This document shows, one piece after another, positions 1-64,000 of a stretch of 64,000 nucleotides of DNA. A program made the position numbers and the translations under genes. The DNA comes from a virus, in the IMG/VR virus record IMGVR_UViG_3300021960_000027, positions 53,938 through 117,937 of that record. One strand, 5' to 3'. The notes beneath the pieces are model-generated. The model had not been told where the DNA came from and did not search any database. It worked only from the letters and a program-made list of their open reading frames with translations. Positions within the stretch are counted from its first letter, which is position 1; each line of letters starts with the position of its first letter.

Positions 1-77
1 AACTCAACTGATTCAATGCCTTCGCATTTTGCGAGCGCAGGGAATCCTTCACGATTTAATTTATTAAGGAGAAGCAG

Positions 78-653
78 ATGGTTTCAGAATCACAGAAGTT
101 GCCCGGACCGAGATGTAGAGAAATGGTTGACGGTGGTGTCATGTCATTTCCATGCATGCTTGACTTGGGGCACATCGGTCCGCACGAAGCAGTAGAGGTT
201 CCTGCGTCTGGTCGTCGTCGTCAACTTTGGCTTGAGGAAAATGTTTCTGAGCAACAGCCTGTTACCGCAAGTCAGCCACAACAAGAACAGCCCAGCCCTA
301 GCGTGGACATTAGGCAAACGGTCATTGACCTTTTAATGAATGATGCCAGTGTTCGTCAGATTGCTAACGGAGAGGTTTCTCATCCAGTATTAGACATTGA
401 ACACATCAACCCACAGCATGTGCGAGAGCAGGCTGTTATGGCTGTCCTCAATAATCGTGACATTAATGCTCTTCCCGCGGCAGTTTCTTCTTGGGCGACG
501 GGTATGGTTTCAATGACCAGCCTGTCTGCACTTTGGATGATGGCTCAAGAACACTTTAACAATGGGCACTCCGCTGTTGTTTTAACAAAGGAATTCGTTG
601 AGAAACTTGTTCCAACACAAATTCGACCAGCACAAACTGACGAAGGAGAATAG
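78..653 (+). CDS. hypothetical phage protein
   Basis: 191 aa ORF with a strong SD (TAAGGAG) upstream; stop overlaps the next start. Confidence 0.75.
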   Translation: MVSESQKLPGPRCREMVDGGVMSFPCMLDLGHIGPHEAVEVPASGRRRQLWLEENVSEQQPVTASQPQQEQPSPSVDIRQTVIDLLMNDASVRQIANGEVSHPVLDIEHINPQHVREQAVMAVLNNRDINALPAAVSSWATGMVSMTSLSALWMMAQEHFNNGHSAVVLTKEFVEKLVPTQIRPAQTDEGE

Positions 654-1069
654 TGAAACATTTCGACACTGAGTTAGACAAACAGTCTTCTTACCGCCGA
701 GTAGTCGAAAAGGAAATCGTTCAGGAAGTAAAGCCTGAGCCACAGATCAAGCAGTCGTTTGTTGCGCCCAGCAACTCTCAGACTCACGCCTTTTCTCATC
801 CAGAACAATGGAACTGGGAGCAATTACGAGATTACGTTGTGTCTCAAATTGAGCAACGCTTTGGGGCATTCCCACGCGATCCGGTAGTAGAAGCATCAAT
901 CTTTCGCTCGTTCTACGGTCGGTGGAAAGAGAAGTCTGGATTAATTGCTGTCGCGGCATTTGAGGCGCATGGTGGGTACTGGCGTTCTGCCCCGATTACG
1001 GTCAGTCGTTTTACCAAGGGTTCGGATGATTATTTTGCAAGCATCATTGCATCTAATATTTCCGCATGA
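653..1069 (+). CDS. hypothetical protein, possibly replication initiation associated
   Basis: 138 aa, GGAG SD, ATGA-coupled to the DnaC-like gene; function inferred from position only. Confidence 0.7.
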   Translation: MKHFDTELDKQSSYRRVVEKEIVQEVKPEPQIKQSFVAPSNSQTHAFSHPEQWNWEQLRDYVVSQIEQRFGAFPRDPVVEASIFRSFYGRWKEKSGLIAVAAFEAHGGYWRSAPITVSRFTKGSDDYFASIIASNISA

Positions 1070-1893
1070 AACTCGCCCCAATCCCAAATCATATTTTGCT
1101 TCCGTCCGACATGGAGTTGAGACGGATTGCATCCAACCATCGGATTCGCAAACCAGATGACTGCAACACTTGTGGTGGTCAAAAGACTTTTAGGTTTTGG
1201 AACGAGGACAGAACAGAGGTAGTTGACTGGGAGTGCAACTGTGAGGATCAGTATGTTCTCTCGTTGTATTTTGCAAGCCGTGGAATTTCACGCAGGGACT
1301 CCACCATTTCTTGGGCTGACATGACCGCAGTTCCACAGGCAGGCATTGAGTGGCGAAACAATTATCTTTCAAATGCAGATGCATTTGTTCGCAATGGGTT
1401 TGGTGCCGTTCTTATTGGTGATTCAGGAACTGGTAAGTCTGCATTGGTCAATCTCATGCTTCGCACACTGATGTTTTTGGGTTACGACGGATATTTCATC
1501 CGTTACCCATCTTTGCTTGATTGGGTTCCAAAGACTTGGCAAGACGAAGAGGAAGACCACTTCTTTAAGAAGAGGGTTGTTAACGCTGGGGTACTGGTCA
1601 TTGATGACTTGGGTGGCTCAACTTCAGAGATTGAAAAATCTTCCCCAGAGTTTGCGATGAGGGCAATCGACAACATCCTTCGACATCGACTGAGCGTAGG
1701 CGTTCCAACATTTATTACATCTCGCCTATCGGCAGACAAATTGCAGTCAATCTTTGGTCAATCAATCAGCGACCTCATTCGTGAATCATCCAGCATTCAT
1801 GTTCTTCGTGGAGAATCTTTCCGTCATACGGGGGAAGACCCGTTTGTTGCTGATATCAAGAATGGTATGTCTCGTCCGGTGGTGTTTGGCTGA
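1066..1893 (+). CDS. dnaC: DnaC/IstB-like AAA+ ATPase (helicase loader)
   Basis: N-terminal CxxC...CxC, Walker A GDSGTGKS, Walker B VLVIDDLG, TFITS and GESFR motifs; directly before DnaB. Confidence 0.85.
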   Translation: MKLAPIPNHILLPSDMELRRIASNHRIRKPDDCNTCGGQKTFRFWNEDRTEVVDWECNCEDQYVLSLYFASRGISRRDSTISWADMTAVPQAGIEWRNNYLSNADAFVRNGFGAVLIGDSGTGKSALVNLMLRTLMFLGYDGYFIRYPSLLDWVPKTWQDEEEDHFFKKRVVNAGVLVIDDLGGSTSEIEKSSPEFAMRAIDNILRHRLSVGVPTFITSRLSADKLQSIFGQSISDLIRESSSIHVLRGESFRHTGEDPFVADIKNGMSRPVVFG

Positions 1894-3200
1894 TGGCAAC
1901 ACAGTTTGAAAAGGTTTTCATTCAGCACCTCACAATTTCAGAGTCGATGGAAAAGATTGTGGAGATGGGCGTTTCTCCAGATGTCTTTGTCGATCACGAA
2001 CTCAAGGCAATCTATTCATTCGCACTCCAGTATTGGCATCAGGATCATTCGGGTGGTATTGCTCCATCTTCGGATGCGCTTAAGACTCACTTTTCAAACG
2101 TGCTGGCAGAACATGAGATTGACGTTGAGTACGAGCCAGAAGATTCTTTGGAATGGTCGGTAGAGGCTCTTCGTGGTTCCTTTATTGACCGTCAGTGGCA
2201 GTCATGGGTGCGTGATTTTGCTACCGACATGTCAGGGGCAGACATTCTTGATAAGCCTGAGGTTTTGACCGAAGCACTTGACCGTCTTATGGGAATCCAA
2301 ACTGCAATGTCACGAAAGACAGAGCAGGTTGACATCAGGGACGGCATGTCAGACAGGCTTACCGAGTATCTTCGTCGTGAGTCCGAGCGGGGCAACAATG
2401 TCATTCGTGGCATTCCGTTTGGAATGGAGCAAATCGATTCTCATACAAACGGTATTCTTCCCGGGGAACTCTGTGTTCTCGCGGCCGGTCCGAAAACGGG
2501 TAAATCGTTTATGCTCCTTTATTCAGCACTTCAGTATTGGAAGGCTGGTGGAGTGCCAGTCCTTTTTACGCTGGAGAACTCTGTTGAGATGACGCAAGAC
2601 AGACTTGCCTGCATGGAACTCGGTATTGACGCTCGTCGTTGGAATCGGGGAGAGTGCGACGAAGGTGAACTTCAAAGAATTCGTGAGTGGACAGATGCTC
2701 TTCGCAACTCTGAGCGACCATTTTGGATTCTCCAGCCTGAACCCGGAAAGCGGACGGTCGACTTAATGATTCGTCAAGCGCGAGTTCTTGGCAACGCCGC
2801 GTTCATTGACCAGTTAACTTTTGTTGATGTACCAAAAGCAAGCGACCGCTCTCCACGGCACATTCAAATCAGAGACATTCTCCATGACTTAAAGTCGATT
2901 ATTTCTTCCGGCAATCGGATTCCATGTTTGATGGCTCATCAGATTAATCGTGAGGGAGTAAAGTCAGCAGAGCGAAGTGGGAAGTTGGAGATGTACCACT
3001 TGGCAGAATCTGCTGAGGTTGAAAGAACTGCCGACTGGGTTTTTGGACTTTGGCAGGGCGAAGGTTTGAGGCAGGCTGGTCGTGCGTACATCCAGATGCT
3101 CGCGGCTCGTCGTGAAGACCTTGTCGATTGGGAAGCAGTTTGGCGACCTCATATTGGTCAGATTGCAGTCCGTGGTCAAGTAGATTTGAGTCAGGTGTGA
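1893..3200 (+). CDS. dnaB: DnaB-like replicative helicase
   Basis: Walker A AGPKTGKS, FTLE, FIDQL, AHQINR and LAESAEVERTAD superfamily-4 helicase motifs. Confidence 0.92.
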   Translation: MATQFEKVFIQHLTISESMEKIVEMGVSPDVFVDHELKAIYSFALQYWHQDHSGGIAPSSDALKTHFSNVLAEHEIDVEYEPEDSLEWSVEALRGSFIDRQWQSWVRDFATDMSGADILDKPEVLTEALDRLMGIQTAMSRKTEQVDIRDGMSDRLTEYLRRESERGNNVIRGIPFGMEQIDSHTNGILPGELCVLAAGPKTGKSFMLLYSALQYWKAGGVPVLFTLENSVEMTQDRLACMELGIDARRWNRGECDEGELQRIREWTDALRNSERPFWILQPEPGKRTVDLMIRQARVLGNAAFIDQLTFVDVPKASDRSPRHIQIRDILHDLKSIISSGNRIPCLMAHQINREGVKSAERSGKLEMYHLAESAEVERTADWVFGLWQGEGLRQAGRAYIQMLAARREDLVDWEAVWRPHIGQIAVRGQVDLSQV

Positions 3201-4219
3201 CAAAATTTTCTCACCTTCCTGATGGCGAGAAAAAGCGTCTTTGTCTTGACCTGTTGCGTGAATTCAACGCAAAGAACATTCGTGAATCGGGGGATGAGTT
3301 AATCCATTCCTGCCCTCTTCCATTTGGCATGCACAGAAATGGCGACTCAAATCCTTCAGCATCTTTGAACTGGCAGAAGTTGGTTTTTAATTGCTTGGGG
3401 TGCGGTGGCAAAGGCTCATTGCTTTGGTTCATCTCTGTCATGCGCGGAGAATCCACCGAAGATGCAAGGGGATGGCTTTCCGCTCAAACTGGAGTAAACG
3501 GTGTTCAGGAAATCGGTGCGTTGATGCAGTTTCTTGATTCATTGAATGAGTCACCAGAGGATAACGACCACTCGGTCATGCCACGCTACAACTCTCGTAT
3601 CTTGGAACCGTGGCTGGTAGATCACCCATACTTTTCTTTTCGTCGCCTGCCAGAACAAAATGTCAAAGATTCAAAAATTGGATTCGATGGCTCAAGCATT
3701 ATCATTCCACACTTCTGGAATGAAGAACTTGTCGGCTGGCAAGCAAGACGGTTAGTCAAGGATCAGGGACCGAAATACAAATCGACCCCAGAGTTTCCAC
3801 GGGATAGAACCCTCTACAACTACAATCGCCATTCAGACACAGTGGTGGTAGTTGAGTCTCCAATGTCTGTCATCTCTAAGCGTCACCTCTTCCACCTAGA
3901 GGCAACATTTGGCGCGGCAGTTACCACTAAACAATGTTCTCTTATTGCAAACCATCGTGGTCGTATCATTTTGTTTTTTGATAACGATGAGGCTGGGTGG
4001 AAGGCAACAACAACGGTTGGTGATTGGCTTTGCCAACGTCAAAGCAACGTGTTCGCCGTTGACAATCCGTACGCGGCTGACCCTGCCGACATGAGCGATG
4101 AGATGTTCAGCAGACTTGTATCAAATAATGTAGTACCGTATGTTCTTTGGAGCAGACCGTCTAGTTTAAAGGAAATGGATGATGGGTTTCACCAAGTACA
4201 GTCGTGGGAAAGTTCTTAA
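3197..4219 (+). CDS. dnaG: DNA primase (Zn finger + TOPRIM)
   Basis: CPLP...H...NPS...FNCLGC Zn finger, PKYK, VVVES and FFDND TOPRIM motifs. Start moved to GTG 3197, which overlaps the dnaB stop (GTGA). Confidence 0.9.
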   Translation: MTKFSHLPDGEKKRLCLDLLREFNAKNIRESGDELIHSCPLPFGMHRNGDSNPSASLNWQKLVFNCLGCGGKGSLLWFISVMRGESTEDARGWLSAQTGVNGVQEIGALMQFLDSLNESPEDNDHSVMPRYNSRILEPWLVDHPYFSFRRLPEQNVKDSKIGFDGSSIIIPHFWNEELVGWQARRLVKDQGPKYKSTPEFPRDRTLYNYNRHSDTVVVVESPMSVISKRHLFHLEATFGAAVTTKQCSLIANHRGRIILFFDNDEAGWKATTTVGDWLCQRQSNVFAVDNPYAADPADMSDEMFSRLVSNNVVPYVLWSRPSSLKEMDDGFHQVQSWESS

Positions 4220-4322
4220 GAGTGAAGAAGAGTCATCCGATAATCAGGATGGATCAGAGCAAGAAAGACTCCAAAGAATTACGGATGCTCTTGCAGAAGA
4301 CGGCGAGGGAACAGAGGACTGA
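4179..4322 (+). CDS. small acidic hypothetical protein (47 aa), not in ORF track
   Basis: Hand translation MMGFTKYSRGKVLKSEEESS...GEGTED; AAGGA upstream; overlaps the low-confidence 5' end of ORF 4204. Confidence 0.45.
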   Translation: MMGFTKYSRGKVLKSEEESSDNQDGSEQERLQRITDALAEDGEGTED

Positions 4323-4947
4323 ACCCTTTCTTGTTGGGGGTCAGCCTTGGTTTTCTTCCAGCACGGCAATAGAGCCACTTAGATTTGTTTGGGACACCAA
4401 TAGTTTTTACAGAAGGCTCGGTGTTGAACCCAGCGCAACCCGTGGAGAAATTGGCGTTGCGTATCGCGATAATCCGAATCGTGATGATCCCTACCTAACC
4501 CATATTGCCAAGACTCTAGTGGATAAGAGCATTAGGCTTCGTTACGACTGGACTCCACTCGGTATGTTCTGGTCAGACGACCAACGGCTACAGCACGCCA
4601 TTGAAGAGGCGTTAGATCAATCCGGTGAAATTGAATCCCTAGAAACTGCAACGGGGAGTGTTGCAGAGTGGGGATTTTTTGTTCTTGGAGTTGACCAAAA
4701 CGATGTAGAAGAGTCTTCTGTTGTGCTGTGGCGAAGTGCGGTTATTGAGTGCCTATCTCAATTTACTGAAGTACCTCCCATCGCTGTTGGGATTGGGGCG
4801 CAGTCTTCCGACCCGACCATTGTGGTTCGGGACAAAAGAATTATTTTTTTCGCACCGAACATGCTTGACGATCAACTTGCTAGGCAGTATGCTTCAGATG
4901 TCGTCGCGTCCGTGGCGACAATCGACCCAGAATCACTCACCAATTAG
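4204..4947 (+). CDS. DnaJ-like (J-domain) protein, HPD motif absent; true start probably further downstream
   Basis: FYRRLGVEPSATRGEIGVAY...LVDKSIRLRYD matches J-domain helices. Confidence 0.7.
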   Translation: MGKFLRVKKSHPIIRMDQSKKDSKELRMLLQKTAREQRTEPFLVGGQPWFSSSTAIEPLRFVWDTNSFYRRLGVEPSATRGEIGVAYRDNPNRDDPYLTHIAKTLVDKSIRLRYDWTPLGMFWSDDQRLQHAIEEALDQSGEIESLETATGSVAEWGFFVLGVDQNDVEESSVVLWRSAVIECLSQFTEVPPIAVGIGAQSSDPTIVVRDKRIIFFAPNMLDDQLARQYASDVVASVATIDPESLTN

Positions 4948-4959
4948 GGGGTAACCAAC

Positions 4960-5883
4960 ATGTCAGATTTTGACTTCCGCTCAGGTGCGGTAGCCGCGAA
5001 AGAATCATCGGAGAAGAAGTCTCCAAGTGGCTCTGCGAAGACCGAGTATTTCAACCTGAAAGATGGTGAAAGCACCATCCTTCGTTTCTTGACCGACGTA
5101 GATGAAATCATCACTGTCGATCAGCACACTTTTGTGTCAACTCGCCCTGCTCCATCTGGATACACCGGCAAGTTTCCTCAGGCAATGAATGCCATTTGCC
5201 GTCGTGACCCTGCATTCGGTGGAACCTACGCAGATTGTTTTATCTGTGACCACCTTGCAATCGAAGAAAAGAAGTTCGCGGCAAAGCCCCGTGCATGGGC
5301 ACTCGCGGCAGTTCGTGAACCAGTTTACGAAAACGGAACTCTCGTTGGTTTGCGCGATGCAGTGCGTCGTGTTCCAGAAGTTATTGATGGTCGTGAAACA
5401 GGTCGGGAGATTGAAGAAAAGGCAGTCGTCATTGTGAACATGGCGTTCCATAACTTCTTCTCCCATGTCTTTGGGCATGCCAACTCCGCGGCAAACGGTG
5501 GAACCTTGCTCAATCGTGACTATGAGATTCGTCGCTCAGGTAGCGGACTGCAAACGTCATACACCATTACTGGACTTGACAAGATTACGATGGAAGACGG
5601 CAAGATTTATGACTTGCGTGATCCCGACATCATGGCTCGCTACCGTCCATATCCTGACTTGACTCAGATTCTTGTTGATCGTTCATCTGATGATTACTAT
5701 GCACGGTTCTTTGATACCCGTGTGCCTCACCCACAGCAGGGTGCTGGCTCTTCATCTTCATCCCCCAGTGGTGAGCAAGGAATGCGTTTTGCAGTGAGCG
5801 CACCAACCAACGACATGCCTACTATGCCGACGAGTGCATCGGCAGAGGACATCATGTCTCGCGTAACTGCACGCAATGCTTGA
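4960..5883 (+). CDS. putative single-stranded DNA-binding protein (gp32-like)
   Basis: YFNLKDGESTILRFL, C...CFIC, DYEIRRSGSGLQTSYTI and a low-complexity C-tail; located between primase and polymerase. Confidence 0.7.
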   Translation: MSDFDFRSGAVAAKESSEKKSPSGSAKTEYFNLKDGESTILRFLTDVDEIITVDQHTFVSTRPAPSGYTGKFPQAMNAICRRDPAFGGTYADCFICDHLAIEEKKFAAKPRAWALAAVREPVYENGTLVGLRDAVRRVPEVIDGRETGREIEEKAVVIVNMAFHNFFSHVFGHANSAANGGTLLNRDYEIRRSGSGLQTSYTITGLDKITMEDGKIYDLRDPDIMARYRPYPDLTQILVDRSSDDYYARFFDTRVPHPQQGAGSSSSSPSGEQGMRFAVSAPTNDMPTMPTSASAEDIMSRVTARNA

Positions 5884-5979
5884 TTGAATGAAGGCGGTCA
5901 TTTAATCAGGCAAAGAACGGTTTGCCCAGAGACACAAATCCCCCCCATCGTGTCTCTGGGCAGACCAACCAAGGGGGCG
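5881..5979 (+). promoter_or_regulatory. two stem-loops in the dnaE leader, possible pseudoknot with the SD
   Basis: Stem 5881-5891/5898-5908; 17-bp stem 5919-5935/5950-5966 with one G-U; C-run loop complementary to GGGGG at 5973-5977. Confidence 0.55.
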
Positions 5980-5981
5980 TT

Positions 5982-8900
5982 GTGTATTTTGTAGTTGAGT
6001 CATTTTCCGTTGACAGAGTAACCAGTGGTTTACTGTCTGGTGTGCCAGTCCCCTCAGTAATTGAGGATGCTGATGGTGGCTACAGATGGTTACTTGTACC
6101 CGATGGTTTAGTCATTACATCTCATTGGGAAAATGCCTATCGATTGGGTGCGATGGGAGTTTTGTCTATTTCTGATGGGCAACTTTTCTTTGCAACGACG
6201 AATTCTGTTATGCAGTCAAGTGGAGGCTTTTCTTTTTCTGTCCCTTCTTCTGAACTGGTTGCTGTTGAGTCACTCCCATCTTCTTCCGATTTAGCGTTGT
6301 ACGAATCTCGCTCTCCGATCATTTCTGAAAGTGGATTTGTTCACCTCCATGCCCATAGCGAATTTTCCCCACTAGATGGATTGGCGACAGTTCAAGAAAT
6401 GGTTGATGAGGCGGTTCGCCACAACCAGTCCGCTATTGCTGTTACCGATCACGGAGTTTGTGCCGCGCATCCAGAGTTGGCAAAGGTTGCTCGTCGCGCT
6501 GGCATCAAGCCGGTGTTTGGAATTGAGGCGAACTTTGTTAACCATCGCAGAGTCAAGGAATCGGTTGGAGATTATTATCACCTCATTCTTTGGGCGCAAA
6601 ACGAGCGTGGGCTAAGGAATCTTTGGAGTGCTTCAAGTGAGGCATACAGAGATGGTTTTTACGGCAGGGCGAGAATGGATTGGGATACTCTTTCTCGCAA
6701 CAACGATGGGGTTATGTGTTCAACAGCATGCCTGCGTGGTCCGCTTTCTGACATGATTTTGGACGGGGATGAAGACGGTGTTCGTGCAAGCCTCTCTCGC
6801 CTACAGGCATTGTTCGGGGATCGCCTTTACGTCGAACTTCACACGAATCAGTTGCCACAACAAAGGGTTGTTAACGAGGCACTGGTGCAGTTGGCGCAGG
6901 AGTTTTCTCTTCCCACTATCGCTGTTGCTGACTCTCATTATGCGTGCCAGTCAGACCACAAAGCCCATAAGGTTTGGATCGCGGCACAGACAAACAAGTC
7001 GCTACAAGATGAAGGTGATTTGTTTGCTGGGGATGAGCATTATCACATTTCTTCAGTAGATGAAATCCGTCAGTCACTGAGTTACTTGCCACAGTCAGTG
7101 GTAGATGAATCTATCTTTCAGACATCTGTTGTCGCTGATCTTTGCAACGCTGGGTTAGAGTCTCGCAAGTCAACTCCTGTCTTTCACCGCAAGGGCGAAG
7201 ACAGTGGTTCAGATAAAGATGCCAGAGTGCTTCGTCAGATGTGTTTGGACGCTTGGTCAAAAGTTGCTGATAAGCCGAATCAGGAAGAGTACGTCGAAAG
7301 ACTGGAAGAAGAACTTGACCTGCTGGTATCAAAAAAATTCTGTGGCTACATCCTTCTTGTTGCCGACTATTGCCGTTGGTGTAAAGAGAACATGATTCTG
7401 ATGGGACCGGGGCGTGGTTCTGCCGCGGGTTCCTTGGTTTGCTATCTCACTGGTATTACTGAGGTTGACCCGATTGATGCGAGGCTTTTGTTTGAGCGGT
7501 TTTTGACTCCGGGCAGAACTTCTCTTCCAGACATTGACTCAGACTTTCCAGCATCTAAGAGGGATGTAATTACTCAGTACATTGTTGATCGCTGGGGAGA
7601 GGATCGTGTTGTACGGGTAGGGACTCATATTCGTCTTGCCAACCGTGGTGTGATGCGCGACCTTGCCCGTGTACTTAGGGACTCTCTTTCGATTGATTAC
7701 CGAGATGTTGATGCTGTCTCAAAGATTATTGAAGACGCTGAGTCTGGTACTGCCGGTCTTGGTTTAAGTTGGGATGAGTTGTGGGGTCAGGTTGGAGATG
7801 AGTTGTCTCCATATCAACTTAAGTATCCAGAATGGTTTGAGTACGCAGACAAGTTTGTAGGTCGATTGAAGTCGTACGGCAAGCACGCGGCTGGGGTTGT
7901 AATTGACCCAGAGCGTTCAATTATTGACCGTCTTCCCCTTCGTGGTGGGGAAAGTGAACAACCAATTACTGAATTTGCGATGGAAGATTTAGAGGAACTT
8001 GGGTACGTCAAGTTTGACCTGCTGACTCTTCGTACTCTGGACACAATTCAGGTGTGTTTGGATTCAATTCGTGAAGACGAAAAACTTTCGTTAGGTTCAC
8101 CTAACATTTACGAATGGAACGAAGAATACAACGACCCTCAAGTTTGGGACATGCTGTGTGAGGGAGAGACGCTTGGCGTTTTTCAAATCGAAACATCTGC
8201 TGGCACGAAACTGACAAAGAGGTTCAAGCCACGTTCGATTGATGACCTCTGCGCCATTCTCACGTTGGTACGACCCGGACCGATTAGGTCTGGACTAACC
8301 GAAACCTACTTGTCTAGGAGAAGTGGCTCTGAACCAGTTCTCTCAATGCACCCACTGTTGGACAACGTTTTGGATAAGACGTATCAAACAATGATTTATC
8401 AAGAGGACATCATGGCTGTCTGCCGAACTCTTGGTGGTTACACGACCGAAGAGGCAGATGAAGTACGTTCAATTCTTGGCAAGAAAAAGGTGGACAAGGT
8501 CGAATCAGAGGGTCGGCGTTTCATCAGTCGTTGTGTAGAGAATGGCGTTGAGTCAGATATTGCAATTCGTCTTTGGGATCAAATGCAAGAGTTTGCTCGC
8601 TATGCGTTCAACAGATCACACTCATGGTCATACGCTCTTCTTGCTTACTGGACTGCGTGGCTCAAGTGTCATTATCCAGTTCACTTCAGCGCGGCGGTTT
8701 TGTCTACTGTTAAAAAAGAGCGCATTCCACAGTTTGTAGAAATGACTCGCAGAATGGGTTATCAGGTTCTTCCCCCAGACATCAACGAGTCAAAAGACGG
8801 GTTCACAATTAGTGCTGACCGTATGTCGATTAGGTACGGACTTGATTCAGTTAAGAATGTTGGCTCTTCCGCAATGCAGGCAGTTTTGGTTGGTCAACCT

Positions 8901-9623
8901 TACGAATCAATGGATGATTTTTTGGAGCGAAAGGGTCGTGCCTGCCACATGGGGCATGTTGAGTTGCTTGCCCAACTGGGTGCGTTTGACAAAATCAGCG
9001 GAATGCATCGCGCACAATTAGAGCAGTGGCTTAGTGATATTCGCTCTGGTAAATCGAAGGATTGTGCGTGGAAAGATGAATCAGTTACTGGTGCGCCAAA
9101 CGATTTGCCATGTACGTTTGACTGGGCAACTGAGGTTCGTATCGGTAAATCTGGTAAGCCATTGAAGACAAAGCCAGTGCCAAAGCGGTGCGGTAAAACT
9201 TGCCGAAATTACACTGAGCGTTCTGATTCAGAAATGCCAGAAAATGTTCCAGTTCATTCTGATGCTTTGATTCGTAATCGTGAGATGGACATGCTTGGCG
9301 TGTATTTGTCTAGCACTCCGTTTGATGATGTTGATAATGAAGTTAGATCATCCGTTGTTACAGCCCACCAGTTGGAGTCTCTTCCAACTGGAACCTACAT
9401 CACTCTCGGAATTGTTACCGCTGTCCGCAAGAGGAACGATAAGGCAAACCGGCAAATGGCTTTTGTTGATATTTTGACTGAGCAGGGAACGTTGTCTACT
9501 GTCACCTTTTCGGGTGAGTGGGCGAGGTATCATGGGGACATTGTTGTTAGCAAAATGATGCTGGCAAGAGTTAAGACGAACAAGCGTGGAACACAAATTA
9601 TTGATGTTGCACCAATCATTTGA
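5982..9623 (+). CDS. dnaE: DNA polymerase III alpha subunit
   Basis: PHP domain FVHLHAHSEFSPLDG and TDHG, GRGSAAGSLV, catalytic PDIDSD, KHAAGVVI, KFDLL, YAFNRSH, C-terminal OB fold. Start GTG 5982 chosen from the SD (track start 5922). Confidence 0.96.
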   Translation: MYFVVESFSVDRVTSGLLSGVPVPSVIEDADGGYRWLLVPDGLVITSHWENAYRLGAMGVLSISDGQLFFATTNSVMQSSGGFSFSVPSSELVAVESLPSSSDLALYESRSPIISESGFVHLHAHSEFSPLDGLATVQEMVDEAVRHNQSAIAVTDHGVCAAHPELAKVARRAGIKPVFGIEANFVNHRRVKESVGDYYHLILWAQNERGLRNLWSASSEAYRDGFYGRARMDWDTLSRNNDGVMCSTACLRGPLSDMILDGDEDGVRASLSRLQALFGDRLYVELHTNQLPQQRVVNEALVQLAQEFSLPTIAVADSHYACQSDHKAHKVWIAAQTNKSLQDEGDLFAGDEHYHISSVDEIRQSLSYLPQSVVDESIFQTSVVADLCNAGLESRKSTPVFHRKGEDSGSDKDARVLRQMCLDAWSKVADKPNQEEYVERLEEELDLLVSKKFCGYILLVADYCRWCKENMILMGPGRGSAAGSLVCYLTGITEVDPIDARLLFERFLTPGRTSLPDIDSDFPASKRDVITQYIVDRWGEDRVVRVGTHIRLANRGVMRDLARVLRDSLSIDYRDVDAVSKIIEDAESGTAGLGLSWDELWGQVGDELSPYQLKYPEWFEYADKFVGRLKSYGKHAAGVVIDPERSIIDRLPLRGGESEQPITEFAMEDLEELGYVKFDLLTLRTLDTIQVCLDSIREDEKLSLGSPNIYEWNEEYNDPQVWDMLCEGETLGVFQIETSAGTKLTKRFKPRSIDDLCAILTLVRPGPIRSGLTETYLSRRSGSEPVLSMHPLLDNVLDKTYQTMIYQEDIMAVCRTLGGYTTEEADEVRSILGKKKVDKVESEGRRFISRCVENGVESDIAIRLWDQMQEFARYAFNRSHSWSYALLAYWTAWLKCHYPVHFSAAVLSTVKKERIPQFVEMTRRMGYQVLPPDINESKDGFTISADRMSIRYGLDSVKNVGSSAMQAVLVGQPYESMDDFLERKGRACHMGHVELLAQLGAFDKISGMHRAQLEQWLSDIRSGKSKDCAWKDESVTGAPNDLPCTFDWATEVRIGKSGKPLKTKPVPKRCGKTCRNYTERSDSEMPENVPVHSDALIRNREMDMLGVYLSSTPFDDVDNEVRSSVVTAHQLESLPTGTYITLGIVTAVRKRNDKANRQMAFVDILTEQGTLSTVTFSGEWARYHGDIVVSKMMLARVKTNKRGTQIIDVAPII

Positions 9624-9637
9624 GATAGGAGAACACG

Positions 9638-10750
9638 ATGGCTTCTTCGGCAAAGCAAAAGGCACTTGAGGCTTTTATGGCTAAGGCAAGAAAGACGTAC
9701 GGAGAGGAAACTTTTGTTCTGTCGCCAACGGTGACTGCTTACGATGTCATCCCGACTGGTTCAATCACTTTGGATTACCACTTGTCTGTTGGTGGATGGA
9801 CTGTTGGTCGGTTGCATGAAGTTTGGGGAGCAGAGGGTGTTGGCAAAACAACTTTGTGCTTGCTTTCTGTTGCAGAGGCTCAGAAGAAGTTCCCTGACAA
9901 GATTGTTGCTTGGATTGATGTCGAATACCGACTTGATAAGGCATGGGCGGTAAGTCACGGAGTTGATTTGGAACGCCTTCTGCATGTTCAACCAAAGGAT
10001 GCAGAGGATGTCGCAGACCAAGTTAAAGACCTTTGCCGTTCTGAACTTGTTTCACTTATCGTTGTCGACTCCATTGGGGCGATGATTCCCGAGCGAGAAA
10101 AAGAGAAGGACGCTGGAGACGCTGTTGTTGGTCGGCAGGCTCAGATTGTTACCCGAATGGTAAAGATCGCGGCAGGCGTTGCCTCCGAAACGCAGACAAC
10201 AATCATCTTTATCAATCAGGTTCGTGCGAATGTTGGGGGGTATGGTTCACCCACTACAACAGGTGGAGGGCATGCGCTCAAGCACTGCACAACAACCAAG
10301 TTGATGGTTAAGCGTCAGGGTGGTATGTCGCCAATGAGCGCAAAAATTGAGGGTGAAGATCGAATTGTTGGTCATCATATTGCAGTCGACATCCAGCGCA
10401 ACTCAGTTGCTCCAGCCTACCGAGTAGCAACCTTTCCTCTCATTCATGTTGCTACCGACAAGTTCGGTCCAGTTGGGGTTGATGATGCTGATGAAGCGAC
10501 AACAATCGGGTTAAAGACTGGAATTATTCAGCAGGCAGGTGCTTGGTACACCAACACTATTAGCGGTGAGCGCGTGCAGGGTAGGGAGTCTGTAGTTGAG
10601 TCTTTGCGTAACGACCGAGATTTGATTAAGGCTGTACGCAAGCGTGCATTAGCCCTTGTTGCTGGAGAGGTAGAGGTCTTCGATGACTATCAATCTCAAC
10701 TTGATGAGTTAGAAGATGATGACGAAGGGGAAGTCATTGAGTCTGATTAA
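9638..10750 (+). CDS. recA: RecA-like recombinase
   Basis: IPTGSITLD, Walker A GAEGVGKTT, IVVDS, FINQVR, TTGGHALK-like loop, QQAGAWY. Confidence 0.96.
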   Translation: MASSAKQKALEAFMAKARKTYGEETFVLSPTVTAYDVIPTGSITLDYHLSVGGWTVGRLHEVWGAEGVGKTTLCLLSVAEAQKKFPDKIVAWIDVEYRLDKAWAVSHGVDLERLLHVQPKDAEDVADQVKDLCRSELVSLIVVDSIGAMIPEREKEKDAGDAVVGRQAQIVTRMVKIAAGVASETQTTIIFINQVRANVGGYGSPTTTGGGHALKHCTTTKLMVKRQGGMSPMSAKIEGEDRIVGHHIAVDIQRNSVAPAYRVATFPLIHVATDKFGPVGVDDADEATTIGLKTGIIQQAGAWYTNTISGERVQGRESVVESLRNDRDLIKAVRKRALALVAGEVEVFDDYQSQLDELEDDDEGEVIESD

Positions 10751-11093
10751 GAAGTTGTCTGACAAGCATGAGTCATTTGTTGCCGACTTGATTGGTGCGA
10801 GAAAGAGCCGTGCTTCTGGAAGTCAATGGAATGACCAGACGGATGGTCGGCAGAACAGGTATGAAAGCGAGTTTGCCTTTGCGTTCGATTGCAAGTGCGC
10901 TCTCCCTCAAACAAAATCTGTTTCTGTAACCAGAGAGATGTGGCAAAAACTGGAAGACCAATCACACGGTGAGAGGTCGATGCTTCCCATTCGTTTTTAC
11001 CAAACTGACAGGGGAGACGTTTGGCGTGATTTGGTTGTTCTAAACTTAAATGATTTTGTCGAACTGATGGAAAGGGCAAATGAGAATGGCTAA
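10716..11093 (+). CDS. PD-(D/E)XK Holliday-junction-resolvase-like nuclease
   Basis: H-E...ASGS...DG...FDCK pattern; start uncertain. Confidence 0.65.
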   Translation: MMTKGKSLSLIKKLSDKHESFVADLIGARKSRASGSQWNDQTDGRQNRYESEFAFAFDCKCALPQTKSVSVTREMWQKLEDQSHGERSMLPIRFYQTDRGDVWRDLVVLNLNDFVELMERANENG

Positions 11094-11835
11094 GTCACCG
11101 CACTCTCCTATCTTTAGAAAAGCACTGGAGTCAATTTCTCAGGGTGGGATTCTCGCTCCATCTATTCGTTCATATTTGACTGAGCCAAAGTTTGATGGGT
11201 TTGACATCAAGATTCGTGGAATGAACAAGCGTAAGCACGACAACTACTTCCACCCCTCAACGCACCCCATTTGGTCAGAGCGAGCCTTGTACCTTTATCT
11301 GACTGTGCCAGAAGCACTGGGTAACGGGATTGACAATCCAATGTCTATTTTCTCCATGACGGCAGGAACTATATGGCATGAAATTATCGGACATATTCTT
11401 AAGGACGAATTGGGTCTGTTGTCTGAACTTGAGATTCCCGTTCAGTGTTCAGAAACACTGAGTCGCGGAAGCATGGATGGGATCGTCGCTGGGCGAGACG
11501 AGATATTTGAGTTCAAAACTGCAAGAGATACGGTCGTGAACCGCATCAAGAGTGTGGATGATTACATCAACAATCACTGGAACTACTACCTTCAGGCTCA
11601 GGAGTACATGCGTATGTCGGGCTACAAGAAGGAGCGAGTTTTGGTGATGGGAAGCACGTTCCCATTTGACATGAGGGAATTTGTGATTGATTTTGATCCC
11701 AAAACGTCTGCCTCAGTTAAAGAAAAATATTTACGAGTTCGTGAAGCGGTCGCATCTGGAAAGAATGCTCCCCAGTGCGATGGTTGTTCGTATGTGACTT
11801 ACGGATGCCCAGCCAAGTTATTGTGTGAGAATTAG
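11086..11835 (+). CDS. Cas4/RecB-like PD-(D/E)XK exonuclease
   Basis: GTIWHE, GSMDG, FEFKT, YLQAQEYM and C-terminal CxxC...C. Confidence 0.8.
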   Translation: MAKSPHSPIFRKALESISQGGILAPSIRSYLTEPKFDGFDIKIRGMNKRKHDNYFHPSTHPIWSERALYLYLTVPEALGNGIDNPMSIFSMTAGTIWHEIIGHILKDELGLLSELEIPVQCSETLSRGSMDGIVAGRDEIFEFKTARDTVVNRIKSVDDYINNHWNYYLQAQEYMRMSGYKKERVLVMGSTFPFDMREFVIDFDPKTSASVKEKYLRVREAVASGKNAPQCDGCSYVTYGCPAKLLCEN

Positions 11836-12416
11836 TGAAACTCCCCACTTTTTCTCCTGCGATCACCGTCCTCTCGGTAGACCAATCTTTGGTTAATTCT
11901 GGATGGGTTCTACTTCGTGTTGGTCAAGAAATTTCTGTTCTTGACTTTGGAACAATCCACACCAGACCACAATCTGGATTGAGTGGTTTTGCAGATTCGT
12001 TTGAGCGTGGCGACCATCTGTTCGGTGCGTTTAGGGCACTCTTGATGATTACAGAGCCAGACATTATTCTTCACGAAATGCCAGCAATTATGAATCGCGT
12101 TTCAACACGAAACAGGGAGGCGGGGACTGTTTCTGCAATGGCACTGAGGTGCGCCATTTCGTCTTTGGGCTTGCGTGGGCGAGTCAGAATGATTCAGGCA
12201 CAGCATGCCAAGAAGGTTGTTACAGGTGATGTTAAGGCAGACAAAAAGAAGGTTAAGGAATCGGTTTCTGCGTTGGGGTGGTTTGGGGATTCAACATTCA
12301 ACGAGCATGTTTCTGACGCGACTGCGCTTGCCCTAACCGCTATGATCGATGGTGTTCTTGACGAAGTTCTTAAGACGGTTGATAAGGGTTTGCCACCTGT
12401 AGGGGAGGTCAAGTAA
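11835..12416 (+). CDS. ruvC: RuvC-like resolvase
   Basis: LSVDQSLVNSGW, ILHE, KKVVTG...ADK and HVSDATALA motifs of the RNase H fold. Confidence 0.85.
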   Translation: MKLPTFSPAITVLSVDQSLVNSGWVLLRVGQEISVLDFGTIHTRPQSGLSGFADSFERGDHLFGAFRALLMITEPDIILHEMPAIMNRVSTRNREAGTVSAMALRCAISSLGLRGRVRMIQAQHAKKVVTGDVKADKKKVKESVSALGWFGDSTFNEHVSDATALALTAMIDGVLDEVLKTVDKGLPPVGEVK

Positions 12417-13096
12417 TGGTTCAGCGTTTGAAAACTAGGGCAAGTGGTGCGCTTGGTTCTATTGTTGAGGCCAAGGTTGAGGTAGAAAACATGGACGAAG
12501 ATATCGACATCAAAGTTGATGTAGAAAAGAACGAGCGAACACCGAAGTTTTCTCGGATGAGGCTTGACTGGGATTCCCGCGATAGGTCGGTTATTTCTAG
12601 CACTCGTTCGGTTGTTGATCGCAGGATGGCGAGCGAGTTCTCCGATGCGTTCCTTTTGATGGCTGAGATTTATGACATCATTCGGGAGCCGGTAATTGGA
12701 GACGATGGTTTGCCAGTTCGTGATGCAAGCGGATTTGTTGTTTGGGCGCAGAATGAATCGGGTGGTTTTGTGGAGGATTTTAGTCGTCTTACTCACCACC
12801 AGCGTCGTCACTACATTGGCATCATCACGACGCGCCTCTTTGGTTGGGAGCAGTCATGTGCCGATTTGTGGGCTGAGTCTATGTTTGCAAAGGCTCAATT
12901 TGAGGAACGTTTTGCAATCGCATTTGACGAACCTATGAGCGGAACGGTAGATGATCGTCGCGCGGCAGGCAATCGTGACGCGGCAGAAGAACGCTACTAC
13001 GCGATTATGCTCACTCATCTTTCTCGTAGGGCAGATGCTCTTGTTCGTTCAATGGACAGATTGAGCCAGAGGTTAAAGGACTTGGTGGTCGAATGA
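12416..13096 (+). CDS. hypothetical protein (helical)
   Basis: 226 aa, GGAGG SD, TAATG coupling. Confidence 0.75.
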   Translation: MVQRLKTRASGALGSIVEAKVEVENMDEDIDIKVDVEKNERTPKFSRMRLDWDSRDRSVISSTRSVVDRRMASEFSDAFLLMAEIYDIIREPVIGDDGLPVRDASGFVVWAQNESGGFVEDFSRLTHHQRRHYIGIITTRLFGWEQSCADLWAESMFAKAQFEERFAIAFDEPMSGTVDDRRAAGNRDAAEERYYAIMLTHLSRRADALVRSMDRLSQRLKDLVVE

Positions 13097-13332
13097 AAAT
13101 TAAGCCTGTTTTGGGATACGAAGAGTGGGTTAATATCGGTCAGAAGAATGGCTGGATTGGGGCATGCGTTTGCTCTACCCATGATGGCATCCCTTCGTCA
13201 GAAGAAGAAGATTCTTCTTTTGAGAATGGTGACGATGTGTGCATGTGGATTTTCCGTCGCTATGACAACCAAGGTCATGGCAAGAAGGTGGAAGAAAATC
13301 ATTCACCCTCTGTGTGGAGGAAAAACACCTAA
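13093..13332 (+). CDS. hypothetical protein
   Basis: 79 aa, ATGA overlap, CSTHDG...C motif. Confidence 0.65.
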   Translation: MKIKPVLGYEEWVNIGQKNGWIGACVCSTHDGIPSSEEEDSSFENGDDVCMWIFRRYDNQGHGKKVEENHSPSVWRKNT

Positions 13333-13435
13333 ATCGACCGTGAGAGTTTGGGTATTTTTAAAAAAATTTTGATGTTTATGCAACACGCCGAATAAAGTTG
13401 CTCTATTCTTTCCTTGTGCAGTACAAGGAGACGGT

Positions 13436-13792
13436 GTGTCGGGTTATCAACCAGTAGAACTAGACGTAGACCTATTGCGCTCCTTGTTCAGAAATCTTTC
13501 TGCGTTCCGTTCCATATACGAATCAGAAGGGGTAGACGTTATTCAGTCCCCCAACGGTGACGAGTGGTGCTTGTGGGACGTTGAATACTTGTACCAAGTT
13601 GCCATAGAAAGATTGCCCTTGAGACAGTCACAGGCAATACAACTATTTCTATTTGACAACCTAAGAGAATCTGATGTTGCAGGAATGATGGGTCTAAAGC
13701 CATCAAACCCCATAGGCATGTATGCCACCTCTGGACTAGAGCGTCTTCTAACTTGGATAAATAACGACGAATTAGAAAACTTTACGTTGTAG
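13436..13792 (+). CDS. sigma-70 region 4-like HTH protein
   Basis: AIERLPLRQSQAIQL...ESDVAGMMGL...GLERL matches the region-4 pattern; GGAG SD. Confidence 0.7.
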   Translation: MSGYQPVELDVDLLRSLFRNLSAFRSIYESEGVDVIQSPNGDEWCLWDVEYLYQVAIERLPLRQSQAIQLFLFDNLRESDVAGMMGLKPSNPIGMYATSGLERLLTWINNDELENFTL

Positions 13793-13802
13793 GGAGGCAT
13801 TC

Positions 13803-14153
13803 ATGGCAAGGATGAGGTTTGGGGTTCACAAGGCACTTGAGGAAGAGGCGAATGCAATTATTGCAGAATCTCTTAAAGGTGTAACTTCTCACGCGGCAAA
13901 GTCCGACATTCTAACTCCTTGGAAAGAGCAGGAGCGGAGAAGGCGAGAGGTTTATGTAAAGGGTGGTTCGCCCGATCCTGCCATCCGAAAAGGAATGTTT
14001 AAAAAAGCGGCTAATCGAACTCACCCACAGTTGAATTCACGCGAGGGAATTGCGCCACCATTGCAGGGCGCACCTTCTTCTCTCTCTGCTTGGGTTTCAG
14101 AAAACGGATGGTCAGGACCGGATGCTCCACCGGGAGAAGATTTAGGTGACTGA
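13803..14153 (+). CDS. hypothetical protein
   Basis: 116 aa, GGAGG SD. Confidence 0.75.
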   Translation: MARMRFGVHKALEEEANAIIAESLKGVTSHAAKSDILTPWKEQERRRREVYVKGGSPDPAIRKGMFKKAANRTHPQLNSREGIAPPLQGAPSSLSAWVSENGWSGPDAPPGEDLGD

Positions 14154-14799
14154 ATACTCAGATATTGATTATTCATTTTCTACTTCTCCATCTCCCATTG
14201 AAGTTTCTCTTGGTGGCAGAAAATACGCTTTTACATCCCACAAGAAATGCAAGGTTTGTAACTGCGATTTGCGGTTTGAGATTGATGAAAAGTTGTTGCT
14301 CGGTCGTTCGTACCGTTCGATACTTCGTTCTCTTCCAGAGGATTACCAAGAGGATGGCTCTTCGGTAATAACGATTGACAACTTAAAAAACCATGCCAAG
14401 AATCATCTGCCCTCAGATGTTGCGGTAAGTCGGGCGATAATTGAACAGCATGCTGAGGATGTTGGTCGTGCGATTGATTCTGCCGAAGGAACATTGGTTG
14501 ATGCATACTCCGTAGCCAATGAAGTTATGAGACTTGGCTTTGAGCGGATTGTTATGGGGGAAATAAAGGTTGGCCTTGACCACACTCTTGTAGCCGCAAA
14601 AATGGTTTCTGACATGGAAGACAAGGCCGGTCAAGGAGTTGACACCGCCGCGTTTGGTCAAATGGTGGTTTTGCTCCTTCAGCATGTTAGAAATATCATG
14701 TCGCAAGAGCAGTTTCAACTACTTTCATCTTCTTTTAAAAACGACCCGCTGTTTGCCTCATTGGAGGCACAAACTGCCCCCAAGGAAATATCTTCTTAG
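14146..14799 (+). CDS. putative terminase small subunit-like / Zn-HTH protein
   Basis: CKVC...IDEKLLLGRSY...HAKNH followed by helices; upstream of terL. Function inferred. Confidence 0.45.
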   Translation: MTEYSDIDYSFSTSPSPIEVSLGGRKYAFTSHKKCKVCNCDLRFEIDEKLLLGRSYRSILRSLPEDYQEDGSSVITIDNLKNHAKNHLPSDVAVSRAIIEQHAEDVGRAIDSAEGTLVDAYSVANEVMRLGFERIVMGEIKVGLDHTLVAAKMVSDMEDKAGQGVDTAAFGQMVVLLLQHVRNIMSQEQFQLLSSSFKNDPLFASLEAQTAPKEISS

Positions 14800-14808
14800 T
14801 TCTATGAG

Positions 14809-14837
14809 TTGACAGTTGATGTTAGGGGCGATAAATT
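14809..14837 (+). promoter_or_regulatory. SigA-type promoter
   Basis: TTGACA-N17-TAAATT, followed by an AGGAGG SD before 14874. Confidence 0.7.
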
Positions 14838-14873
14838 TGCTCAACCAGCCAAACAGTTTTCAAGGAGGAAATT

Positions 14874-15875
14874 GTGTTTTTAAGAAGTGCCCCAACCGAA
14901 ACGATTGCAACGCTTATTGAAAAGGTTGATGATCCTACGGAATCTTTGTCCATGACAGGTTCTTCAATTCGACTGGATCATGTCAGCGGTTCTATTGACT
15001 TGAATGGTCGTGAAGTTCCGCTGACCGAAGAGAGCATGATTGCGATTGGCAACTGGCTCAATATTCCCACTCCATTTTTGAAGCGTCTTGACGACGATCT
15101 TCGCTCAAATCTTCTTAACGAAATGCTGTGGCGTTCACCGTCTCAAACAATCGCAAAGGTTAACGAAGAGGGCTTGAAGATTTTGAAGGCTCCAAACTCA
15201 AAAGAGATTGAACCCCCTCGTCTTGTCGAAACCGCGGCAAGGGTAATGGGCGAAGATGCCATTGTTGTTGATTTTGAACACACGATTGAGCAATTCCGTT
15301 TTGACGTTGTTGTCGGTGACGATGATGGCTACGGAGTTGGTGGAGATAGTCGCTTAGGTGATTTAACAAAAGGTGGATTGAGGTTTGCACAGAATCTTAA
15401 GCAAAATCTTGCTCCGTGGGTTCAGCCGTATTTTTATCGTTTAATTTGCACGAACGGAATGGAAATTCGTGATGACGGATTGAAGGTTGAAGGTCGTGGA
15501 AACTCGGTAGAGAGCGTTCTGGAAGAATTGGAACTCGCGGCACAGCGTGCATTCTCCCGTGTCGAATCTCAGATTGCACACTTTTATGATCTTCGTAACG
15601 ACAGGGTGGGTAATCCAGAGCGTGTTCTTGCACGAATGGCGCGTGAGCGCGGTTTGGCAGAGCGTGCAACGGTAACAATTATTGATCGTTTGCCTTCGGT
15701 TATTCAAGAAGATGGGTCTGCAACAATGTTTGACCTTATTAACTTGATTACCAACGCGGCTAACGACCCTACTGTTCGTCGGTGGGGAGCAAGGCGTGAA
15801 CTTGAGACGTTTGGAGGAATGATGGTTGGAGATCATGTCGACCGTTGTTCAAATTGCGCCAGTCGTCTTAACTAA
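14874..15875 (+). CDS. DUF932-like protein
   Basis: VQPYFYRLICTNGM signature and C-terminal TMFDLINLIT. Confidence 0.65.
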   Translation: MFLRSAPTETIATLIEKVDDPTESLSMTGSSIRLDHVSGSIDLNGREVPLTEESMIAIGNWLNIPTPFLKRLDDDLRSNLLNEMLWRSPSQTIAKVNEEGLKILKAPNSKEIEPPRLVETAARVMGEDAIVVDFEHTIEQFRFDVVVGDDDGYGVGGDSRLGDLTKGGLRFAQNLKQNLAPWVQPYFYRLICTNGMEIRDDGLKVEGRGNSVESVLEELELAAQRAFSRVESQIAHFYDLRNDRVGNPERVLARMARERGLAERATVTIIDRLPSVIQEDGSATMFDLINLITNAANDPTVRRWGARRELETFGGMMVGDHVDRCSNCASRLN

Positions 15876-15880
15876 AACAT

Positions 15881-15968
15881 AAGCAACTGCCCCAGTGGTG
15901 GTGGTAAGCAGTTGCTTTGTCAGGGGGGTCTTTTCTTGCATAAGTAAGAAAAGACCCCCTTTTTGTTT
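15881..15968 (+). terminator. double hairpin ending in an intrinsic terminator
   Basis: AAGCAACTGC/GCAGTTGCTT stem (15881-15917), then GGGGGTCTTTTCTTGC-ataa-GTAAGAAAAGACCCCC plus TTTTTGTTT. Confidence 0.88.
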
Positions 15969-16010
15969 AGTTATGCAGAAACATTCATAAAAATGCGTTA
16001 AGGTGGAAAA

Positions 16011-16391
16011 ATGTCAGATATGAACCTAAATTCGTTAATAGACCTCTACGACTCAGACTTCTTTGTGATAGAGCAAATAGCAAAGAAACTAAACGAGTCG
16101 TCGGGTAAATTGCGTCAAGTTGAGGGTTTCCGAAAAGAGGTTATAGAACGCTTTGAAGAGGCCGGTTTGAAAGTCGACGTTAAGACTTGGTCAACAAACA
16201 TGGATGGGGCGTATGCCTTTGATATTGAAATTGTTGACCGATGCGAAAGGCTATCTCACGGATTTGACCACGACCGTCAGGCTTGGGAGGTTCAAAATGC
16301 TATTTTAGGACTAGACGATCCCGGCTCGTTTGATAGAAGTGGTCGACTAATAACCCCTCCAAAGAATACTTCATTTATAAACAAGCCATAA
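16011..16391 (+). CDS. hypothetical protein
   Basis: 126 aa, immediately before terL. Confidence 0.75.
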   Translation: MSDMNLNSLIDLYDSDFFVIEQIAKKLNESSGKLRQVEGFRKEVIERFEEAGLKVDVKTWSTNMDGAYAFDIEIVDRCERLSHGFDHDRQAWEVQNAILGLDDPGSFDRSGRLITPPKNTSFINKP

Positions 16392-18392
16392 ATGCCAAAA
16401 CCAGCCCCGATTAGCACCGAAAAAGCAATTAATGGTTTTCTTGGTGAGTCATTGCCCAATGACATCATTGAGTTTGTCATCAGTGACCGCTGGCTCAACC
16501 GGCCAAATTTGTATCCCCGCCAAGCCACTCTTTTAAAATTGATCTTTTTGCAGGAAGAGTTGTTTACTGAATATGATTTAGATGTTTTAGGTGAGTGGGG
16601 AGAGGGCTTTCGTCTCACCGAAATGCCACCAGATGAATCGACTTGGAGGTTTTCTGGCGACTGGGGTATTCAACCTGATTCGATTGACAGGTTGAGGTAT
16701 CTCAGAGACGTTGAGGGTAGAAAGTGGTTTAGAACTATCTTGAACGTTTCTGGTCGACGTTCAGGCAAGGGTCACTTAGGTGCTATTTGTGGTGCTTACG
16801 TTTTGTGGAACTACATTGCAAAGGGCGACCCACGATGGGACTTTGGTGTTGACCAAGACAAGCGTTTGTCGTGTCAAGTTTTTGCTGGCAAGAAAGATCA
16901 GGCAAAGGCTAACCAATGGAGAGACTTAGTAAATGTCATCCTTGGTGCGCCATGCTTTGCTCCGTATGTCAATACTCCACTGACAGAGTCTCTTACTGTC
17001 ATGGCTCCCGTTGACCACATCCGAATCGACAATCTTCGTCGTCGGGGAATTAAAACAGACATGGATTTATCTACGTTTGAAATTGTTCCTAAAGAAGCAA
17101 CCACAATGGCCGCGCGTGGTCCGTCATCTTTCATGCAATTTTACGATGAAATGGCGCACATGGTTGGAACAACTGGCGGTTCTCGTTCCGCTGGGGAAGT
17201 ATGGGAATCTGCTACTCCAGCACTTGACCAGTTCAAAAAAGAAGCATTCATTTATTGTGGCTCTTCACCTTGGGAGATGACGGGAAAGTTTTACGAGTTG
17301 TGTCAGCAAGCGTTGACGATTGAAGCAGATACGCAAAAGGCGGTTTATCCAGAAAGCCTGATTATCCAGTTGGCTTCTTGGGACATTTACGAAGATTGGG
17401 AAAGGACTCTCCATCGCTTCCCTCTTTCTCCTGCGTACATGAAAAACAGGAGCGAAAGACAAGACGTTGAAATTCAGGAAAGGTTTTTTCTTCCTCTAAA
17501 GGGTTCTATTCAGGAATACGACTCAGCCATGCAACGTCTTGAGCGTGCAAATCCAGACACTTTCCGAGTTGAGCGTCGTGCAAAATGGGCTACTGCCCTA
17601 GATGCGTATCTGCCGGAGGAACATATTAGAAAGATGTTTGGTCCGTGGAAGGGTCAAACATTAACGATGCAGTCTTCAGGATTGCCGACGACTGACTACG
17701 CGATGCATGGCGACCCCGGCAAAACTGGGTCAAACTTTGGGTTTGCAGTTGCCCACAAAGAGTGGGTTGAAGGTTCTGAAATTCCACATGTTGTGTTTGA
17801 CTTCATCATCGGTTGGTCACCCGGAGATTTTGCAAGTCTTGAAATGGACTACATTGCCATTGAAGATGAAATCAAAGCGTTAGTGGATGGCTTTCTTCCC
17901 ACAGACGTTTCTTTTGACCAATGGAACAGCATCGGGCTAATTCAAAGATTACAAAAGCACGCAAACCGAAACTTCAAGCCATGTACGGTTTACGAAAGAA
18001 CTGCTACTGCTTCAACTAACTGGCGCACGGCAGAAACCTTCAAAGCGGCACTAAGTCTTGGCCTGCTCCATGCTCCCTATTATGAGTTGGCAGAATTGGA
18101 ATGCCTGTTTCTCAGGAAACTTGCAGGTGACAAAGTTGACCACCCTTCAACTGGACCGTGTACAACCAAGGACGTTTACGACGCAATGAGTATCGTTGTG
18201 TACAAACTGATTGGTGATGAAATTGCATCGTTCCTTGGTCAAGAGTTTTCTGATTTGAAAATTTCAGGAACAATGCCCGGACCGCAATCTCAAGCGTCTA
18301 TTGAAAATCAATTTACCGCATTCAGTCAGGGAGTATCTAGGCAGGGTTCTGGTCGGGGTGCAGTATCTGGCGGTCGCTTCTTACGGCAGTGA
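16392..18392 (+). CDS. terL: terminase large subunit
   Basis: GRRSGKG Walker A, DQAK, FYDE Walker B, SSP, nuclease motifs HGDPG...FDQWNS...VDHP...KDVYDA. Confidence 0.9.
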   Translation: MPKPAPISTEKAINGFLGESLPNDIIEFVISDRWLNRPNLYPRQATLLKLIFLQEELFTEYDLDVLGEWGEGFRLTEMPPDESTWRFSGDWGIQPDSIDRLRYLRDVEGRKWFRTILNVSGRRSGKGHLGAICGAYVLWNYIAKGDPRWDFGVDQDKRLSCQVFAGKKDQAKANQWRDLVNVILGAPCFAPYVNTPLTESLTVMAPVDHIRIDNLRRRGIKTDMDLSTFEIVPKEATTMAARGPSSFMQFYDEMAHMVGTTGGSRSAGEVWESATPALDQFKKEAFIYCGSSPWEMTGKFYELCQQALTIEADTQKAVYPESLIIQLASWDIYEDWERTLHRFPLSPAYMKNRSERQDVEIQERFFLPLKGSIQEYDSAMQRLERANPDTFRVERRAKWATALDAYLPEEHIRKMFGPWKGQTLTMQSSGLPTTDYAMHGDPGKTGSNFGFAVAHKEWVEGSEIPHVVFDFIIGWSPGDFASLEMDYIAIEDEIKALVDGFLPTDVSFDQWNSIGLIQRLQKHANRNFKPCTVYERTATASTNWRTAETFKAALSLGLLHAPYYELAELECLFLRKLAGDKVDHPSTGPCTTKDVYDAMSIVVYKLIGDEIASFLGQEFSDLKISGTMPGPQSQASIENQFTAFSQGVSRQGSGRGAVSGGRFLRQ

Positions 18393-18395
18393 CCT

Positions 18396-18427
18396 CCTGT
18401 CGTTGCTTTAATTACAGCAACTAAGAA
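18396..18427 (+). promoter_or_regulatory. candidate late promoter CCTGTC-N20-TAAGAA
   Basis: One of six similar sites upstream of structural or head-region genes. Confidence 0.55.
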
Positions 18428-18437
18428 ACAGGAAAGG

Positions 18438-20852
18438 GTGACAATGGGCGCAGTTAGAGAAATGGGCGAGTCGCCCCTAAAGTACCAATATGGTGGTCGT
18501 GTCCAACGTATTGGTATTTTTGATTCTTCTGCACCTCCCACGCGCAGTACATATTTCACAACAGAGCCTTTTGAAACGGCAAAGAGCCGATATCGACAGC
18601 AGTCATGGGAGAATGAAAATTCTACCCTAAAGCGTCGTCCCAAAAAGGAATATCAAGAGGGCAGTGGTACAGCAGAGCAGGGTCTAGTTGCCTTCTTGGA
18701 TTACATAGAATATTCTGACCGCATTTTTATCGCCTTTGTCAGTGTCAGACAGGATTACCAAGGGCGTGGGTTTGCTACCGAATTGGTCGATTGGGTGTAC
18801 CGGCGAGCAAGGTCGACTGGCAGAAAAACTGTCGATTGGGGGAAGGTCTTAATCGATGCATTCCCTCTTTTTAAAAACTACAGTGAGCGTGTTGTCGATG
18901 TTGAAACGGTCGGCAAACCTGAGCGCGGTTATTATTCGTCAATAAACACTGAAAGCCCGCTAGACCGTAGAACTGCCTCTGTGCCTCGCTACATGCGCGC
19001 TTTTGACATGGACAGGAAACAGACATACCGCGCTTACGAACCCATTGTTGCGGTGAAAGTCAGTCAAAGTAATGGTTCATTTCCTCAAAGTGAGGTTTTA
19101 GCAACAAAAGATGTTCCGTGGGAATCCGATCTTCAATCAATTATTCAGCAAGTTACTCGCGACGCACAACGTGCGTGGGAAAAACGCCCATCTAATCTGC
19201 CAAGGTTTAGCGACCCAGTCTTTCAGTTGGTGTCTGGGGGGACAGGCGACCTTCAGCATGGAGTAATTGCTACAACTAAAAATCTTCCAAACTGGGGACA
19301 GCCAGTTGCTGTTGGGCGTTACAGTGAAACGCTTTTTCACAAGTTGTACTCAATACTTTTTGGTTATTCAGACAGAAAATTGATTTGGTCAACGTGGATG
19401 TCTGACGTAGTCAACATTTCTCCAGAGGGAGAAAGAACGCACTGGAGCGTGTCAGATAAAGACACTAAGATTACGGTTTACCGTGGTGTTAGCCTTCCCC
19501 CAAACGCTGACCCAACGTTGTCAGAAAAATATGGTGGAGGGGCTGGGAACGCATGGACTACTGAGTTAAGCATTGCTAAGGCTATTGCAGAGAGGGGAAT
19601 GGCTGGGTTTAACTTAAGCAACTCGCCCAATCAGGTTTATAAAGTTAAACCCGGCGTATGGCTAGATGGCATCTCTAAGAAAGTCGATTACGTTATCCCC
19701 ACCGTTCTTCGTGCTGAAGTTAACCTTGGAGACAATGCATCGTTGTACGAAGGTATGGGTGGATACCGCTATCTCAGCGCGGAACAGGAAGTAAATATCA
19801 ATCCGGGAACAGAGTTTACTTTGACTGGATGGATGCAGGCAGATGAAGTTCCATCTAATCCTTCAGAGCGTAAGAGAATTTGGGATGAGTACAAAACAAA
19901 TGGAAATACCTATGACAATTACGATGTGACCTATCGATGGAACAGTCGATGGAATGAAGTTCGTCTTCGTCGCCGTGCTTCTTCCCCAAAAATTTATCGT
20001 GGGGTTCAGGTCAACATTGGTTTGGTTGAGTTGATTGATGCCTACGATTCTGCAAGCAGTCTTTCCTCTTTAGTTTCTGACCGTCTCATGTTGGGCTACA
20101 GAGACACTAAAAAATCTGGTGTTTCATGGACGACATCTTTAGATACAGCCAAAAGATTTGCTTGGGATTCTCATTCATCGGGTGATTCTCCAACACAGGT
20201 GTGGACGTACTCTGGGCAAAGTTATGTCGGAATGGGAGACGGGACAAAAAGACCTCCGTACTTTGCCCTTCCAGTTGTTATGGTTGCGTCTGCTCCGGTT
20301 GGGAAATCAAATACAGAGTTAGCGTGGGGCGACGCTACTTCAAGGGACAAAAATTGGTTTTCTTCTACTGAATCAGAAATTCGACTTGAGCAGGGAACCC
20401 CTATCTCCTTGGATCACTCTTTGCTGTATCTTCCAAGCAAGGATCGACTTGTTAAATATTTAAATGAATATTTGAAAAATAAAGGTTTTTATCCAATCGA
20501 ATCGTACCCCGGTTCATCTCCCGTCAAGATAAACACCCCGTTAAGACTGAGTGCTTCTCGCTCCGAAGCATCATCGTGGCGCGGTTTAGTCGCCCGCGAC
20601 TACTGGAACGAGGCTCCTGCGGTACTTCTTGTGGATAAGTCTGCAAGAAAAAACACTTACGAAGTTTATGTTAATGGGAAACAGGTTTCCAGAGAGTGGA
20701 AACTGGATGACGCAAAGTCCCGTGCCGAGAAAGAAATCGGACGTAATTTGTCGTGGTCACGCGCTCGTACAGAAGATGTCAAGGCTTTCCATTATTATTT
20801 TGGATGGACATCTGAGTTCACCGACCCACAGATCGTTTATTTCGGCGTTTAG
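18438..20852 (+). CDS. multidomain protein: GNAT acetyltransferase plus two ADP-ribosyltransferase-like modules
   Basis: VRQDYQGRGFATEL (GNAT motif A); VYRG...AWTT...EQEV and IYRG...SWTT...ESEI (R-S-E ART pattern); linkers RRTAS and RRRAS. Confidence 0.65.
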   Translation: MTMGAVREMGESPLKYQYGGRVQRIGIFDSSAPPTRSTYFTTEPFETAKSRYRQQSWENENSTLKRRPKKEYQEGSGTAEQGLVAFLDYIEYSDRIFIAFVSVRQDYQGRGFATELVDWVYRRARSTGRKTVDWGKVLIDAFPLFKNYSERVVDVETVGKPERGYYSSINTESPLDRRTASVPRYMRAFDMDRKQTYRAYEPIVAVKVSQSNGSFPQSEVLATKDVPWESDLQSIIQQVTRDAQRAWEKRPSNLPRFSDPVFQLVSGGTGDLQHGVIATTKNLPNWGQPVAVGRYSETLFHKLYSILFGYSDRKLIWSTWMSDVVNISPEGERTHWSVSDKDTKITVYRGVSLPPNADPTLSEKYGGGAGNAWTTELSIAKAIAERGMAGFNLSNSPNQVYKVKPGVWLDGISKKVDYVIPTVLRAEVNLGDNASLYEGMGGYRYLSAEQEVNINPGTEFTLTGWMQADEVPSNPSERKRIWDEYKTNGNTYDNYDVTYRWNSRWNEVRLRRRASSPKIYRGVQVNIGLVELIDAYDSASSLSSLVSDRLMLGYRDTKKSGVSWTTSLDTAKRFAWDSHSSGDSPTQVWTYSGQSYVGMGDGTKRPPYFALPVVMVASAPVGKSNTELAWGDATSRDKNWFSSTESEIRLEQGTPISLDHSLLYLPSKDRLVKYLNEYLKNKGFYPIESYPGSSPVKINTPLRLSASRSEASSWRGLVARDYWNEAPAVLLVDKSARKNTYEVYVNGKQVSREWKLDDAKSRAEKEIGRNLSWSRARTEDVKAFHYYFGWTSEFTDPQIVYFGV

Positions 20853-20858
20853 TCCGAC

Positions 20859-20891
20859 ACTGTCAATTAGCCATCCTTTCCCACGAAAGAG
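20859..20891 (+). promoter_or_regulatory. degenerate candidate late promoter ACTGTC-N21-AAAGAG
   Basis: Intergenic, upstream of the fibre gene block; imperfect second box. Confidence 0.35.
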
Positions 20892-20923
20892 ATGGACGCA
20901 TCGCAACAAAGATGGAGTAAGAA

Positions 20924-21541
20924 ATGCCTCTAGTCAATGATGGAAAGAACTCGGCGTGCGACGGCATTGCCGCGGTCACCGCTTACATTGGTTTGCACTC
21001 GTCGCTGAGTGATACTGGAGCCAGCGAGGTTTCAGGCGGTTCACCGGCCTACGCTCGCCAAGCGGTCACTTGGGCAACCTCTTCCGGTGGTCAAAAGGCT
21101 AACTCATCTAGCCTTACCTTTAATGTTCCCGGCTCAACTACTGTTGTTGCATTCGGAATGTGGTCTGCTTCAACGGCAGGAACCTTCTACGGATGGATGC
21201 CGTTGAACCCCGGCGCACGGGGATTTGGTACGGCAGACTCTTCAACAGATACAATTACCTCGTTCGGTCATGGTCTGACAGCAGGAACCGCACTGTACGT
21301 TGATGACGTTTTTGCAGAGTCGCTTCCTACTGGCTTGAGTCGCAACACCACCTACTATGTCATTTCGTCCGGTTTGACATCCGATGCATTCAAAATCAGT
21401 ACGTCTTCAGGCGGTAGCGCAGTAACGATTACTGCTTCTGGAGAGGTTTTCTTCCAGACGCTCACTCCTGAGACGTTTGGCGCACAGGGTACTTTGACTG
21501 TTAATGCTTCGGGGCTTGTTATCGACGCAACCGGCATCTGA
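20924..21541 (+). CDS. virion structural protein
   Basis: YIGLH...EVSGGSPAYARQAVTW...GTFYG pattern of small tail-associated proteins; S/T/G-rich. Confidence 0.7.
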   Translation: MPLVNDGKNSACDGIAAVTAYIGLHSSLSDTGASEVSGGSPAYARQAVTWATSSGGQKANSSSLTFNVPGSTTVVAFGMWSASTAGTFYGWMPLNPGARGFGTADSSTDTITSFGHGLTAGTALYVDDVFAESLPTGLSRNTTYYVISSGLTSDAFKISTSSGGSAVTITASGEVFFQTLTPETFGAQGTLTVNASGLVIDATGI

Positions 21542-21553
21542 TCGGAGTGCCGG

Positions 21554-24500
21554 ATGACGGCTATTTACTCAAATCTCCGTGCAGGCACGATCACCGATAA
21601 CCCACTCGGTTCAACTGATACAACAATTAACTCTGCTGAATTTGCAGACCTTCCAGTTGTTGCTTCCCCCGATTATCTATGGCTAACCCTTGATCCTGAG
21701 TCGGCAGTTTCTACTCCAGAAATTGTTAAGGTCACAGCCCACTCTTCTGGGGCAACCTCTGTAACAGTTGTTCGTGGCGAGCAAACATCTCTGGGTGGTA
21801 ACGCATCTCGCTCGCATAGTCAAGATACTCGCTGGGTAGCATCGTGGACTGCCGAAGACGGCGAGTTGATGCCACACCGTGTTCTTACAGCCAAGGGCGA
21901 CATTCTCGCGGCAACGGGGGCGAACACGATTGATCGCTTGGGAGTTGGAACCGATGGCTATTTTCTAAAAGCCGATTCAGGAGAATCGACTGGACTCGTC
22001 TGGGGTCAGGTCGATTTCTCTACTGCCAACCTTGATGACCTCGGTGATGTCACGATCACCAGCGCACAGGCAGGTCAGTTTGTTCAGTGGAATGGCACTG
22101 CATGGGTTAATGCGGTCATGCCGTCTGGGGAACCGATTGGTCACCAAGACAAAACTGAAAGCACTATTTCTTTCTCAAATTCCACGCGTGTCTTTACGAT
22201 TGCGCCAGTTTCTTCATCCCATGTTGTTTGGTGCAAGGGCGTTAAGCACACCAAAACCTCTTCTGAAACTGTAACCATTCCCGATACAACGGGTTTGTAC
22301 TACGTCTACTACAACGAGTCCGGCACGCTGGGCTACAAAACAACCTATTTTGTCTGGGACACTGACACCCCAACTGCCTACATTTACTGGAACGCAACAA
22401 CTGGTGAGGCAGAGTTTTTTGCAGACGAACGTCATGGGATAACTCTTGATTGGCAGACTCACGAATATCTTCACCGCACACGGGGTGCAGTTATTGCGAG
22501 TGGGTTTGGGGCATCAAATTATGTGACAGATGGCAACGGCGGTTCTGACGGACACGCTCAGTTAGATATTGCCAACGGTACGTTTTTTGATGAAGACCTT
22601 CAGGTAGACATCACCCATTCCGCAACTCCCACAGCAAACACTTGGGAGCAGGTTCTTCAGGGCGCGGCAGAAATTCCCGTCATGTATCAGGTGGGAACAG
22701 AATGGCAACTTGATACTGCTACTGAATTCCCAATTAAGGCTGGCACTGCGCTCCCTCGCTACAACTCTGTTTCAGGCTCAACGTGGTCGCTCACTGATTT
22801 AGGTAATTCTAAGTTTGGTGTTTCGTGGATTGTTGCAACCAACAATCTTAATGAACCTGTTATCGCCATCATGGGGCAGGGCGAATACAACAACATTGGT
22901 GAGGCAGAAGCAACGACTTGGGAAGAGTTAGACCTAACTGGTTTTCCTGTCTTTGAATTTCGTGTTTTGTACAAAATCGCTTTTCAGGTTGCATCGGGAT
23001 ACACCAACACAATCAAAGCCGCGATTCGTGGGGTCTACGATTTACGGCGAACAACAGTTGCTGGAGATTCAATCCCCACTATTCCAGTCGCTGACCACGG
23101 TTCCTTAACTGGTCTTGCGGATGACGATCACACTCAGTATCTCAATGAATCTCGCCATGATGCGTTAGACCACAGCACTGCGCTTGGTTCGGCGGTCGTC
23201 AGTGACCTAAGTGATGTTTCATCTACCTCACCCACATCCGGTCAGATTCTTAAGTGGAGTGGCTCGGACTGGAGTCCGTCTGACATAACACTTGGCACGG
23301 AAACAAGTGGTGATTACGTCGAATCTTTGACGGCAGGAACGGGCGTTTCAGTCGGCACCGCAACTGGAGAAGGTTCTACCCCAACCATTGCGATTGGTCA
23401 GTCGGTAGGTACTACTGACGATGTCACATTTAACACCGTCACTGGAACAAACGGGATCATTACGCTTACCACTTCAGGTGCGCCAACATCTTCGCTTTCT
23501 GATGGTGCCATCGCCATTGATACATCAAACAACATTTTGTACATCAGGTCTGGTGGAGCATGGATTGAGTCATCTGGCGGTGGAGCAAGTGTTTCTGTTT
23601 CAGATACCGCTCCATCTTCTCCAGATGTAGGTGACCTGTGGTTTGAGTCGGATACTGGAGACGTATTCGTTTACTACGACTCAGCGTGGATTGACATTGG
23701 CGGTACGTCTGTTGCGAACATTGCCACCTCCGATACCGCCCCCTCTTCTCCAGCCAATGGAGACATCTGGTTTGAGACTGATACCGCTAAGACATTCGTA
23801 TGGTATGACGATGGTTCTAGTCAGCAATGGGTAGAGATTGGCGCGGCAAGTTCGTCTGCTACTGGTTCTTCTGGTGCGATTCAGTTTGCTAACGGTAACA
23901 GTGCGTTCTCCAGCGACGGTGCGAACCTGTTCTGGGACGACACGAACAACCGACTCGGTGTAGGCACTAACAGCCCTGCTGTTGCGTTGGATGTTGTAGG
24001 TACTACTGATACTGATTATTTGACTGTTGGGGGCGAGAACGTCACCCCGTATACGGGTAAGCGCAACCTTCTTATCAATGGTGCGATGCAGGTTTACCAG
24101 CGCGCATCTTCTGGTGATGTCCTTGCCTCTGAGGGTTACAGGTGTGCTGACCGTTGGAAGTCTTACCGAACTGTAAATGCGGCTGGCACCCTTTCTGTAA
24201 ACACCACTGATGCCCCCGAAGGGTTCAACAACTCTTTGAACTACGCTTGCACCTCAGCAGAAGCAACCCCCACTAACGAAACTTTTGTGTCACAAGTTCT
24301 TGAGGGTCAAGATGTTCAGCATGTTGGCTACGGGAAATCATGGTGCAAGCAGGTAACCGTTTCGTTCTGGGTCAAATCAAATGTGACAGGGACATTCAAT
24401 GTCTGGTTCTTCCGCTGGGACGGAACTCGCCACATTGGTCGTTCCTACACGATCAACTCTGCTGACACTTGGGAATACAAGACCGTGCTTGTTCCAGCAG

Positions 24501-25072
24501 ACACATCGAACGCTGTAGCCAACGATAATACTCAGGGCTGGGAGGTACGCTTCTATCTCGCGGCACAATCAACTTGGACGGGTGGCACCGAGGCTTCAGC
24601 GTGGTCTGCTGTTTCCGACAATAACCGCGCCCCCGGTAACGCCAACATTAACTCCAGCACATCTAACTATTGGCGTGTCACAGGCGTACAGGTTGAGGTT
24701 GGTGATAAGGCGACACCGTTTGAACACCGTTCCTTTGGCGAAGAACTTGCCTTGTGTCAAAGGTACTACTTCAAACCACCACAGCATTATTACAGCACGC
24801 TGGCTTACGGAACATGGATTGATTTCAGCGCGTTCCTCCGAGCATCAATGCCGATACCTGTCACAATGCGTGCCAACCCCAGCGTCACCTACTCGTCATA
24901 CTTTGTCTACGGTGCTGGTGGATCACGGACAGGTAGTGGAACAATCTATGTTTATGGACAAGATGCAGGGATGCTAGTCCTCGGATTTGGTCATTCTGGT
25001 TCAAGTCCGGGTGGCGGGTATGTCGGCACAATCACAGCACCTAGCGGATTTGAGGTGAACGCAGAATTATGA
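21554..25072 (+). CDS. long tail fibre protein
   Basis: 1172 aa S/T/G-rich; TAKGD, LDDLGDV, tandem SDTAPSSP..GD.WFE.DT repeats, NNRLGVGT, RNLLINGAMQVYQR...ELALCQRYY module. Confidence 0.85.
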   Translation: MTAIYSNLRAGTITDNPLGSTDTTINSAEFADLPVVASPDYLWLTLDPESAVSTPEIVKVTAHSSGATSVTVVRGEQTSLGGNASRSHSQDTRWVASWTAEDGELMPHRVLTAKGDILAATGANTIDRLGVGTDGYFLKADSGESTGLVWGQVDFSTANLDDLGDVTITSAQAGQFVQWNGTAWVNAVMPSGEPIGHQDKTESTISFSNSTRVFTIAPVSSSHVVWCKGVKHTKTSSETVTIPDTTGLYYVYYNESGTLGYKTTYFVWDTDTPTAYIYWNATTGEAEFFADERHGITLDWQTHEYLHRTRGAVIASGFGASNYVTDGNGGSDGHAQLDIANGTFFDEDLQVDITHSATPTANTWEQVLQGAAEIPVMYQVGTEWQLDTATEFPIKAGTALPRYNSVSGSTWSLTDLGNSKFGVSWIVATNNLNEPVIAIMGQGEYNNIGEAEATTWEELDLTGFPVFEFRVLYKIAFQVASGYTNTIKAAIRGVYDLRRTTVAGDSIPTIPVADHGSLTGLADDDHTQYLNESRHDALDHSTALGSAVVSDLSDVSSTSPTSGQILKWSGSDWSPSDITLGTETSGDYVESLTAGTGVSVGTATGEGSTPTIAIGQSVGTTDDVTFNTVTGTNGIITLTTSGAPTSSLSDGAIAIDTSNNILYIRSGGAWIESSGGGASVSVSDTAPSSPDVGDLWFESDTGDVFVYYDSAWIDIGGTSVANIATSDTAPSSPANGDIWFETDTAKTFVWYDDGSSQQWVEIGAASSSATGSSGAIQFANGNSAFSSDGANLFWDDTNNRLGVGTNSPAVALDVVGTTDTDYLTVGGENVTPYTGKRNLLINGAMQVYQRASSGDVLASEGYRCADRWKSYRTVNAAGTLSVNTTDAPEGFNNSLNYACTSAEATPTNETFVSQVLEGQDVQHVGYGKSWCKQVTVSFWVKSNVTGTFNVWFFRWDGTRHIGRSYTINSADTWEYKTVLVPADTSNAVANDNTQGWEVRFYLAAQSTWTGGTEASAWSAVSDNNRAPGNANINSSTSNYWRVTGVQVEVGDKATPFEHRSFGEELALCQRYYFKPPQHYYSTLAYGTWIDFSAFLRASMPIPVTMRANPSVTYSSYFVYGAGGSRTGSGTIYVYGQDAGMLVLGFGHSGSSPGGGYVGTITAPSGFEVNAEL

Positions 25073-25308
25073 CGACTTATTACACTCAGACAATCACTCA
25101 AACAACTGGAGATATCACTGTTGTCTTTGCTGAACTAGATAACGGCGACACTCTTTGCTTTCCAAACGAATCAGGTAACCCTGATTACGAGGAATACCTT
25201 GAGTGGGTCGCTTTAGGTAACACAGCAACGGCGTACACAGTTCCTTCCGTTGACGAGTATTTCCCCCCATCAGATTCTGAAATCATGTTCACAATGGAGG
25301 TCATCTAA
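25069..25308 (+). CDS. small fibre-associated protein
   Basis: GNPDYEEYLEWVALGN motif typical of small genes after fibres. Confidence 0.65.
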   Translation: MTTYYTQTITQTTGDITVVFAELDNGDTLCFPNESGNPDYEEYLEWVALGNTATAYTVPSVDEYFPPSDSEIMFTMEVI

Positions 25309-25667
25309 TGGCAATGACATACAAGAGGCTTGCCGGTCCCCTGACCGCCACAACCTCAACAACATCTATCTACACCGTGCCTCAAAACACTACGACAGTG
25401 GTTAAAGAGTTTATGTTGACGAATTACTCTGCTTCTGCCGCGACTATCACCGTGTATGTTAAAGAAGCCAATGTAACTTTAGGGGACGCTCACATCATCA
25501 TTTCTGACTTGTCACTTTCGGCAGACGAAACTTTTTCGATGTCGGCCTCGCTTGTTCTACACAATGACGGTGGCGTAGCCAGCGCAACGACCTCTGACCA
25601 AATTCATGTGGTTGCAAGTGTCGGTAGTGCAATCAACATTGTGATGAACGGAATTGAGGATGCCTAA
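25308..25667 (+). CDS. putative virion structural protein
   Basis: IYTVP...TVVK...TN beta-rich pattern; TAATG coupling. Confidence 0.65.
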   Translation: MAMTYKRLAGPLTATTSTTSIYTVPQNTTTVVKEFMLTNYSASAATITVYVKEANVTLGDAHIIISDLSLSADETFSMSASLVLHNDGGVASATTSDQIHVVASVGSAINIVMNGIEDA

Positions 25668-26443
25668 TGGGAAAGTTCCATCGACGGAACAACCAAGGCC
25701 GCGGCAAGCAGTTGTTGTTTCAGACAACAGTATTTCAAGAAGAAATCGTTGAGACTTTAGAGACAGCAGATTCTCCTAACCCAATTTACGGGTCGGGTGT
25801 GGACGGAAGCATTACCTTAAATGGTTCTTCTTCGGGAACAGATGCGATCACAGGGAGCGGGACTTCCTACACTCTTGCTAGAGACTTGTTTTGTAAAAAT
25901 CTTAGTATCGGTTCTTCCGTACATTTGAATACAAATGGATATCGCGTATTTGTTCAGGGAACTCTTACCCTGTCTTCCAGTTCCCGAATTGGCTTTACTA
26001 CCGGACACTCAACCGCTGGTAGTATTCAACAAGGTGGTGCTATCAACACTTCCGTGACACATAGTTTGGGTGGGGATAGCGCAACTGAAACGGCTACTGA
26101 TCCAACAACGGCAGAAGGCGGGACTCTTTATTACAAGCAGGCACTTCAGGCGTATCGTGGATATTCAATTACTGCCGGTTCAACTTCTCCATCTTTTTTG
26201 CGTGGTGGGGCAGGGGGAACTGCCGGTGCGGGGGGTGGAGTAGTGATTATTTGCGCTCGCTATATTGCCCAACGTTCTGGTTCATCTAAAATAGCCGCGC
26301 CCGGAACGCAGGGAACTGGTGGGGGTGGCGGTGGAGTAGTTATTATTATTTCTTCTGGTTCTTCTCTTTCTTCTGGGGTAAATACAGAAGTTGTCGGCGG
26401 TACAGGTTGCGGTAATGGAACCGCTATTTACTTACAGGCATAA
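25667..26443 (+). CDS. glycine-rich fibre/adhesin-like protein
   Basis: YGSGVDG...NL...LNTNGYRVFVQGTL and GAGGGVVII repeats; paralogue of the next gene. Confidence 0.7.
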   Translation: MGKFHRRNNQGRGKQLLFQTTVFQEEIVETLETADSPNPIYGSGVDGSITLNGSSSGTDAITGSGTSYTLARDLFCKNLSIGSSVHLNTNGYRVFVQGTLTLSSSSRIGFTTGHSTAGSIQQGGAINTSVTHSLGGDSATETATDPTTAEGGTLYYKQALQAYRGYSITAGSTSPSFLRGGAGGTAGAGGGVVIICARYIAQRSGSSKIAAPGTQGTGGGGGGVVIIISSGSSLSSGVNTEVVGGTGCGNGTAIYLQA

Positions 26444-26445
26444 TC

Positions 26446-28323
26446 GTGGCACGCACTAGACGGTTTAACAGTGTTCTTCGTAAATTGGAGAAGGCCGCGT
26501 CTGAGGGCACGACAGTTAATGATTGGTTGTTTGGTTCTGGAGAGCATGGTGATGTGACCGTCGCTAACGGTCAAACCGTCACACTGGATTCTGACAAATA
26601 CTATGAGAATCTGACTGTAAATTCTGGGGGAACGCTGTTTACTAACGGCTTCCGTGTATTTGTCAACGGCACACTGACAAACAATGGTACTATCGGCTTT
26701 CCCTCTGGCTCTGCTGATGTTACAACAAACCCATCAAGCATTTCTCGCCGTAGCCATACTGCGGTCAGTTACGGAATTGGTGAGGCTTCTAATACCGTAA
26801 CTGAAGGAGAGTTATATGATTTAGATGACGTTATTGGTGGCTATTACATAACAGCGTCTGGTTCTATTCGCGGTCTTCAAGGTGGCGACCCCGGTACAGA
26901 CGGGTCTGATGGAAGCATTACGGCTAACGCAACAGCAGGTAATGCCGGTAGTGCTGGTACTTATCCGGGTGCCGCGGTGGGTGCCCCCGGCGGTGCAGGC
27001 AATCCCGGTACGTCAGGTAACGCGGCAACGGCTGGTACTGCTGGAGGTAGGGGAGCCGGTGGGGGAGTTGTACTCATCATTGCCCGTACGGTTACTGGTT
27101 CTGGAGAAATTGTTAGTTTTGGTACGGCGGGAACAAGCGGTAATGTTGCGACGCAAGGTACTGACGGCTCGGATGGGACTTCTGCCCCCAATATCGCGGC
27201 GTATGCAAACCCCGGAAATACCCACACTTCCGGTCACAATGCTGGTTCTGGATCACACCCAGCAAACAGTCTTGTACCCAACTTGAGTCACAATGCTACG
27301 GCGTACAGTGCTGGACATAACGCGGGTCACGGGCATCACCCCGCTAACGGTCCGCATGGAAACACTGGTCATAACGCGACGGCGCATGCGAACGGACATA
27401 ACGCTGGACATGGTCATCATCCCGCTGGCGGTCCGCATGGTAACCACGGACATCACGCCAGCACAACTCGGTCAAACCACCACCACCATGTTCAAAACCA
27501 TCATCATGTTCGATCAAATCACCATCACCACACGCAAACCAACCATCACCACCACACCGACTCTCACCATCACACGCGATCAAACCACCACCACCACACC
27601 CGAACAAACCATCACCACACCGTAGGACCAGTTCGTTCTAACAGCCATCATCACTTTAGGTCGAACTACCACTCAGGAAACCACAGGTCTAACCACCATT
27701 TCCACGGGCGATCAAACCACCATCATCACCATCACACTCAGTCGAATCACCACCACCACACCCAAACAAACCATCACCACCATGTTCAAAACCATCATCA
27801 TGTTCGATCAAATCACCATCACCACACTCAGACAAATCACCACCACCACACCGATTCTCACCACCACACGCGAACGAATCATCACCACCACACGGCTGGC
27901 GACGCAGGTCACCCCGCAAACGGAGCAATGGCTCCAAATCACCACGCCTCGGTGAACTACGCACATAACTCTGGTACTACAGCCCACCCCGCTGGCGGTT
28001 CGCTCGCTCCTAACCACAGTGCCTCGGCTCATCCCGCTGGTCATAATGCCGGTAACGCAAACCACGCGGCAAATGGAACTCTTACCACAAATCACAATGC
28101 TTCATCGCACCCCGCAGGGCACAACGTCACTCACAACCCAAATTATTCAGGAGGTTCTGGGGGAGGGAAAGGCACTGGTGGAACTGCTACTGATGGCAAC
28201 GCTGGCAACCAAGGACAAAAGGGTGCTATTATTGTTGTGACCAGACAAATGGACTCTAATGTCCGCTCGGCTCAGTTGGGCAACCACTCCAACTATGCCA
28301 GAATTATAGATGTGGATGGATAG
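26446..28323 (+). CDS. glycine-rich fibre/adhesin-like protein with a large His-rich repeat insert
   Basis: FGSGEHGD...LFTNGFRVFVNGTL and GAGGGVVLII shared with the upstream paralogue; insert of GHNAG/HPA and RSNHHHH repeats. Confidence 0.8.
   Translation: MARTRRFNSVLRKLEKAASEGTTVNDWLFGSGEHGDVTVANGQTVTLDSDKYYENLTVNSGGTLFTNGFRVFVNGTLTNNGTIGFPSGSADVTTNPSSISRRSHTAVSYGIGEASNTVTEGELYDLDDVIGGYYITASGSIRGLQGGDPGTDGSDGSITANATAGNAGSAGTYPGAAVGAPGGAGNPGTSGNAATAGTAGGRGAGGGVVLIIARTVTGSGEIVSFGTAGTSGNVATQGTDGSDGTSAPNIAAYANPGNTHTSGHNAGSGSHPANSLVPNLSHNATAYSAGHNAGHGHHPANGPHGNTGHNATAHANGHNAGHGHHPAGGPHGNHGHHASTTRSNHHHHVQNHHHVRSNHHHHTQTNHHHHTDSHHHTRSNHHHHTRTNHHHTVGPVRSNSHHHFRSNYHSGNHRSNHHFHGRSNHHHHHHTQSNHHHHTQTNHHHHVQNHHHVRSNHHHHTQTNHHHHTDSHHHTRTNHHHHTAGDAGHPANGAMAPNHHASVNYAHNSGTTAHPAGGSLAPNHSASAHPAGHNAGNANHAANGTLTTNHNASSHPAGHNVTHNPNYSGGSGGGKGTGGTATDGNAGNQGQKGAIIVVTRQMDSNVRSAQLGNHSNYARIIDVDG
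27469..27895 (+). repeat. coding tandem repeats (R/Q)(S/T)NHHHH, including a 53-bp exact duplication
   Basis: 27481-27533 is identical to 27775-27827 (294 nt apart); other units differ at synonymous positions. Confidence 0.9.
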
Positions 28324-28330
28324 GTGAATT

Positions 28331-28573
28331 ATGTTTGAAAGCATGTCAACTGAAGACAAGATCGCTTTGTGTGATGAGCAAGTATCTCAAGTAGATCGTA
28401 ACATCTACTCTTATATGCTCACCCTCGGATTAGACCCAGATGCTGGAGACGCTACAGCAGTGACCGTTGATTCTTCCGAATCAGATTATGTACAGAGTCT
28501 TCAGCAAAGCATTATTGATGCTGTTGCTCGGCGTGCATTTATTGTCGGAATTAAAACTGCTCTTAGTGCGTGA
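28331..28573 (+). CDS. hypothetical protein
   Basis: 80 aa, AGGTG SD; possible fibre chaperone by position. Confidence 0.7.
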   Translation: MFESMSTEDKIALCDEQVSQVDRNIYSYMLTLGLDPDAGDATAVTVDSSESDYVQSLQQSIIDAVARRAFIVGIKTALSA

Positions 28574-28755
28574 TGTTGTCAGACAGCAGTCCAACACATA
28601 AGTTGTATGCTTGCTGTTTGATGGCTGGAGTTAATCCATCTTCTCTGACTAAAGAGTGGATAATGACAGCACCTGAGGGAACCGTACAGTACGACTTAGA
28701 AATATTTCTTCAAATTGCATTGAATGAGTTTCAGTCTGATAATCTAAATACCTAA
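28570..28755 (+). CDS. hypothetical protein
   Basis: 61 aa, coupled to both neighbours. Confidence 0.55.
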   Translation: MMLSDSSPTHKLYACCLMAGVNPSSLTKEWIMTAPEGTVQYDLEIFLQIALNEFQSDNLNT

Positions 28756-29459
28756 TGGCCTGCCCAACTTTTCATTTTGCTGGTCACCGCAGTAACTACA
28801 TTTTGATCGGTGACGATGTGGTTGATGCAGACGTATGCGATGACATTATCTCAAGATGTTTAGCCAACTATGATGATTTCTTTTACCCCGGACCGACTTT
28901 AGGTGGGGTAGACGTTGCTACAAAATCTAGTATGGATTTTGATTTTGGGGTAGATTCTGTTGTTAGCAAAGGTTTTGATCCAGAGCCGTGGGCGACGTAC
29001 GAATCAATTATGAGTAATGCCCTCACTACAATTATTAGTGAGTATCAGTCTAGTTTTTTTGATCTTTGGCGAGTGCCTAATTTAGTGGACACCGGATTCC
29101 GTCTTCAGCATTACGCAAAAAATTACGGTTACTACAGGGAACACATTGACGGTTGTGTTTGGGGACCAGTTTCTTCTCGTACAAGAATCTTTGGTGTAGT
29201 AATTTATTTAAATGACATTGATTCTGGTGGGGAAACACATTTTCCCATTCAAGAAGAGAAGGTGCAGGCAAGGGCGGGTCGGATTGCATTGTTTCCTGCC
29301 GCGTGGACACATCCTCACGCCGGTCTTCCTGCACATAGTAGTGACAAGTGGATGATTAGTTCATTTATCACATGCACTCCAGACGATGACTATTTAGAGT
29401 ATGATATTGAATCTGGAGAAATGAAGTCCCCCAATAATCAGTCAGGAGATGATGCGTGA
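28755..29459 (+). CDS. 2OG-Fe(II) oxygenase (prolyl-4-hydroxylase-like)
   Basis: EHIDG (HxD), IYLND...GGETHF, FPA..THPH, KW motif. Confidence 0.9.
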   Translation: MACPTFHFAGHRSNYILIGDDVVDADVCDDIISRCLANYDDFFYPGPTLGGVDVATKSSMDFDFGVDSVVSKGFDPEPWATYESIMSNALTTIISEYQSSFFDLWRVPNLVDTGFRLQHYAKNYGYYREHIDGCVWGPVSSRTRIFGVVIYLNDIDSGGETHFPIQEEKVQARAGRIALFPAAWTHPHAGLPAHSSDKWMISSFITCTPDDDYLEYDIESGEMKSPNNQSGDDA

Positions 29460-30070
29460 AAAAGGGAGAGGCAGTAGGGGTAGAGGTAGCACCTTGCATT
29501 GTCGTTTATGAAGATGTGTTTGATGCCACCATTTTTTTGCGTACTCTTGTTCAAGAATGTGAAAACGAAGAAGGTTTTCTTAATTGGACAAGAGACACTG
29601 TAGGTGATGGAGAAGTAACTGATAAGCGAACTTCTATGAGTTGTAGCATCGATAACTTGCGTGATGCAGAAGAATATTCAGAGACGCTTAACGAAAATAC
29701 AAAATTGTTGATTGATGAGTGGATGCAAATTTTCCCCAAAATTGACGACGTAGTTTGGTCATACCGCAGTTCCTACGACCTTCCTTTGCGCGGAGATCAG
29801 GGATACCGAGTTTTGCGTTACCGAGGTGGCGAAGAATATCAAGCCCATCACGACCACGGTCCGGGTAACAACAGGGTTCTCAGCATCGTTGCTTTTATTA
29901 ACGATGGATACACGGGGGGCGAACTGGTATTTCCTACCTTTGATGTAACCGTGACTCCTAAGGCGGGGAGTGTTGTTGCCTTTCCGTCTAACTTCCCCTA
30001 CAAGCACATTGCTAAACCTGTAGGCGAGGATGGTTCGGCTAAGTATTCGCTTGTTTCGTGGTTTGAGTGA
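29456..30070 (+). CDS. 2OG-Fe(II) oxygenase (prolyl-4-hydroxylase-like)
   Basis: AHHD (HxD), RVLS..FINDGYTGGELVF, FPSNFPYKH, KYSLVSWF. Confidence 0.9.
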   Translation: MKKGEAVGVEVAPCIVVYEDVFDATIFLRTLVQECENEEGFLNWTRDTVGDGEVTDKRTSMSCSIDNLRDAEEYSETLNENTKLLIDEWMQIFPKIDDVVWSYRSSYDLPLRGDQGYRVLRYRGGEEYQAHHDHGPGNNRVLSIVAFINDGYTGGELVFPTFDVTVTPKAGSVVAFPSNFPYKHIAKPVGEDGSAKYSLVSWFE

Positions 30071-31578
30071 TGCATAAGCACATTGTAATTGTTGGCTCAG
30101 GAACCGCCGGACTAACCACTGCCATTAGCCTCAAGTCGTGGTTTCAAATGTACGACATTACCGTTGTGTCGTCTAAGAACATTGGCATCATTGGGGTTGG
30201 AGAAGGTTCTACTGAGCATTGGCGCGGTTTTCAAAATGACATGGATATTCCCATTGAAGGGTTGCTGACTAAATCAAAGGCAACCCATAAATACGGGATT
30301 GCGTTTGAAAATTGGACAACTCACACCCCTCATTACTACCACTCTGTTTCTCACGGTCCAATTACTATCGGTAACTTTGCGGGTTCTTACGCCTACTGCA
30401 TTGAGAACGATTTGCAACTGACTAAGACTCTTTCTTGGCGGGGCATGAAAGACGGCAAGATTCCTTATAGCGAAGACAAGGAAGGCAACGAAAATACTCA
30501 TCTTAATACCAACCAATATCACTTTGATACACACGCTCTTAACGATTTTTTGAAAGTAATTGCTGTTGAACGCGGTGTGTACTTTGTTGAGGATGAAGTT
30601 GACTTTGTTGTCAAGGACGAAGAAGGTTGGGTTGACTCTCTTTATTTGAAGAGGGCTAGGGGCAGAATTAAAGCCGATCTATTTATTGACGCTTCAGGCT
30701 TTAATCGTGTGCTTTTAAAAGAGATGGACGACCAAACGTTTGTCGATTACGGAAAATATTTACCTTGCGATAGTGCAGTAGTTTTTCCAACTCCCTCGCG
30801 CGAAGATGGAAAAATCCTTCCTTTTACTCGTTCTCGCGCCTTAAGTTCTGGATGGCTGTGGGAGATTCCGACTCAAGAACGTAGGGGAAATGGATACGTC
30901 TATTCTTCTAAGTACATTTCTGACGATGAAGCACAGAAAGAGGCGTTTGACGCGGCGGGCTATGAGTCTGAAGAAAGCCGTATCCTTCGGTTTGAATCTG
31001 GTTACATGAAAAAGACTTGGCAAAAGAACGTTGTGGCAGTTGGCTTGTCTTCTGGTTTTATTGAACCTTTGGAGGCAACATCTATTTCTATGTCGCTACA
31101 GCAGGCTCGCTTAATTGCTTCCTATTTACCGACGTTTAATAAAGAGTCGCGATTCATGGTGGATGAGTACCATCGACTTATGGATCAAATTATGGAAAAC
31201 ACTTTGTCCATGATTTCTCTCCACTACATTTCTGACCGTACGGACTCTGAGATGTGGAGAGATCAGCAGAACGCCCCCAAGCCAGAACTGTTAGAACGGC
31301 TTTTAGGGTTGTGGGCAGAACGTTGCCCAGAGATTCACGACATGCCCCATTCTGGATTTGAGTTATTTAATCCTGTACACTTGTGGCATGTAGCGCAAGG
31401 TCAAGGTTTGATTGATAAAGACTTAGCCACTATGCAACTGGATGCCTACGGTTCTCGCGGTCCATCTCGTCAGCATATTAATCAGGTAACTGCCGAGTAT
31501 ATGAGGGGAGATATCGTTGACCACCGAGAAGCACTCCAGCGACTTGCCGAACGATTTGAAGATAGTCAGTCCAAGTAG
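30067..31578 (+). CDS. flavin-dependent tryptophan halogenase family protein
   Basis: IVGSGTAG (FAD), IGVGEGS, ATHKYGI (catalytic Lys position), FIDASGF, WLWEIP (WxWxIP), FIEPLEATS. Confidence 0.92.
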   Translation: MMHKHIVIVGSGTAGLTTAISLKSWFQMYDITVVSSKNIGIIGVGEGSTEHWRGFQNDMDIPIEGLLTKSKATHKYGIAFENWTTHTPHYYHSVSHGPITIGNFAGSYAYCIENDLQLTKTLSWRGMKDGKIPYSEDKEGNENTHLNTNQYHFDTHALNDFLKVIAVERGVYFVEDEVDFVVKDEEGWVDSLYLKRARGRIKADLFIDASGFNRVLLKEMDDQTFVDYGKYLPCDSAVVFPTPSREDGKILPFTRSRALSSGWLWEIPTQERRGNGYVYSSKYISDDEAQKEAFDAAGYESEESRILRFESGYMKKTWQKNVVAVGLSSGFIEPLEATSISMSLQQARLIASYLPTFNKESRFMVDEYHRLMDQIMENTLSMISLHYISDRTDSEMWRDQQNAPKPELLERLLGLWAERCPEIHDMPHSGFELFNPVHLWHVAQGQGLIDKDLATMQLDAYGSRGPSRQHINQVTAEYMRGDIVDHREALQRLAERFEDSQSK

Positions 31579-32368
31579 TATTCACGAAATTCAGCCGAAA
31601 CCGGGGCAGGTGTTTATGGCACCTCAGACTCCCATTTTGTTTCACGAAAAGTCGTTACCCATTAACAACACCCGCTCATGGCCTGACTGGTGGAAAGAAG
31701 TCGATTCGACTGAGGGAAGTGTCCGACGCTGTGCTGGAACGGCTGATTACATCAGCCTTGGTTTGACGATTCCGTTGTGGGCTAACCTCAAACTGCGCCC
31801 TTCCCCTAACAAGCGTCAGTGGGAGTCACAATTCGATATTGCTGGTGACCACCCATTCAGTGTTGAGGGTTTTAGTTTTGAGCAAACTGGGGCGATTCCT
31901 GTCACTGAGGTGCGCGGCATTAAGCGTGCAAACTATGTCAAGATCATTAATCCGTGGGTTATTAAGACTGCTCCCGGTTGGTCTTGCATGTTTCTTCCTG
32001 ACATGTATCAGCCAGACCCTAATTGGACGATTCTTCCGGCGGTAGTCAACACGGATTATTACCATCATGCCCATATTGTTATTAATGTTTTAGCCGAGGA
32101 CGAGTTCACTATTCCTGTGGGCTATCCGATGCAACACATCATCCCGTTTGAACGATCCACTACAGGCATTGAGATGCAATATGGTGATCGAAATGCGTAT
32201 GAGATCATGGATCAGGCAGGGTTCGGCACTCCATTTATCCCGCGCAACATGAAATCTAAGTACAAGAAGACTCAGCGTGAAATGGATGCTGGTGTTGAAA
32301 AGTGTCCTGTTGTTGGTCATACAGAAAAAGTAAAAAAACAGCGCAGGTGGTTCAGCAAGAATAAATAG
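31517..32368 (+). CDS. conserved hypothetical protein (DUF6065-like beta fold)
   Basis: PDWWK...RC...IPLW, KIINPWVIKTAPGWS, VVNTD and QHIIPF motifs recalled from phage oxygenase clusters; start uncertain. Confidence 0.55.
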   Translation: MTTEKHSSDLPNDLKIVSPSSIHEIQPKPGQVFMAPQTPILFHEKSLPINNTRSWPDWWKEVDSTEGSVRRCAGTADYISLGLTIPLWANLKLRPSPNKRQWESQFDIAGDHPFSVEGFSFEQTGAIPVTEVRGIKRANYVKIINPWVIKTAPGWSCMFLPDMYQPDPNWTILPAVVNTDYYHHAHIVINVLAEDEFTIPVGYPMQHIIPFERSTTGIEMQYGDRNAYEIMDQAGFGTPFIPRNMKSKYKKTQREMDAGVEKCPVVGHTEKVKKQRRWFSKNK

Positions 32369-32408
32369 TCTGATGTATTCTTCGTGTTAAGTATGACCGG
32401 AGTGGCGC

Positions 32409-33782
32409 ATGGCTATTGATTTCCCAAATTCCCCATCGACTAATGACACCTACACGGTCAATGGGCGCACCTATATCTGGAATGGCGAGAAATGGTTGAG
32501 GGCACAGCCCGAACTGACCTCGGTCGTCCCCACCCTGACGGTGTCGAATGACCTAACTGTAGACACAGACACTCTGCATGTCGATTCTACGAATAATCGT
32601 GTCGGTATCGGCACGACTAGTCCTAGCCAAACATTAGATGTTGTCGGCAAACTAGATGTGAGCGACGATGTTGACATTGGTGGAGGCAACTTTGGCTACC
32701 GATTGAACGCGACCGCAGACGATTCTTATGTGGCGCACCTTGGTTCAAACTCACCGACCGCAAAGATTGACATGTTTTCTGCGGATAGCACTAATTTGTA
32801 TGTTGCTACCGCTGGCGTACATTTGGACATACCTAGTTTCGACCCGCTTTTGGGTGAGTCGGCTGAACCAACTCTTAGTATCAAATTCACTGACACCACC
32901 GCAGTCAGGATCAAAAAAGTAGGAAGCACGTTCGACACCAGCCTGCTCAACGGTAATGTCGGTATCGGCACAACCAGCCCTAGTCATACTCTTGATGTGA
33001 ACGGCAAAGCCGTTGTCGGTGGCGGTGACAACCAAACTCCCGATGCGTCTGGTAATGGTCACCTAATGATTGACGGCTCTGGGTACACAGGGTTTGCTTC
33101 CCTTGATGGTACAGCGATGTGGGTTGGTCACAACTCTGGCTCTCGCAAGTTGTATCTGGCTACTGATGAGACCGCCCGTCTCACCGTTGACGGTACTGGC
33201 AATGTCGGTATCAATGACACCACGCCGTCGTACACGTTGGATGTCAACGGAGACATCAACACGACAAGTAAGTATTTGAGAGGCGGTAAGGCGACGGGTG
33301 ACACTCTGCTGGCTAGTGGTTCGTTTAGTTCTACGGGCGTTGCAATCACCAGCGTGTTCTCTAGCAGTTATGCAAACTACAGGATTTTGCTGACAGTCAA
33401 GAACAGTAACTCTGGTGAACTTTACTATCGAATGATGAACGGAGGGACTTGGTACACCTCTTCGGTCTACGAGATTCAAAGATTGTACGCTCAGGGAACT
33501 TCTGTTGGTGGCACCCGAACGCAAGCGAACAGTTATGGTCGGGTTGGTTACATGGGTGGGGGCTACTGGTCATCTGCTGAAATGACCATTTACAACCCGT
33601 ACATAACTAGAGAAACGGATGTTGCTTCGCATGAAGTGTACGGCGACAACGCTTACAAGGGGATGATTGAAGTAGATCACTCACAGGTTGGGACTTCAAC
33701 TTCTTTTGATGGCATCTTTATCGGAGCCGCGGCAGGAGGAACTATGTACGGTTCCTATCGTGTGTATGGGATAGCGCAATGA
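32409..33782 (+). CDS. tail fibre protein
   Basis: MAIDFPNSPS N-terminal anchor, VGIGTTSP repeats, C-terminal VFSSSYANYRI...RVYG domain. Confidence 0.85.
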   Translation: MAIDFPNSPSTNDTYTVNGRTYIWNGEKWLRAQPELTSVVPTLTVSNDLTVDTDTLHVDSTNNRVGIGTTSPSQTLDVVGKLDVSDDVDIGGGNFGYRLNATADDSYVAHLGSNSPTAKIDMFSADSTNLYVATAGVHLDIPSFDPLLGESAEPTLSIKFTDTTAVRIKKVGSTFDTSLLNGNVGIGTTSPSHTLDVNGKAVVGGGDNQTPDASGNGHLMIDGSGYTGFASLDGTAMWVGHNSGSRKLYLATDETARLTVDGTGNVGINDTTPSYTLDVNGDINTTSKYLRGGKATGDTLLASGSFSSTGVAITSVFSSSYANYRILLTVKNSNSGELYYRMMNGGTWYTSSVYEIQRLYAQGTSVGGTRTQANSYGRVGYMGGGYWSSAEMTIYNPYITRETDVASHEVYGDNAYKGMIEVDHSQVGTSTSFDGIFIGAAAGGTMYGSYRVYGIAQ

Positions 33783-34057
33783 TGAAACACATTCACAATG
33801 TTGAAACTGGCGAAGAGTACGACATTGAATTTACCGAAGAAGAGATTGCGTCGCTAGATGCTTTGCAGAATGAATCAGCACGAATAACTGCCAAAGAGAA
33901 AAGAGACATGCTTCTGAAAGACTCAGACTGGCGTGTTCTTCCCCACTCTCCATCAGATGTTGAAGCGTGGGCTGTTTACCGTCAACAGTTGCGTGATCTC
34001 CCATCTGACCCTGCTTGGCCTTATGTTGAGTTCCCTGATCCACCGGAGGCTAACTAA
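33779..34057 (+). CDS. tail fibre assembly chaperone
   Basis: RDMLLKDSDW...WAVYRQQLRDLP...FPDPP motif. Confidence 0.85.
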   Translation: MMKHIHNVETGEEYDIEFTEEEIASLDALQNESARITAKEKRDMLLKDSDWRVLPHSPSDVEAWAVYRQQLRDLPSDPAWPYVEFPDPPEAN

Positions 34058-35556
34058 TGGCTATCAACTTTCCTGATTCCCCCTCCGTAAACGACACCCA
34101 TACAGTTGGTGACAAGACTTGGACTTGGGACGGTACTGCTTGGAACGTAGTTGTTGGGGGCATCCCCACAACCATCAATGAACTTACAATCACAAACGAC
34201 CTGACAGTTGATACAAACACCCTTTATGTCGATTCTACAAACAACCGGCTTGGTATCGGTACAACCAGCCCTGCGACGACATTAGACGTTGAAGGTGCAA
34301 TCGAAGGTCACGCGATCAGCGCATCTACAGATGCGGTTCTTAACCTGAAGGCATCATACGCGCAACTCCAGTTAACAGACACCGACGACAGCACCTACAT
34401 CCATTACTCGTATAGTGGTGGCGTACTTCGCCATCGCTACAACAGTTACAACGCAAATGAGTTCCTCACGCTTGACGCAGTGAATGGGAGGGTCGGTATC
34501 GGTACAACCAACCCTGCAACGACTTTGGAAGTAGCCGGTGCCGCGGCTCATATCCGTATTACTGACTCGGATACTGCTGGCACTACTGGTATTGATTTTT
34601 ACGACAGCAACGGCACGGCAGATGTTGAGTTGGAGGTTGGTAACTCTACTCAGTATTTTGCGATCAAAACCGCTGGTTCTGAGGCGATGCGTATTGATTC
34701 GTCGGGCAATGTCGGTATCGGTACAACCAGTCCAAATCAGAAACTTGATGTTGATGGCAACCTTGCTGTTCGTGGCAAAATGGTCACAGGATTATCCACA
34801 TTCACCCAAGAACCGTGGGCTAACTCAACTATTGCTCTAGGTAACTACGGGTTCGTTGGGACAGAAGGTTCCTATGGGACATCGCTGGTGTGGAACTGGG
34901 AACGTGGTACAGATTCTGGTTACTACAGTTTGGGTGTCAACTCGTACACTTCCGCGGCTGGTATCCACATGCGTAACGATGGTATTCGTTTCCAGTTTGA
35001 TTCGTCATGGGGTGCTACATCGGAACCCACGACCAGAATGCAGGTGCTTGCGACTGGAGTCAACATACTCACACAGGTACAGAGTCAGCGAATACTTCCG
35101 TTTTCAGATAACACATACAACTTGGGCGACGGGGTTTTGAGGTGGGCAAATATATACGGTGCCACCGGGTCAGTAAATAGTTCAGACATTAGGGATAAGA
35201 CAGACATTTTGGATTTGGATTACGGTCTTGAGTTTATTCAAAGTCTTAGACCTGTCAAATACCGATTTGATGACAGAGATGCTGAAGCACCCGGAGTTAG
35301 AACACACATGGGTTTCATTGCTCAAGAAGTTGCCGAGGCAATGGGTCAAGAGGCAACAAACAGAGGTGTTTGGACAAGTACGCTAAATTCTGTTTTGGAA
35401 ACGACAGATGAAGAAGGAAACACTATAACCATCACAAGAGATCGTCAGGGTTTGCGTTACTCCGAGTTCATCGCCCCCATAGTGAAGTCTGTACAAGAGT
35501 TGTCGTCTATGGTTGCCACTTTGACTGCCCGTATTGAAGCGTTAGAGACTAACTAA
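34057..35556 (+). CDS. tail fibre with C-terminal peptidase S74 intramolecular chaperone
   Basis: MAINFPDSPS anchor, GIGTT repeats, SSDIRDK...LRPVKY...GFIAQEV...VKSVQEL. Confidence 0.9.
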   Translation: MAINFPDSPSVNDTHTVGDKTWTWDGTAWNVVVGGIPTTINELTITNDLTVDTNTLYVDSTNNRLGIGTTSPATTLDVEGAIEGHAISASTDAVLNLKASYAQLQLTDTDDSTYIHYSYSGGVLRHRYNSYNANEFLTLDAVNGRVGIGTTNPATTLEVAGAAAHIRITDSDTAGTTGIDFYDSNGTADVELEVGNSTQYFAIKTAGSEAMRIDSSGNVGIGTTSPNQKLDVDGNLAVRGKMVTGLSTFTQEPWANSTIALGNYGFVGTEGSYGTSLVWNWERGTDSGYYSLGVNSYTSAAGIHMRNDGIRFQFDSSWGATSEPTTRMQVLATGVNILTQVQSQRILPFSDNTYNLGDGVLRWANIYGATGSVNSSDIRDKTDILDLDYGLEFIQSLRPVKYRFDDRDAEAPGVRTHMGFIAQEVAEAMGQEATNRGVWTSTLNSVLETTDEEGNTITITRDRQGLRYSEFIAPIVKSVQELSSMVATLTARIEALETN

Positions 35557-35569
35557 AAGGAGTGAATAA

Positions 35570-35722
35570 ATGAATGCAAGTATTGAAGAAGTACAGGGAA
35601 TTATTGATTCATTGTTGGAGCAAGTAAAAACATTGTCTCTTCAGAATGCAATTTTGAACGGAAAAATTAGGTTGCTTTCTTCCACTTCACCTACCGATCA
35701 GAAAGATTCTTCTGACGAATAA
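35570..35722 (+). CDS. small coiled-coil protein (50 aa), not in ORF track
   Basis: AAGGAG SD; MNASIEEVQGIIDSLLEQVKTLSLQNAILNGK. Confidence 0.65.
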   Translation: MNASIEEVQGIIDSLLEQVKTLSLQNAILNGKIRLLSSTSPTDQKDSSDE

Positions 35723-35734
35723 ATATCTTATTAC

Positions 35735-35766
35735 CCTGCCTCGGTTGGCGTAAGACAGGTTAAGAG
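35735..35766 (+). promoter_or_regulatory. candidate late promoter CCTGCC-N20-TAAGAG
   Basis: Variant of the recurring motif, ending 3 nt before ATG 35770. Confidence 0.45.
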
Positions 35767-35769
35767 GCG

Positions 35770-38037
35770 ATGGCTGAACTTCGTTATTCAATCGGCTCAC
35801 TGGAAGTCGCTCAAGGTGCGTTGGCGGGAACCTCTCTTCCCGTACCAACGGTGTACGCGACTGGCAGGGTTTCGGGTTCGATTGCTTCGATGGGGTCAGG
35901 AAAAAAATCTTCTTCTGTAGATTCTTTTGCCTACTTTTTGACCGAATCTTCTGCGAGTGGTCAACGAAAGGCAATTCCTTCTTCGTCATCTGATGTTACG
36001 ATTTCATTATCTTGTGCTGGAGACAGGAATTCTAAATCAACTGCAAATTCTTCTGTTGGAACTGCTCTTCTTGTAAACGCAGTCCGCAATTCATCAAATG
36101 ATGGCGCAACAAGAATTGCATTTCCGCTTTTCTCAACTTGTGCGAAGTCTGGGGGAGGCTCTGGGAATTCAAATATTTCACTTGCTCCGTATGGAGGTGG
36201 GGGCAAGGGAATTTCTTTAGATTCCATTCTTGCAATGATGGTTTCTCAGGAAACATCTGTGGTTCCATCAATTAGTGGTTCGTCAACTATCTCTTTTGCG
36301 CTTCCCAATTACGGGACAGGAAGTCCGCAAGACATTGGCGCAAGTAGAATGCCGGTGGCTGTCGAAGCGGTTGCGGAAGGCTCTCCGACAAAAACTGCTT
36401 CCTCTTCACTGCTGTTTGGTCTTTCGGCGTTGTCGACCTGTTCACGCTCTGTTGGAGCGGAGTCTTCTACAGACATTGCTATCGAAGCAGACTGTGGGGC
36501 AACCAAGTCAAATGCAGGGGAAGGTCAGGTTGAATGCAGTGTAGAAACCACTTCTTTTGTATCACGAAACCTGATCGCCCAGTCGATTGTTGATTTCGCT
36601 TTTCAATGCGAATCAAGTCAAGTAACAGTTGTAGAGATTCATTATGGTTCAGGTTCTTCATCGCTTGCGTTTGGTTTTGAAGCGACGATTTCTTCCGTCA
36701 GCCGATCTGGTGTTGCAGGCAATGCTGTTGTTTCTGGAGCAACTACTGCTCAGTGCAATCGTACGGCAGATGATGTCACTGCTAAAACGTCTGCCGTTCT
36801 TGAAGTTTCTGTTGACTGCAAAAAGGCGATACCAAGTTCTGGTGATACTTCCATTTCTGTATTGGCAGATGTCGCTTCGGAAAAGCAGATCGAAGCGGTC
36901 GGAGAGTCGTCTGTCTCAATAGCACTTCCTGTCGCATCAACGAAAGATACTGATTCCGAGTCTTCTGCCTCGCTGTCTATTGCTACTGCTGTTGAGGCAT
37001 TGAGAGACGCAGAGCCAACGACAAAACTTCCGTTGTTGATTTCGACAAGAGCGCAAAGCGGACCGGCTTCAACAAGACAGGTAATTTCTCTTCGCACCTT
37101 CTCACTTGCTTACCCGAATAAAGTTGTGTCTGAATCTCCTGTTGGGGTTGCAGTTCATGGCGAAGGGCACGCAGTTGGAGAGAGAATAGTTGGCTCTTTC
37201 TTGTCGGTCGGGGTGCGTGGATATGTTGGTGCTACCAAATCTGTGCCTCAAGAATCTTCTGTTGAAACGTCTGTTCGTGTTGGGGCACTTTCACTAAAAG
37301 ACGTTCCGCAAGAGAGTTCACAGGCAGTTGGTGTTGCAGGAACATCTGTATGTGTTCGTGCAACCACGGATGCGTCTGGTCAATGCCCAGCATCAAGTTC
37401 CTCTAATACGTTTGCGCTTCGTCGTCAATATGTGACGGCAGAGGTTGAGGTTTCAGTTGCTGGTGGGGGTGTCCCACTGAAGGGTGCTGTTCCAACGGGT
37501 ATTTTGGCAGAGGCAATATTGCCGGTTGCGTTGTCCTCAAAGTCTCTTCTGGCTTCATCATCTGTCCCATACACAATTACGTTCATCCCACTCTCTGTTG
37601 CCGATCACAGTGGGTCTGGAGAATCAAGTCTTGGTGCAACAATTTCGGTCAGTGCCGTCAAGGAGTCGATTGAGAATTCACTGCTTGAGGTTTCCTCTAT
37701 TGTCGGGGGAGATGTTGGTTTCCGAAACTCATTCCCAGACTCAATCATTCTCTCCATGTTCGCTGGAACATCATTGGCAGAAGTCGGGGACGCAGGCATT
37801 CTTGCCGGTCCGACCATCTACAAGTTTGGCGAAAGAGTTGTTGTTTTTGAGGCCGCGGCAGAATCCAATGGACAGGACAGAATGTCTGTTGATAGTTCTG
37901 GGGCTAGGATTACGATTACCGAAGAGGGTGTTAGTTCAGACGACGAAGTGAAGGTGTCGACAAGAGCCTCGCGAGTCTCAGTTACTCAAACTGGAGGAAA
38001 TCGTCCGACCAGTAGGATTACTCGCCCGACCAACTAG
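35770..38037 (+). CDS. Ser/Ala/Val-rich probable beta-repeat structural protein
   Basis: 755 aa low-complexity with loose ~20-aa periodicity; no enzyme motif seen. Confidence 0.6.
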   Translation: MAELRYSIGSLEVAQGALAGTSLPVPTVYATGRVSGSIASMGSGKKSSSVDSFAYFLTESSASGQRKAIPSSSSDVTISLSCAGDRNSKSTANSSVGTALLVNAVRNSSNDGATRIAFPLFSTCAKSGGGSGNSNISLAPYGGGGKGISLDSILAMMVSQETSVVPSISGSSTISFALPNYGTGSPQDIGASRMPVAVEAVAEGSPTKTASSSLLFGLSALSTCSRSVGAESSTDIAIEADCGATKSNAGEGQVECSVETTSFVSRNLIAQSIVDFAFQCESSQVTVVEIHYGSGSSSLAFGFEATISSVSRSGVAGNAVVSGATTAQCNRTADDVTAKTSAVLEVSVDCKKAIPSSGDTSISVLADVASEKQIEAVGESSVSIALPVASTKDTDSESSASLSIATAVEALRDAEPTTKLPLLISTRAQSGPASTRQVISLRTFSLAYPNKVVSESPVGVAVHGEGHAVGERIVGSFLSVGVRGYVGATKSVPQESSVETSVRVGALSLKDVPQESSQAVGVAGTSVCVRATTDASGQCPASSSSNTFALRRQYVTAEVEVSVAGGGVPLKGAVPTGILAEAILPVALSSKSLLASSSVPYTITFIPLSVADHSGSGESSLGATISVSAVKESIENSLLEVSSIVGGDVGFRNSFPDSIILSMFAGTSLAEVGDAGILAGPTIYKFGERVVVFEAAAESNGQDRMSVDSSGARITITEEGVSSDDEVKVSTRASRVSVTQTGGNRPTSRITRPTN

Positions 38038-38039
38038 GG

Positions 38040-38069
38040 TTGATTATTTTATTTCATTTGTGTTACAAT
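38040..38069 (+). promoter_or_regulatory. SigA-type promoter with extended -10
   Basis: TTGATT-N18-TACAAT with TGn immediately before the -10. Confidence 0.65.
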
Positions 38070-38130
38070 CGCTGATAACACAAACGCTACCTTTGACAAA
38101 GTAGCCCTACCGCCAAGGGAAAGTCGAAAC

Positions 38131-38685
38131 ATGCTTTTTAAATATTACTTGCTGTTGCCCGTGTTGTTTTTTAGTTCGGTCTGGTCGTGGTCAACCCAAG
38201 GTGACCCACCAGCACCGCCAGAACTGTCGTATTCTGAGGTCGTTGAGTTCGATCCGGTTGTTAATGTCTCAACCACATCAACCATTCCTTCAACAACCGC
38301 ATCAACCACATCAACCATTCCTCCAGCAACTACCGTTCCCGAAACGACAACAACTGTTTCGGGCTTTGATGATGCTGAGTGTCCAGAGATTTGGGATGTC
38401 GCTCTCAGCGTTGGGTGGAAGCAAGAGTGGCTTCCATTGCTGGACAAGATTGTCATTGCCGAAAGTCAATGTACGGAATCCATCGTTTCTCGCACCAAGG
38501 ATTATGGATACACGCAAATCAACTGGTCTGCCCACGGCTCACGACTTACTGCCAACGGGGTGAGTCGGGAAGACTTGCTGGTTGCTGAAATCAATTTACG
38601 AGAAGCACTTTGGATTGCCGTGTACGCAGAAGAGCATTACGGGTGCTGGAGCCAGCCGTGGTACATGTCAGGAAAATGGTGTTGA
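38131..38685 (+). CDS. secreted lytic transglycosylase-like protein
   Basis: Hydrophobic N-terminus, Thr/Pro linker, AES catalytic motif, DYGYTQIN and W..W motifs. Confidence 0.75.
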   Translation: MLFKYYLLLPVLFFSSVWSWSTQGDPPAPPELSYSEVVEFDPVVNVSTTSTIPSTTASTTSTIPPATTVPETTTTVSGFDDAECPEIWDVALSVGWKQEWLPLLDKIVIAESQCTESIVSRTKDYGYTQINWSAHGSRLTANGVSREDLLVAEINLREALWIAVYAEEHYGCWSQPWYMSGKWC

Positions 38686-38751
38686 GCATCCTCCTGTAAA
38701 TTACATTATTGTGATATGCTTCCCCGATGGCTTTAGGGAGTAGTCAACTGC

Positions 38752-38991
38752 GTGTTTACGCGTGAATCGTGGATGGACAGGTCTTCCTGCCAAACGTACC
38801 CAACTGAAGTGTTTTTTCCAGACGAGTCTTCTCGTAAAAAGGATAAGGGTCGTGAGGCAATGTTGATTTGCTCCACTTGTCCCGTTCGTTCGGAGTGCTG
38901 GGATTATGCATGCCGATTCAAAGTGACTCACGGTGTATGGGCAGGTGTACTTTTAACCCCAAGAGGAAGAAGGGTAGATGTCGTTGAGTGA
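38752..38991 (+). CDS. whiB: WhiB family transcription factor
   Basis: C...FFP...CSTCPVRSEC...GVWAG. Confidence 0.92.
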   Translation: MFTRESWMDRSSCQTYPTEVFFPDESSRKKDKGREAMLICSTCPVRSECWDYACRFKVTHGVWAGVLLTPRGRRVDVVE

Positions 38992-39529
38992 CCATGTAAC
39001 AAGAGAAGAGTTTGATTCTCTTTTGGAGTACGTTCGTGAACTTGGGGTTAAACCCCCGATGATGAACAGCCAAGAATTAACCGAGTTAGACGAAGTCAGG
39101 TCTGCTCTGGAAAGTTATCGGTCTTCTATTGAGGGCATCGTTTCCGACTGGAAAGCCATGCTCATCAGACCAATGCCCATCGATGCATACGCAATTACAC
39201 TTGCACTTGCCTTGGCTCAGGTAGCCAATGAAATTCATTTTCAAGATAAGGCTTCGGGATGTACTGGCTGTGAGAAGAAACTTATGCCAAGCACCGTAGA
39301 CATTGTGCGAAAGACTTACACGGCAACGTCAGGTCAAAGTGAGGCGATTAGGGGATTCATTCAGTGGGCTTCACAGCATCTTTCGGTTGCATTTGAAAAC
39401 GACGACCCAGAGGCGAAGGTAATTGTTTCAAACCTCGCCGCGGCAGAGATGATTGATGTCATCGATTCTGCGTGGAGTCAGAAGTTAGTGCAGACACCAA
39501 GTCAGATTAGTGATACGTTAGAGAGTTAG
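38978..39529 (+). CDS. hypothetical protein
   Basis: 183 aa, CxxC. Confidence 0.7.
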   Translation: MSLSDHVTREEFDSLLEYVRELGVKPPMMNSQELTELDEVRSALESYRSSIEGIVSDWKAMLIRPMPIDAYAITLALALAQVANEIHFQDKASGCTGCEKKLMPSTVDIVRKTYTATSGQSEAIRGFIQWASQHLSVAFENDDPEAKVIVSNLAAAEMIDVIDSAWSQKLVQTPSQISDTLES

Positions 39530-39558
39530 TCCCGAAGTCAAATTAGGAGGCATATCAA

Positions 39559-39822
39559 ATGGCAGTCACCAAGGAAGACTCAGCGAGTGTTTTCATGGAA
39601 ATACTCAAGTCGTCTAGCACGAAGAAAGAGGTTTGCTCTTTTCAGGCTCTCATTGACGGGATGGATGAAAAACTCCAGTCTGTTGTGGTTTCCGCTCTTG
39701 GCAATCAGGAATTTACGACTGCCTCTATCTATCGAACTCTTCAAGCGATGGGCTTCAAGATCGGTCGTGAATCTATCTCTCATCACCGAAATCTTGACTG
39801 TCGTTGTCGGGAGGAAAAATAA
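39559..39822 (+). CDS. hypothetical protein (possible Zn/HTH)
   Basis: AGGAGG SD; C...HHR..CRC end. Confidence 0.75.
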   Translation: MAVTKEDSASVFMEILKSSSTKKEVCSFQALIDGMDEKLQSVVVSALGNQEFTTASIYRTLQAMGFKIGRESISHHRNLDCRCREEK

Positions 39823-40853
39823 TGCCTAAGCAAGATTCCTCGTTTGGTGAACTTGATCCATTCCAGTTATTCACTGAAAACGAGCAGTTAAGGAATGCTC
39901 TTCAGCGACAGCAAAGGGCTACCGCTACAGCGAAGAGAAAGACTGAAGACTTGGTCGCCGCGGTTTATCAAGCCGCGAGCGACGCGGCCATTTCGTTCGG
40001 CAAGCCATCCAAGGTTTCTAGGCCACCTTCAGACAAGCGCAAGGGTGGGGAAGAGGTTGCACTGATTCATGCGACCGACTGGCAGTTGGGTAAGAAAACG
40101 GGTTCTTACGACATCGAAACTTGCGAAAAGCGCATCATGCAGTTCGCAGGGAAAATCGAAAAGTTGACCAACATTCAGCGGGCAGATCATCCAGTCAAAA
40201 AATGTCATGTGATGTTCGGTGGAGACATGGTAGAGGGAACAAGTATCTTCCCCGGTCAGGCTTGGGAAGTTGAGGCACATTTGTTTGAGCAGTTGTTTGC
40301 TACTGCACGACTGATGGAGTCTTTTGTCAATCACATGCTTTCCATTTTTGATGAGGTCAGTGTTACCTGTGAGTATGGCAATCACGGTCGTTTGGGGCGC
40401 AAGGGTGAGAATCCTGCTGGAGACAATATTGACCGCATGGCGTATTCCATTGCTGGAGACAAGTTTGCCGACAATAAGCGGGTGTCATGGAAGACCAGTG
40501 GCGACTGGTATCAAACAGTAGAGATTGGTAAGTACCGCGCCCTGCTGGTACACGGTGACGAGATTAAGTCATTCGGTGGAAACACCCCAGCGTTTGGCAT
40601 TTTGAGAAAGTGCAATCAGTGGGCGAGCGGAGTTGTTGAATCGTTCCAAGACGTTTACATGGGTCACTTCCACACTCCGATGACACTGACAATGGCAAAC
40701 GGTGGTCAGATTTATGTGTCTGGCTCTCCAGAATCTGAGAACGCTTATGCCGCGGAATTTGTCGCGGCAACGGGACAGCCATCACAACGTCTTCACTTCG
40801 TCAGCCCCGATGCAGGCAAAGTGACTGCGTCTTACCTTGTCTGGCTGGACTAA
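39822..40853 (+). CDS. calcineurin-like metallophosphoesterase
   Basis: TDWQLGK, GGDMVEG, GNHG, HGD and MGHFH motifs; ATG 39822 (TAATG). Confidence 0.85.
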   Translation: MPKQDSSFGELDPFQLFTENEQLRNALQRQQRATATAKRKTEDLVAAVYQAASDAAISFGKPSKVSRPPSDKRKGGEEVALIHATDWQLGKKTGSYDIETCEKRIMQFAGKIEKLTNIQRADHPVKKCHVMFGGDMVEGTSIFPGQAWEVEAHLFEQLFATARLMESFVNHMLSIFDEVSVTCEYGNHGRLGRKGENPAGDNIDRMAYSIAGDKFADNKRVSWKTSGDWYQTVEIGKYRALLVHGDEIKSFGGNTPAFGILRKCNQWASGVVESFQDVYMGHFHTPMTLTMANGGQIYVSGSPESENAYAAEFVAATGQPSQRLHFVSPDAGKVTASYLVWLD

Positions 40854-41263
40854 TGATACCCGTCGTTGTTGTCTGGAAAGATGCCCATTCTGGTTCTAAC
40901 TCTTGGCTTCAGGTCGACGGCTACGAGGATGATGGTGACTGTCAGATTCTTTCTATGGGATTTTTTTGTGAAAATCTAAAAAATGGTCACGTTGCGCTGG
41001 CACAATCGGTAGACCCCGATAATAATGTCGATTCCCTACTCTTCATTCCTGAAGAGATGGTGCAGGGGATTGTCGTATTGAACGGGAAAGGGTTTCCAGA
41101 GCGTGATGAAGATGGATCGATTGACACTACAGGACTTGGCTCAAATAAAGTTTTTTCTTCAGAGGGTTGTGCCTCGCGGGGAGGACGAGCAGAAGCAGTT
41201 GGTTCGGTTGATCTCTCTGACGGAAGCGTCGTTTTTGACGAAAACCAATTAACGCTTTTTTGA
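40853..41263 (+). CDS. hypothetical protein
   Basis: VVVWKDA...S.G...LAQS...IP small phage family. Confidence 0.7.
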   Translation: MIPVVVVWKDAHSGSNSWLQVDGYEDDGDCQILSMGFFCENLKNGHVALAQSVDPDNNVDSLLFIPEEMVQGIVVLNGKGFPERDEDGSIDTTGLGSNKVFSSEGCASRGGRAEAVGSVDLSDGSVVFDENQLTLF

Positions 41264-41288
41264 CCAACCGGAGTGGTATTGTTGGGGC

Positions 41289-41765
41289 ATGGAAGTTTGC
41301 GGTGAGCCACACCCAGCAATGCCCGAAACATTTTGCCAAACTCCACTAGGTGTTTCACACGCTGACCACATCTGCGGTTCGGTGGTATGGGACAATGAAG
41401 ATTTTTCTATGCCTTTGCCAGTGGCTGGAGCAAAGAAGTCTTCTTCTCGCTCTGACCTTTTGCGACTTGCTCGCCAAGCATCGTCTTTTGAGGGGCGAGT
41501 TCCAATTAGCGATGTCGACCCAAAGGTGATTGATCGGGTTGAATCGATTGTGATGAAGATTGCTTCCCGTGGAGAACCATTCACTACCGATTTGGTTTGG
41601 TATGAACTTGGAGAGGACGATGGGTTTTCTGACCGCCGTCATCTTGGTTCAATCATGTTGAGGCTGGCGAAGAGGAATCTCATTAAGAAAACCGGCTACG
41701 CGGTTCAATCCGAGCGCAGAAGTGGTGCCCCAGTCAACCAGTGGGTGATTGTGGGGAGTGATTGA
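41289..41765 (+). CDS. hypothetical protein, possible winged helix
   Basis: FTTDLVW...LGSIMLRLAKRNLIKKTG. Confidence 0.6.
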   Translation: MEVCGEPHPAMPETFCQTPLGVSHADHICGSVVWDNEDFSMPLPVAGAKKSSSRSDLLRLARQASSFEGRVPISDVDPKVIDRVESIVMKIASRGEPFTTDLVWYELGEDDGFSDRRHLGSIMLRLAKRNLIKKTGYAVQSERRSGAPVNQWVIVGSD

Positions 41766-41849
41766 TTTGGAGCCGACAGTCGTTTTCTTCTATGATAATT
41801 TCAGTTTCGATTTGACCTATTCCATTGGGGGATCAAATGGCAGTTAAAG

Positions 41850-42620
41850 TTGCAGTTGCTAAGTCAGAGGACATCGATGAAAGACTTCCAGAAGGAGAGT
41901 TTCTTGTTGAGGTTCTTCCGAACGGTGAAGTACATCTTGCGTTTCGCGGGGATCGCTATGAGCGTTGGGGCATGGGCACTTGGGAGCCGACAAAGAGTGG
42001 ATGAGCAAGTTGAAGAACTGTCAATCCCAATCGGTGGTTATTTGTGGTATTGCCTAGAACACAAATCTTTTGGTTGGTCAATGACAGAATCTGAATGTTA
42101 CGACACATCTGAGTTTCACGAAAATGGGTTCATCCCACAGTCTTCATACATGCTTGCATCTGACATTTTTGCGGAGTTGGTTAACTCAGACGCGTACGAC
42201 CGTGACGCTGACGGTGAATTGGTGAATCCTGACGCGGTTGACAGAATTGGGCTTCCTGAAAGCAGTTATATTTTTGATTTGATTGTTGACGCACGGTCAA
42301 TCCCTGATTTTGAAAAGTTGCCAGAGGCGTTCTGGGACATTGATATGCAGGACGACGGGAGCATCGGACTGGTAAAGACCCTTGCATTGGTTACTCGCCT
42401 GAAGATGACTACTTGTTCTATTGTCATTGTTGATGTAGCAGAGGCGATGGAAAATGTTCTTCAGAGAGGCCACGAAGTCGTAGAGATATGCAAGGAAATG
42501 AACGTTCCAATTTTGATTGCGTCTCAACTTCTTGCAGATAGGACTAATGGTTATGATGGTGATTGGCGAAGCCAGTTGCTGGTTGAAGAGGTAGAGGATT
42601 TTCTTAGGGGGGATACCTAA
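41850..42620 (+). CDS. hypothetical protein
   Basis: 256 aa acidic; start uncertain. Confidence 0.65.
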   Translation: MQLLSQRTSMKDFQKESFLLRFFRTVKYILRFAGIAMSVGAWALGSRQRVDEQVEELSIPIGGYLWYCLEHKSFGWSMTESECYDTSEFHENGFIPQSSYMLASDIFAELVNSDAYDRDADGELVNPDAVDRIGLPESSYIFDLIVDARSIPDFEKLPEAFWDIDMQDDGSIGLVKTLALVTRLKMTTCSIVIVDVAEAMENVLQRGHEVVEICKEMNVPILIASQLLADRTNGYDGDWRSQLLVEEVEDFLRGDT

Positions 42621-42976
42621 TGATGTTTCTTTTTTGGGTCGCTGTGTTTCTTTTTTGCGTTTGGCCTCGGCGCAAGAAAGTTGCCCCCAACTCTGGTCGT
42701 ACCGTTCTTGTCGCAAAAGATCACCCCAGTGTGTCTGCCCAAATGTTCTTGCTGTGTCATGTGTCTGGCATTGATTCGGACGGCATGGAAGTTGTTGAGG
42801 TAGGCAACGCTTCAATCAGTGAAAATACTGTGCGTTGCAGTTTTGTTGATTTACCAGAAGCGTTGTGGAAAGAAGTAAGCGTCCGTGTGGGTGGGCAAGA
42901 TTTTTCTATGAATCTTCCAGACTGCCCTGCAAGCGATGAATTTGGAAACATGAAGTTAGAACTTCAGTTGGTTTGA
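42620..42976 (+). CDS. hypothetical membrane-anchored protein
   Basis: N-terminal hydrophobic stretch followed by RRKK. Confidence 0.65.
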   Translation: MMFLFWVAVFLFCVWPRRKKVAPNSGRTVLVAKDHPSVSAQMFLLCHVSGIDSDGMEVVEVGNASISENTVRCSFVDLPEALWKEVSVRVGGQDFSMNLPDCPASDEFGNMKLELQLV

Positions 42977-43287
42977 CGGTGGCCGAAGAACAAGCGTCTG
43001 ATTATTTTGATTTTCCAAGCACCCACCTAAAGGGTGAAGTTATTGCCTACGAAATTGATTGGGGCAAAAGAGAAAGACCTTGGGTATACAAGGCTTCCTG
43101 CATCGGAAAGACTGAAATATTCTTTTCTTCAGACCCAAGGGTGCGAAAAAGGGCTATCGCTCTGTGCGATTCATGCGAAGTTCGTGCTGAGTGCGAAGAT
43201 TATGTCAAGACAATTCCTCAGGACGATGTTTGGGGCATTTGGTGTGGTAAAACCCGCGAGCAACGTAAGGCAGAGCGTCGTGGGTAG
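42973..43287 (+). CDS. whiB: second WhiB family transcription factor
   Basis: ASC...IFF...CDSCEVRAEC...GIWCG..R. Confidence 0.88.
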   Translation: MTVAEEQASDYFDFPSTHLKGEVIAYEIDWGKRERPWVYKASCIGKTEIFFSSDPRVRKRAIALCDSCEVRAECEDYVKTIPQDDVWGIWCGKTREQRKAERRG

Positions 43288-43296
43288 GGATTTTGT

Positions 43297-43370
43297 CCTG
43301 TCGTCAATGCTTTCTTGGCCTACTAAGTAGTGTCAGTCACTGTCTTGTGATTGATTTCAACGACTAAGTA
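43297..43370 (+). promoter_or_regulatory. two tandem candidate late promoters
   Basis: CCTGTC-N21-TAAGTA (43297-43329) and ACTGTC-N20-TAAGTA (43339-43370); both contain ACTAAGTAG. Confidence 0.6.
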
Positions 43371-43399
43371 GCGGAGCCTCCACGTTAAAGGGTTTTTGA

Positions 43400-44203
43400 A
43401 TGACAGAGAATCGAAAGAATTCAGCCATCCGGTCGATGGTCAATGCTAAAAATCCTCGCATTGCCTCGCTCCGGCTTGAGTTTGAGCGCAATCAAGAGAA
43501 TATGCGTCGTGTTCAGCGCGAGGAAGACGCAAAGATGAATCACCTCTTTGCCACCAAGATGACTCCTTACGTTCCTCACGCTCACCACACAGATGCAACC
43601 GACTGGATTGATGACTTGTCTACACTCGGCAAGAGTGATGGTCAGATTCATCAGTTGGCGAAGGCCGAGGCAACAGATTGGTTTAAGCGTGTTGCTTCTT
43701 TTGTGAAAGAAGAAAAGGATGAGTTCGCCGTACAGCGAGATGGTTATGCCCGCGTATGGTCAAGCCAGTTTGGATTTGAGGCAGAACTGGCTAAGTCGGC
43801 ATTCATCGATCAGGTCAATCACCTTTCTTGGGCAGAGTCACATGTAGATGAAGTTTTGGCTTCACGCAAGACATCTGCTCCGATTGGAAAGCGCAAGCAC
43901 CTATTGCTTACGCAAGACATCAAAAACAAACTTCCATCTTTGTACGCTCAAGACGGTAAGGGTGACAATGCGATTGCCTACGTCAAGTTCTTTAGCCCAA
44001 TTAGTGACTGGACTTGGTACGCAACCGAATTTGATGGAGAAGACACCTTTTTTGGTCTAGTCGTTGGGCACTTCCCAGAACTTGGATACTTCTCTCTTGG
44101 CGAATTGGAATCACTGGAAGTAAACGGCATGCCTGCCGTTGAGCGTGACATGTACTGGAGTCCAATGACTATTGGTGAAATTAAGAAGGAGCATGGGCTG
44201 TGA
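43400..44203 (+). CDS. head-region protein fused to a DUF2958-like domain
   Basis: VKFFSP...WTWYATE...FFGLV...ELGYFSLGEL...ERD after an ASRKTS linker. Confidence 0.75.
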   Translation: MTENRKNSAIRSMVNAKNPRIASLRLEFERNQENMRRVQREEDAKMNHLFATKMTPYVPHAHHTDATDWIDDLSTLGKSDGQIHQLAKAEATDWFKRVASFVKEEKDEFAVQRDGYARVWSSQFGFEAELAKSAFIDQVNHLSWAESHVDEVLASRKTSAPIGKRKHLLLTQDIKNKLPSLYAQDGKGDNAIAYVKFFSPISDWTWYATEFDGEDTFFGLVVGHFPELGYFSLGELESLEVNGMPAVERDMYWSPMTIGEIKKEHGL

Positions 44204-46554
44204 CCGATCTTTGGGACTACATTCCTGACACACCACAACCAAGGCCAACAAACATGATGAAAGAACGTCATCGTGTTATTGCAGTCGAATCAGAGCAAGA
44301 CGCAGAGGGTGGCGAATACTACGTCCATATTGGTAACGAAAGTGGCTATCCAAAAATCGGTCCGTGGGGACCGTACGCAACTGAAGAAATGGCAAATGAA
44401 GTTCGCGATCAGTTTGAGGGCAAGTGGGGCGCACCGGGTGGCTTTGTCGTCAAGAAGAGCGGAAGCATTTCTTCTTGGGTTCCTTCAATTAAGGCAACTG
44501 CTTCTGGCGAGTTCCAGTCTTGGACTCGCGAATATGATTTGTTTACCGTTTCTGTTTCTGCGGTAAACCAAAAGTCGAATGTTCACGATGGCTATCTGGT
44601 GTCTGCTCGTTGGAAGGCTAACCAACAGCACCTTGGTACTGTCGGGGCAGACGTTGGTGATGGTGAAGTTTACCATGACCTAAAAACTGCTATTTCTGCT
44701 GTCGAAGATTTGATGGCGAGTTATGGTGCAATCCCAATTTCTCCAGAAAAAGGAAAAGTTTCAATGGCACGACGTATTCGACGCATGGCAGACGAAGGTT
44801 TTGGACCGGACGCAGATAGTCAGTCTGGTCATGCAGAGTCACAACTTGATGATGTTGAGGTTGATACCGCAACGGAGACATTTGAGATGGGCTGGACTCA
44901 GGATGATCCTGAGGGCGCAGATGAACTTGCTGATGAAGACGAAGTCGGTCCGTTTGAGGCTTCTCGTAAGACAGCGTCGCCAAAGTATCCAAATATCAAT
45001 GTTGCTCTTGCCGGTGAAGACGGCAACGCTTTTGCAATCCTTGGTCGTGTTCAGACAGCCCTTCGTCGGGGCGGTGTGGACAAGGCAGAGATTGATGCTT
45101 TTATGGCTGAAGCAATGAGCGGTGACTACGATCACCTGTTGCAGACGGTCATGCAGTGGGTTGATGTTTGGGGCAGTGCTGAGGCTTCCAAGCGTCGTCA
45201 TTCTGCGCTAGAGGTTGGCGATAATGCGATGGATTGGCTACTTGAGTGCGATAGTTGTGGGCTAGATTTAACTGAAGATCATGCTCAGTTCTACGACAGC
45301 CCAGTTCGTATCATTAATGATACGAGGAACGAATACGGCTGGACGTTCCCAGAAGGTAAGCCAACCAGTTCAAATGGCTGGGAGGTAGATGCATTTTGTA
45401 GGTCTTGTTCTGAAGATTTGGGATACACCGCTTCTCGCAAGAAAGCCCGTACCGCATCTGTTCGCAAGACCGCTTCTCGTCCGTTGTACGAAATTGCAGA
45501 CGAGATTTATCGCGATTGGAAGAATGTTAACTACGGTGCAAAGCCGTACCTTGACGCAATGATGTCGCTTGACTCAATCAATGACATGTATTATGCAGAC
45601 ACCGCATACTCAGTTGTTGCATACTTCTTGTCAAACGCTTCTTCTTGGAAGGGCGAGACGGCAAAGCGTGTTAAGGCTGAGTTGAAGTCGATGATGAAGA
45701 AGACTGGTTCTCGTAAGACTGCTTTGAATTTCGATGATTTAAACGCAGACGATGTTTCTTCAGAGGATGAAGCAACTCAACTTGCAATCGAATGGCAAAA
45801 TTCTTGGGGAGGGGAAGACTTAAGTTGGGGAGAATGGTCAGACCAAGCCAGTTTCTTTGAGGAACTTGTTGATAAGTTTCCAAGCCTTCGCGAAGAGTGG
45901 GAAGAGAATGGCATTGTCGGTACTGCTTCTCGTAAAGAATCCCGTAAGACTGCTCGTCTTTACCTAACAGCCAGTGACCGTGCGTCGTTGAAGTCAGTCC
46001 CTAATGGAATTCCAGTTGTCATTGAAGATCAACCAATTAAAGGTTTCTCGTTTGTGTCAAGCGCACACAATGGAAGGCCGATTGGCTTGGTGAGCAATGC
46101 TTCTCTTCGTGTTCGTTCAGAATACGGTTACGAGGGTGATGAGGATGGCATGAAGCCTGCCGGAGCCGCGCCTCAAGTTCCAACTGAGGGCGTTGACGAA
46201 GACCCATTTGAAATCTCTGACGAAGAGTGGGTGTATGAGCGCAACAAGGCTCAGGATGATGCAATTATGCGTGGGGCAAAGCGTCGCCGCGCTTCTCGTA
46301 AGGTTGCTGAAGTCGAAGACCTCAGCGGAGAAATTGATCCACGCACTGGCAAACCGTATGAATGCTATGAGAGCGGTCGGGGTAATTGCAGTGGCAAGTT
46401 GCAATACTGCGACAAGTTAGTCCGCTGTGACAAGCATTGTGATGATTTCTATGACAGAATGGAAGACATCAATCGCCGTTACCCAGACTCAGATGTTGCC
46501 CCAGATTGGTTTGACCCAATGAATGCTGGCGAACGCTGGAACGACGATTACTGA
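44200..46554 (+). CDS. modular polyprotein with repeated ASRKTA-type linkers
   Basis: 784 aa; GEDGNAFAILG module, CxxC Zn ribbon, YGAKPYLDAM module and Cys-rich end, separated by basic linkers. Confidence 0.75.
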   Translation: MTDLWDYIPDTPQPRPTNMMKERHRVIAVESEQDAEGGEYYVHIGNESGYPKIGPWGPYATEEMANEVRDQFEGKWGAPGGFVVKKSGSISSWVPSIKATASGEFQSWTREYDLFTVSVSAVNQKSNVHDGYLVSARWKANQQHLGTVGADVGDGEVYHDLKTAISAVEDLMASYGAIPISPEKGKVSMARRIRRMADEGFGPDADSQSGHAESQLDDVEVDTATETFEMGWTQDDPEGADELADEDEVGPFEASRKTASPKYPNINVALAGEDGNAFAILGRVQTALRRGGVDKAEIDAFMAEAMSGDYDHLLQTVMQWVDVWGSAEASKRRHSALEVGDNAMDWLLECDSCGLDLTEDHAQFYDSPVRIINDTRNEYGWTFPEGKPTSSNGWEVDAFCRSCSEDLGYTASRKKARTASVRKTASRPLYEIADEIYRDWKNVNYGAKPYLDAMMSLDSINDMYYADTAYSVVAYFLSNASSWKGETAKRVKAELKSMMKKTGSRKTALNFDDLNADDVSSEDEATQLAIEWQNSWGGEDLSWGEWSDQASFFEELVDKFPSLREEWEENGIVGTASRKESRKTARLYLTASDRASLKSVPNGIPVVIEDQPIKGFSFVSSAHNGRPIGLVSNASLRVRSEYGYEGDEDGMKPAGAAPQVPTEGVDEDPFEISDEEWVYERNKAQDDAIMRGAKRRRASRKVAEVEDLSGEIDPRTGKPYECYESGRGNCSGKLQYCDKLVRCDKHCDDFYDRMEDINRRYPDSDVAPDWFDPMNAGERWNDDY

Positions 46555-46570
46555 TTCCGAGAGGAAAATA

Positions 46571-49153
46571 ATGAGTGACCTTTGGAACGCGGCAAGCATT
46601 GATTATGAGAAAGAGTCCCGTGATGCGTTGATTTCAAACGCTCGCGTGGCATGTGCAGAACATTTTGTTTTTGCATCATCTGCCTCTTCTAGCGAAGAGT
46701 TTCAAGATCGTCTTGCTTTGGTTGCACCGCAAATTGAAAAGAAAGTTTTAGCATCCACTATCTCTGATGCTTCTATGTTTCCCGTTGTTCACGCGGCTGT
46801 GCTGGAGTCACTAGAAGAGGATTTTTCTATCCTTCTTGCTGACCGTGAGGCTTCAATGAAGAAGGGTGCCCCGTTCGCTGGATATTCCGACTTTGACGAG
46901 TGTGTTCGCAAGAATGCTGACAAGGATGATCCAAAGGCGTACTGCGGTTCTATCAAGAACAAGGTAGAAAAGAAGTCTTCTCGTAAGTGGGCATCACTTC
47001 CCAAGTTGGCAGAAAATGCTCCTGACCATTTCGGTCCGCACCCAAATTCTCAGGCTGGTGACGCGATTAGCCAACTTGACGACGTTGATGTTGAGTCTGC
47101 TCCAGAGAACTCAAACGAAGGCTGGGTCAATGAGGATGCAAAGGCAGAACAGCGTAAGGATGCCGGTCGTAAAACCGCGGCTCCGTTTGCCGATCTTGTT
47201 CGCATTTTTGAAACGGACAGCGGTGAAACTGTTGATGTGTACAGCAACGGAATTAAGTATTGCAACGGCTGTCGTACCAAATTTATGGACTACACCGATG
47301 ATGAGGTGAAGTCCCATATTTGTGGTGATAACTACGGCACCGCATCTTGGGAGCGTTTGGATGATGACGGTCTTGCTCCTGCTTGGGAGCGGATGGCTAG
47401 TCGTAAGACCGCTGAAAGAAACTGGGTGGGCGATAAGTACGTTAGTGGTCGCGATGTAAAAGACATTGCGAAGGACATTCGCTCTGAGATTAAGAGTCTG
47501 ATTGCTCAGGGAAAGATTCCCGGCGCGCCTGTCAAGTATTCCGTTAAGATTGATCGTTACTCAATGGGTCAATCAATCGACATCAATATTATGAACTGGG
47601 ATGAATACTCCCATGTTTATGAAGTCGACAAGAGCGGTTTCAGCGGACGCGAATATTCTCAAGAGGCAGGCAAAGTCAAGGAAATCCTTAACTCTATTTT
47701 GGAAAGCCATCTTTTTGATAATAGCGACATAATGACTGACTATTGGAATGTCAACTTCTATGGTTTCGTAAACTTTGATAGTTGGACATCCGGTTCAGAA
47801 GTTGTTGTCATTGACGAAAATGGTCAAAAGGTGGCTAGTCGTAAGACTTCTTCTGTTTATCTTACCAACGTAGGTTTTGTTGGTGGCATCGGAAGCAACA
47901 CTGCAAGGGGATACGATAAAAACGGAGATGAAATTGTTTTCCGTCTTTCAGATTCTGATGCAGAAAAACTTTCTGGGGTTTTGTTGAGCGATCAGGCCAT
48001 GAATTTTTCTGGTGTTGAGATTGATGAAGAAGACATTATTTCAATTCGTAAGGCTTCTTCTCGTCGTGTTCGGGAGGGTGAATCTTTTGGACCGGAAGGT
48101 CGTTATTCGGTAGAGCGTATTGATGGGGATCAGGCGTACGTTTACGACCACTTAAATCGTTCCTACTTCTGGCGAGCGGTTGACCAAATTGACCCAGATT
48201 GGGGCGCAGAAACATCTTCTTGGTATGGCGGTAGGGGTGCTTCTCGTCGCAAAGTAGCGAAAAGAATACTTCTTCCACATAACCAACCTCCTGTGCTTCC
48301 CCATCACCTTGCGGTAAGTGAAAATCCTTTTGTTAAAAAAGACGAAGAGGATGAAGAAGAGGACGAAAAAGAAAGCGACACTGAAGAAGAGGTAGCAGAT
48401 ACTGCCGAAGAAAAGACTGAAGATAAGGTTGATTCTGAGTCAGACGCTGGTGCTGAATCTGAGCCGGTTGCTGAAGAGGTTGTTGCCGAAGAGCAAGAGC
48501 CTGCACCTGTTGCAGAAGAGGTTGATCCTCAAAACATGACTGCCGGTGAGCGCGTTACGGTGAACTACACGATGTCTGGCGGTAACGCTGGAAGTGTCGA
48601 TGCAATGTTCATCCGTGAAGACAAGAATGTGTTCTACTTCAACGGTCCGACTGGCGAGTTTGGTGTGGCTAACACGGGTTCTGGATGGCAGGATGCCGAT
48701 GGCAACTCGTTCTCCTTTTCTTCGCAAGACGGTGTCTCAGAAGATCAGTCTTTTGAGATGAAGCCGAAAGAAACTGATTCGGTTGAGTCTGAAGAGAAGA
48801 CTGCTGGCAAGAAAACCGCAATGCCTTCTCCTGCTGAGATGGGGGTAGAGGTTGGGGATATTTTTGTAAGCAGTTGGGGCTATGACCAAACCAATGTTGA
48901 TTTTTATCAGGTCACTCGTTTGACCGCTCAAAGTGTTGAGGTTCGTGCCATTGCCTCCGAGTTGGTTTCTGGCGATGGTTGGAGTGGGACAGTAGTTGCA
49001 GTTCCCAATGCCTTTCTTGAAGGATTGCAGGCGCAAAAGTTTGTGAGCAGATTGCGACACGGCTATCAAGGAGAGCCATCAATTAAGGTTGGTTATCAAA
49101 GGTACGCGTGGCTTTGGGATGGTAAGCCTAAAACCATGACAAGTTACGCGTGA
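46571..49153 (+). CDS. modular polyprotein with repeated ASRKTA-type linkers (LPD29-like and SWGYDQTN modules)
   Basis: ATG 46571 after GAGGA SD; PFAGYSDFDECV motif, CxxC, KYSVK...SIDI...DNSDIMTDY, acidic tract, GDIFVSSWGYDQTNVDFYQV. Confidence 0.75.
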   Translation: MSDLWNAASIDYEKESRDALISNARVACAEHFVFASSASSSEEFQDRLALVAPQIEKKVLASTISDASMFPVVHAAVLESLEEDFSILLADREASMKKGAPFAGYSDFDECVRKNADKDDPKAYCGSIKNKVEKKSSRKWASLPKLAENAPDHFGPHPNSQAGDAISQLDDVDVESAPENSNEGWVNEDAKAEQRKDAGRKTAAPFADLVRIFETDSGETVDVYSNGIKYCNGCRTKFMDYTDDEVKSHICGDNYGTASWERLDDDGLAPAWERMASRKTAERNWVGDKYVSGRDVKDIAKDIRSEIKSLIAQGKIPGAPVKYSVKIDRYSMGQSIDINIMNWDEYSHVYEVDKSGFSGREYSQEAGKVKEILNSILESHLFDNSDIMTDYWNVNFYGFVNFDSWTSGSEVVVIDENGQKVASRKTSSVYLTNVGFVGGIGSNTARGYDKNGDEIVFRLSDSDAEKLSGVLLSDQAMNFSGVEIDEEDIISIRKASSRRVREGESFGPEGRYSVERIDGDQAYVYDHLNRSYFWRAVDQIDPDWGAETSSWYGGRGASRRKVAKRILLPHNQPPVLPHHLAVSENPFVKKDEEDEEEDEKESDTEEEVADTAEEKTEDKVDSESDAGAESEPVAEEVVAEEQEPAPVAEEVDPQNMTAGERVTVNYTMSGGNAGSVDAMFIREDKNVFYFNGPTGEFGVANTGSGWQDADGNSFSFSSQDGVSEDQSFEMKPKETDSVESEEKTAGKKTAMPSPAEMGVEVGDIFVSSWGYDQTNVDFYQVTRLTAQSVEVRAIASELVSGDGWSGTVVAVPNAFLEGLQAQKFVSRLRHGYQGEPSIKVGYQRYAWLWDGKPKTMTSYA

Positions 49154-49172
49154 CAGGCTGTAGGTAGTTACT

Positions 49173-49799
49173 ATGCCAAGAAACTCAAACCCATACATGA
49201 TGAATGGAACCAATCCATATCGTCAGCAAGACAACAAGTATGATTCTGATAACTATGGCGAGGACACTGGATCTGAAACTATGACCCAGAAAACCCCTTC
49301 GGCAACAGACAATCAGATGCAGGATCAAGAGCAGGAAGACATGCAGTCAACTGCTGGGTTCATGCATGGGCTTGCTGGTCTTGCACCACAGTTTGTTACT
49401 GACGCATACATGTTCGGCTATGACGAAGGTATTATTTCTCGCTCCGCTTCCTTGGCTCACCAAGAGGTGGAAGTTGTTTGGTCACCTTTTGTGGCAGGAT
49501 GTATTCGTGGGGTGGCTTCGACAGGTCACGAAGTTATTGTTCAGCCAAGCGAGAATGGCGTTGGCGGTCGAATGGTAATTTATTCTCGTCAAGGTGAGGC
49601 GATTAGTCGACACGCATTTTCTGATTTGGGTAGCGTTGAGATGAAGGTTAAGTCATCTTTAAGAAGCCTTGCTTCGGGTGGCTTTTCGTTTGATCGTGCA
49701 ATGACTGATGTTTTGTATGACAATCCAGAAGCCGACTTTTTTGAAGCAGTTGATCTTGCCCGTAGTGCCCACCTTCTTGCGAGCAAAAGCAAGGGCTGA
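49173..49799 (+). CDS. hypothetical protein
   Basis: 208 aa in the head region. Confidence 0.7.
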   Translation: MPRNSNPYMMNGTNPYRQQDNKYDSDNYGEDTGSETMTQKTPSATDNQMQDQEQEDMQSTAGFMHGLAGLAPQFVTDAYMFGYDEGIISRSASLAHQEVEVVWSPFVAGCIRGVASTGHEVIVQPSENGVGGRMVIYSRQGEAISRHAFSDLGSVEMKVKSSLRSLASGGFSFDRAMTDVLYDNPEADFFEAVDLARSAHLLASKSKG

Positions 49800-50315
49800 T
49801 TGATGTCTGCTCTTCGTGAAGGCTCAAGTGCCTCGTATGTCGGCTACGAAGCGGATGGCATTGAGGTTGGTGATCGGTGTCTAGTTCTTTCTGCTGAAAA
49901 AACGCAGTCTTTTGTGCGTTGGACGACTGGTTCAAAAATTGGTCAGTACGAAAATGTTCATAACGAAGACTTGGTTGCCGATCAAGCACCTAACAGGTAC
50001 GAGGACGAGTTCACATTTGAGTCGTACAGCAACCGGATTGTTAACACCGCTTGTTTGGAGGTAATTAACAAGAAGGGCGAGCGAGGTTTGTTCGCCGCGC
50101 TGTCTAGTGAGGGTCACATGGACTCTCTGCGGATTCAAACTCAATCTGCTATTTCGGCTGTGATTGATGTACTGTCGGAAGACCCTGTATGGTTGGATAT
50201 CCAATCAAATTTGGGTGTTGAAGAGGCTCGTTCTTTTATGTTTTTTGCCGTTAAAAAGTCGGTTGAAGAACTTTCTAATTTGATGATTGAGGCTCAGGAG
50301 AATGGCGATGAATAA
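49800..50315 (+). CDS. hypothetical protein
   Basis: 171 aa; SH3-like N-terminal pattern. Confidence 0.7.
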   Translation: MMSALREGSSASYVGYEADGIEVGDRCLVLSAEKTQSFVRWTTGSKIGQYENVHNEDLVADQAPNRYEDEFTFESYSNRIVNTACLEVINKKGERGLFAALSSEGHMDSLRIQTQSAISAVIDVLSEDPVWLDIQSNLGVEEARSFMFFAVKKSVEELSNLMIEAQENGDE

Positions 50316-51132
50316 CGGGGAAATTGAACAGAACCACAATGGAACGTGGGATGTGGTTTTTGATGATGGGGAACGGATTGTTGGTCTTTCTTCTCTGTCG
50401 GATGCAATCGCCTTTGCGTACGTTGAGGATGAAACTTCTTTGCAATCATTCGCGATTAGTCTCCCAGAGGGGGCAATGTCAGACTTCCAGTTGCCAAACG
50501 GTCGTTGGCTACGTCAGGGCACTGAAGTAAGCATTCAGGGTGTCCGTGGTCGATTTGTGTTTCAGCACGCACGGAATAATGAAGTAACTGTTTTCGGTGG
50601 CACTCAGGGTCGTGAAATGTTCCGAACCTTCACTGCTGACCGCATCAAGACTGTTCATTCAAAAGACAAGGTGCGTAGGAACATTGATCGCAAGAACTCC
50701 ATGTGGCGTTCTGCACATCAAATGCCAGACCCATCGGTGATTGCCCATTGCCCATTTTGTGGTTCTGGGGATTTAGTTGCTCGCTCAGACGGAAATACTG
50801 AGTGCATTTACTGCAACCGTTTCTTTTCTGTCAGTGAACAGCCAGAGTTTAACGCAGAACCCGGTCATCCTTCTGAGGGGTTGATTGATGGTCAAGAAGA
50901 TAGCGATTCTCCTGTTGTTGAAGAATTGCAATCTGCTCCTGCGTTTGTTGCGCCAGATGAAACTCAAAATGAAGAGCCACAGGATGTTGAAAACCCTGTA
51001 GTGCAGGCACAGTCGTCCAAGTTTATTACCGTCAGCGGAGCCAAACTGAGCAAGATGGACTACATTAAACACTTGGCGTTCCGTCATGGCGATAGGGAGA
51101 ATGTCATCAGGAATCTGAGTGGAGGCGAGTAA
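50302..51132 (+). CDS. Zn-ribbon-containing protein before the portal
   Basis: HCPFCGSG...CIYC; AGGAG SD before ATG 50302. Confidence 0.7.
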   Translation: MAMNNGEIEQNHNGTWDVVFDDGERIVGLSSLSDAIAFAYVEDETSLQSFAISLPEGAMSDFQLPNGRWLRQGTEVSIQGVRGRFVFQHARNNEVTVFGGTQGREMFRTFTADRIKTVHSKDKVRRNIDRKNSMWRSAHQMPDPSVIAHCPFCGSGDLVARSDGNTECIYCNRFFSVSEQPEFNAEPGHPSEGLIDGQEDSDSPVVEELQSAPAFVAPDETQNEEPQDVENPVVQAQSSKFITVSGAKLSKMDYIKHLAFRHGDRENVIRNLSGGE

Positions 51133-51134
51133 CA

Positions 51135-53234
51135 ATGAGTTTTGCCGACGAAGCCGAGTCGGTAAGAAGGCTTTTTTCGACTGCCGGTCACATCGATCCT
51201 TCTGACCCAAATCGTGATGTAATCTCCCAAATGGGGTTGAACCGCTCTGTCAACATGAGGAAGAGCGGTGTTGCTAATTCTATTTCCCTTGCAACTGGTC
51301 GCCCGACAGACCCGATGTTTTACTGGCGTAATGCCAACCTTCCGTACAACATTTGGGAAAAAGATGAGTTGAGCAAGGTTCGCTCCTTTTGCCGAATGCT
51401 GTATTTGCTTCATCCAGTAATTGCGTCTGCGATTGACATCTTCTCAAAGTATCCGCTGGTTGGCATGGAGATTCTCTCTCCAAAAGACGACAAGATTACA
51501 GACTTTTACAACGAACTATTTTTCAATGAACTTGATTACGAAGAGTTCCTTGTTGACGTTGGTCGTGAGTATTGGACTGCTGGAGAAGCGTGGGCGTTTG
51601 GAACGTTCAATGAGTTGCTTGGCGTTTGGGAGTCTGATGAGTTGCTCCAGCCAGATGACATCAAGGTTGTCCGATCCCCATTCTTGCGTGAGCCACGCTA
51701 TGAGATGCGTCTTCCCCAGCACATTCGGGATATCATTCGTGATCGTAAACCGGAGTGGGAATACAAGCAGTTAATTACTGCCTACCCTGAGATGGCATCA
51801 CTTGCCTCTCTTGGTGAGTTGACTGATGAAGACGACCCTCGCGGTTGGATGCCGGTCAGCAACACTCTTCTGTATCACTTGAAGTTTAAGGGCGACACGT
51901 TCCATGATCGTGGTGTTCCTATTTTGATGCGAGCATTCCGTTCAGTAATGCAGGAGGAAATGCTGAATGCCGCGCAGGATGCGATTGCCTCACGTTTGTA
52001 CACTCCACTGATTCTTGCAAAACTGGGTGCTTCAGCAGGCGACTTGGGTACAAATGCTCCTTGGATTCCGTCGCAGGCAGACTTGGACGCTTTTAACGAA
52101 TCTCTCAACGCCGCGCTCGCGGCTGATTTCCGAGTAATGACTCACCATTTTGCGGTCAACATGAGCAACGTTTTTGGTCGTGAATCAATGCCTAATCTAA
52201 ACGGAGATTTTGAACGAATTACTGAGCGCATTCTTCAGACGTTTGGTATGTCAAAGACAATGTTGTCCGGTGCAAGTGGTGGTCAAACTTACGCGGCAGA
52301 CGCGTTGAATAGAGATTTGCTTTCACAGTTGCTGGTTACATATCAAAAACGAATTGCACGTTTCTTCAAAAAGCGCGCTGAGGTTGTTGCTGAGGCTCAA
52401 GGTCACTACGACTTTGAGTTGAAGGGTGGTCGACCTATCCCAATTATGGAAGAAGTAATTGAGGTAGACGAAGAAACAGGTAATCAGCGCATTGTTGAAC
52501 AGCCGAAATTACTTGTTCCAGATTTGAAAATTCGTTACATCAATATGCGAGATCAAGACTCGTATCGCCAATTCTTGGAAGCCTTGCGTGCAACTGGTGT
52601 TCCGATTTCTCAGCGTACAAGAATGGTTAATGTGCCAATTAATTTGGACGAAGAAGCAGAGTCTGTTAAGACAGAGCAGGTTACTCAAGCCGTACTTTCG
52701 CAAGAGGCAAGGAAAGAAACTTACCTTGAACTTCGTCGTCGTGGCCTGCCCATTCCTCAAGATTTGATTGATGACTTTATGCCAAGGGTTGACGATTCTA
52801 AATCTGCAACTACTCCAGAAATTCTTCCATCGATTGGCCGAAATGAGCCTGCTCCTACTGTTGGTTTGGTGCCAACAGAAGAGGACTTGGCTTCGGCTGG
52901 TACGGAGGCAACTGGTCCAATTCCAGATGTAGATATGTCGGATGTTGTAATTAAGAATCTCCCACGCAACCGAATGACTCGTCCACGAAACATTGAGGAA
53001 CAGGGCAATACGCCCTATGAAAGTCACGAACAGCGTGCGGGTATGCCAAGGGCATCTTCATTAGACCCTTCTGTTCAAGTAGACCCTATTCTGGTTGATG
53101 GGGAAGAAGTGGCACGAACAGTGATGTCTGCTCCAAATCACATTGGTATGCGGGCGGTTGCTTCCAAAGAATCTTTTTATCTGTATCAGGAGGAAGACGA
53201 AGTGGATGAAGAAAGCGATGAAGCCTCTGATTGA
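51135..53234 (+). CDS. portal protein
   Basis: 699 aa; LY..HPVIASAIDIFSKYP, GEAW, RGVPILMRAFR, TPLILAKLG, recalled from large actinophage portals. Confidence 0.8.
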   Translation: MSFADEAESVRRLFSTAGHIDPSDPNRDVISQMGLNRSVNMRKSGVANSISLATGRPTDPMFYWRNANLPYNIWEKDELSKVRSFCRMLYLLHPVIASAIDIFSKYPLVGMEILSPKDDKITDFYNELFFNELDYEEFLVDVGREYWTAGEAWAFGTFNELLGVWESDELLQPDDIKVVRSPFLREPRYEMRLPQHIRDIIRDRKPEWEYKQLITAYPEMASLASLGELTDEDDPRGWMPVSNTLLYHLKFKGDTFHDRGVPILMRAFRSVMQEEMLNAAQDAIASRLYTPLILAKLGASAGDLGTNAPWIPSQADLDAFNESLNAALAADFRVMTHHFAVNMSNVFGRESMPNLNGDFERITERILQTFGMSKTMLSGASGGQTYAADALNRDLLSQLLVTYQKRIARFFKKRAEVVAEAQGHYDFELKGGRPIPIMEEVIEVDEETGNQRIVEQPKLLVPDLKIRYINMRDQDSYRQFLEALRATGVPISQRTRMVNVPINLDEEAESVKTEQVTQAVLSQEARKETYLELRRRGLPIPQDLIDDFMPRVDDSKSATTPEILPSIGRNEPAPTVGLVPTEEDLASAGTEATGPIPDVDMSDVVIKNLPRNRMTRPRNIEEQGNTPYESHEQRAGMPRASSLDPSVQVDPILVDGEEVARTVMSAPNHIGMRAVASKESFYLYQEEDEVDEESDEASD

Positions 53235-53367
53235 GTGTCCGCTATGCGGTGAGGAATACGATCCCGTTTCTTCCCGCTGGCTCTGCCCCTATTGCCATTT
53301 TAAAGACACATGTTGTGAGGGAGAACCTTGTCCTCAGCCTGTCGATGGTGCTGAAAGTTCGACATAA
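53218..53367 (+). CDS. small Zn-finger protein
   Basis: CPLCG...WLCPYCHFKDTCCEG. Confidence 0.7.
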   Translation: MKPLIECPLCGEEYDPVSSRWLCPYCHFKDTCCEGEPCPQPVDGAESST

Positions 53368-53370
53368 GAG
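53338..53370 (+). promoter_or_regulatory. candidate late promoter CCTGTC-N21-TAAGAG
   Basis: Same motif, ending 5 nt before ATG 53376. Confidence 0.5.
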
Positions 53371-53375
53371 GTGAC

Positions 53376-55961
53376 ATGGCTACCCATTCCAATCACAAAC
53401 ATTCTGGTGTAAACAGCGAACTCTACTGGAAAGCCTTCCCCAATGACAGAGTTAAAACTGTCGATGGGGAAGGAATTGTCGCGTCTGTAAGCGACGGGTT
53501 TGCTCCTGACACAGAAAAATATGAGATTGTTTTATCTGCCGGTGGGGGAGGCGAGTATTCCTCTTCAGAAATTCTTGAGGTGCTTAACAACACTGGGATT
53601 TCTACGTCTGCCTCTGCCCTCCCCGAAAAGTTGTATCACGCAACATGGGAGCCAAATTTTAATGGCATTGTGAACAAGGGTCTTAAGGCAGGTACATACT
53701 TTGCCAACAAACTTGATTACGCAGTCGGATTTGTTGCCATGCGCCCCGGCGAATACAAGGGCATGGTCTGGAAACGTTTCCCAGATAAAGATGGCAATTA
53801 CATAGATTTTCAGGTGCCTGATTACGAGTACCACGACACGATTGCTGTGTTTTCAATTAGGGTAAGCAAGTTAGATAAGTCTCTTATCAAGGAAAGTTGG
53901 GATCATTCCCCGTCTTATTTCCCATCCGACCTTTTGTCGTACACATACGAGGGCGACATTAAGGGCTATGAACTTGATTTTGAGGGGTATTACCATAACC
54001 CTTCTGCACCAACTACTGCATCGCTTCGCACAACCTCGGCACGCACGCATGGACTAGAACTTGCTCCACTTGGAAGTCAGCACACTGCCGCGGATGATTA
54101 TCCAGAGTTAAATGAGATTCTCTGGGATCGACCAGATTTGATTGATGCCGAACCAGTTGGTTCAGGCATGCTGTCCTTGTCTAAGTTGGCTTCTGTACAA
54201 CGCAAGATTGCAATCAGCCCAAAAGAATTTAGGGAGCAGTTTGGGACACCGCACAGGGACTGGCGCAATTCTGACCCGAACAGAACTCCTGCTCAATATC
54301 AAACCGCACAGGAGTTGGTTGATGATCCAAACACCCCTTGGTGGTGGAGAAAAATTGTCGGTCCGGCTGTTGAGCGTTATGAAGAATCGGCTGGCCTTAA
54401 GTACGACATGGTTAATGCGCCATCAAGAGACTGGTGCCGGTTTAGGCGAGATTCACAGTGCTATTACCCACGAAACCTAGATGAGTACGCTACTGCTCAG
54501 GCTGGCTATCCGGTGTGGATTCCAGAGAATCGTGGTCAGTGTCCACGGACTCCTTGGAATTTGCAAAAGCAGTGCGACATGGCAGAACCCGGTCCGAATT
54601 CTCGCGAAAAAGTCGTGTATCCAGATGCAACGATTCCGTGGAGTGCGGGTGGGCAGAGAATTCCGGGCGGTGCCCGTAGAGTTGCTTCCCTGTACAAGTC
54701 TTCGTCTTGGCGTGATGTTCAGGCAAAGGCAAAGCGTATTAGGAAAAATGGATTTGTCAGAATCCTTGCCGTGTCTGGTGGTGTCATCACTGCTCAGGTA
54801 AAGGGCGATAGCAATATCTATGAGACTTCAATAAGTCGTGTTCCCGGCACTACGCAGGTTGCGCTGTGGTCTTGCGGATGCGACTGGTCAACTTATTCTT
54901 GGGGACGTTCTGGTCGCTGGAAGAAGTATGAGGGTCGCATGTGCAGTCATGCACTTGCCGTCATGTATGAGGCTCAGGCGAGAGAAATGTTTGGTGGGGA
55001 ACTCACCAGCGAAAACATCGATCCAAATTGGCTGACACAGAAGCCGGTTCAAGAGCGTCGTACCACTCCCGGCGAGTGGAGACTTGACGTTGCCGCGTCG
55101 CTTGATAGTCACATTGAGGCGATTGATAGTCGTCGTCTTGCAGTTCTTGCTGATACCTCTCTTTCTGACGCAGAGCAGTCAGAGGCGTTGGGGCAACTTG
55201 CCAGCGCATCTTCTATGATGCGCTTGGATCGTGTTGCTATTTTTTCTTCTCCTGTAGAACCACTGGATTCAGTTGGTCAAATCCCCGAATCCGCTGTTGC
55301 ATTGAATTTTCCTGTCCAGTACATGGGGGAGATTTGCACGGTATTGGGTGTTAATCCAGATACCCATACATGCATGTTGTTGGAACACGGCGAGGTTCCC
55401 ACCCACGCATGCAGTCACCCATCTTATGATTCGGCTTCCGGTCTTCGACTTAAGGACGATGCAATTCCTGTTGCTATTGAGGCACGCAAGACAGCAAAAG
55501 ATCAGGTTGTCGAAGATTCTGTTGAGGAAGAGCCGGTTGAGGAAGAGCCTGCTGTTCAATCAGAATCAATGCTTAACGAAGAACCAGAGCCTGCCCTGCC
55601 AGTTGCCGAGGCGTTTGAAGATGGTGACGAATACGCACTAGAGGACGAAAGCCCTGTTGACAAGGCAGATGATATTGAGATGGTTTCTTCTCATGCAAAC
55701 TTGTCTCCCGGCAATCCATCTCTTGAATGGTTGATGAGCGGTTCAAGCAAAACGGGATCAAATGATACGTCTGACATTGCTTCTGCCGCGAAAGACTTTC
55801 TTGCCAAAGTTGCGGTGAGAGAATTCTCTCCCTCAGAGCAGGCAGACATTATTGGTGAAGGGGAAGGGGACAGGGCAAAAAACCTTGATCTTCTACAGAT
55901 TGAGGGAACCCATTACCAATCAATTAGCGACGATCAACAAGACGACCAGTTTCTGTGGTGA
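53376..55961 (+). CDS. multidomain head-region protein with SWIM Zn finger and LYHAT ART-like module
   Basis: KLYHAT...GLK..TYFA; WSCGC...MCSH (SWIM); linkers RTTSART, RKIA, RRVAS, ARKTA; acidic C-terminus. Confidence 0.65.
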   Translation: MATHSNHKHSGVNSELYWKAFPNDRVKTVDGEGIVASVSDGFAPDTEKYEIVLSAGGGGEYSSSEILEVLNNTGISTSASALPEKLYHATWEPNFNGIVNKGLKAGTYFANKLDYAVGFVAMRPGEYKGMVWKRFPDKDGNYIDFQVPDYEYHDTIAVFSIRVSKLDKSLIKESWDHSPSYFPSDLLSYTYEGDIKGYELDFEGYYHNPSAPTTASLRTTSARTHGLELAPLGSQHTAADDYPELNEILWDRPDLIDAEPVGSGMLSLSKLASVQRKIAISPKEFREQFGTPHRDWRNSDPNRTPAQYQTAQELVDDPNTPWWWRKIVGPAVERYEESAGLKYDMVNAPSRDWCRFRRDSQCYYPRNLDEYATAQAGYPVWIPENRGQCPRTPWNLQKQCDMAEPGPNSREKVVYPDATIPWSAGGQRIPGGARRVASLYKSSSWRDVQAKAKRIRKNGFVRILAVSGGVITAQVKGDSNIYETSISRVPGTTQVALWSCGCDWSTYSWGRSGRWKKYEGRMCSHALAVMYEAQAREMFGGELTSENIDPNWLTQKPVQERRTTPGEWRLDVAASLDSHIEAIDSRRLAVLADTSLSDAEQSEALGQLASASSMMRLDRVAIFSSPVEPLDSVGQIPESAVALNFPVQYMGEICTVLGVNPDTHTCMLLEHGEVPTHACSHPSYDSASGLRLKDDAIPVAIEARKTAKDQVVEDSVEEEPVEEEPAVQSESMLNEEPEPALPVAEAFEDGDEYALEDESPVDKADDIEMVSSHANLSPGNPSLEWLMSGSSKTGSNDTSDIASAAKDFLAKVAVREFSPSEQADIIGEGEGDRAKNLDLLQIEGTHYQSISDDQQDDQFLW

Positions 55962-55969
55962 GGTAACCA

Positions 55970-56707
55970 ATGACTCGTAAGTATTTTGTAAACGGTGCGC
56001 CGATGGTCACCCTAACTGCTGGGATTAACTCTACAACGACAACGATCCCTGTCACCTCAACTGCTGGTTATCCAACCTCGTTCCCATTTACCATTGCCAT
56101 TCAGCGGTCAACGGCAAACGAAGAAATCTGTTTGGTTTCTGAAGCAACCTCAACTTCATTTACTGTGACCCGTGGATGGGACGGAACAACTGCTGTTGCC
56201 CACAACAGTTTAGACACGGTTGAACACACATCTTCTGCATCTGATTTTAATGATATGAGCGATCACTTGAACGACTCATCTAACAACATTCATACGCAGT
56301 ATTTGTTGAAGTCGCTTATTTCAGCAAAGGGCGCATTGATTACGGGAACCGCCGCGTCAACCCCATCGACTCTTACCGTTGGTACAAACAACCGTGTCTT
56401 GATTGCTGATAGCACTCAAGCAAAGGGCATCAAATGGGGGCAGATTGTTAATGACTCAATTACTAACTCCACCATTTCAACAGCAAAAATTGACGCGGCG
56501 TTCCTCCAAGACACCATTCAGTCTCTTGCTTCTGCTCCGACAAGCACATCAAATGGTCAAATTTATTACAACACTACGAACCATCGCCTCTACAACCGTA
56601 GAGACGGATCGTGGAAGTTGATGCCACAAAACATTGGCTACGTCACTTATTCAACAGGCAATCCTAGTGGTGGTATTGATGGCGATGTCTGGCTCAAGTA
56701 TGTGTGA
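55970..56707 (+). CDS. tail fibre/structural protein
   Basis: EEI..V...FTVTRG and SAKG...L.VGT...ADS...WGQ shared with the N-terminus of the 21554 fibre. Confidence 0.75.
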   Translation: MTRKYFVNGAPMVTLTAGINSTTTTIPVTSTAGYPTSFPFTIAIQRSTANEEICLVSEATSTSFTVTRGWDGTTAVAHNSLDTVEHTSSASDFNDMSDHLNDSSNNIHTQYLLKSLISAKGALITGTAASTPSTLTVGTNNRVLIADSTQAKGIKWGQIVNDSITNSTISTAKIDAAFLQDTIQSLASAPTSTSNGQIYYNTTNHRLYNRRDGSWKLMPQNIGYVTYSTGNPSGGIDGDVWLKYV

Positions 56708-56716
56708 GGCTCAGAA

Positions 56717-57730
56717 ATGACATTCCACGTTAAAGACGGTGGTACTTGGCGAGAAATCGTAGACGGACCGGCTGTCAAAGTTTCTGGCACATGGCGCAAC
56801 ATTGACTTCGGTTATGTCAAGGTCAGTAATGATTGGAAAGAATTTTATGTCCGTGACCAGACTGGTCCGGTTGCTGTTACAAGCGCGACTGTGACTTGGA
56901 ATAACGGTGACGCTGTTGTTGCTTGGACAAATTCATCTGATGCCGATTTCGACCATGTAGTAATTAGTAGGATTCGTAATCCGTATGCTGGCTCCTCCGC
57001 GTATTTAGACGGGAATGTTGCCACTGTTTCTGGTTCTTCAAGTCAAGCAAAAAGTTGGACAGATACAAATATCTTAGACAACTACATGGTTTATCGGTAT
57101 CGAATTACCCCATACGATGCTCGCGGTAACGCTGGAACCCCATTAAATGTTGACAGCATGGCATGGACTGGTACTGCCCGTGGACGCACCCCCAGCCCAA
57201 TCACTATCGGACCGACTGATTCTGGAACGTGGCGTGGAACTGGCTGGAGAAGCGATTCTTATGTGCAAAGTGCGACTGGCACATACACGCAGGTGTATCA
57301 GGGTTCCACAAGCAGTGGAGAAAATTACGGTTTTTATTTTTATGGGACACAGATTTATGACCTTTTGGCTGGTACAACCGTTTCATTGTTCCAACTCAAT
57401 TTAAAGAGGGATGAGCAAACAACTGGATATTCTGGCGGTTCGTTAAGTCCAGCAATTAACTGGCATTCATGTACTGCTCGCGCAAGTAGTTGTCCTCCTT
57501 CAGAGGGGTTTCTTTCAGGCATGGGTTGGTGTGTCAACGGCGACTGCCCTCAGGAGCGATGGGAAACGTTACCCACTAGTTGGTATGACAACTTTTTCAG
57601 TCCAAGCGCGTCTACTCGCGCAAGGGGCGTGACACTTCAAGGAACTTCTACAATTACGGCTTACTACTCTGGTTGGAAAAGTTATGACGAATCAGACTCT
57701 GGTGACCTGAAGATTTACCATTCGGGATGA
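56717..57730 (+). CDS. minor tail protein with FN3-like domain
   Basis: VKDGGTWR/VKVSGTWR repeats, YRYRITPYDARGN, YQG...G.YFYG. Confidence 0.75.
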   Translation: MTFHVKDGGTWREIVDGPAVKVSGTWRNIDFGYVKVSNDWKEFYVRDQTGPVAVTSATVTWNNGDAVVAWTNSSDADFDHVVISRIRNPYAGSSAYLDGNVATVSGSSSQAKSWTDTNILDNYMVYRYRITPYDARGNAGTPLNVDSMAWTGTARGRTPSPITIGPTDSGTWRGTGWRSDSYVQSATGTYTQVYQGSTSSGENYGFYFYGTQIYDLLAGTTVSLFQLNLKRDEQTTGYSGGSLSPAINWHSCTARASSCPPSEGFLSGMGWCVNGDCPQERWETLPTSWYDNFFSPSASTRARGVTLQGTSTITAYYSGWKSYDESDSGDLKIYHSG

Positions 57731-57736
57731 TCTAAT

Positions 57737-58141
57737 ATGTTTATTTCTTACGTTCAGCAGATTGTTGACCAGAATATACAAAACGATGTTTTTAATTGGT
57801 CTGAGATAATGATCGTTGCTATTCCAAACATCGCCTTAATCAGTGTTGCAATAATCAAGAACAACAGGCAACATAAGTTGGTTGAAGAAAAGTTGGAGTC
57901 AAAAATTGGCACCCCAAATGGTCACGGGACTTTGATTCAGCAGGTGACAGACATGTATGAGAATCAGATGAAAGTGTCTGGTTCTGTTTCTGACATTCAA
58001 CTTCGGTTAACTTCTCACATGCAACAAGAGATGGATCAGAGAGAAGTGACAAACAAAAAGATTGACAAACTCGGAGAGCGCATTGACGCTCAGGGTGAGA
58101 GAATAGATCGCTTGGTCAGCGAAAGGGAGATTAGTAAGTGA
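57737..58141 (+). CDS. membrane protein with coiled coil (possible lysis accessory)
   Basis: One TM segment, NGHG motif, C-terminal heptads. Confidence 0.6.
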   Translation: MFISYVQQIVDQNIQNDVFNWSEIMIVAIPNIALISVAIIKNNRQHKLVEEKLESKIGTPNGHGTLIQQVTDMYENQMKVSGSVSDIQLRLTSHMQQEMDQREVTNKKIDKLGERIDAQGERIDRLVSEREISK

Positions 58142-58470
58142 AAGTAGTAGTTGGTAACCCATTCGCATTGGAAGGGTTTCGTGACGAGAACTCGGACGAG
58201 CCAGAGCGCGTCAGGTATCGGACAATCGAAGGGGAACGTGAAACATCGTTCTTCTTCCCAGAAGGCATGCCCCTCACAGAAATGGCATCAGCAGTAATCG
58301 AATCAATCCCACTTCACATGGATTTATCTTTAGGTAATCCACCTTGGATTGAAGCAGACGACACACTGCTCAAAAAGATTCTCTGTCAGCACTACGGCAT
58401 TAGCGACAGGAAGAAGCGTCCTGCACGATGGGGCGACGGAACAAACGGTCCTTACACAACGGGAGATTAA
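58138..58470 (+). CDS. hypothetical protein
   Basis: 110 aa, GGGAG SD. Confidence 0.7.
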   Translation: MKVVVGNPFALEGFRDENSDEPERVRYRTIEGERETSFFFPEGMPLTEMASAVIESIPLHMDLSLGNPPWIEADDTLLKKILCQHYGISDRKKRPARWGDGTNGPYTTGD

Positions 58471-58474
58471 GACA

Positions 58475-58858
58475 ATGGCAAGAACAGACGCAGGCAGAGA
58501 CTGGCAGGCTCGCATCATGGGAGACACAGGCTCAGATGGTACTGGTGACTATGCATCAGCGACCTACATTGGGCTGTCCGCAAATACAGACTCCCCAGTC
58601 GCGTCCAATACGACGTTGCCGGGAGAGATCACATCTGGAACACTCGCTCGGACTCAGGCTGTCTATGCACACACCAATGGGACATCTTCCTACACGTTGA
58701 CCAAGACTTTCACTAGCGACCAGACCGTCAACATTGCAAAGACCGGCGTGTTCAATGCATTGACTGGTGGGACATTGGTGTTTGAAACGTTGCTTGGCTC
58801 AACGGCAAACCTCAAGTCGGGTGACACAGTTCAAATCGTGTTCACTGGAACCCTCTGA
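58475..58858 (+). CDS. virion structural protein
   Basis: MARTDAG...YIGLS...GVFNA..GG.L...GDT.Q pattern; start moved to ATG 58475 with GGGAG SD. Confidence 0.75.
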   Translation: MARTDAGRDWQARIMGDTGSDGTGDYASATYIGLSANTDSPVASNTTLPGEITSGTLARTQAVYAHTNGTSSYTLTKTFTSDQTVNIAKTGVFNALTGGTLVFETLLGSTANLKSGDTVQIVFTGTL

Positions 58859-58880
58859 GCATTAAACAACGTCTCGCCTC

Positions 58881-59570
58881 ATGGCAGGTTACATTTCTCT
58901 ACTAATTGACAAAGACCCCCCAGCAGGGGTTAGTTTGCGTACGGTCGGGAACTCAACAGAAGTCGACACGCTGAAAGTAGAACTGATTCTTGAAGCCGAG
59001 GATTACCTCAACGGGCAACAAGACATAACACACATGAAGGTGTATGGGTCGGGAGTTCTGCCATCCACCTTCGGTTACAACACCATCGTTCCGTACAGGA
59101 AGAACATCACCATCTATTTGTATCCCGGTGAAGGGAGCAAGGAAATCAATGCGGTGGTGTATGACTCCCACGGCAATGAGAGTGATGAACAAACACTTAC
59201 TCTCAACTACACGCTGGCATCAGTTAACCGTGTACATATCCTCAACCAGACACACGTTCACTACACAGGTAGCAGTGGTCAAAACAAGTATCCCGGCATC
59301 TGGTGGATGGCAGAACAAGACTTTGATGAATATCAAGTATGTTTAGTATCCAATATCAATGATTCTTATGAGGACGCTACCCCACTAACCACCAGTATGG
59401 GGACAAACATTTATGACCATCTTCTTTTCCCCCAATTCCCCACACAAGCGATAGGGTCGTCGATTAACATTCCAGCCATGCTCGCTAGTTCGACCTTCTC
59501 ATCCCTGATATCAGGCGCACACATCTTCAAGGTGTTTGTTCGCAATCAGGGTGGAGAGTGGTACTCCTAA
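58881..59570 (+). CDS. Ig-like structural protein
   Basis: D..PP, G.K......YD..GN.S and KVFVRN..G.W beta-sandwich motifs. Confidence 0.6.
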   Translation: MAGYISLLIDKDPPAGVSLRTVGNSTEVDTLKVELILEAEDYLNGQQDITHMKVYGSGVLPSTFGYNTIVPYRKNITIYLYPGEGSKEINAVVYDSHGNESDEQTLTLNYTLASVNRVHILNQTHVHYTGSSGQNKYPGIWWMAEQDFDEYQVCLVSNINDSYEDATPLTTSMGTNIYDHLLFPQFPTQAIGSSINIPAMLASSTFSSLISGAHIFKVFVRNQGGEWYS

Positions 59571-59579
59571 CAAAGATGC

Positions 59580-59609
59580 TTGCGTTGGGTAACACCCGTG
59601 GGATACAAT
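59580..59609 (+). promoter_or_regulatory. SigA-type promoter for the small early gene cluster
   Basis: TTGCGT-N18-TACAAT, followed by an AAGGAG SD. Confidence 0.65.
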
Positions 59610-59651
59610 CGATTGAGTAACCCATAACCACCGTTCTCAAGGAGAGAAGAA

Positions 59652-59894
59652 ATGGCATTTATGCAATACGTTTGGATTACCTGCGACACAGGTTGCGGTG
59701 CGAAATTTAACACTCATACAAACAGTGACGGAATGAGTCGTACACGAAGCCCTCGCGACAATCGCCATGAAGCGACACAAATCGGGTGGACACATTCACG
59801 CAAGTTCGGTGACCGTTGCCCAATGTGTTCAAGAACCATTCGCGCAGTCAAGCAGTGGAACGAATCCAAAGCAAAGCAATCAGTTCAAGAATAG
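59652..59894 (+). CDS. small Zn-ribbon protein
   Basis: ITCDTGCG...GW...DRCPMC. Confidence 0.75.
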   Translation: MAFMQYVWITCDTGCGAKFNTHTNSDGMSRTRSPRDNRHEATQIGWTHSRKFGDRCPMCSRTIRAVKQWNESKAKQSVQE

Positions 59895-59916
59895 AAATTA
59901 TTAATGGAGGCGCAAC

Positions 59917-60078
59917 ATGAGCAGGACTACTGCTGAGTGGAGAAATATTTACAAGGCTCGCAATGAGCGTCGTCGTTCGTTCAGTAAGTCTGAGCGCGCA
60001 TTCAACAAGAAGTTCGGCAGAGCATTGTCTCAGCGCAAGTGGGACAAAAACAAGAATCGTCGTACTGACGAAGACTAA
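59917..60078 (+). CDS. very basic 53-aa protein, not in ORF track
   Basis: GGAGG SD; MSRTTAEWRNIYKARNERRRSFSKSERAFNKKFGR. Confidence 0.65.
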   Translation: MSRTTAEWRNIYKARNERRRSFSKSERAFNKKFGRALSQRKWDKNKNRRTDED

Positions 60079-60087
60079 TATCTGGGC

Positions 60088-60279
60088 ATGGACACTTCAC
60101 ACGACAATGCTACTGACATAGTCTGTTCAGGCTCAGGAACATCTGGCTTTGTTAACCTTTCATTGGGAGAGAATGGTAAATCGTTCCGCTACTACAGATG
60201 CAGTGTGTGCGGTGCTTACCTGTCCTCTACTCCGTTGAAGGAACACCAGCCGATTGCGAGAAACAGTGGCAATCGGTAG
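60088..60279 (+). CDS. small Zn-binding protein
   Basis: CSGSG...CSVCG...H. Confidence 0.55.
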   Translation: MDTSHDNATDIVCSGSGTSGFVNLSLGENGKSFRYYRCSVCGAYLSSTPLKEHQPIARNSGNR

Positions 60280-60568
60280 CGAAGGTGAGATCGGTGTAGA
60301 GTTCCGCACCGGCACCAAAGACATCAACTACCCGTGGGTTGTCAACGGTGTACGACATCAGTTGATGCACGGGGATAGCAAGGTTGTGTACATCTGTGGT
60401 CGACCATCAAATCTGTATTCAAGGTTTGAGTGGGAGTGCCACCGAGGGTGCTGTGTCAGCAAACCTGACCCCAACGACGAGATCACTGATGAGATTCCAA
60501 TCGTTGGTTTAAGCATCACGGGGACAGACGGAAAAAGTTATCTAGTTCAGAAGGGGAGTGGACAGTGA
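60254..60568 (+). CDS. hypothetical protein
   Basis: 104 aa, AAGGA upstream. Confidence 0.55.
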   Translation: MRETVAIGSEGEIGVEFRTGTKDINYPWVVNGVRHQLMHGDSKVVYICGRPSNLYSRFEWECHRGCCVSKPDPNDEITDEIPIVGLSITGTDGKSYLVQKGSGQ

Positions 60569-60827
60569 TGGGTTGCTTGGTTGCCATTGTGGTGAATACC
60601 TTCCTTGCTCTTGGCTTTGCATTTCTGATTGCGACAGCCATGCGAGGGAAGAGGTGACATCTTTAATACTTGACTTGGTCAGCAGACTTCGATATTGTTC
60701 TATCTATCAGAAAGACATAGGGCATCTCTTGGAAGAGGCCGCGAGTGAAATCGAACGACTCAATGAGATCATTGAGCAATCGAATTCGGGAGGGAAACAG
60801 CATGAAGACAATGCAGTACAAAGTTAA
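60558..60827 (+). CDS. hypothetical protein
   Basis: DLVSRLR...EAASEIERL motif common in small phage proteins. Confidence 0.65.
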   Translation: MDSDGLLGCHCGEYLPCSWLCISDCDSHAREEVTSLILDLVSRLRYCSIYQKDIGHLLEEAASEIERLNEIIEQSNSGGKQHEDNAVQS

Positions 60828-60987
60828 GGAGTTGCCATCGTGCGACTTCTGTGCAGGTGATACAACTGCCAAGTATCGGGGCAAGGTCATCTTTCCCGAC
60901 AAGTGGGCGAACATGTGCAAGGAACATTTTGAGGATTACGGGGTTCGCTCCGGCAAGGGCAAAGCGAAAGAGTTAATTCTCAAGTGA
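60802..60987 (+). CDS. small Zn-finger protein
   Basis: CDFC...AKY...WANMCKEH; GGAGG SD before ATG 60802. Confidence 0.7.
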   Translation: MKTMQYKVKELPSCDFCAGDTTAKYRGKVIFPDKWANMCKEHFEDYGVRSGKGKAKELILK

Positions 60988-60998
60988 GTGTCAATCAA

Positions 60999-61151
60999 AT
61001 GATTGAAATTGTTTGTGATGCTTGCGGAGAGGCAGAGAGTGAGTGGGGAACCACCGCAACGTCTTTTCGTAAGTCACTTCAGGACTATGGGTGGAAGTCA
61101 ACATCAAACACTGACTTGTGCCCACACTGCATTAAGGAGGCAGGGAAATGA
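60999..61151 (+). CDS. small Zn-ribbon protein (50 aa), not in ORF track
   Basis: MIEIVCDACG...GW...DLCPHC; ATGA overlap with the next gene. Confidence 0.7.
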   Translation: MIEIVCDACGEAESEWGTTATSFRKSLQDYGWKSTSNTDLCPHCIKEAGK

Positions 61152-61381
61152 GTAGGCGTTTTAGGCTTTTACTGGCGACATTCGTAGCGACTGCGTTTGT
61201 CTATTTCTTTTGGACGATGCCTTGGTTGCCAAGGGATTATGTCCAGACTGTTAACCAAACACCGGCAATGAAGTTCGCTTCGATTGCTTGTTGGGTGTAC
61301 GTTTGGGCAGTGTCACTTCGTCTGCTCCACATCTTCAACACTGGTCATCGGGTGTTGAGCATTCGGGAAAGCCGGTCATAA
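61148..61381 (+). CDS. small membrane protein
   Basis: Two hydrophobic segments; AAGGAGG SD. Confidence 0.7.
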   Translation: MSRRFRLLLATFVATAFVYFFWTMPWLPRDYVQTVNQTPAMKFASIACWVYVWAVSLRLLHIFNTGHRVLSIRESRS

Positions 61382-61390
61382 ACAATGGTC

Positions 61391-61473
61391 GTGGTCGGGA
61401 AGACTGGAGTCACGGGAGAGCCGTGGACACCGCTCATTAGGTTGTCGCGGGTCATCGAACACTTCCCGACCAC
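61391..61473 (+). ncRNA. candidate structured RNA / cis-regulatory element
   Basis: Perfect 12-bp stem GTGGTCGGGAAG/CTTCCCGACCAC enclosing two inner hairpins; intergenic. Confidence 0.45.
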
Positions 61474-61500
61474 TCAACTTTCAAAGCGACGGGTCGGATT

Positions 61501-61593
61501 ATGAAGAGCGTCATTATGATGTCGGGCTTTATTGGCTTTGTTGTTATCATGCTGGCTGTTCTCCTTGACTCAATGTTCAACAGCAAGAAGTAG
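61501..61593 (+). CDS. 30-aa membrane peptide, not in ORF track
   Basis: MKSVIMMSGFIGFVVIMLAVLLDSMFNSKK; fills the gap before 61596. Confidence 0.5.
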   Translation: MKSVIMMSGFIGFVVIMLAVLLDSMFNSKK

Positions 61594-61595
61594 AG

Positions 61596-61934
61596 ATGTC
61601 AGACAAATACACACTGGATACCGAACTACTAGCGCGCTCCATCGACATGTTTGTTGAGCGAGCGATTGAAGACGGCGACTCAATAGAGAACATCTTGCAA
61701 ACCATCCGTGACGATGCGTGGAGTACAAGGTATGTTGTCGCCGCGGTTCTTGGTTGCTATCAAAGCATGATGACTGAAACTGTCGATTGGTCTACGATTG
61801 GTGGCTTGACGTTGTTTGAGCAACTGTGGACATCAATATCAAAGCGGATTCACGATATTGAATCCATGATTATGGAGGGTATGCCAAGTGTTGACACCGA
61901 AGCAGTCTCGGAAACTCAGGGAGGAAGTTCTTGA
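61596..61934 (+). CDS. hypothetical protein
   Basis: 112 aa acidic. Confidence 0.65.
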   Translation: MSDKYTLDTELLARSIDMFVERAIEDGDSIENILQTIRDDAWSTRYVVAAVLGCYQSMMTETVDWSTIGGLTLFEQLWTSISKRIHDIESMIMEGMPSVDTEAVSETQGGSS

Positions 61935-62202
61935 GGAAGCAAAATCTGCGGTAACTGTTGACCGCAACCGTGATTACTCTGAGCCAGAGAACAACTTTGA
62001 GAACATCGCTCGGTTGTGGACGGCTTACATTCCTGACTATCAGTTCACTCGCAAAGATGTAGCAGTCATGTTCATGCTGACCAAGATTGCCCGTTCGTAT
62101 GCGACACCAACGCTGAAGGATCATTGGGTGGATATTGCTGGCTATGCCGCGTGCGCCCAGCCCTGTGCAGTTGTTGACTCTGAAGAACCACTAGGTAAGT
62201 AA
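61888..62202 (+). CDS. DUF6378-like protein
   Basis: LEEA...DRNRDY..PENNF..IA.LW...KIAR...DHWVDIAGYAAC. Confidence 0.8.
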   Translation: MLTPKQSRKLREEVLEEAKSAVTVDRNRDYSEPENNFENIARLWTAYIPDYQFTRKDVAVMFMLTKIARSYATPTLKDHWVDIAGYAACAQPCAVVDSEEPLGK

Positions 62203-62230
62203 ACCTACTTAATTGCACTTGGAGGTGCGT

Positions 62231-63151
62231 GTGTCTCAGTTTGAGATTCTTGTTGGTGATGCCATTGAATCAATGAAGGGGCTGGAAGATCAGTCAGTCA
62301 GGTGTGTCATCACCTCTCCCCCGTATTGGGGTCTTCGTGATTACGGGCATGATGGGCAGTTGGGGTTGGAGCAGACTCCAGAAGAATATGTCGAAGCAAT
62401 GGTGGAAGTGTTTCGTGAGGTGCGTCGTGTTCTTTCCGACGACGGCACTATCTGGTTGAACATTGGTGACTCATACATCGGCGGTGGTCGCGGGGGGCAG
62501 TCATCTAAGAAGCGTTCAGATAACTGGCAACCCACCTATTCTCTTCAGAACCACGTTCCCAAGAACTACAAGGCAAAAGACCTTGCTGGGATTCCGTGGA
62601 GGCTGGCATTCGCCCTGCAAGCAGACGGGTGGTATCTGAGGCAAGACATTATTTGGCATAAGCCAAACACGATGCCTGAGCCGGTGAAGGACAGGTGCGT
62701 GAAGTCTCACGAATACGTTTTCTTATTGAGCAAGAAACCAAAGTATTACTTTGACTACTTGGCGATTAAGGAGCCTGCTGTTGGAGAGAGGTGGGGTGGC
62801 AACAAGCCAATCAACTTAGACAACAGCAAGGATGTAGATAACCAGTTCTCTGGTCTTACCCGTGAACGACAGATGCTGTACGAGACTCGTAACAAGCGTT
62901 CCGTGTGGTCTATCATTACTCGCCCATTCAAGGGCGCACACTTTGCCGTCATGCCAGAAGAGTTGGTAACCCCATGTGTGCTGGCTGGTTCGGAAGAGGG
63001 AGACTTGATTCTTGATCCATTCGCTGGCTCAGGAACAGTTGGTGTTGTTGCTCTCCGACATGGGAGAAGGTTCGTTGGGGTTGAGTTAAACCCTGATTAT
63101 GCAGAGTTGGCGAATGAGCGGATTCGTTCTGTTCACCCAACATTATTTTAG
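62231..63151 (+). CDS. beta-class DNA amino-methyltransferase (SPPY; N4-cytosine likely)
   Basis: VITSPPY motif [24 protein letters not shown] motif I; GTG 62231 after GGAGG. Confidence 0.93.
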
Positions 63152-63163
63152 AAGGAGAATTTA

Positions 63164-63655
63164 GTGCCAGTTCAAGTTGGAATACTTGTCAAGTTGAAGC
63201 CCGGTGTAAGGCGGGGGAGGAATGGTGAGGTACTGAGTGATGGTAACGACATGTTCGATTACGCACTCAGTGTCCTCAAGCGTACTTCTGTTGTAGCAGA
63301 CGAGGATTACTCTCCAGAGTGGATTAAGGACTGCATCGAATTGATGGGGAGCGGTGAATGGCTTGATCGCCGCGATGTCCGTGAGTGCGAAGATGCGATG
63401 ATTTCACTAAGAATGTTGCACAAGAAATTTATGAGCGACATGAAGATCGAATGGTCAGAGCATGAAACTATCTTCAGTAGGAACAGGACTCAGCACGACA
63501 AGACAATGAACAGCATTGTTGGAATGTTGAAGACTGGCTCACGGTTCGCTTCGGAGACTGATAGCCCGTATGGACTGAATGCGTATTTCGACAAGGAAGC
63601 CGCGAAAGCATCCAAGTGGAAAGACGAAGAGCAGGTCTTTGAATACGATGACTGA
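63164..63655 (+). CDS. hypothetical protein
   Basis: 163 aa, AAGGAG SD. Confidence 0.7.
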   Translation: MPVQVGILVKLKPGVRRGRNGEVLSDGNDMFDYALSVLKRTSVVADEDYSPEWIKDCIELMGSGEWLDRRDVRECEDAMISLRMLHKKFMSDMKIEWSEHETIFSRNRTQHDKTMNSIVGMLKTGSRFASETDSPYGLNAYFDKEAAKASKWKDEEQVFEYDD

Positions 63656-64000
63656 GATTTACGCGTTTGGCACAAGGTCGAATAACGCACAACTTGTTGC
63701 TGACCTAGTCGAACTCGGTTACATCGATCTTTCTCAACCAATCCTTGATCCGACGTATGGGTACGGAAGATGGTGGAAGGATGTTCAGCCAGAAGCATTG
63801 ACTGGGTGTGACATTCAGCCTGAACTTTCTCCGTACGGTCGCTCAGTAGATTTCACTGACATGCCATTTGAGGACGGGGAGTTTGATGCAGTGCTGTTTG
63901 ACCCACCGTACAAGTTGAATGGTTCGTCGCATGGCTTTGCTAACGATGCGTCGTATGGCGTGGGCAATAAAAAGCCAGTGAGCATTCAGAACAGATACCA
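63648..64000 (+). CDS. second DNA methyltransferase (DPPY; N6-adenine likely), truncated by window end, not in ORF track
   Basis: Hand translation gives ILDPTYGYG (SAM motif I) and FDAVLFDPPY (motif IV). Confidence 0.8.
   Translation, partial: MTEIYAFGTRSNNAQLVADLVELGYIDLSQPILDPTYGYGRWWKDVQPEALTGCDIQPELSPYGRSVDFTDMPFEDGEFDAVLFDPPYKLNGSSHGFANDASYGVGNKKPVSIQNRY

Follow-up and report, generated by a model that had tools for sequence, protein, structure and literature searches.

How does a phage that has purged a restriction site from its genome encode the proteins that make this site unavoidable? The question is raised by a complete, uncultured phage of the lytic type, with a genome of 117,937 bp (about 118 kb), the second half of which is the window of 64,000 nt analyzed here. 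The phage carries an Rpf-type transglycosylase domain, and of the 14 relatives that genome collections yielded for its terminase, 9 come from Actinomycetota records; the host is most likely an actinobacterium. No tRNA genes were found in the 64-kb window. The site at issue is GCNGC, which cannot be removed from an Ala-Ala pair by any synonymous change, because GCN-GCN always creates it.

The preliminary description of the window had stated that GCAGC and GCTGC (together GCWGC) are missing and that the other two forms, GCGGC and GCCGC (GCSGC), nearly always overlap CGCG. Counting makes the case stronger than it had been put: GCWGC does not occur, and 77 of the 81 GCSGC sites (45 GCGGC and 36 GCCGC) are embedded in CGCGGC or GCCGCG. 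The four sites without the overlap, all on the plus strand, are exactly the exceptions that had been listed, GCGGC at 14007–14011 (AAAGCGGCT), GCCGC at 14593–14597 (GTAGCCGCA), and GCGGC at 18045–18049 (AAAGCGGCA) and at 24179–24183 (AATGCGGCT). Moreover, every example position given earlier is CGCGGC or GCCGCG; by context and codon analysis, the plus-strand CGCGGC at 952–957 is read as codons xxC GCG GCA and the plus-strand GCCGCG at 52110–52115 as Ala-Ala in the form GCC-GCG. Over the whole genome, GCWGC is again absent and GCSGC occurs 146 times, 137 times in one of the two shielded forms (CGCGGC/GCCGCG) and 9 times unshielded. No site is counted twice, since the 127-bp terminal repeat contains neither GCWGC nor GCSGC. 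Expectations were derived from 300 synonymous-codon and 300 codon-order shuffles inside 134 plus-strand ORFs of our own calling. For the whole genome, the synonymous-codon shuffles predict 144.9±9.6 GCWGC (0 observed), 93.9±8.7 unshielded GCSGC (9 observed) and 34.9±5.4 shielded sites (137 observed), while the codon-order shuffles predict 221.5, 122.2 and 42.0, respectively. The shielded fraction of GCSGC is 0.94, as compared with 0.27 in synonymous-codon shuffles, the maximum in these being 0.39. These numbers support very strong negative selection against GCNGC.

The sites that survive have their origin in protein coding. In-frame Ala-Ala accounts for 132 of the 146 GCSGC sites of the genome, and 125 of these 132 pairs are written either as GCC-GCG (59) or as GCG-GCN preceded by a C (66), which leaves 7 exceptions. 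Not one pair begins with GCA or GCT, although these make up 62% of the alanine codons. Where the residue before GCG-GCN can be encoded by a codon ending in C, the C is present in 66 of 67 cases; the NNC fraction of codons is 0.27 genome-wide. The dipeptide itself is depleted (132 observed vs. 228 expected), and the six dipeptides with the strongest depletion include Gly-Pro, Ala-Ala and Pro-Gly. No hexamer of the genome is as over-represented as CGCGGC (z about 20), as might be expected if restriction had no part in the pattern and a codon-pair or translational preference, or positive selection for the CGCGGC motif, were at work. We regard such an origin as highly improbable. The choice of bases extends to the third position of the preceding codon (66/67) and both strands are alike (72 of the 137 shielded sites on the plus and 65 on the minus strand), which indicates a property of the DNA rather than of translation; 125 of the 137 copies are Ala-Ala codon pairs, with Ala-Ala depleted, whereas a selected motif would be expected in other frames too; and dozens of known restriction sites are altogether missing from the same genome. 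That CGCGGC is a signal under positive selection was rejected on account of its Ala-Ala codon-pair origin and of strand symmetry.

What exempts a GCNGC site is the tetranucleotide CGCG and not a mere flanking C. Neither CGCWGC/GCWGCG (73.5±8 expected) nor CGCCGCH/DGCGGCG (27±4.8 expected) occurs at all, and protection by an adjoining C alone was rejected on these grounds. A longer shielding motif was rejected as well, as surviving sites show no constraint on their flanks beyond CGCG. The survivors thus overlap CGCG far beyond chance, and the avoidance, its cause in the coding of Ala-Ala and the specificity of the exemption for CGCG are direct outcomes of the counts.

GCNGC is one of many sites that the phage avoids. 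AGCT (332 expected), CCWGG, CTCGA and GGSCC are absent from the whole genome, and 29 of the 64 palindromic hexamers are at zero; restriction-site avoidance holds against a null that keeps both the proteins and the codon usage. Against this background CGCG as a whole is near expectation (290 observed vs. 320±15). Outside GCSGC, CGCG is found 161 times, against 287±15 in the shuffles (0.56 of expectation), so that it is tolerated rather than untouched. The four NCGCGN palindromes all survive (72 observed vs. 84 expected in total), whereas the twelve palindromes with CCGG, GCGC or GGCC cores are nearly gone (6 observed vs. 198 expected), a difference with a Fisher p of 0.0005 in a post hoc test. 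The survival of CGCG-core hexamers hints that CGCG may be special independently of GCSGC.

Restriction-site avoidance and the blocking of a restriction site by methylation of an overlapping one are each textbook phenomena. We propose that the two are combined here. The sites of many restriction enzymes, those of GCNGC types (GCWGC and GCSGC) included, would have been purged from the phage; Ala-Ala sites would be kept solely with a CGCG overlap (C|GCG-GCN or GCC-GCG); and CGCG methylation of the phage DNA would make the overlapped form harmless, every phage burst being marked by a methylase that is conserved in the host lineage. CGCG and GCGGC share a cytosine, the inner C of the former and the first C of the latter, and the site would therefore be at least hemimethylated where cleavage by Fnu4HI-type enzymes is blocked. 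According to one report, GCNGC in the hemimethylated state is resistant to Fnu4HI, and an overlapping BstUI site has the first C of GCGGC in common with it (PMC8936443). The block of Fnu4HI by overlapping CpG/CGCG methylation described there involves the same shared cytosine; in this phage, unlike there, methylation is inferred from sequence alone. Restriction as the selective agent, methylation as the shield and the identity of its provider are what we infer. We take avoidance with shielding by overlapping CGCG methylation to be the best explanation, and put its chances at about even.

A second funnel complicates any account by a single mark. Gly-Pro forces GGNCC. GGSCC is absent from the window, and 19 of its 38 GGWCC sites are CGGWCCG, for example at 104–110 on the plus strand, where Gly-Pro is written C|GGW-CCG. 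In the whole genome, this heptamer, into which Gly-Pro is funnelled, is found 35 times against 7.6±2.7 expected; GGWCC sites flanked by C on one side are reduced (26 vs. 52) and those flanked on neither side nearly eliminated (5 vs. 80). Only one site adjoins CGCG (GGWCCGCG/CGCGGWCC; 3.7 expected), and methylation of CGCG thus cannot explain the second funnel. No one mark accounts for all the conditional exemptions in the genome, and the second funnel needs a second mark or some other principle. One unifying possibility is a broader CpG-directed mark (CG or SCG), of host or phage origin, under which the two tolerated forms would both be shielded. Owing to the flanks, the outer cytosine of the site is part of a CpG in CGCGGC and CGGWCCG alike, and the intermediate standing of half-protected GGWCCG (26 vs. 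52) is what a short mark acting strand by strand predicts. However, 15 palindromic hexamers containing CpG are avoided, including all NCCGGN, AGCGCT, GGCGCC and TGCGCA, and CpG content does not predict survival, the observed-to-expected ratio exceeding 0.4 in 8 of 23 hexamers with CpG and in 14 of 41 without. Moreover, such a mark would put equal numbers of methyl groups on DGCGGCG and CGCGGCH, and DGCGGCG is nevertheless absent, as is CGCWGCG (0 vs. 10 expected). A CpG-directed mark is accordingly rather improbable. As an extension of the CGCG shield, both kinds of site might instead be covered by methylation that all members of the host lineage apply and on which the phage can therefore depend, of CGCG and of a second motif that includes GGWCCG, with Ala-Ala and Gly-Pro written only where the borrowed methylation reaches, a scheme that we put forward tentatively and hold to be possible rather than probable.

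It is also conceivable that no methylation is involved and that the nucleases themselves spare the tolerated forms. One such combination would be a GCWGC enzyme together with an asymmetric or extended reader of GCCGCH/DGCGGC, and a reader of GGWCC that requires flanks other than C. An asymmetric reader can be envisaged because GCSGC lacks full palindromic symmetry, and 9 unshielded GCSGC sites stand against zero GCWGC. CglI and NgoAVII recognize GCCGC. Moreover, avoidance of GCWGC only and of GCSGC only occur apart in other phage contigs: L103 has 1 GCWGC against 32 expected, along with 67 GCSGC, and L078 has 9 GCSGC against 39 expected, along with 68 GCWGC. To our knowledge, however, recognition of GCCGCH, or of GGWCC solely in the absence of a C flank, matches no known specificity. 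In addition, the survival of GGWCC is graded by the number of C flanks, which resembles protection of each strand more than a rule of recognition, and all four CGCG-core hexamers escape avoidance. Sparing by the nucleases themselves is on balance doubtful.

If CGCG methylation is the shield, a candidate for its source is the methyltransferase gene of the phage itself (62213–63151, plus strand), as the preliminary description had suggested. The predicted protein of 312 residues belongs to the beta-class N4/N6 methyltransferases, with motifs in the beta-class order and a full-length, above-threshold match to PF01555 (N6_N4_Mtase) at E = 1e-53 over profile positions 1–221; it has SPPY at residue 35 and a SAM-binding F.G.G motif near residue 270. 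The SPPY motif is typical of N4-cytosine enzymes. The relatives in the PDB are 2ZIE, CcrM and N4-cytosine methylases, the last being among the best structural relatives by sequence. The gene is solitary, lies near one genome end and is the only recognizable DNA methyltransferase gene in the genome. PF00145 (C5 methylases) has no match in the genome, and other DNA-modification genes were absent from the 60 proteins scanned with Pfam (10 of them also with PHROGs) out of 145 ORF calls, the remaining 85 or so being mostly small. Between motifs VIII and X, however, lies a variable, target-recognition region that is conserved in, and defines, a large subfamily widespread in metagenomes. Among 10 IMG/VR contigs in which this 54-residue region is at least 65% identical, CGCG occurs 14 times against 143 expected and is missing altogether from 7. 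Such contigs would offer a CGCG methylase no target, nor would there be a need for avoidance. GCGC and CCGG are purged equally from the 10 contigs, of which L079 was examined in detail. A second variable loop (around residues 85–125) differs between the phage enzyme and most of the subfamily, and a change of specificity may have taken place. The target of the phage methylase is probably not CGCG, and the enzyme is unlikely to provide the shield, with no more than a slim chance that it does. Thus, of the earlier interpretation, the strong selection against GCNGC, the CGCG-specificity of the survivors and the plausible chemistry of the shield are supported, and the SPPY methylase as its source is not.

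A methylase conserved in the host lineage is the more plausible provider. In a methylome study of marine metagenome-assembled genomes (MAGs), CGCG is reported as the third most frequent methylated motif of the prokaryotes and as methylated in every MAG of Acidimicrobiia, a class of actinobacteria, and most methylases there are orphans (PMC8919816); CGCG methylation is reported for viral MAGs of Caudovirales as well (PMC8919816, PMC9516812). As the terminase relatives of the phage are mostly from Actinomycetota, a lineage-wide orphan CGCG methylation of the kind reported for uncultured marine prokaryotes offers a parallel, and a link of the phage to that class is a suggestion only. The methylases of Bacillus phages directed at GGCC/GCNGC, and M.BatI (GCDGC), provide a different comparison. 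Here too the phage bears a solitary methylase gene; those enzymes, however, belong to the C5-cytosine type and methylate GCNGC itself, so that avoidance is unnecessary there. In contrast, this phage lacks a C5 methylase, avoids GCNGC, and has a beta-class enzyme that is apparently not directed at CGCG.

The avoidance of palindromes by phages is similar in that short sites are depleted against a codon-preserving expectation, and different in that here it is conditional on the flanks at sites forced by the protein (Ala-Ala and Gly-Pro). Conditional avoidance precisely at sites that the genetic code makes unavoidable has not, as far as we have seen, been described before, and a search of the literature, confined to a searchable library, returned no account of such dipeptide-forced avoidance. 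If the proposal is correct, restriction pressure can govern the choice of three codons in a row and deplete specific dipeptides, and would in this way reshape protein sequence. Moreover, the methylated motifs of uncultured phages and their hosts would become predictable from sequence alone, and a bare sequence would reveal the epigenetic state of a phage and the restriction repertoire of an uncultured host.

A megablast search with 8 kb gave no match to cultured phages, and a search of IMG/VR with the single terminase protein gave no relatives. Profile searches of IMG/VR, metagenomes and genome collections found relatives with terminase identities up to 61% and a GC content mostly of 59–70%, none with the funnel signature. 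In a comparison with 248 other phage loci of at least 8 kb, a set without the contigs that encode the nearest terminases (76% and 73% identity), no locus came up to 0.55 in the shielded fraction of its GCSGC sites or to 0.35 in the fraction of CGGWCCG, and comparative corroboration is therefore absent. As to nucleases, PF09504 (RE_Bsp6I) is present in 1 of 401 genomes from the class of one Acidimicrobiales MAG, a class whose link to the host is only suggested, and in the same 401 genomes PF09565 (RE_NgoFVII) gave only weak partial matches, inside proteins of about 1000 residues. The persistence of 9 unshielded GCSGC sites, with GCWGC at 0, is more readily explained by two enzymes of unequal strength than by one GCNGC enzyme. 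Finally, CGCG is close to zero in contigs that are related or share the methylase (for example L053, 0 vs. 130 expected; L051, 1 vs. 137; L217, 0 vs. 46), which points to CGCG-cutting pressure on these other phages.

Neither GCAGC nor GCTGC occurs in the window, as the preliminary description had judged by eye, and 77 of its 81 GCSGC sites (45 GCGGC and 36 GCCGC) are overlapped by CGCG, in the form CGCGGC or GCCGCG. The four sites without the overlap, at 14007, 14593, 18045 and 24179, are exactly the exceptions that it had named. The whole genome likewise holds no GCWGC and 146 GCSGC, 137 of which are shielded by CGCG in this sense. The codon-preserving shuffle proposed as a check bears the pattern out: against 300 synonymous-codon shuffles of the whole genome, which keep every protein sequence and the codon usage of each gene (with simple ORF calls of our own, 11 small minus-strand ORFs being left unchanged), GCWGC (0 vs 144.9±9.6 expected) and unshielded GCSGC (9 vs 93.9±8.7) are strongly depleted, and shielded GCSGC are in excess (137 vs 34.9±5.4). 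The shielded fraction is 0.94, and the highest in any shuffle is 0.39. The restriction of GCNGC to positions under CGCG is real and highly significant, and is explained mechanistically at the coding level.

An Ala-Ala codon pair, GCN-GCN, always has GCNGC inside it, which is why GCSGC is present in the genome; in-frame Ala-Ala accounts for 132 of the 146 sites. All 132 pairs were inspected: 59 are written GCC-GCG, 66 are GCG-GCN with C as the last base of the codon before, and 7 fit neither form, while GCA or GCT, together 62% of Ala codons, is never the first codon. After K, E, Q, M or W, which have no codon ending in C, GCC-GCG is used in 15 of 20 pairs; after other residues C precedes 66 of the 67 GCG-GCN pairs, whereas NNC codons make up a fraction of 0.27 across the genome; and Ala-Ala-Ala runs are spelled GCC-GCG-GCN in 10 of 10 cases. 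The choice of C in the preceding codon and the uniform spelling of the runs mean that the rule covers three codons. The tolerated form is found alike on both DNA strands (72 and 65 copies), which points to a constraint at the DNA level. Protection by a flanking C alone is ruled out by the absence of CGCWGC/GCWGCG (0 vs 73.5±8) and of CGCWGCG (0 vs 10.1). Also missing is GCSGC with the C on the other strand's side (CGCCGCH/DGCGGCG, 0 vs 27.0±4.8), and all four bases occur at the positions beyond CGCGGC. Thus, the tolerated element is a CGCG that shares four bases with GCSGC.

Site avoidance in this genome is extreme. AGCT, CCWGG, CTCGA/TCGAG and GGSCC have no copy anywhere in it, 29 of the 64 palindromic hexamers are missing and 37 stand at or below 0.2 of expectation, and the classes RGATCY, YACGTR, RGCGCY and GRCGYC are each purged whole. 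The words GGCGGA, CACGAG, CACGTC (0 each), GAGACC and CTCCTC (1 each) would be expected 35-66 times each; they are asymmetric, as is typical of type IIS sites. CTCGA/TCGAG is a non-palindromic 5-mer with about 50-118 copies expected in the window alone, whereas TCGA itself has 315 copies; we know of no enzyme specific for it. CGCG is conspicuous amid this purge: the four palindromes of the form NCGCGN have 72 copies between them vs 84.2, against 6 vs 198 for the twelve with CCGG, GCGC or GGCC cores (Fisher p = 0.0005; with all 64 hexamers as the comparison, 0.012; both tests post hoc), although CGCG outside GCSGC, at 161 vs 287±15, limits the weight of this exception. CGCG is purged from other phage contigs (L053, 0 vs 130; L051, 1 vs 137; L217, 0 vs 46), and CGCG-cutting enzymes are therefore a real pressure elsewhere. 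Each terminase relative compared (L051, L053, L033/L034, L066, L072, L217) has an avoidance set of its own, for example AGCT 0, CCWGG 1 and CGCG 1 in L051, CGCG 0 in L053, CCWGG 0 in L072 and AGCT 0 in L066, and site avoidance seems common across this phage lineage. The GCSGC or CGGWCCG signature was found in none of 248 other contigs, a set that leaves out the two closest terminase relatives (76% and 73% identity).

The second of these signatures is a further, previously unreported, conditional avoidance, in which Gly-Pro is channelled into CGGWCCG. Gly-Pro codons, GGN-CCN, always create GGNCC; GGSCC is missing (81 expected), GGWCC has 66 copies vs 140, and 64 of these are in-frame Gly-Pro, with GGW as the Gly codon in 64 of 64 pairs. 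Survival of GGWCC is graded by flank: CGGWCCG (as at window 104-110, 176-182 and 2486-2492) has 35 copies vs 7.6±2.7, sites with one C flank 26 vs 52.2, and those with none 5 vs 80.4. CCG is the Pro codon in 51 of the 64 pairs, against 20.5% of all Pro codons, and no other word comes near CGCGGC (z about 20) and CGGWCCG (z about 10) in its excess over the shuffles. Since CCWGG is missing, every Pro-Gly pair (CCN-GGN) is written CCS-GGN, and no flank rule was seen in these pairs. The six dipeptides with the strongest depletion include Gly-Pro, Ala-Ala (132 vs 228 predicted from the frequency of Ala) and Pro-Gly, at 0.51, 0.58 and 0.63 of expectation within this proteome alone, which suggests that selection on DNA has altered protein sequence.

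Overlapping methylation is the natural explanation and the best available reading, albeit unproven. For the pattern to arise, GCSGC must be harmful unless overlapped by CGCG, and methylation there would act as the shield, the first C of GCGGC being the inner C of CGCG in CGCGGC. A paper on M.BatI reports that hemimethylation alone blocks Fnu4HI at GCNGC, and exploits the same shared CGCG/GCGGC cytosine for blocking BstUI (PMC8936443). CGCG methylation is frequent in uncultured marine prokaryotes: one study, in which most methylases were orphans, detected it in all Acidimicrobiia MAGs, and Caudovirales viral MAGs have been reported to carry it too (PMC8919816, PMC9516812). A methylase common to the whole host lineage would mark each burst of phage DNA, so that CGCG-overlapped sites would be a dependable refuge from strain-variable nucleases; we infer that such a methylase may be the source of the shield. 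The phage's own SPPY methylase, suggested for this role in the preliminary description, is an unlikely source. Its gene (window 62213-63151; PF01555, beta-class) is the sole recognisable DNA methylase gene, and no C5 methylase was found in the genome. Between motifs VIII and X lies a variable region that a very large, largely metagenomic subfamily conserves, and ten IMG/VR contigs that carry it (at least 65% identity over 54 residues; L079, L242-L246, L250, L275, L276 and L300, mostly about 37% GC) have 14 CGCG vs 143, with no copy in seven of them; GCGC and CCGG are purged too, but neither GATC nor TGCA falls below expectation. CGCG specificity is improbable because these carriers lack the substrate and a CGCG methylase would remove the need for avoidance, with the caveat on such transfer that a second loop (about residues 85-125) is unlike most of the subfamily.

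CGCG methylation does not account for the channelling of Gly-Pro into CGGWCCG. A general CpG or SCG mark would cover both patterns with one modification, but it fits poorly: 15 CpG-containing hexamers are still avoided, DGCGGCG is missing (0 vs 27) although its number of CpG methyls would equal that of the tolerated form, and CGCWGCG is missing too (0 vs 10). Possibly, the specificity is intrinsic to the enzymes and methylation is not involved. Separate GCWGC and GCSGC enzymes, rather than one GCNGC enzyme, may be at work; the 9 unshielded GCSGC against 0 GCWGC point that way, as do other contigs (L103, L078) that avoid only one class. The pattern is a variant of known phenomena, for which clear, inexpensive tests are possible.

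The window covers bases 53,938-117,937 of a complete viral record (117,937 bp, exact terminal repeat of 127 bp). It has 47.6% G+C, and almost every gene is on the plus strand (134 of 145 ORF calls). It encodes a DnaE-like polymerase, DnaB-like helicase, primase, RecA, RuvC and large terminase, together with baseplate and tail proteins, a VanY/PG-binding lysin and an Rpf-type transglycosylase domain. No close cultured phage was found by nucleotide comparison of 8 kb with cultured phages. Large Mycobacterium, Rhodococcus and Gordonia phages have terminases with about 33% identity to the one encoded here, and 9 of its 14 relatives in prokaryote genome collections are in Actinomycetota records; an actinobacterial host is therefore likely. 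Four relatives at 45-49% identity (L322, L324, L330, L333) come from Streptomyces assemblies, on contigs of about 150-156 kb; one of the contigs is labelled a plasmid, and they may represent phage-plasmids or phage genomes that were co-purified. A 503-aa ORF (window 30067-31578) matches a PHROG family with the annotation tryptophan halogenase (E = 9e-99); such an auxiliary gene is unusual in an actinophage-related phage.

What the first reader, a model, noticed from the sequence alone, without database searches (positions are those of the whole stretch)
26446..28323. Fibre-like protein with a symmetric poly-histidine insert (RSNHHHH repeats)
Seen: this ORF is a paralogue of the preceding Gly-rich gene but has a roughly 300-aa insert. 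The insert runs Gly-rich / GHNAG-HPA repeats / HHHH repeats / central RSNSHHHF-RSNYHSGNH-RSNHHFHG / HHHH repeats / HPA-GHNAG repeats / Gly-rich. Synonymous variation among most units argues for protein-level selection. Known: the T4 gp37 needle is an out-and-back trimeric hairpin held by HxH-bound iron. Inference: an extreme metal-loaded needle or metal-scavenging appendage, perhaps using a host metal-uptake receptor. The His density far exceeds the HxH fibres I know.
Basis: partly seen in the sequence, partly recalled or inferred. Interest (0 to 1): 0.82.

Follow-up and report, generated by a model that had tools for sequence, protein, structure and literature searches.

The report
Histidine-packed loop on a phage fibre-module protein
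An uncultured aquatic phage encodes, among its tail-fibre genes, a beta-helix protein that carries a 311-residue loop made one-third of histidine, laid out as two matching arms around a unique centre, most likely a metal-binding out-and-back projection.

Summary
ORF 26446-28323 encodes 625 aa with 100 His. Of these, 97 lie in a 311-aa insert (31% His; 45 His in the densest 100 aa, against 12 in T4 gp37). The insert runs arm, His block, centre, His block, arm. The repeats are direct copies in nested order, not mirror sequence. Selection acts on the peptide: pN/pS against an 83%-identical orthologue is 0.07-0.15.

It is not a one-off. The protein belongs to a large unnamed family (3995 cluster representatives at E<=0.001). 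No match was found in 50,697 GenBank phage records. The family has a confidently predicted beta-helix core, split by an insert of 41-1007 aa. That insert has at least 10% His in 85% of 170 members. The window's protein is the extreme of a continuum.

The gene sits in a conserved cassette: a 119-aa gene, a short paralogue, the His-insert protein, two prolyl-4-hydroxylase-like oxygenases, a flavin halogenase and a 283-aa gene.

My best reading is a metal-cross-linked out-and-back projection in the tail-fibre module, possibly modified by these enzymes. Nothing shows homology to gp37, a trimer, metal binding or presence in the virion. Earlier first-reader notes of this scan cover the same stretch.

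The parts
26446..28323 (+). Whole gene of the His-insert protein (625 aa, P0001)
   Evidence: Open frame. 173 homologues at E<=0.001. An 83%-identical syntenic orthologue in L003.
26446..27210 (+). N-terminal part of the beta-helix core (aa 1-255), including a collagen-like Gly-rich stretch (aa 146-255)
   Evidence: pLDDT mostly above 90. Conserved motifs such as LFTNGFRVFVNGTLTNNGTIG and GGGVVLIIA are invariant or nearly so across the family. Homologous to the upstream paralogue.
27211..27462 (+). Outgoing arm (aa 256-339, 84 aa): GHNAG / HPA units, 23% His, 20% Gly
   Evidence: (family D7, 81-nt spacing). pN/pS 0.07 against L003 for the two arms together. L003 has one extra 27-aa unit here.
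27463..27621 (+). First poly-His block (aa 340-392, 47% His): xxNHHH(H) units every 7-8 residues
27622..27708 (+). Unique centre (aa 393-421), the candidate tip: TVGPVRSNSHHHFRSNYHSGNHRSNHHFH, holding the insert's only Phe residues and one of its three Tyr
   Evidence: The widest gap between His runs is centred at 0.50 of the insert length.
27709..27897 (+). Second poly-His block (aa 422-484, 51% His). It contains a direct copy of 41 codons of the first block
   Evidence: D2, 91% identical DNA. (11 synonymous, 1 non-synonymous difference).
27898..28140 (+). Returning arm (aa 485-565, 81 aa): HPAG / NHxAS units, 16% His
   Evidence: L003 has one extra 26-aa unit here.
28141..28323 (+). C-terminal part of the core (aa 566-625): Gly-rich stretch, then strands AIIVVTR and ARIIDV, then the stop codon
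   Evidence: pLDDT 81-98. Conserved family-wide.
25667..26443 (+). Short insert-free paralogue (258 aa, P0002), always directly upstream
   Evidence: Present in 80 of 80 related viral loci.
25308..25667 (+). 119-aa gene of unknown function (phrog_1276), first gene of the conserved cassette
   Evidence: Present in 71 of 80 loci.
28755..30070 (+). Two 2OG-Fe(II) oxygenase genes (234 aa and 204 aa)
   Evidence: PF13640. The nearest solved relatives are prolyl 4-hydroxylases. Found in 48 and 69 of 80 loci.
30067..31578 (+). Flavin-dependent halogenase gene (503 aa)
   Evidence: PF04820, E 6.6e-104. VirX1 6qgm, E 1.9e-39. Found in 62 of 80 loci.
31517..32368 (+). 283-aa gene of unknown function (phrog_7084), last conserved member of the cassette in the window
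   Evidence: Found in 61 of 80 loci.
21554..25072 (+). Tail-fibre gene (1172 aa) upstream; it sets the structural context
   Evidence: phrog_4492, E 2.1e-48. More fibre genes lie at 32409 and 34057.

Best explanation
The gene encodes a structural protein of the phage's tail-fibre module. Its base is a small right-handed beta-helix of the bactofilin type, formed jointly by residues ~20-255 and 565-625.

Between the last rungs of that helix the chain leaves the domain for 311 residues and returns to the same spot. The excursion is built as two matching arms: GHNAG/HPAG units, then eight xxNHHH(H) units on each side. The arms surround a 29-residue unique centre with aromatic residues. I infer that the arms run antiparallel and pair with each other, forming a thin out-and-back stalk with the centre as its tip.

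I further infer that the dense imidazole groups are cross-linked by transition-metal ions (Fe, Zn, Ni or Cu). On this view the stalk folds only with metal, which would explain why structure predictors see no fold. His is neutral at seawater pH and charged below about pH 6, so such a stalk would also respond to pH.

Its role would be host-surface contact or fibre stiffening. The adjacent prolyl-hydroxylase-like oxygenases and the halogenase may modify it.

Shown here: the gene, the family, the core fold prediction, the nested layout, purifying selection and the conserved cassette. Inferred: arm pairing, metal binding, presence in the virion and modification.
For: Real and constrained:
- The frame is open.
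- Against the L003 orthologue, pN/pS is 0.07 in the arms and 0.15 in the His blocks, against 0.20 in the core. 45 of 91 conserved His codons differ synonymously.
- The sister allele was assembled twice.

One domain from two halves:
- AF2 gives pLDDT above 90 for the core in two family members.
- VIA-align gives bactofilin 6ria Z 9.5, 79 of 90 residues, rmsd 2.4.
- Inserts range from 41 to 1007 aa between the same core halves in 170 members.

Nested two-arm layout:
- Mirror-composition score 0.49, reached by 0 of 1000 block shuffles.
- 8/8 His units, with 88/88-aa offsets.
- L003 differs by +27 aa in one arm and +26 aa in the other.
- Distant members show the same plan with other repeats: L082 has 8/8 GGNxNP units around a His/aromatic centre, and L030 has 3/3 NHH units. 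I picked these examples by eye.

Metal-binding chemistry:
- 31% His and no Lys or Glu in the insert.
- 32 HxH motifs against 7 in the iron-binding T4 gp37 tip.
- Some relatives add Cys to the His.
- Inserts are 16-fold enriched in His over cores.

Fibre context:
- Tail-fibre genes lie on both sides.
- The same neighbourhood is seen in 80 of 80 loci found through the protein.
- It is also seen in 69 of 80 loci found through the halogenase.
Against: - Both AF2 models leave the insert below pLDDT 50. That fits plain disorder just as well.
- The systematic tests of arm pairing were not decisive. Among 24 independent pairs of relatives, 11 had same-sign length changes in both halves, 8 were one-sided, 1 was opposite and 4 were small. 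The pairs were pre-selected for a length difference of 10 or more, which favours same-sign results.
- One pair (the L021 protein and P0129) differs by a 13-aa unit in one arm only; P0010, identical to the L021 protein across the insert, shows the same difference in an alignment.
- Across 32 representative inserts, mirror similarity exceeded translational similarity in 24, but was not above zero overall (19 of 32, p 0.4).
- There is no homology to any known fibre tip.
- There is no proteomic or expression evidence that the protein is in the virion.
- No cultured phage carries the family, so no experiment bears on it.
- Cassette linkage could be inherited gene order within one viral lineage. Two halogenase loci with full flanks (L108, L109) lack the family.
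Confidence: 0.45

Rival explanations
1. The insert is a substrate scaffold. The conserved neighbours (two prolyl-4-hydroxylase-like oxygenases, a flavin halogenase with an open active site, and a 283-aa protein) hydroxylate and halogenate its Pro, Asn, His or Tyr residues. The result would be a chemically cross-linked or hardened His/Gly-rich fibre, comparable to the zinc- and halogen-containing His/Gly-rich jaw proteins of Nereis worms. This can hold together with metal binding.
For: - The cassette is present in every one of the 35 family loci (of 45 tabulated) whose contig runs at least 5 kb past the gene.
- It was found in 48-69 of 80 loci overall, although the halogenases have diverged to 39-56% identity.
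- The linkage survives rearrangement: in L045, L046, L064, L074 and L082 the enzymes lie upstream instead.
- The reciprocal search gives 69 of 80.
- The nearest solved relatives of both oxygenases are prolyl 4-hydroxylases, including a collagen-peptide hydroxylase.
- Inserts are 2.8-fold enriched in Pro.
- VirX1 is described as having a large accessible active site, and the review's table lists no natural product for it (passages of PMC8407142).
- Nereis jaw proteins are His- and Gly-rich, bind Zn and are described as halogenated and cross-linked (passages of PMC13120676).
Against: - No modification was or can be observed here.
- The cassette is also present next to His-poor family members (6-8% His), so it does not track His content.
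- A cultured cyanophage (S-H38) has the halogenase with oxygenase-like neighbours but no family member within 7 kb.
- Only the best 80 of at least 551 halogenase loci were examined.
- The window's insert has only 3 Tyr and no Trp, the usual halogenase targets.
Confidence: 0.25
2. The insert is an intrinsically disordered, low-complexity His-rich tether or metal sponge with no defined hairpin. Only its composition matters, for example for chelating trace metals or sensing pH.
For: - pLDDT is below 50 across the insert in both models.
- The composition (H, G, N, A, T, S, P) is typical of disordered regions.
- Insert sequence and length vary greatly across the family.
- The His-rich jaw protein Nvjp-1 is called intrinsically disordered in the title and abstract of PMC9465683 (search listing).
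Against: - Positional constraint is strong, not just compositional. pN/pS is 0.07-0.15, with synonymous sites near saturation.
- The two arms keep equal unit counts and offsets.
- The layout beats every one of 3000 block shuffles that keep composition.
Confidence: 0.2
3. It is a true relative of the T4 gp37 needle: a homotrimer whose six strands intertwine around a line of iron ions, each bound by HxH from the three chains.
For: - HxH motifs lie on both arms, as in gp37, where 3 lie before and 4 after the tip.
- The chain must go out and back.
- The gene lies in a fibre module.
Against: - No Pfam, PDB-sequence or Foldseek similarity to gp37.
- The base is predicted as a self-contained single-chain beta-helix.
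- The units are HHHH runs every 7-8 residues, not isolated HxH.
Confidence: 0.07
4. The repeat array is an assembly artefact of a short-read metagenome.
For: No single Logan contig spans 27504-27804. Contigs break at the exact repeat.
Against: - All pieces match at 100%, and the middle piece has flank-like depth (26.3 against 32.7; 10.4 against 6.7-9).
- The frame stays open.
- Repeat copies differ mostly at synonymous sites.
- The 83%-identical orthologue has the same plan and was assembled in two records.
Confidence: 0.03

Closest known systems
Receptor-binding tip (needle) of the T4 long tail fibre protein gp37
   Same: A phage fibre-module protein in which the chain runs out to a tip and back. 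It carries His motifs on both arms; in gp37 these bind seven iron ions (passages of PMC11705849 citing Bartual 2010; 7 HxH motifs counted).
   Different: No detectable homology. gp37 has 14 His in 216 tip residues, while this insert has 97 in 311. Here the units are runs of 3-6 His every 7-8 residues. The base is a bactofilin-like beta-helix carrying the stalk as an internal insert, not a C-terminal needle. A trimer is not shown.
Bactofilin-type and adhesin-type right-handed beta-helices
   Same: The predicted core superposes on bactofilin (Z 9.5, 79 of 90 residues, rmsd 2.4) and on beta-helical adhesins, tapirins and a tailspike.
   Different: No Pfam bactofilin match. Z values of 7-9 are in the range the tool calls common. 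The core also contains long Gly-rich, collagen-like loops, and a huge insert lies between rungs.
Histidine/glycine-rich metal-hardened structural proteins (Nereis jaw Nvjp-1 and Nai11527)
   Same: Gly- and His-rich proteins (Nai11527: 29% Gly, 16% His). They are stiffened by Zn-imidazole bonds and associated with halogenation and cross-linking (PMC13120676 passages; PMC9465683 abstract). Here a halogenase and hydroxylase-like genes sit next to the His-rich gene.
   Different: An animal extracellular matrix, not a virus. No sequence relation was tested or is expected. Metal binding and modification are not shown here.
gp38-type adhesins of T2/S16-like phages (Gly-rich motifs separated by hypervariable loops)
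   Same: Conserved Gly-rich segments flank a hypervariable segment in a fibre-module protein. There are weak structural and language-model leads (VIA Z 5.2 and 5.8 to 6f45_D; Atlas score 0.76 to a GP38 cluster).
   Different: The scores are within noise and there is no Pfam GP38 match. There is one giant His-rich insert rather than several short loops.
HxH-bearing tail fibres of marine phages ('Ferrojan/Trojan horse' proposal)
   Same: Aquatic phage fibre proteins proposed to carry iron through His motifs (PMC11705849, abstract and passages).
   Different: Those proteins carry about six HxH motifs per chain. This family devotes whole domains to His and comes with its own enzyme cassette.

Membership tests
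T4 gp37-type iron-binding needle | Detectable sequence similarity to the gp37 C-terminal tip | tested here: not met
   No Pfam family at E<=0.1. The family profile against all PDB chain sequences at E<=10 listed 13 sequences, none of them gp37.
T4 gp37-type iron-binding needle | Fold similarity to the solved needle | tested here: inconclusive
   Foldseek against PDB gave no match at E<=0.001. The insert is modelled below pLDDT 50, so its fold could not be compared.
T4 gp37-type iron-binding needle | HxH motifs on both the outgoing and the returning arm | tested here: met
   32 overlapping HxH motifs, with 8 His runs on each side of the centre. gp37 has 3 and 4.
T4 gp37-type iron-binding needle | Out-and-back chain path | tested here: inconclusive
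   The core halves form one confident domain and the layout is nested, so the chain must return. Arm pairing itself was not shown, and the family-wide tests were mixed.
T4 gp37-type iron-binding needle | Homotrimer with metal ions on the three-fold axis | not testable with these tools
   This needs a structure, native mass spectrometry or ICP-MS.
Bactofilin / right-handed beta-helix | Beta-helix fold of the core | tested here: met
   VIA-align: 6ria Z 9.5 (79 aligned, rmsd 2.4) and 2n3d Z 9.0; Z 7.7 and 7.5 with the full-length model. This is a fold resemblance only.
Bactofilin / right-handed beta-helix | Match to the Pfam bactofilin model | tested here: not met
   No Pfam hit at E<=0.1.
Collagen triple-helix repeat (PF01391) | Pfam match / long Gly-X-Y run | tested here: not met
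   No Pfam hit for P0001, and only runs of about 3 triplets are visible. PF01391 is on record for 9 of the 120 listed relatives.
gp38-type adhesin (PF05268) | Pfam match or clear fold match to S16 gp38 | tested here: inconclusive
   No Pfam hit. VIA Z 5.2 and 5.8 and Atlas score 0.76 are all weak.
Unnamed family defined here (beta-helix core split by a variable insert) | Both core halves present, with an insert between them | tested here: met
   The N and C HMMs both hit P0001, insert 310 aa; 170 distinct members. The profile search gave 3995 representatives at E<=0.001 and 86 at E<=1e-30.
Unnamed family defined here (beta-helix core split by a variable insert) | Cassette neighbours (119-aa gene, short paralogue, two oxygenases, halogenase, 283-aa gene) | tested here: met
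   All are present in the window and in most related loci.

The most novel reading that the evidence does not exclude
A large group of uncultured aquatic phages builds a so far undescribed kind of virion appendage. It would be a metal-zipped poly-histidine hairpin stalk grown out of a beta-helix base. It would then be tailored after translation by a dedicated, co-inherited enzyme set: two prolyl-hydroxylase-like oxygenases, a VirX1-like halogenase and an unknown 283-aa protein. This would give the long-sought natural substrate of phage halogenases and 2OG oxygenases. It would also make these phages carriers of tens of metal ions per fibre.
Probability: 0.2. Interest if true: 0.9.

Novelty: new variant of a known kind. 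Interest (0 to 1): 0.7.

Why it matters
1. The protein is the extreme member of a big, unnamed and uncultured phage protein family: 3995 cluster representatives, and none in 50,697 GenBank phage records. Nearly all its members devote a whole inserted segment to histidine. This suggests that metal coordination is a common design principle of aquatic phage surface structures, far beyond the handful of HxH motifs discussed so far. It bears on proposals that phages carry trace metals in the sea.

2. The family is tightly linked with two prolyl-hydroxylase-like oxygenases and a flavin halogenase. That offers a concrete, testable candidate substrate for enzymes that are widespread in marine phages and whose natural targets are unknown.

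3. The nested two-arm design, with length changes that can occur in both arms, is a simple model of how a protein stalk can be lengthened by repeat gain.

Tried and rejected
- Trimer with iron. Complex prediction on residues 256-565 in three copies with four Fe(II) gave no verdict (score 0.00, controls not run). It says nothing either way.
- AF2 on the whole protein with 102 sequences, and on a short, well-populated subfamily member (P0050, 78 sequences). Both left the insert below pLDDT 50, so no fold could be read for the insert.
- Foldseek against PDB gave nothing at E<=0.001. Foldseek against BFVD gave seven hits at E<=0.001: three named collagen-like or collagen-domain proteins of giant viruses and four uncharacterised or unnamed ones. 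TM scores were only 0.21-0.29. I read these as Gly-rich sequence likeness, not a shared fold.
- DNA (blastn) and protein (tblastn) searches of GenBank phages with the region, P0001 and P0027 found no match. BLAST's low-complexity filter is on, but the conserved N-terminal domain should still have matched.
- Family-wide tests of arm pairing: correlated indels in 24 pairs, half-against-half local alignments (uninformative because the alignments span most of each half) and mirror against translational composition in 32 inserts. The results were mixed, and I count them as inconclusive.
- Does the cassette track His content? It does not. His-poor members have it too.
- A cultured cyanophage (S-H38) was checked for the family near its halogenase. 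None was found within 7 kb, only an unrelated 36%-Gly protein.
- Logan contigs of run X4 (85% of the words) laid nothing. The tool warns this can be false, so I draw nothing from it. I draw no habitat claim from the small-share runs X6-X8.
- Literature searches found no paper describing this family or cassette. They were 'histidine-rich / tail fiber / phage / HxH' and 'halogenase / 2OG-Fe / phage / tail fiber / histidine'. Only listings and abstracts were seen, apart from the passages cited. Supplementary files were not consulted.
Full report
**What is there.** The window is the last 64 kb of a 117,937-bp IMG/VR virus record with direct terminal repeats. ORF 26446..28323 on the plus strand encodes 625 residues.
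- It has 100 histidines. 97 of them lie in residues 256-565, which are 31% His with no Lys or Glu.
- The densest 100-residue window holds 45 His. T4 gp37, read from NC_000866, has 24 His in 1026 residues, at most 12 per 100, and exactly seven HxH motifs in its tip.

| Segment | Residues | Note |
|---|---|---|
| Gly-rich flank | 146-255 | |
| N arm | 256-339 (84 aa) | GHNAG/HPA units, 23% His |
| First His block | 340-392 | 47% His, units every 7-8 residues |
| Centre | 393-421 | unique, holds both Phe and one of three Tyr |
| Second His block | 422-484 | 51% His |
| C arm | 485-565 (81 aa) | HPAG units |
| Gly-rich flank | 566-593 | |

- [NS]HHH units number eight on each side. The first block begins 88 residues into the insert and the second ends 88 residues before its end.
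- A mirror-composition score of 0.49 was reached by none of 1000 block shuffles at block sizes 10, 20 and 30.
- The symmetry is one of order and length, not of sequence. The repeats are direct copies, for example 27473-27599 and 27767-27893 at 91% identity.

**Is it real and selected?**
- Logan contigs of three runs tile 26000-28520 at 100% identity. They break at the exact repeat (27504-27510 and 27798-27804), and the middle piece has a depth like the flanks. No single contig spans the array. Two of these runs may be the source of the window.
- A syntenic orthologue in L003 (689 aa, 83% identical) has the same plan. Its insert was assembled again in another record, L086, with 3 differences in 1326 nt.
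- Against L003, pN/pS is 0.07 in the arms, 0.15 in the His blocks and 0.20 in the core, with synonymous sites near saturation. 45 of 91 conserved His codons use the other codon. The two internal 41-codon copies differ by 11 synonymous changes and 1 non-synonymous change.
- The peptide, not the DNA repeat, is what is kept.

**The family.**
- P0001 has no Pfam match and one marginal PHROG match.
- A word-based search found 173 relatives, all unnamed or 'hypothetical'. Members of one cluster carry the name 'collagen-like protein'.
- A profile search of 1.84 billion representatives found 3995 at E<=0.001, 1606 at E<=1e-10 and 86 at E<=1e-30.
- The first ~55 conserved residues also occur inside much longer proteins.
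- tblastn of P0001 and P0027 against 50,697 GenBank phage records found nothing.
- Among 170 distinct members with both core halves, the insert is 41-1007 aa long. Its median His content is 18%; 85% of members have at least 10% and 11% have at least 25%. P0001 ranks second by fraction and first among long inserts.
- Pooled, inserts are enriched 16-fold in His and 2.8-fold in Pro over cores. Some members add Cys or replace His by other repeats.
- The window's protein is therefore the extreme of a family trait, not a singular oddity.

**Fold.**
- AF2 on the full protein (102-sequence alignment) gives pLDDT mostly above 90 for residues ~20-255 and 565-625, and below 50 for 260-556.
- A short member (P0050, 386 aa) behaves the same way.
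- The core resembles small right-handed beta-helices: bactofilin 6ria Z 9.5 with 79 of 90 residues at rmsd 2.4, then adhesins, tapirins and a tailspike. Foldseek found nothing significant in PDB.
- The two halves form one domain, and some relatives have very short inserts. The insert's ends must therefore be adjacent, so the chain goes out and returns.
- The preceding gene is a paralogue over the N-terminal ~150 residues.

**Do the arms pair?**
- For pairing: the nested, equal-armed layout; the +27/+26-aa difference between the window and L003; and the same plan in distant members with unrelated repeats. L082 has 8/8 GGNxNP units around a His/aromatic centre, and L030 has 3/3 NHH units with flanking Cys. 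I chose these examples after reading the sequences.
- Against pairing, or neutral: in 24 independent pairs of relatives the length changes were two-sided in 11, one-sided in 8, opposite in 1 and small in 4, with a selection bias towards two-sided. One pair differs by a 13-aa unit in one arm only. The family-wide mirror score is not above zero.
- I take arm pairing as likely for this protein and unproven for the family.

**Context.**
- The gene lies between tail-fibre genes: 21554-25072 (phrog_4492), 32409 and 34057, the last with a Peptidase_S74 chaperone domain.
- In 80 viral loci found through the protein, the neighbours recur as follows.

| Neighbour | Loci of 80 |
|---|---|
| Short paralogue | 80 |
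| 119-aa gene | 71 |
| 204-aa oxygenase | 69 |
| Halogenase | 62 |
| 283-aa gene | 61 |
| 234-aa oxygenase | 48 |

- The shortfalls are largely contig ends. Every one of the 35 loci (of 45 tabulated) with at least 5 kb beyond the gene has all four enzyme-cassette genes.
- The halogenases have diverged to 39-56% identity. In some loci the enzymes lie upstream instead.
- In the reverse direction, 69 of the 80 best halogenase loci carry the family. Nine of the eleven without it are cut short upstream, and two (L108, L109) truly lack it. Only the best 80 of at least 551 were examined.
- Both oxygenases are PF13640, and their nearest solved relatives are prolyl 4-hydroxylases. The halogenase is PF04820 and matches VirX1 at E 1.9e-39.
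- A review describes VirX1 as having a large accessible active site, and its table lists no natural product for it (passages).

**Reading.**
- The best-supported account is a fibre-module beta-helix protein bearing an out-and-back, His-packed stalk that needs metal ions to fold.
- The enzyme cassette may modify it. The closest analogy for such a material is the Zn-binding, halogenated His/Gly-rich jaw protein of Nereis (passages).
- It works like the gp37 needle in principle, but it is not a member of that family.
- Metal binding, oligomeric state, modification and presence in the virion all remain to be tested.

Noticed in passing
window 25308-32368, and loci L003-L082: A conserved cassette recurs across viral contigs of 118-197 kb. 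It holds a 119-aa gene, the short paralogue, the His-insert protein, sometimes an 80-aa gene, two P4H-like oxygenases, a flavin halogenase and a 283-aa gene. In some loci the enzyme block lies upstream, and in two loci it is duplicated (L036, L038).
   Followed up: partly
window 5922-9623: The phage encodes a DnaE-type (Pol III alpha) polymerase of 1233 aa. The best GenBank phage matches are only ~33% identical. Two ~193-kb contigs that carry the family encode a 31-32% identical DnaE, so the carriers are not T4-like cyanophages.
   Followed up: partly
window 20924-21541: A 205-aa protein just upstream of the big fibre gene matches Pfam PF23140 (fibre I protein gp80 of podophage GP4, E 4.1e-10) and phrog_240 'head protein'.
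   Followed up: no
window 34057-35556: A 499-aa tail-fibre protein ends in a Peptidase_S74 intramolecular chaperone domain (PF13884, E 2.5e-14).
   Followed up: no
L082 8663-10078 and L030 7743-9290: Family members with quite different inserts keep the arm-centre-arm plan. One has eight GGNxNP octads on each side of a His/aromatic centre. The other has three NHH units on each side, with Cys residues near both ends and in the centre.
   Followed up: partly
L005 8040-9668 versus protein P0009: The two proteins have identical flanks but differ by a clean 74-aa deletion near the middle of the insert, between direct repeats. This is either real tip-length variation or an assembly collapse.
   Followed up: no
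L083 (Synechococcus phage S-H38) 1554-2444: A cultured cyanophage has a 296-aa protein with 36% Gly plus Cys/His clusters. It lies between a tail-fibre gene and a halogenase flanked by oxygenase-like genes annotated 'endonuclease V'. It has no detectable relation to the family.
   Followed up: no
proteins P0206 (1764 aa), P0240 (4356 aa) and others: The first ~55 conserved residues of the family (profile positions ~20-76) occur inside many longer proteins, sometimes several times. This looks like a mobile module of wider use.
   Followed up: no
L108 and L109: Two halogenase loci with a full 10-kb upstream flank carry no family member, unlike 69 of the other 78.
   Followed up: no
window 27504-27510 and 27798-27804: Short-read contigs of public runs end exactly at the 27-nt perfect repeat inside the His blocks. 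Such arrays are probably under-assembled in metagenomes, as with the truncated relative P0003.
   Followed up: partly

Follow-up and report, generated by a model that had tools for sequence, protein, structure and literature searches.

A recurrent SRKTA joint between small modules of candidate head polyproteins in an uncultured phage

Introduction

Why would a phage string small proteins together behind one short basic peptide, when many of them are encoded elsewhere as genes of their own? The question is raised by an uncultured phage of 118 kb in which three long ORFs near the portal gene (here ORFs A, B and C) do just this. In what follows "the window" is the 64-kb stretch of this genome that was analysed, and unless marked as genome coordinates all positions refer to it (Table 1).

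Results

The joint is conserved as a peptide and confined to virion-region proteins

The original prediction described a basic linker repeated through three consecutive ORFs, and all twelve of the linkers that it named are present at the positions given (12/12), with the joint consensus being [A/S/G]-S-R-K-T-A-[S/A/G]. Using the strict motif [AGST][SG]R[KR][TVI][AS] we count 7 matches in A-C, whereas 2000 composition-preserving shuffles average 0.02 and never exceed 1, and 8 of the 14 RKT[AS] occurrences in the six frames of the window fall in the A-C reading frames. Genome-wide the strict motif is found 16 times in 8 of 140 ORFs (from a simple in-house ORF caller), namely three polyprotein clusters and a scaffold-like protein, and it is absent from the replication genes and the large tail and fibre proteins in that set. 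The motif count across the proteome, which had been proposed as a check, thus places it in late/virion-region proteins only.

Over 17 sites the linker is written with five different Ser codons, three for Arg, four for Thr and three for Ala, so that it is the peptide and not the DNA that is conserved, as had been suggested. Within it Thr gives way to Val or Ile at 3/17 sites, P0001-type proteins have Arg for Lys, and the relative L009 has Lys for Arg. We found no published description of an SRKTA linker motif in the literature.

Table 1. Features of the ORF A-C region and of the portal and post-portal genes, in window coordinates.
Feature	Position	Strand	Remarks
Promoter-like motif CTGTC-N19-23-TAAG[TA], two copies	43298..43369	+	Upstream of ORF A
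ORF A, 267 aa	43400..44203	+	"Handle" ~47-145; ASRKTS 154-159; DUF2958 169-255
Linker ASRKTS	43859..43876	+	A 154-159
ORF B, 784 aa	44200..46554	+	~7 modules, 5 linker sites
Acidic 33-aa peptide, conserved	44818..44916	+	B 207-239; candidate capsid-targeting element
Linker ASRKTA	44959..44976	+	B 254-259; directly 5' of phrog_1933-type module (B 258-323)
Double linker ASRKKARTASVRKTAS	45430..45477	+	B 411-426; directly before module Y (B 427-502)
Linker GSRKTA	45706..45723	+	B 503-508; directly 3' of last helix of module Y
Double linker ASRKESRKTA	45925..45954	+	B 576-585
Linker ASRKVA	46291..46308	+	B 698-703; precedes phrog_6230-type C-terminal module
ORF C, most likely 860 aa	46571..49153	+	~7 modules; first listed from 46523, 876 aa
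Linker SSRKWA	46976..46993	+	3' of GAPFAGY...AYCGSIK module of ORF C
Acidic 33-aa peptide, second copy	47048..47146	+	In ORF C
Linker AGRKTA	47162..47179	+	3' of acidic peptide of ORF C
Linker ASRKTA	47396..47413	+	Precedes phrog_10415-type module of ORF C
Linker ASRKTS	47834..47851	+	Precedes LTNVGF...NFSGVEID module of ORF C
Linker ASRRKVA	48239..48259	+	ORF C
Linker KTAGKKTA	48797..48820	+	ORF C; followed by MPSP and SWGYDQTN module
Portal protein	51135..53234	+	Without strict linker motif
K-V-A site in post-portal protein (53376-55961)	55806..55814	+	3 residues before FSPSEQ... C-terminal domain

ORFs A-C are arranged in a portal/packaging context

The GTG start of ORF B overlaps the stop of ORF A (GTGA), and we place the start of ORF C most likely at the ATG at 46571 because a GAGGAA Shine-Dalgarno sequence precedes it and the database call is also 860 aa. 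The three ORFs finish 2 kb upstream of the portal gene. The promoter-like motif before ORF A has 8 + strand sites genome-wide versus 1.3 expected, all of them (8/8) intergenic and 2-72 nt 5' of a gene start, and these sites precede three polyprotein operons, the post-portal gene and three others (497 aa, 125 aa and an 804-aa GNAT protein).

Joints lie at the borders of modules that elsewhere stand alone

ORFs B and C each comprise about seven segments with independent PHROG or HMMER matches, and matches to small free-standing families begin or stop at the linkers. The modules had been taken for normally stand-alone genes, and many of them do match free-standing phage proteins of 70-200 aa; the GEDGNAFAILG, YGAKPYLDAM and SWGYDQTN modules correspond to the small PHROG families 1933, 13953 and 37844, and the DUF2958-like module of ORF A is Pfam DUF2958 (E 5e-12). 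An LPD29-like module, also proposed, has no Pfam match at E<=0.01; at this threshold DUF2958 in ORF A is the only Pfam match in A-C, with none in B or C, and no recognised peptidase or LPD-type domain is found in the three ORFs. The label of effector or anti-host cargo is unsupported: apart from DUF2958 none of the modules is named, and for none of them has an anti-host activity been demonstrated or predicted.

Module Y illustrates how joint and module are related. It is a free-standing viral protein family of 75-78 aa, and among 139 matches the motif lies upstream in 16, with the protein start in that position in 21 and other sequence in 102. Because only 16/139 carry it, the motif is not part of the module-Y domain. 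Structure prediction covered two linker regions (AlphaFold model of B 405-520) and gives a confident core at about B 425-504 (10-residue block means of pLDDT 88-98), while the two 10-residue blocks on either side (B 405-424 and B 505-520) contain most of both linkers and are modelled as coil with pLDDT 56-60. For these two linkers the expected position in disordered inter-domain segments is borne out, and the claim that linkers mark module boundaries finds support in the PHROG/HMMER borders, in the AlphaFold coil and in the breaks of blocks shared between phages. Among 17 polyproteins 31% of 454 internal HSP boundaries fall <=5 aa from a motif versus 7% at random (max 11%), these boundaries being non-independent events whose position the conserved motif itself can shape.

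Related polyproteins exchange modules at the same joints

The same SR[KR]TA joints recur in metagenomic polyproteins, where they connect different sets of modules, and in one of these proteins (P0001, 1596 aa) modules of A, B and C occur in a single chain. The N-terminal module of ORF A is also the N-terminus of P0001, P0002, P0004, P0066 and P0154, and its DUF2958 part matches P0010 359-476. Similarly, the N-terminus of ORF C (MSDLW...) resembles I3 gp94 and P0005, its SWGYDQTN module forms the C-terminus of P0001, P0152 and P0154 as well, and its LTNVGF...NFSGVEID module is common to P0001, P0002, P0007 and P0152-P0154. In comparisons of these polyproteins shared blocks break at the motif, in keeping with the module turnover at linkers that had been anticipated. 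Moreover, a Met directly follows the motif at the KTAGKKTA junction and at the equivalent junction of P0154, P0001 and P0152. The acidic 33-aa peptide is linker-flanked in other polyproteins, and its profile matches B, C, P0001 (two), P0004, P0007 (two), P0066, P0154 (two) and P0035, with no further match in this genome.

We scored relatives for the core [KR][TV]A[GASM] against 2000 shuffles. P0001, P0002, P0007 and P0010 exceed 2000/2000 (P0001 with 12 versus 0.57), the counts of P0004, P0066, P0152, P0153, P0154 and P0156 are matched by only 1-10/2000, and I3 gp94 and gp102 have 5 core motifs each versus ~0.4 expected (0/2000). The core is not significantly enriched in I3 gp103 (2 versus 0.67 expected), nor is it enriched in L008 (3 versus 2.4) or L011 (4 versus 1.9).

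A predicted prohead protease and structural head proteins carry the same core

The phage has a gene (genome 10805-12856) that matches phrog_18299, a head maturation protease family (E 9e-22), and whose model superimposes on T4 gp21 (5jbl) with Z 10.4 and rmsd 2.6 A over 126 residues and on herpesvirus proteases with Z 5-7. From this modelling the phage encodes a prohead protease of predicted T4 gp21/herpes assemblin fold, with the His and the Ser (Ser138) invariant in 12/12 aligned sequences. Among the relatives are Cluster C mycobacteriophages, cultured on M. smegmatis, whose protease belongs to this clade and in which a related motif, [K/R]-T-A-G, occurs. In six relatives the protease polyproteins bear other passengers (DUF7178, NUDIX, GNATs, L5 gp82-like), and of the protease domains detected, the gp21/assemblin-fold one alone is shared by the protease polyproteins.

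The core of the cargo motif is common to structural head proteins of the same phage (scaffold and post-portal). In L006, L007, L008 and L009 [KR]-[TV]-A immediately follows the protease domain, and in the scaffold of this phage, as in those of L005 and I3, it lies ~40 residues from the C-terminus; the scaffold-like protein here contains ASRRTA. The post-portal position is kept in 4/4 phages, as KVA here and in L006, RTA in I3 gp102 and KTA in L009. A further copy, RRRTAS (residues 175-180), sits inside the protease domain in a partly conserved loop, so that linkers are not its only location, and in the conserved site at the MCP N-terminus Ala is preceded by a hydrophobic residue instead of Thr.

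Discussion

On balance we favour the reading that A-C are one head-module polyprotein, made late, packaged into the prohead and cut at its joints by the phage's own protease. Judged from its distribution SRKTA is most likely the cutting site for the capsid protease, because it also marks other head proteins both here and in distant relatives. The unit, present as three coupled ORFs here and as one protein in some relatives, would consist of small, independently folding modules held together by disordered joints. Its chains would be produced together with the head genes and would enter the prohead, for which the candidate handles are the conserved module at the N-terminus of A, the SWGYDQTN module at the C-terminus of C, and the acidic peptide. 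There the gp21/assemblin-fold serine protease would cut the joints, most likely after the Ala of [KR]-[TV]-A, leaving in the mature capsid a set of small separate proteins able to exit with the DNA and conceivably to play some role in the host. That the modules originated as captured small genes is plausible.

It seems unlikely to us that the joints stay uncut and act as basic patches in acidic chains, binding DNA, the capsid interior or a partner within intact polyvalent proteins. The net charges of B and C (-55 and -65) combined with their basic joints would suit such a role, and packaging without cutting is on record for some polyvalent proteins, such as the N4 virion RNA polymerase cited in PMC5512222. 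However, a binding patch explains neither the exact placement at module ends nor the pattern of substitution, in which K/R exchange is tolerated but Thr changes only to Val or Ile. It also leaves unexplained the frame of small residues (Ser ahead of the basic pair; Thr/Val-Ala and then Ser/Gly/Ala behind it), the Met retained right after the motif at one junction, and the same core beside the protease domain and the scaffold tail.

We consider it quite improbable that the cut is made by some other enzyme, be it a host protease after ejection or a passenger peptidase packaged with the cargo, for which two domains fused to this phage's protease are candidates, the SprT-like zincin and the C-terminal Cys-His domain. 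The RK dibasic pair would suit some host proteases. The SprT-like match in the protease gene is weak (E 2e-5) and narrowly misses the Pfam cut-off, and zincin autoprocessing of polyvalent proteins was predicted by Iyer et al. 2017 (PMC5512222). Yet no zincin is detected at E<=0.001 in the protease polyproteins of the six relatives or in I3 gp94, most of which keep the motif, and the motif occupies usual sites of prohead protease action, where the protease domain ends and at the scaffold C-terminus.

Modification of the motif (Thr phosphorylation; Lys/Arg acetylation or ADP-ribosylation) by enzymes encoded nearby, such as the GNAT modules, appears very improbable; the protease of this phage does have GNAT domains fused to it, and L013 has many repeats of them, but Thr, Lys and Arg are each replaceable, with no single acceptor residue conserved. 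Short as the motif is, chance, low complexity or recent internal DNA duplication can be dismissed, as the shuffles never come near the count, the codons differ, the flanking modules are unrelated and the motif recurs in unrelated genomes.

Returning to cleavage by the phage's own protease, a broader version can be put forward tentatively, in which [S]-[R/K]-[R/K]-[T/V]-Ala would be a lineage-wide cleavage code, from this aquatic phage to the Cluster C mycobacteriophages, that is read by the capsid protease and turns inserted genes into cargo. ORFs A, B and C would then be a single cargo chain that has been split, its end modules fixed and those between them free to be exchanged, and any small phage gene placed between two joints would become capsid cargo, a plug-and-play delivery of many proteins with the DNA. 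Cleavage at the joints, if it occurs, would make dozens of small "hypothetical proteins" of this lineage virion cargo delivered at infection; it would thereby indicate when and where they act, and would explain their recruitment by fusion behind a five-residue joint. It would also mean a non-Glu specificity for phage gp21-type proteases, nearer to the herpesvirus Ala↓Ser rule.

Among known systems the polyvalent proteins, for which processing by their own zincin domains is proposed (Iyer, Burroughs, Anand, de Souza, Aravind 2017; PMC5512222), are similar to A-C, as that main text describes them, in having many unrelated small domains per chain, of which polyvalent proteins have 2-15, genes beside portal or head genes, predicted capsid packaging and extensive domain shuffling between elements. 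Polyvalent proteins are also characterised by effector or LPD-type domains (zincin MPTase, GNAT, ParB-like and others); in this phage GNAT domains and the weak SprT-like match belong to the protease gene, apart from A-C. The word "linker" is absent from the main text of PMC5512222, and unlike the proteins described there A-C have a fixed joint peptide, which also marks the protease, scaffold and post-portal proteins.

As the reports on SPN3US describe it, its head proteins are processed by a prohead protease (PMC10052503, PMC7411985, PMC5694885). T4 (IPI-III and Alt), phiKZ and SPN3US resemble this phage in a gp21-fold protease and a short consensus common to cargo and structural head proteins. 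Their head-internal proteins are cut at that consensus and exit with the DNA, as A-C would. The analogy with T4 and phiKZ drawn in the original prediction holds in its logic but not in the motif, since theirs end in Glu (L/I-x-E; S/A/G-x-E) and SRKTA does not. Given a consensus of S-R-K-T-A and not x-x-Glu, A-C would work like the T4 IP/Alt family under a different cleavage rule. Moreover, T4/phiKZ-type cleavage mainly removes propeptides or cuts one protein into few pieces, whereas here a basic-Thr-Ala motif separates many unrelated, otherwise free-standing modules.

Herpesvirus assemblin has maturation and release sites of the form hydrophobic-x-Ala↓Ser, and to our knowledge a basic-Thr-Ala site has no experimental precedent in the gp21/assemblin fold beyond this rule, since T4 gp21, the closest solved protease, cuts after Glu. 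The two systems are alike in protease fold, in Ala before and Ser/Gly/Ala after the presumed cut, and in having sites where the protease domain ends and close to the C-terminus of the scaffold; they differ in that the upstream residues here are basic, not hydrophobic, and the substrates far more numerous. Finally, African swine fever virus (ASFV), which differs from this phage in protease class, motif and host domain and shows no sign of common descent with it, is likewise a dsDNA virus whose virion components are made as polyproteins (pp220 and pp62) cut at a repeated short motif, in its case Gly-Gly-X.

A linker peptide shared by three consecutive ORFs and by other head-region proteins

The window forms the final 64 kb of one phage contig of 117,937 bp. 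The three consecutive ORFs A, B and C, whose modules are joined by SRKTA-type linkers, end 2 kb ahead of the portal gene (see table). All twelve linkers named in the original prediction lie where it had placed them, and the observation is confirmed as real, with a spread wider than the region first described. The strict motif [AGST][SG]R[KR][TVI][AS] occurs seven times in A-C, whereas 2000 composition-preserving shuffles yield 0.02 on average and never more than 1, and RKT[AS] occurs 14 times in the six frames of the window, eight of them in the reading frames of A-C. Across the genome (140 ORFs from a simple in-house caller, covering 96% of its length) we counted 16 strict motifs confined to eight ORFs, with none in the polymerase, terminase, portal, tail or fibre proteins. 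That the peptide rather than the DNA is conserved also held up: five Ser, three Arg, four Thr and three Ala codons are used across 17 sites, at synonymous positions. Because these codons vary, we reject a DNA-level repeat or recombination site as the source of the linkers; we likewise reject a relic of gene N-termini, since no free-standing gene here begins with the motif, and a modification site, for want of a conserved acceptor residue. Another type of joint, A-S-M-N, is present in three copies in a 477-aa ORF (genome 1694-3127) and takes the form R-V-A-S-M-N at residues 307-313 of gp94 of mycobacteriophage I3, and C has E-A-S-M-K-K ahead of its GAPFAGY module.

We place the start of C at window 46571, where the ATG is preceded by a GAGGAA Shine-Dalgarno and which gives the 860 aa of the database version. 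Three ORFs separate the polyproteins from the portal gene; the product of one of them, a 281-aa protein (window 50287-51132), matches DUF7246 (E 8e-11) and, below the cut-off, a Lar-like zinc ribbon (E 0.0025). The promoter-like motif CTGTC-N19-23-TAAG[TA] has eight + strand sites in the genome versus 1.3 expected (200 mononucleotide shuffles gave at most 4), and each of the eight is intergenic and 2-72 nt ahead of a gene start. The genes downstream are A, which has a double motif, and those at genome 7832 and 47843, which encode polyproteins, together with those for the post-portal protein (the large protein encoded just after the portal), a GNAT protein after the terminase, a 497-aa and a 125-aa product. 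Judged from these sites, the arrangement is compatible with joint expression of the polyproteins and at least one head gene, that of the post-portal protein.

Features of the phage genome, with positions in the window, the whole record (genome) or the proteins B and C; strict motifs are from the scan of 140 ORFs
Feature	Position	Strand	Remarks
ORF A	window 43400-44203	+	267 aa; strict motif
ORF B	window 44200-46554	+	784 aa; GTG start overlapping stop of A; strict motif
ORF C	window 46571-49153	+	start first listed at 46523 (876 aa), probably 48 nt too early; strict motif
Portal gene	window 51135-53234	+	phrog_2833 match, E 4e-147
Two ORFs with strict motif	genome 7832-10470		just upstream of prohead protease
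Prohead protease gene	genome 10805-12856		683-aa protein
Scaffold-like protein with strict motif	genome 13861-15189
Major capsid protein (MCP)	genome 19467-20456		59% identical to I3 MCP
Two ORFs with strict motif	genome 47843-50142
phrog_1933-type module	B 258-323		71-position profile; starts at ASRKTA 254-259
phrog_13953-type module	B 414-500		between double linker 411-426 and GSRKTA 503-508
phrog_6230-type module	B 739-783		after ASRKVA 698-703
phrog_10415-type module	C 314-422		between ASRKTA and ASRKTS
phrog_37844-type module	C 762-876		after KTAGKKTA
CTGTC-N19-23-TAAG[TA] sites	window 43298-43369, 18397-18426, 53339-53369	+	two copies at 43298-43369, before A
CTGTC-N19-23-TAAG[TA] sites	genome 7782, 25433, 47345, 47785	+	outside the window

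Linkers mark the borders of exchangeable modules

PHROG matches to small families start or stop at the linkers of B and C. A full HMMER search of 1.84 billion representatives, with B as the query, returned 4090 proteins at E<=0.001, and the best 150 of these (70-3586 aa) match mostly on B 425-501 or B 259-323. In the best 150 proteins there are 139 matches to the module at B 427-502, which we call module Y; on its upstream side 16 are preceded by a linker-type motif, 21 lie within 12 residues of the protein start and the other 102 show neither feature, and on its downstream side 91 end no more than 12 residues from the protein end. With the motif upstream in only 16 of 139 matches, the linker does not belong to the domain but is an addition in a subset of the proteins. 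In the ESM Atlas, module Y falls among viral clusters whose members are hypothetical proteins of 75-78 aa. The proposal that the linkers are disordered was borne out for the most part at the two sites beside module Y: in an AlphaFold model of B 405-520 alone, built on an alignment of 75 short homologues, they are mostly coil in blocks of mean pLDDT 56-60, flanking a core of four helices (about B 425-504) with 10-residue block means of 88-98. C residues 309-426 in the 876-aa numbering (window 47447-47800) weakly match phrog_1926 (E 3.9e-5), a family whose profile has 1410 positions and whose annotation reads 'released from the phage upon host infection'.

The longer matches to B are themselves polyproteins, in which identical joints flank different modules. 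The database protein P0001 (1596 aa) has 12 [KR][TV]A[GASM] sites versus 0.57 expected, a count reached in none of 2000 shuffles; in P0002, P0007 and P0010 the count likewise exceeds all 2000 shuffles, and in P0004, P0066, P0152, P0153, P0154 and P0156 it is matched in just 1-10 of 2000, with P0005 not enriched (1 versus 0.16 expected). P0001 unites in one chain the N-terminal module of A, module Y of B, two copies of an acidic peptide, and the 'LTNVG...NFSGVEID' and SWGYDQTN end modules of C, and P0154 combines the N-terminal module of A with the end module of C. From this content, A-B-C is the counterpart of a single polyprotein elsewhere, with constant ends and a changeable middle. Module turnover at the linkers is seen among 17 polyproteins (247 pairwise HSPs), where 31% of 454 internal boundaries, which are not independent of one another and whose positions the motif itself may shape, fall within 5 residues of a motif; positions drawn at random do so in 7% of cases, and in no more than 11% in any of 500 trials.

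The acidic peptide, 33 aa with the pattern S-Q-x-G-x-A-x-S-x-L-x-D-V-x-V...G-W, lies at window 44818-44916 in B and 47048-47146 in C; it recurs in P0001, P0004, P0007, P0066, P0154 and P0035, sometimes twice and usually with a linker on both sides, and is a candidate capsid-targeting or released peptide. By blastn against 50,697 phage records, the region gave a single 108-nt match, to a Cluster C mycobacteriophage. This sole DNA-level match to a cultured phage is the GAPFAGY-DF-CV...AYCGSIK module of C (window 46861-46968; Mycobacterium phage ScoobyDoobyDoo, 73% over 108 nt), which elsewhere lies inside the protease polyprotein (L005, a related phage, and P0156) or at the N-terminus of P0152. 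When viral contigs were scanned with peptide patterns, neither B nor P0001 proved to have a relative among them.

The same core recurs in conserved head proteins

The core [KR]-[TV]-A stands at a fixed position directly after the protease domain in four related phages (L006, L007, L008 and L009). In this phage (as ASRRTA), in L005 and in I3, whose scaffolds all three end in a similar hydrophobic tail, it is also found some 40 residues short of the scaffold C-terminus. In the post-portal protein the core lies 3 residues before the conserved C-terminal ...SP(S/E)EQ... domain in all four phages compared (KVA in this phage, RTA in I3, KTA in L009, KVA in L006). The giant head-region proteins gp94 and gp102 of I3 have five [KR][TV]A[GASM] sites each versus about 0.4 expected (0/2000 shuffles), gp103 has two versus 0.67 expected, which is not significant, and the I3 portal, MCP and two further I3 proteins have none. 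Bare-core enrichment among the relatives is uneven, being strong in L009, L015, L005 and L013 and lacking in L008 and L011. At the N-terminus of the MCP, all six sequences share a conserved [RK]-hydrophobic-Ala-Lys (residues 13-17), which may or may not be a site related to the linker; the sole match of a PDB sequence search with the MCP, 6wkk (phage G gp27), leaves out this N-terminus and is thus uninformative on MCP processing.

The prohead protease as the proposed reader of the joint

Residues 1-212 of the protease match two families of head maturation proteases, phrog_2774 (E 7e-67) and phrog_18299 (E 9e-22); further along the protein come a SprT-like segment, matched only weakly, and a GNAT domain. 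Its nearest named relatives are in Cluster C mycobacteriophages (about 51% identity; I3, Cali and many others), Rhodococcus phage E3 and Gordonia phages. A PDB sequence search with the domain gave no match at E<=1; with a model of residues 1-232 (mean pLDDT 69, ends disordered) Foldseek gave none at E<=0.001, the best being T4 gp21 (E 0.033), and VIA re-alignment to gp21 gave Z 10.4 and rmsd 2.6 A over 126 residues, with Z 5-7 for herpesvirus proteases. All 12 aligned relatives have the same His80, His81, His85 and Ser138. Equally invariant in this domain (genome 10805-11500) is the set C148-x2-C151...C162-x-H164, which may be a zinc site inserted in a gp21-type fold, and an R-x-T-A-S loop (residues 175-181) is partly conserved. 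Twelve related viral contigs encode the protease as a fusion with 871-1827 aa of varied passengers (DUF7178, NUDIX, many GNATs); in L013 (6771-14725) the 1827-aa chain has several GNAT-type acetyltransferase matches, and an 824-aa protein comes next. A Pfam search of six relatives' protease polyproteins and I3 gp94 found no zincin at E<=0.001, leaving the N-terminal prohead protease as the only peptidase seen in common.

The joint is conserved across phages with differing modules, sits in coil right between modules, and is met again in the scaffold and post-portal proteins and in the protease. Something must read a joint of such specific sequence, and a protease is the simplest candidate. This is suggested by the small-residue frame (Ser ahead of the basic pair, with Thr/Val-Ala and next Ser/Gly/Ala behind it), by the free exchange of Lys and Arg with Thr replaced by Val or Ile only, and by a Met right behind the motif at one junction in four of five proteins compared, reminiscent of a retained start codon. 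Cleavage would fall after the Ala of [KR]-[TV]-A, since this core is all that the conserved head proteins have in common. The cut may instead fall at the preceding Ala|Ser, and Ala|Ser is where herpesvirus assemblins cleave. With the protease as reader, the polyproteins would be packaged in the prohead, cleaved and ejected, and might act on the host. The name 'effector' first given to the modules is not supported beyond analogy: DUF2958 is the sole named domain in A-C, and the 'LPD29-like' module found no support.

Comparison with known systems

Our literature search did not find the SRKTA-type motif, polyprotein processing or virion N-termini of Bixzunavirus-type phages, and the SPN3US and phage G proteomic tables may hold termini; the available text of the phage G paper does not report cleavage sites (PMC12484599). 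The main value of the idea is that it is testable in cultured Cluster C mycobacteriophages. As far as the main text of Iyer et al. 2017 describes them (PMC5512222), polyvalent proteins agree with A-C in architecture; that text proposes autoprocessing by a zincin, and the word 'linker' is absent from it. Similar to A-C in their logic are the head cargoes of T4, phiKZ and SPN3US, although the motif class is different. The T4 and phiKZ proteases cleave after Glu.
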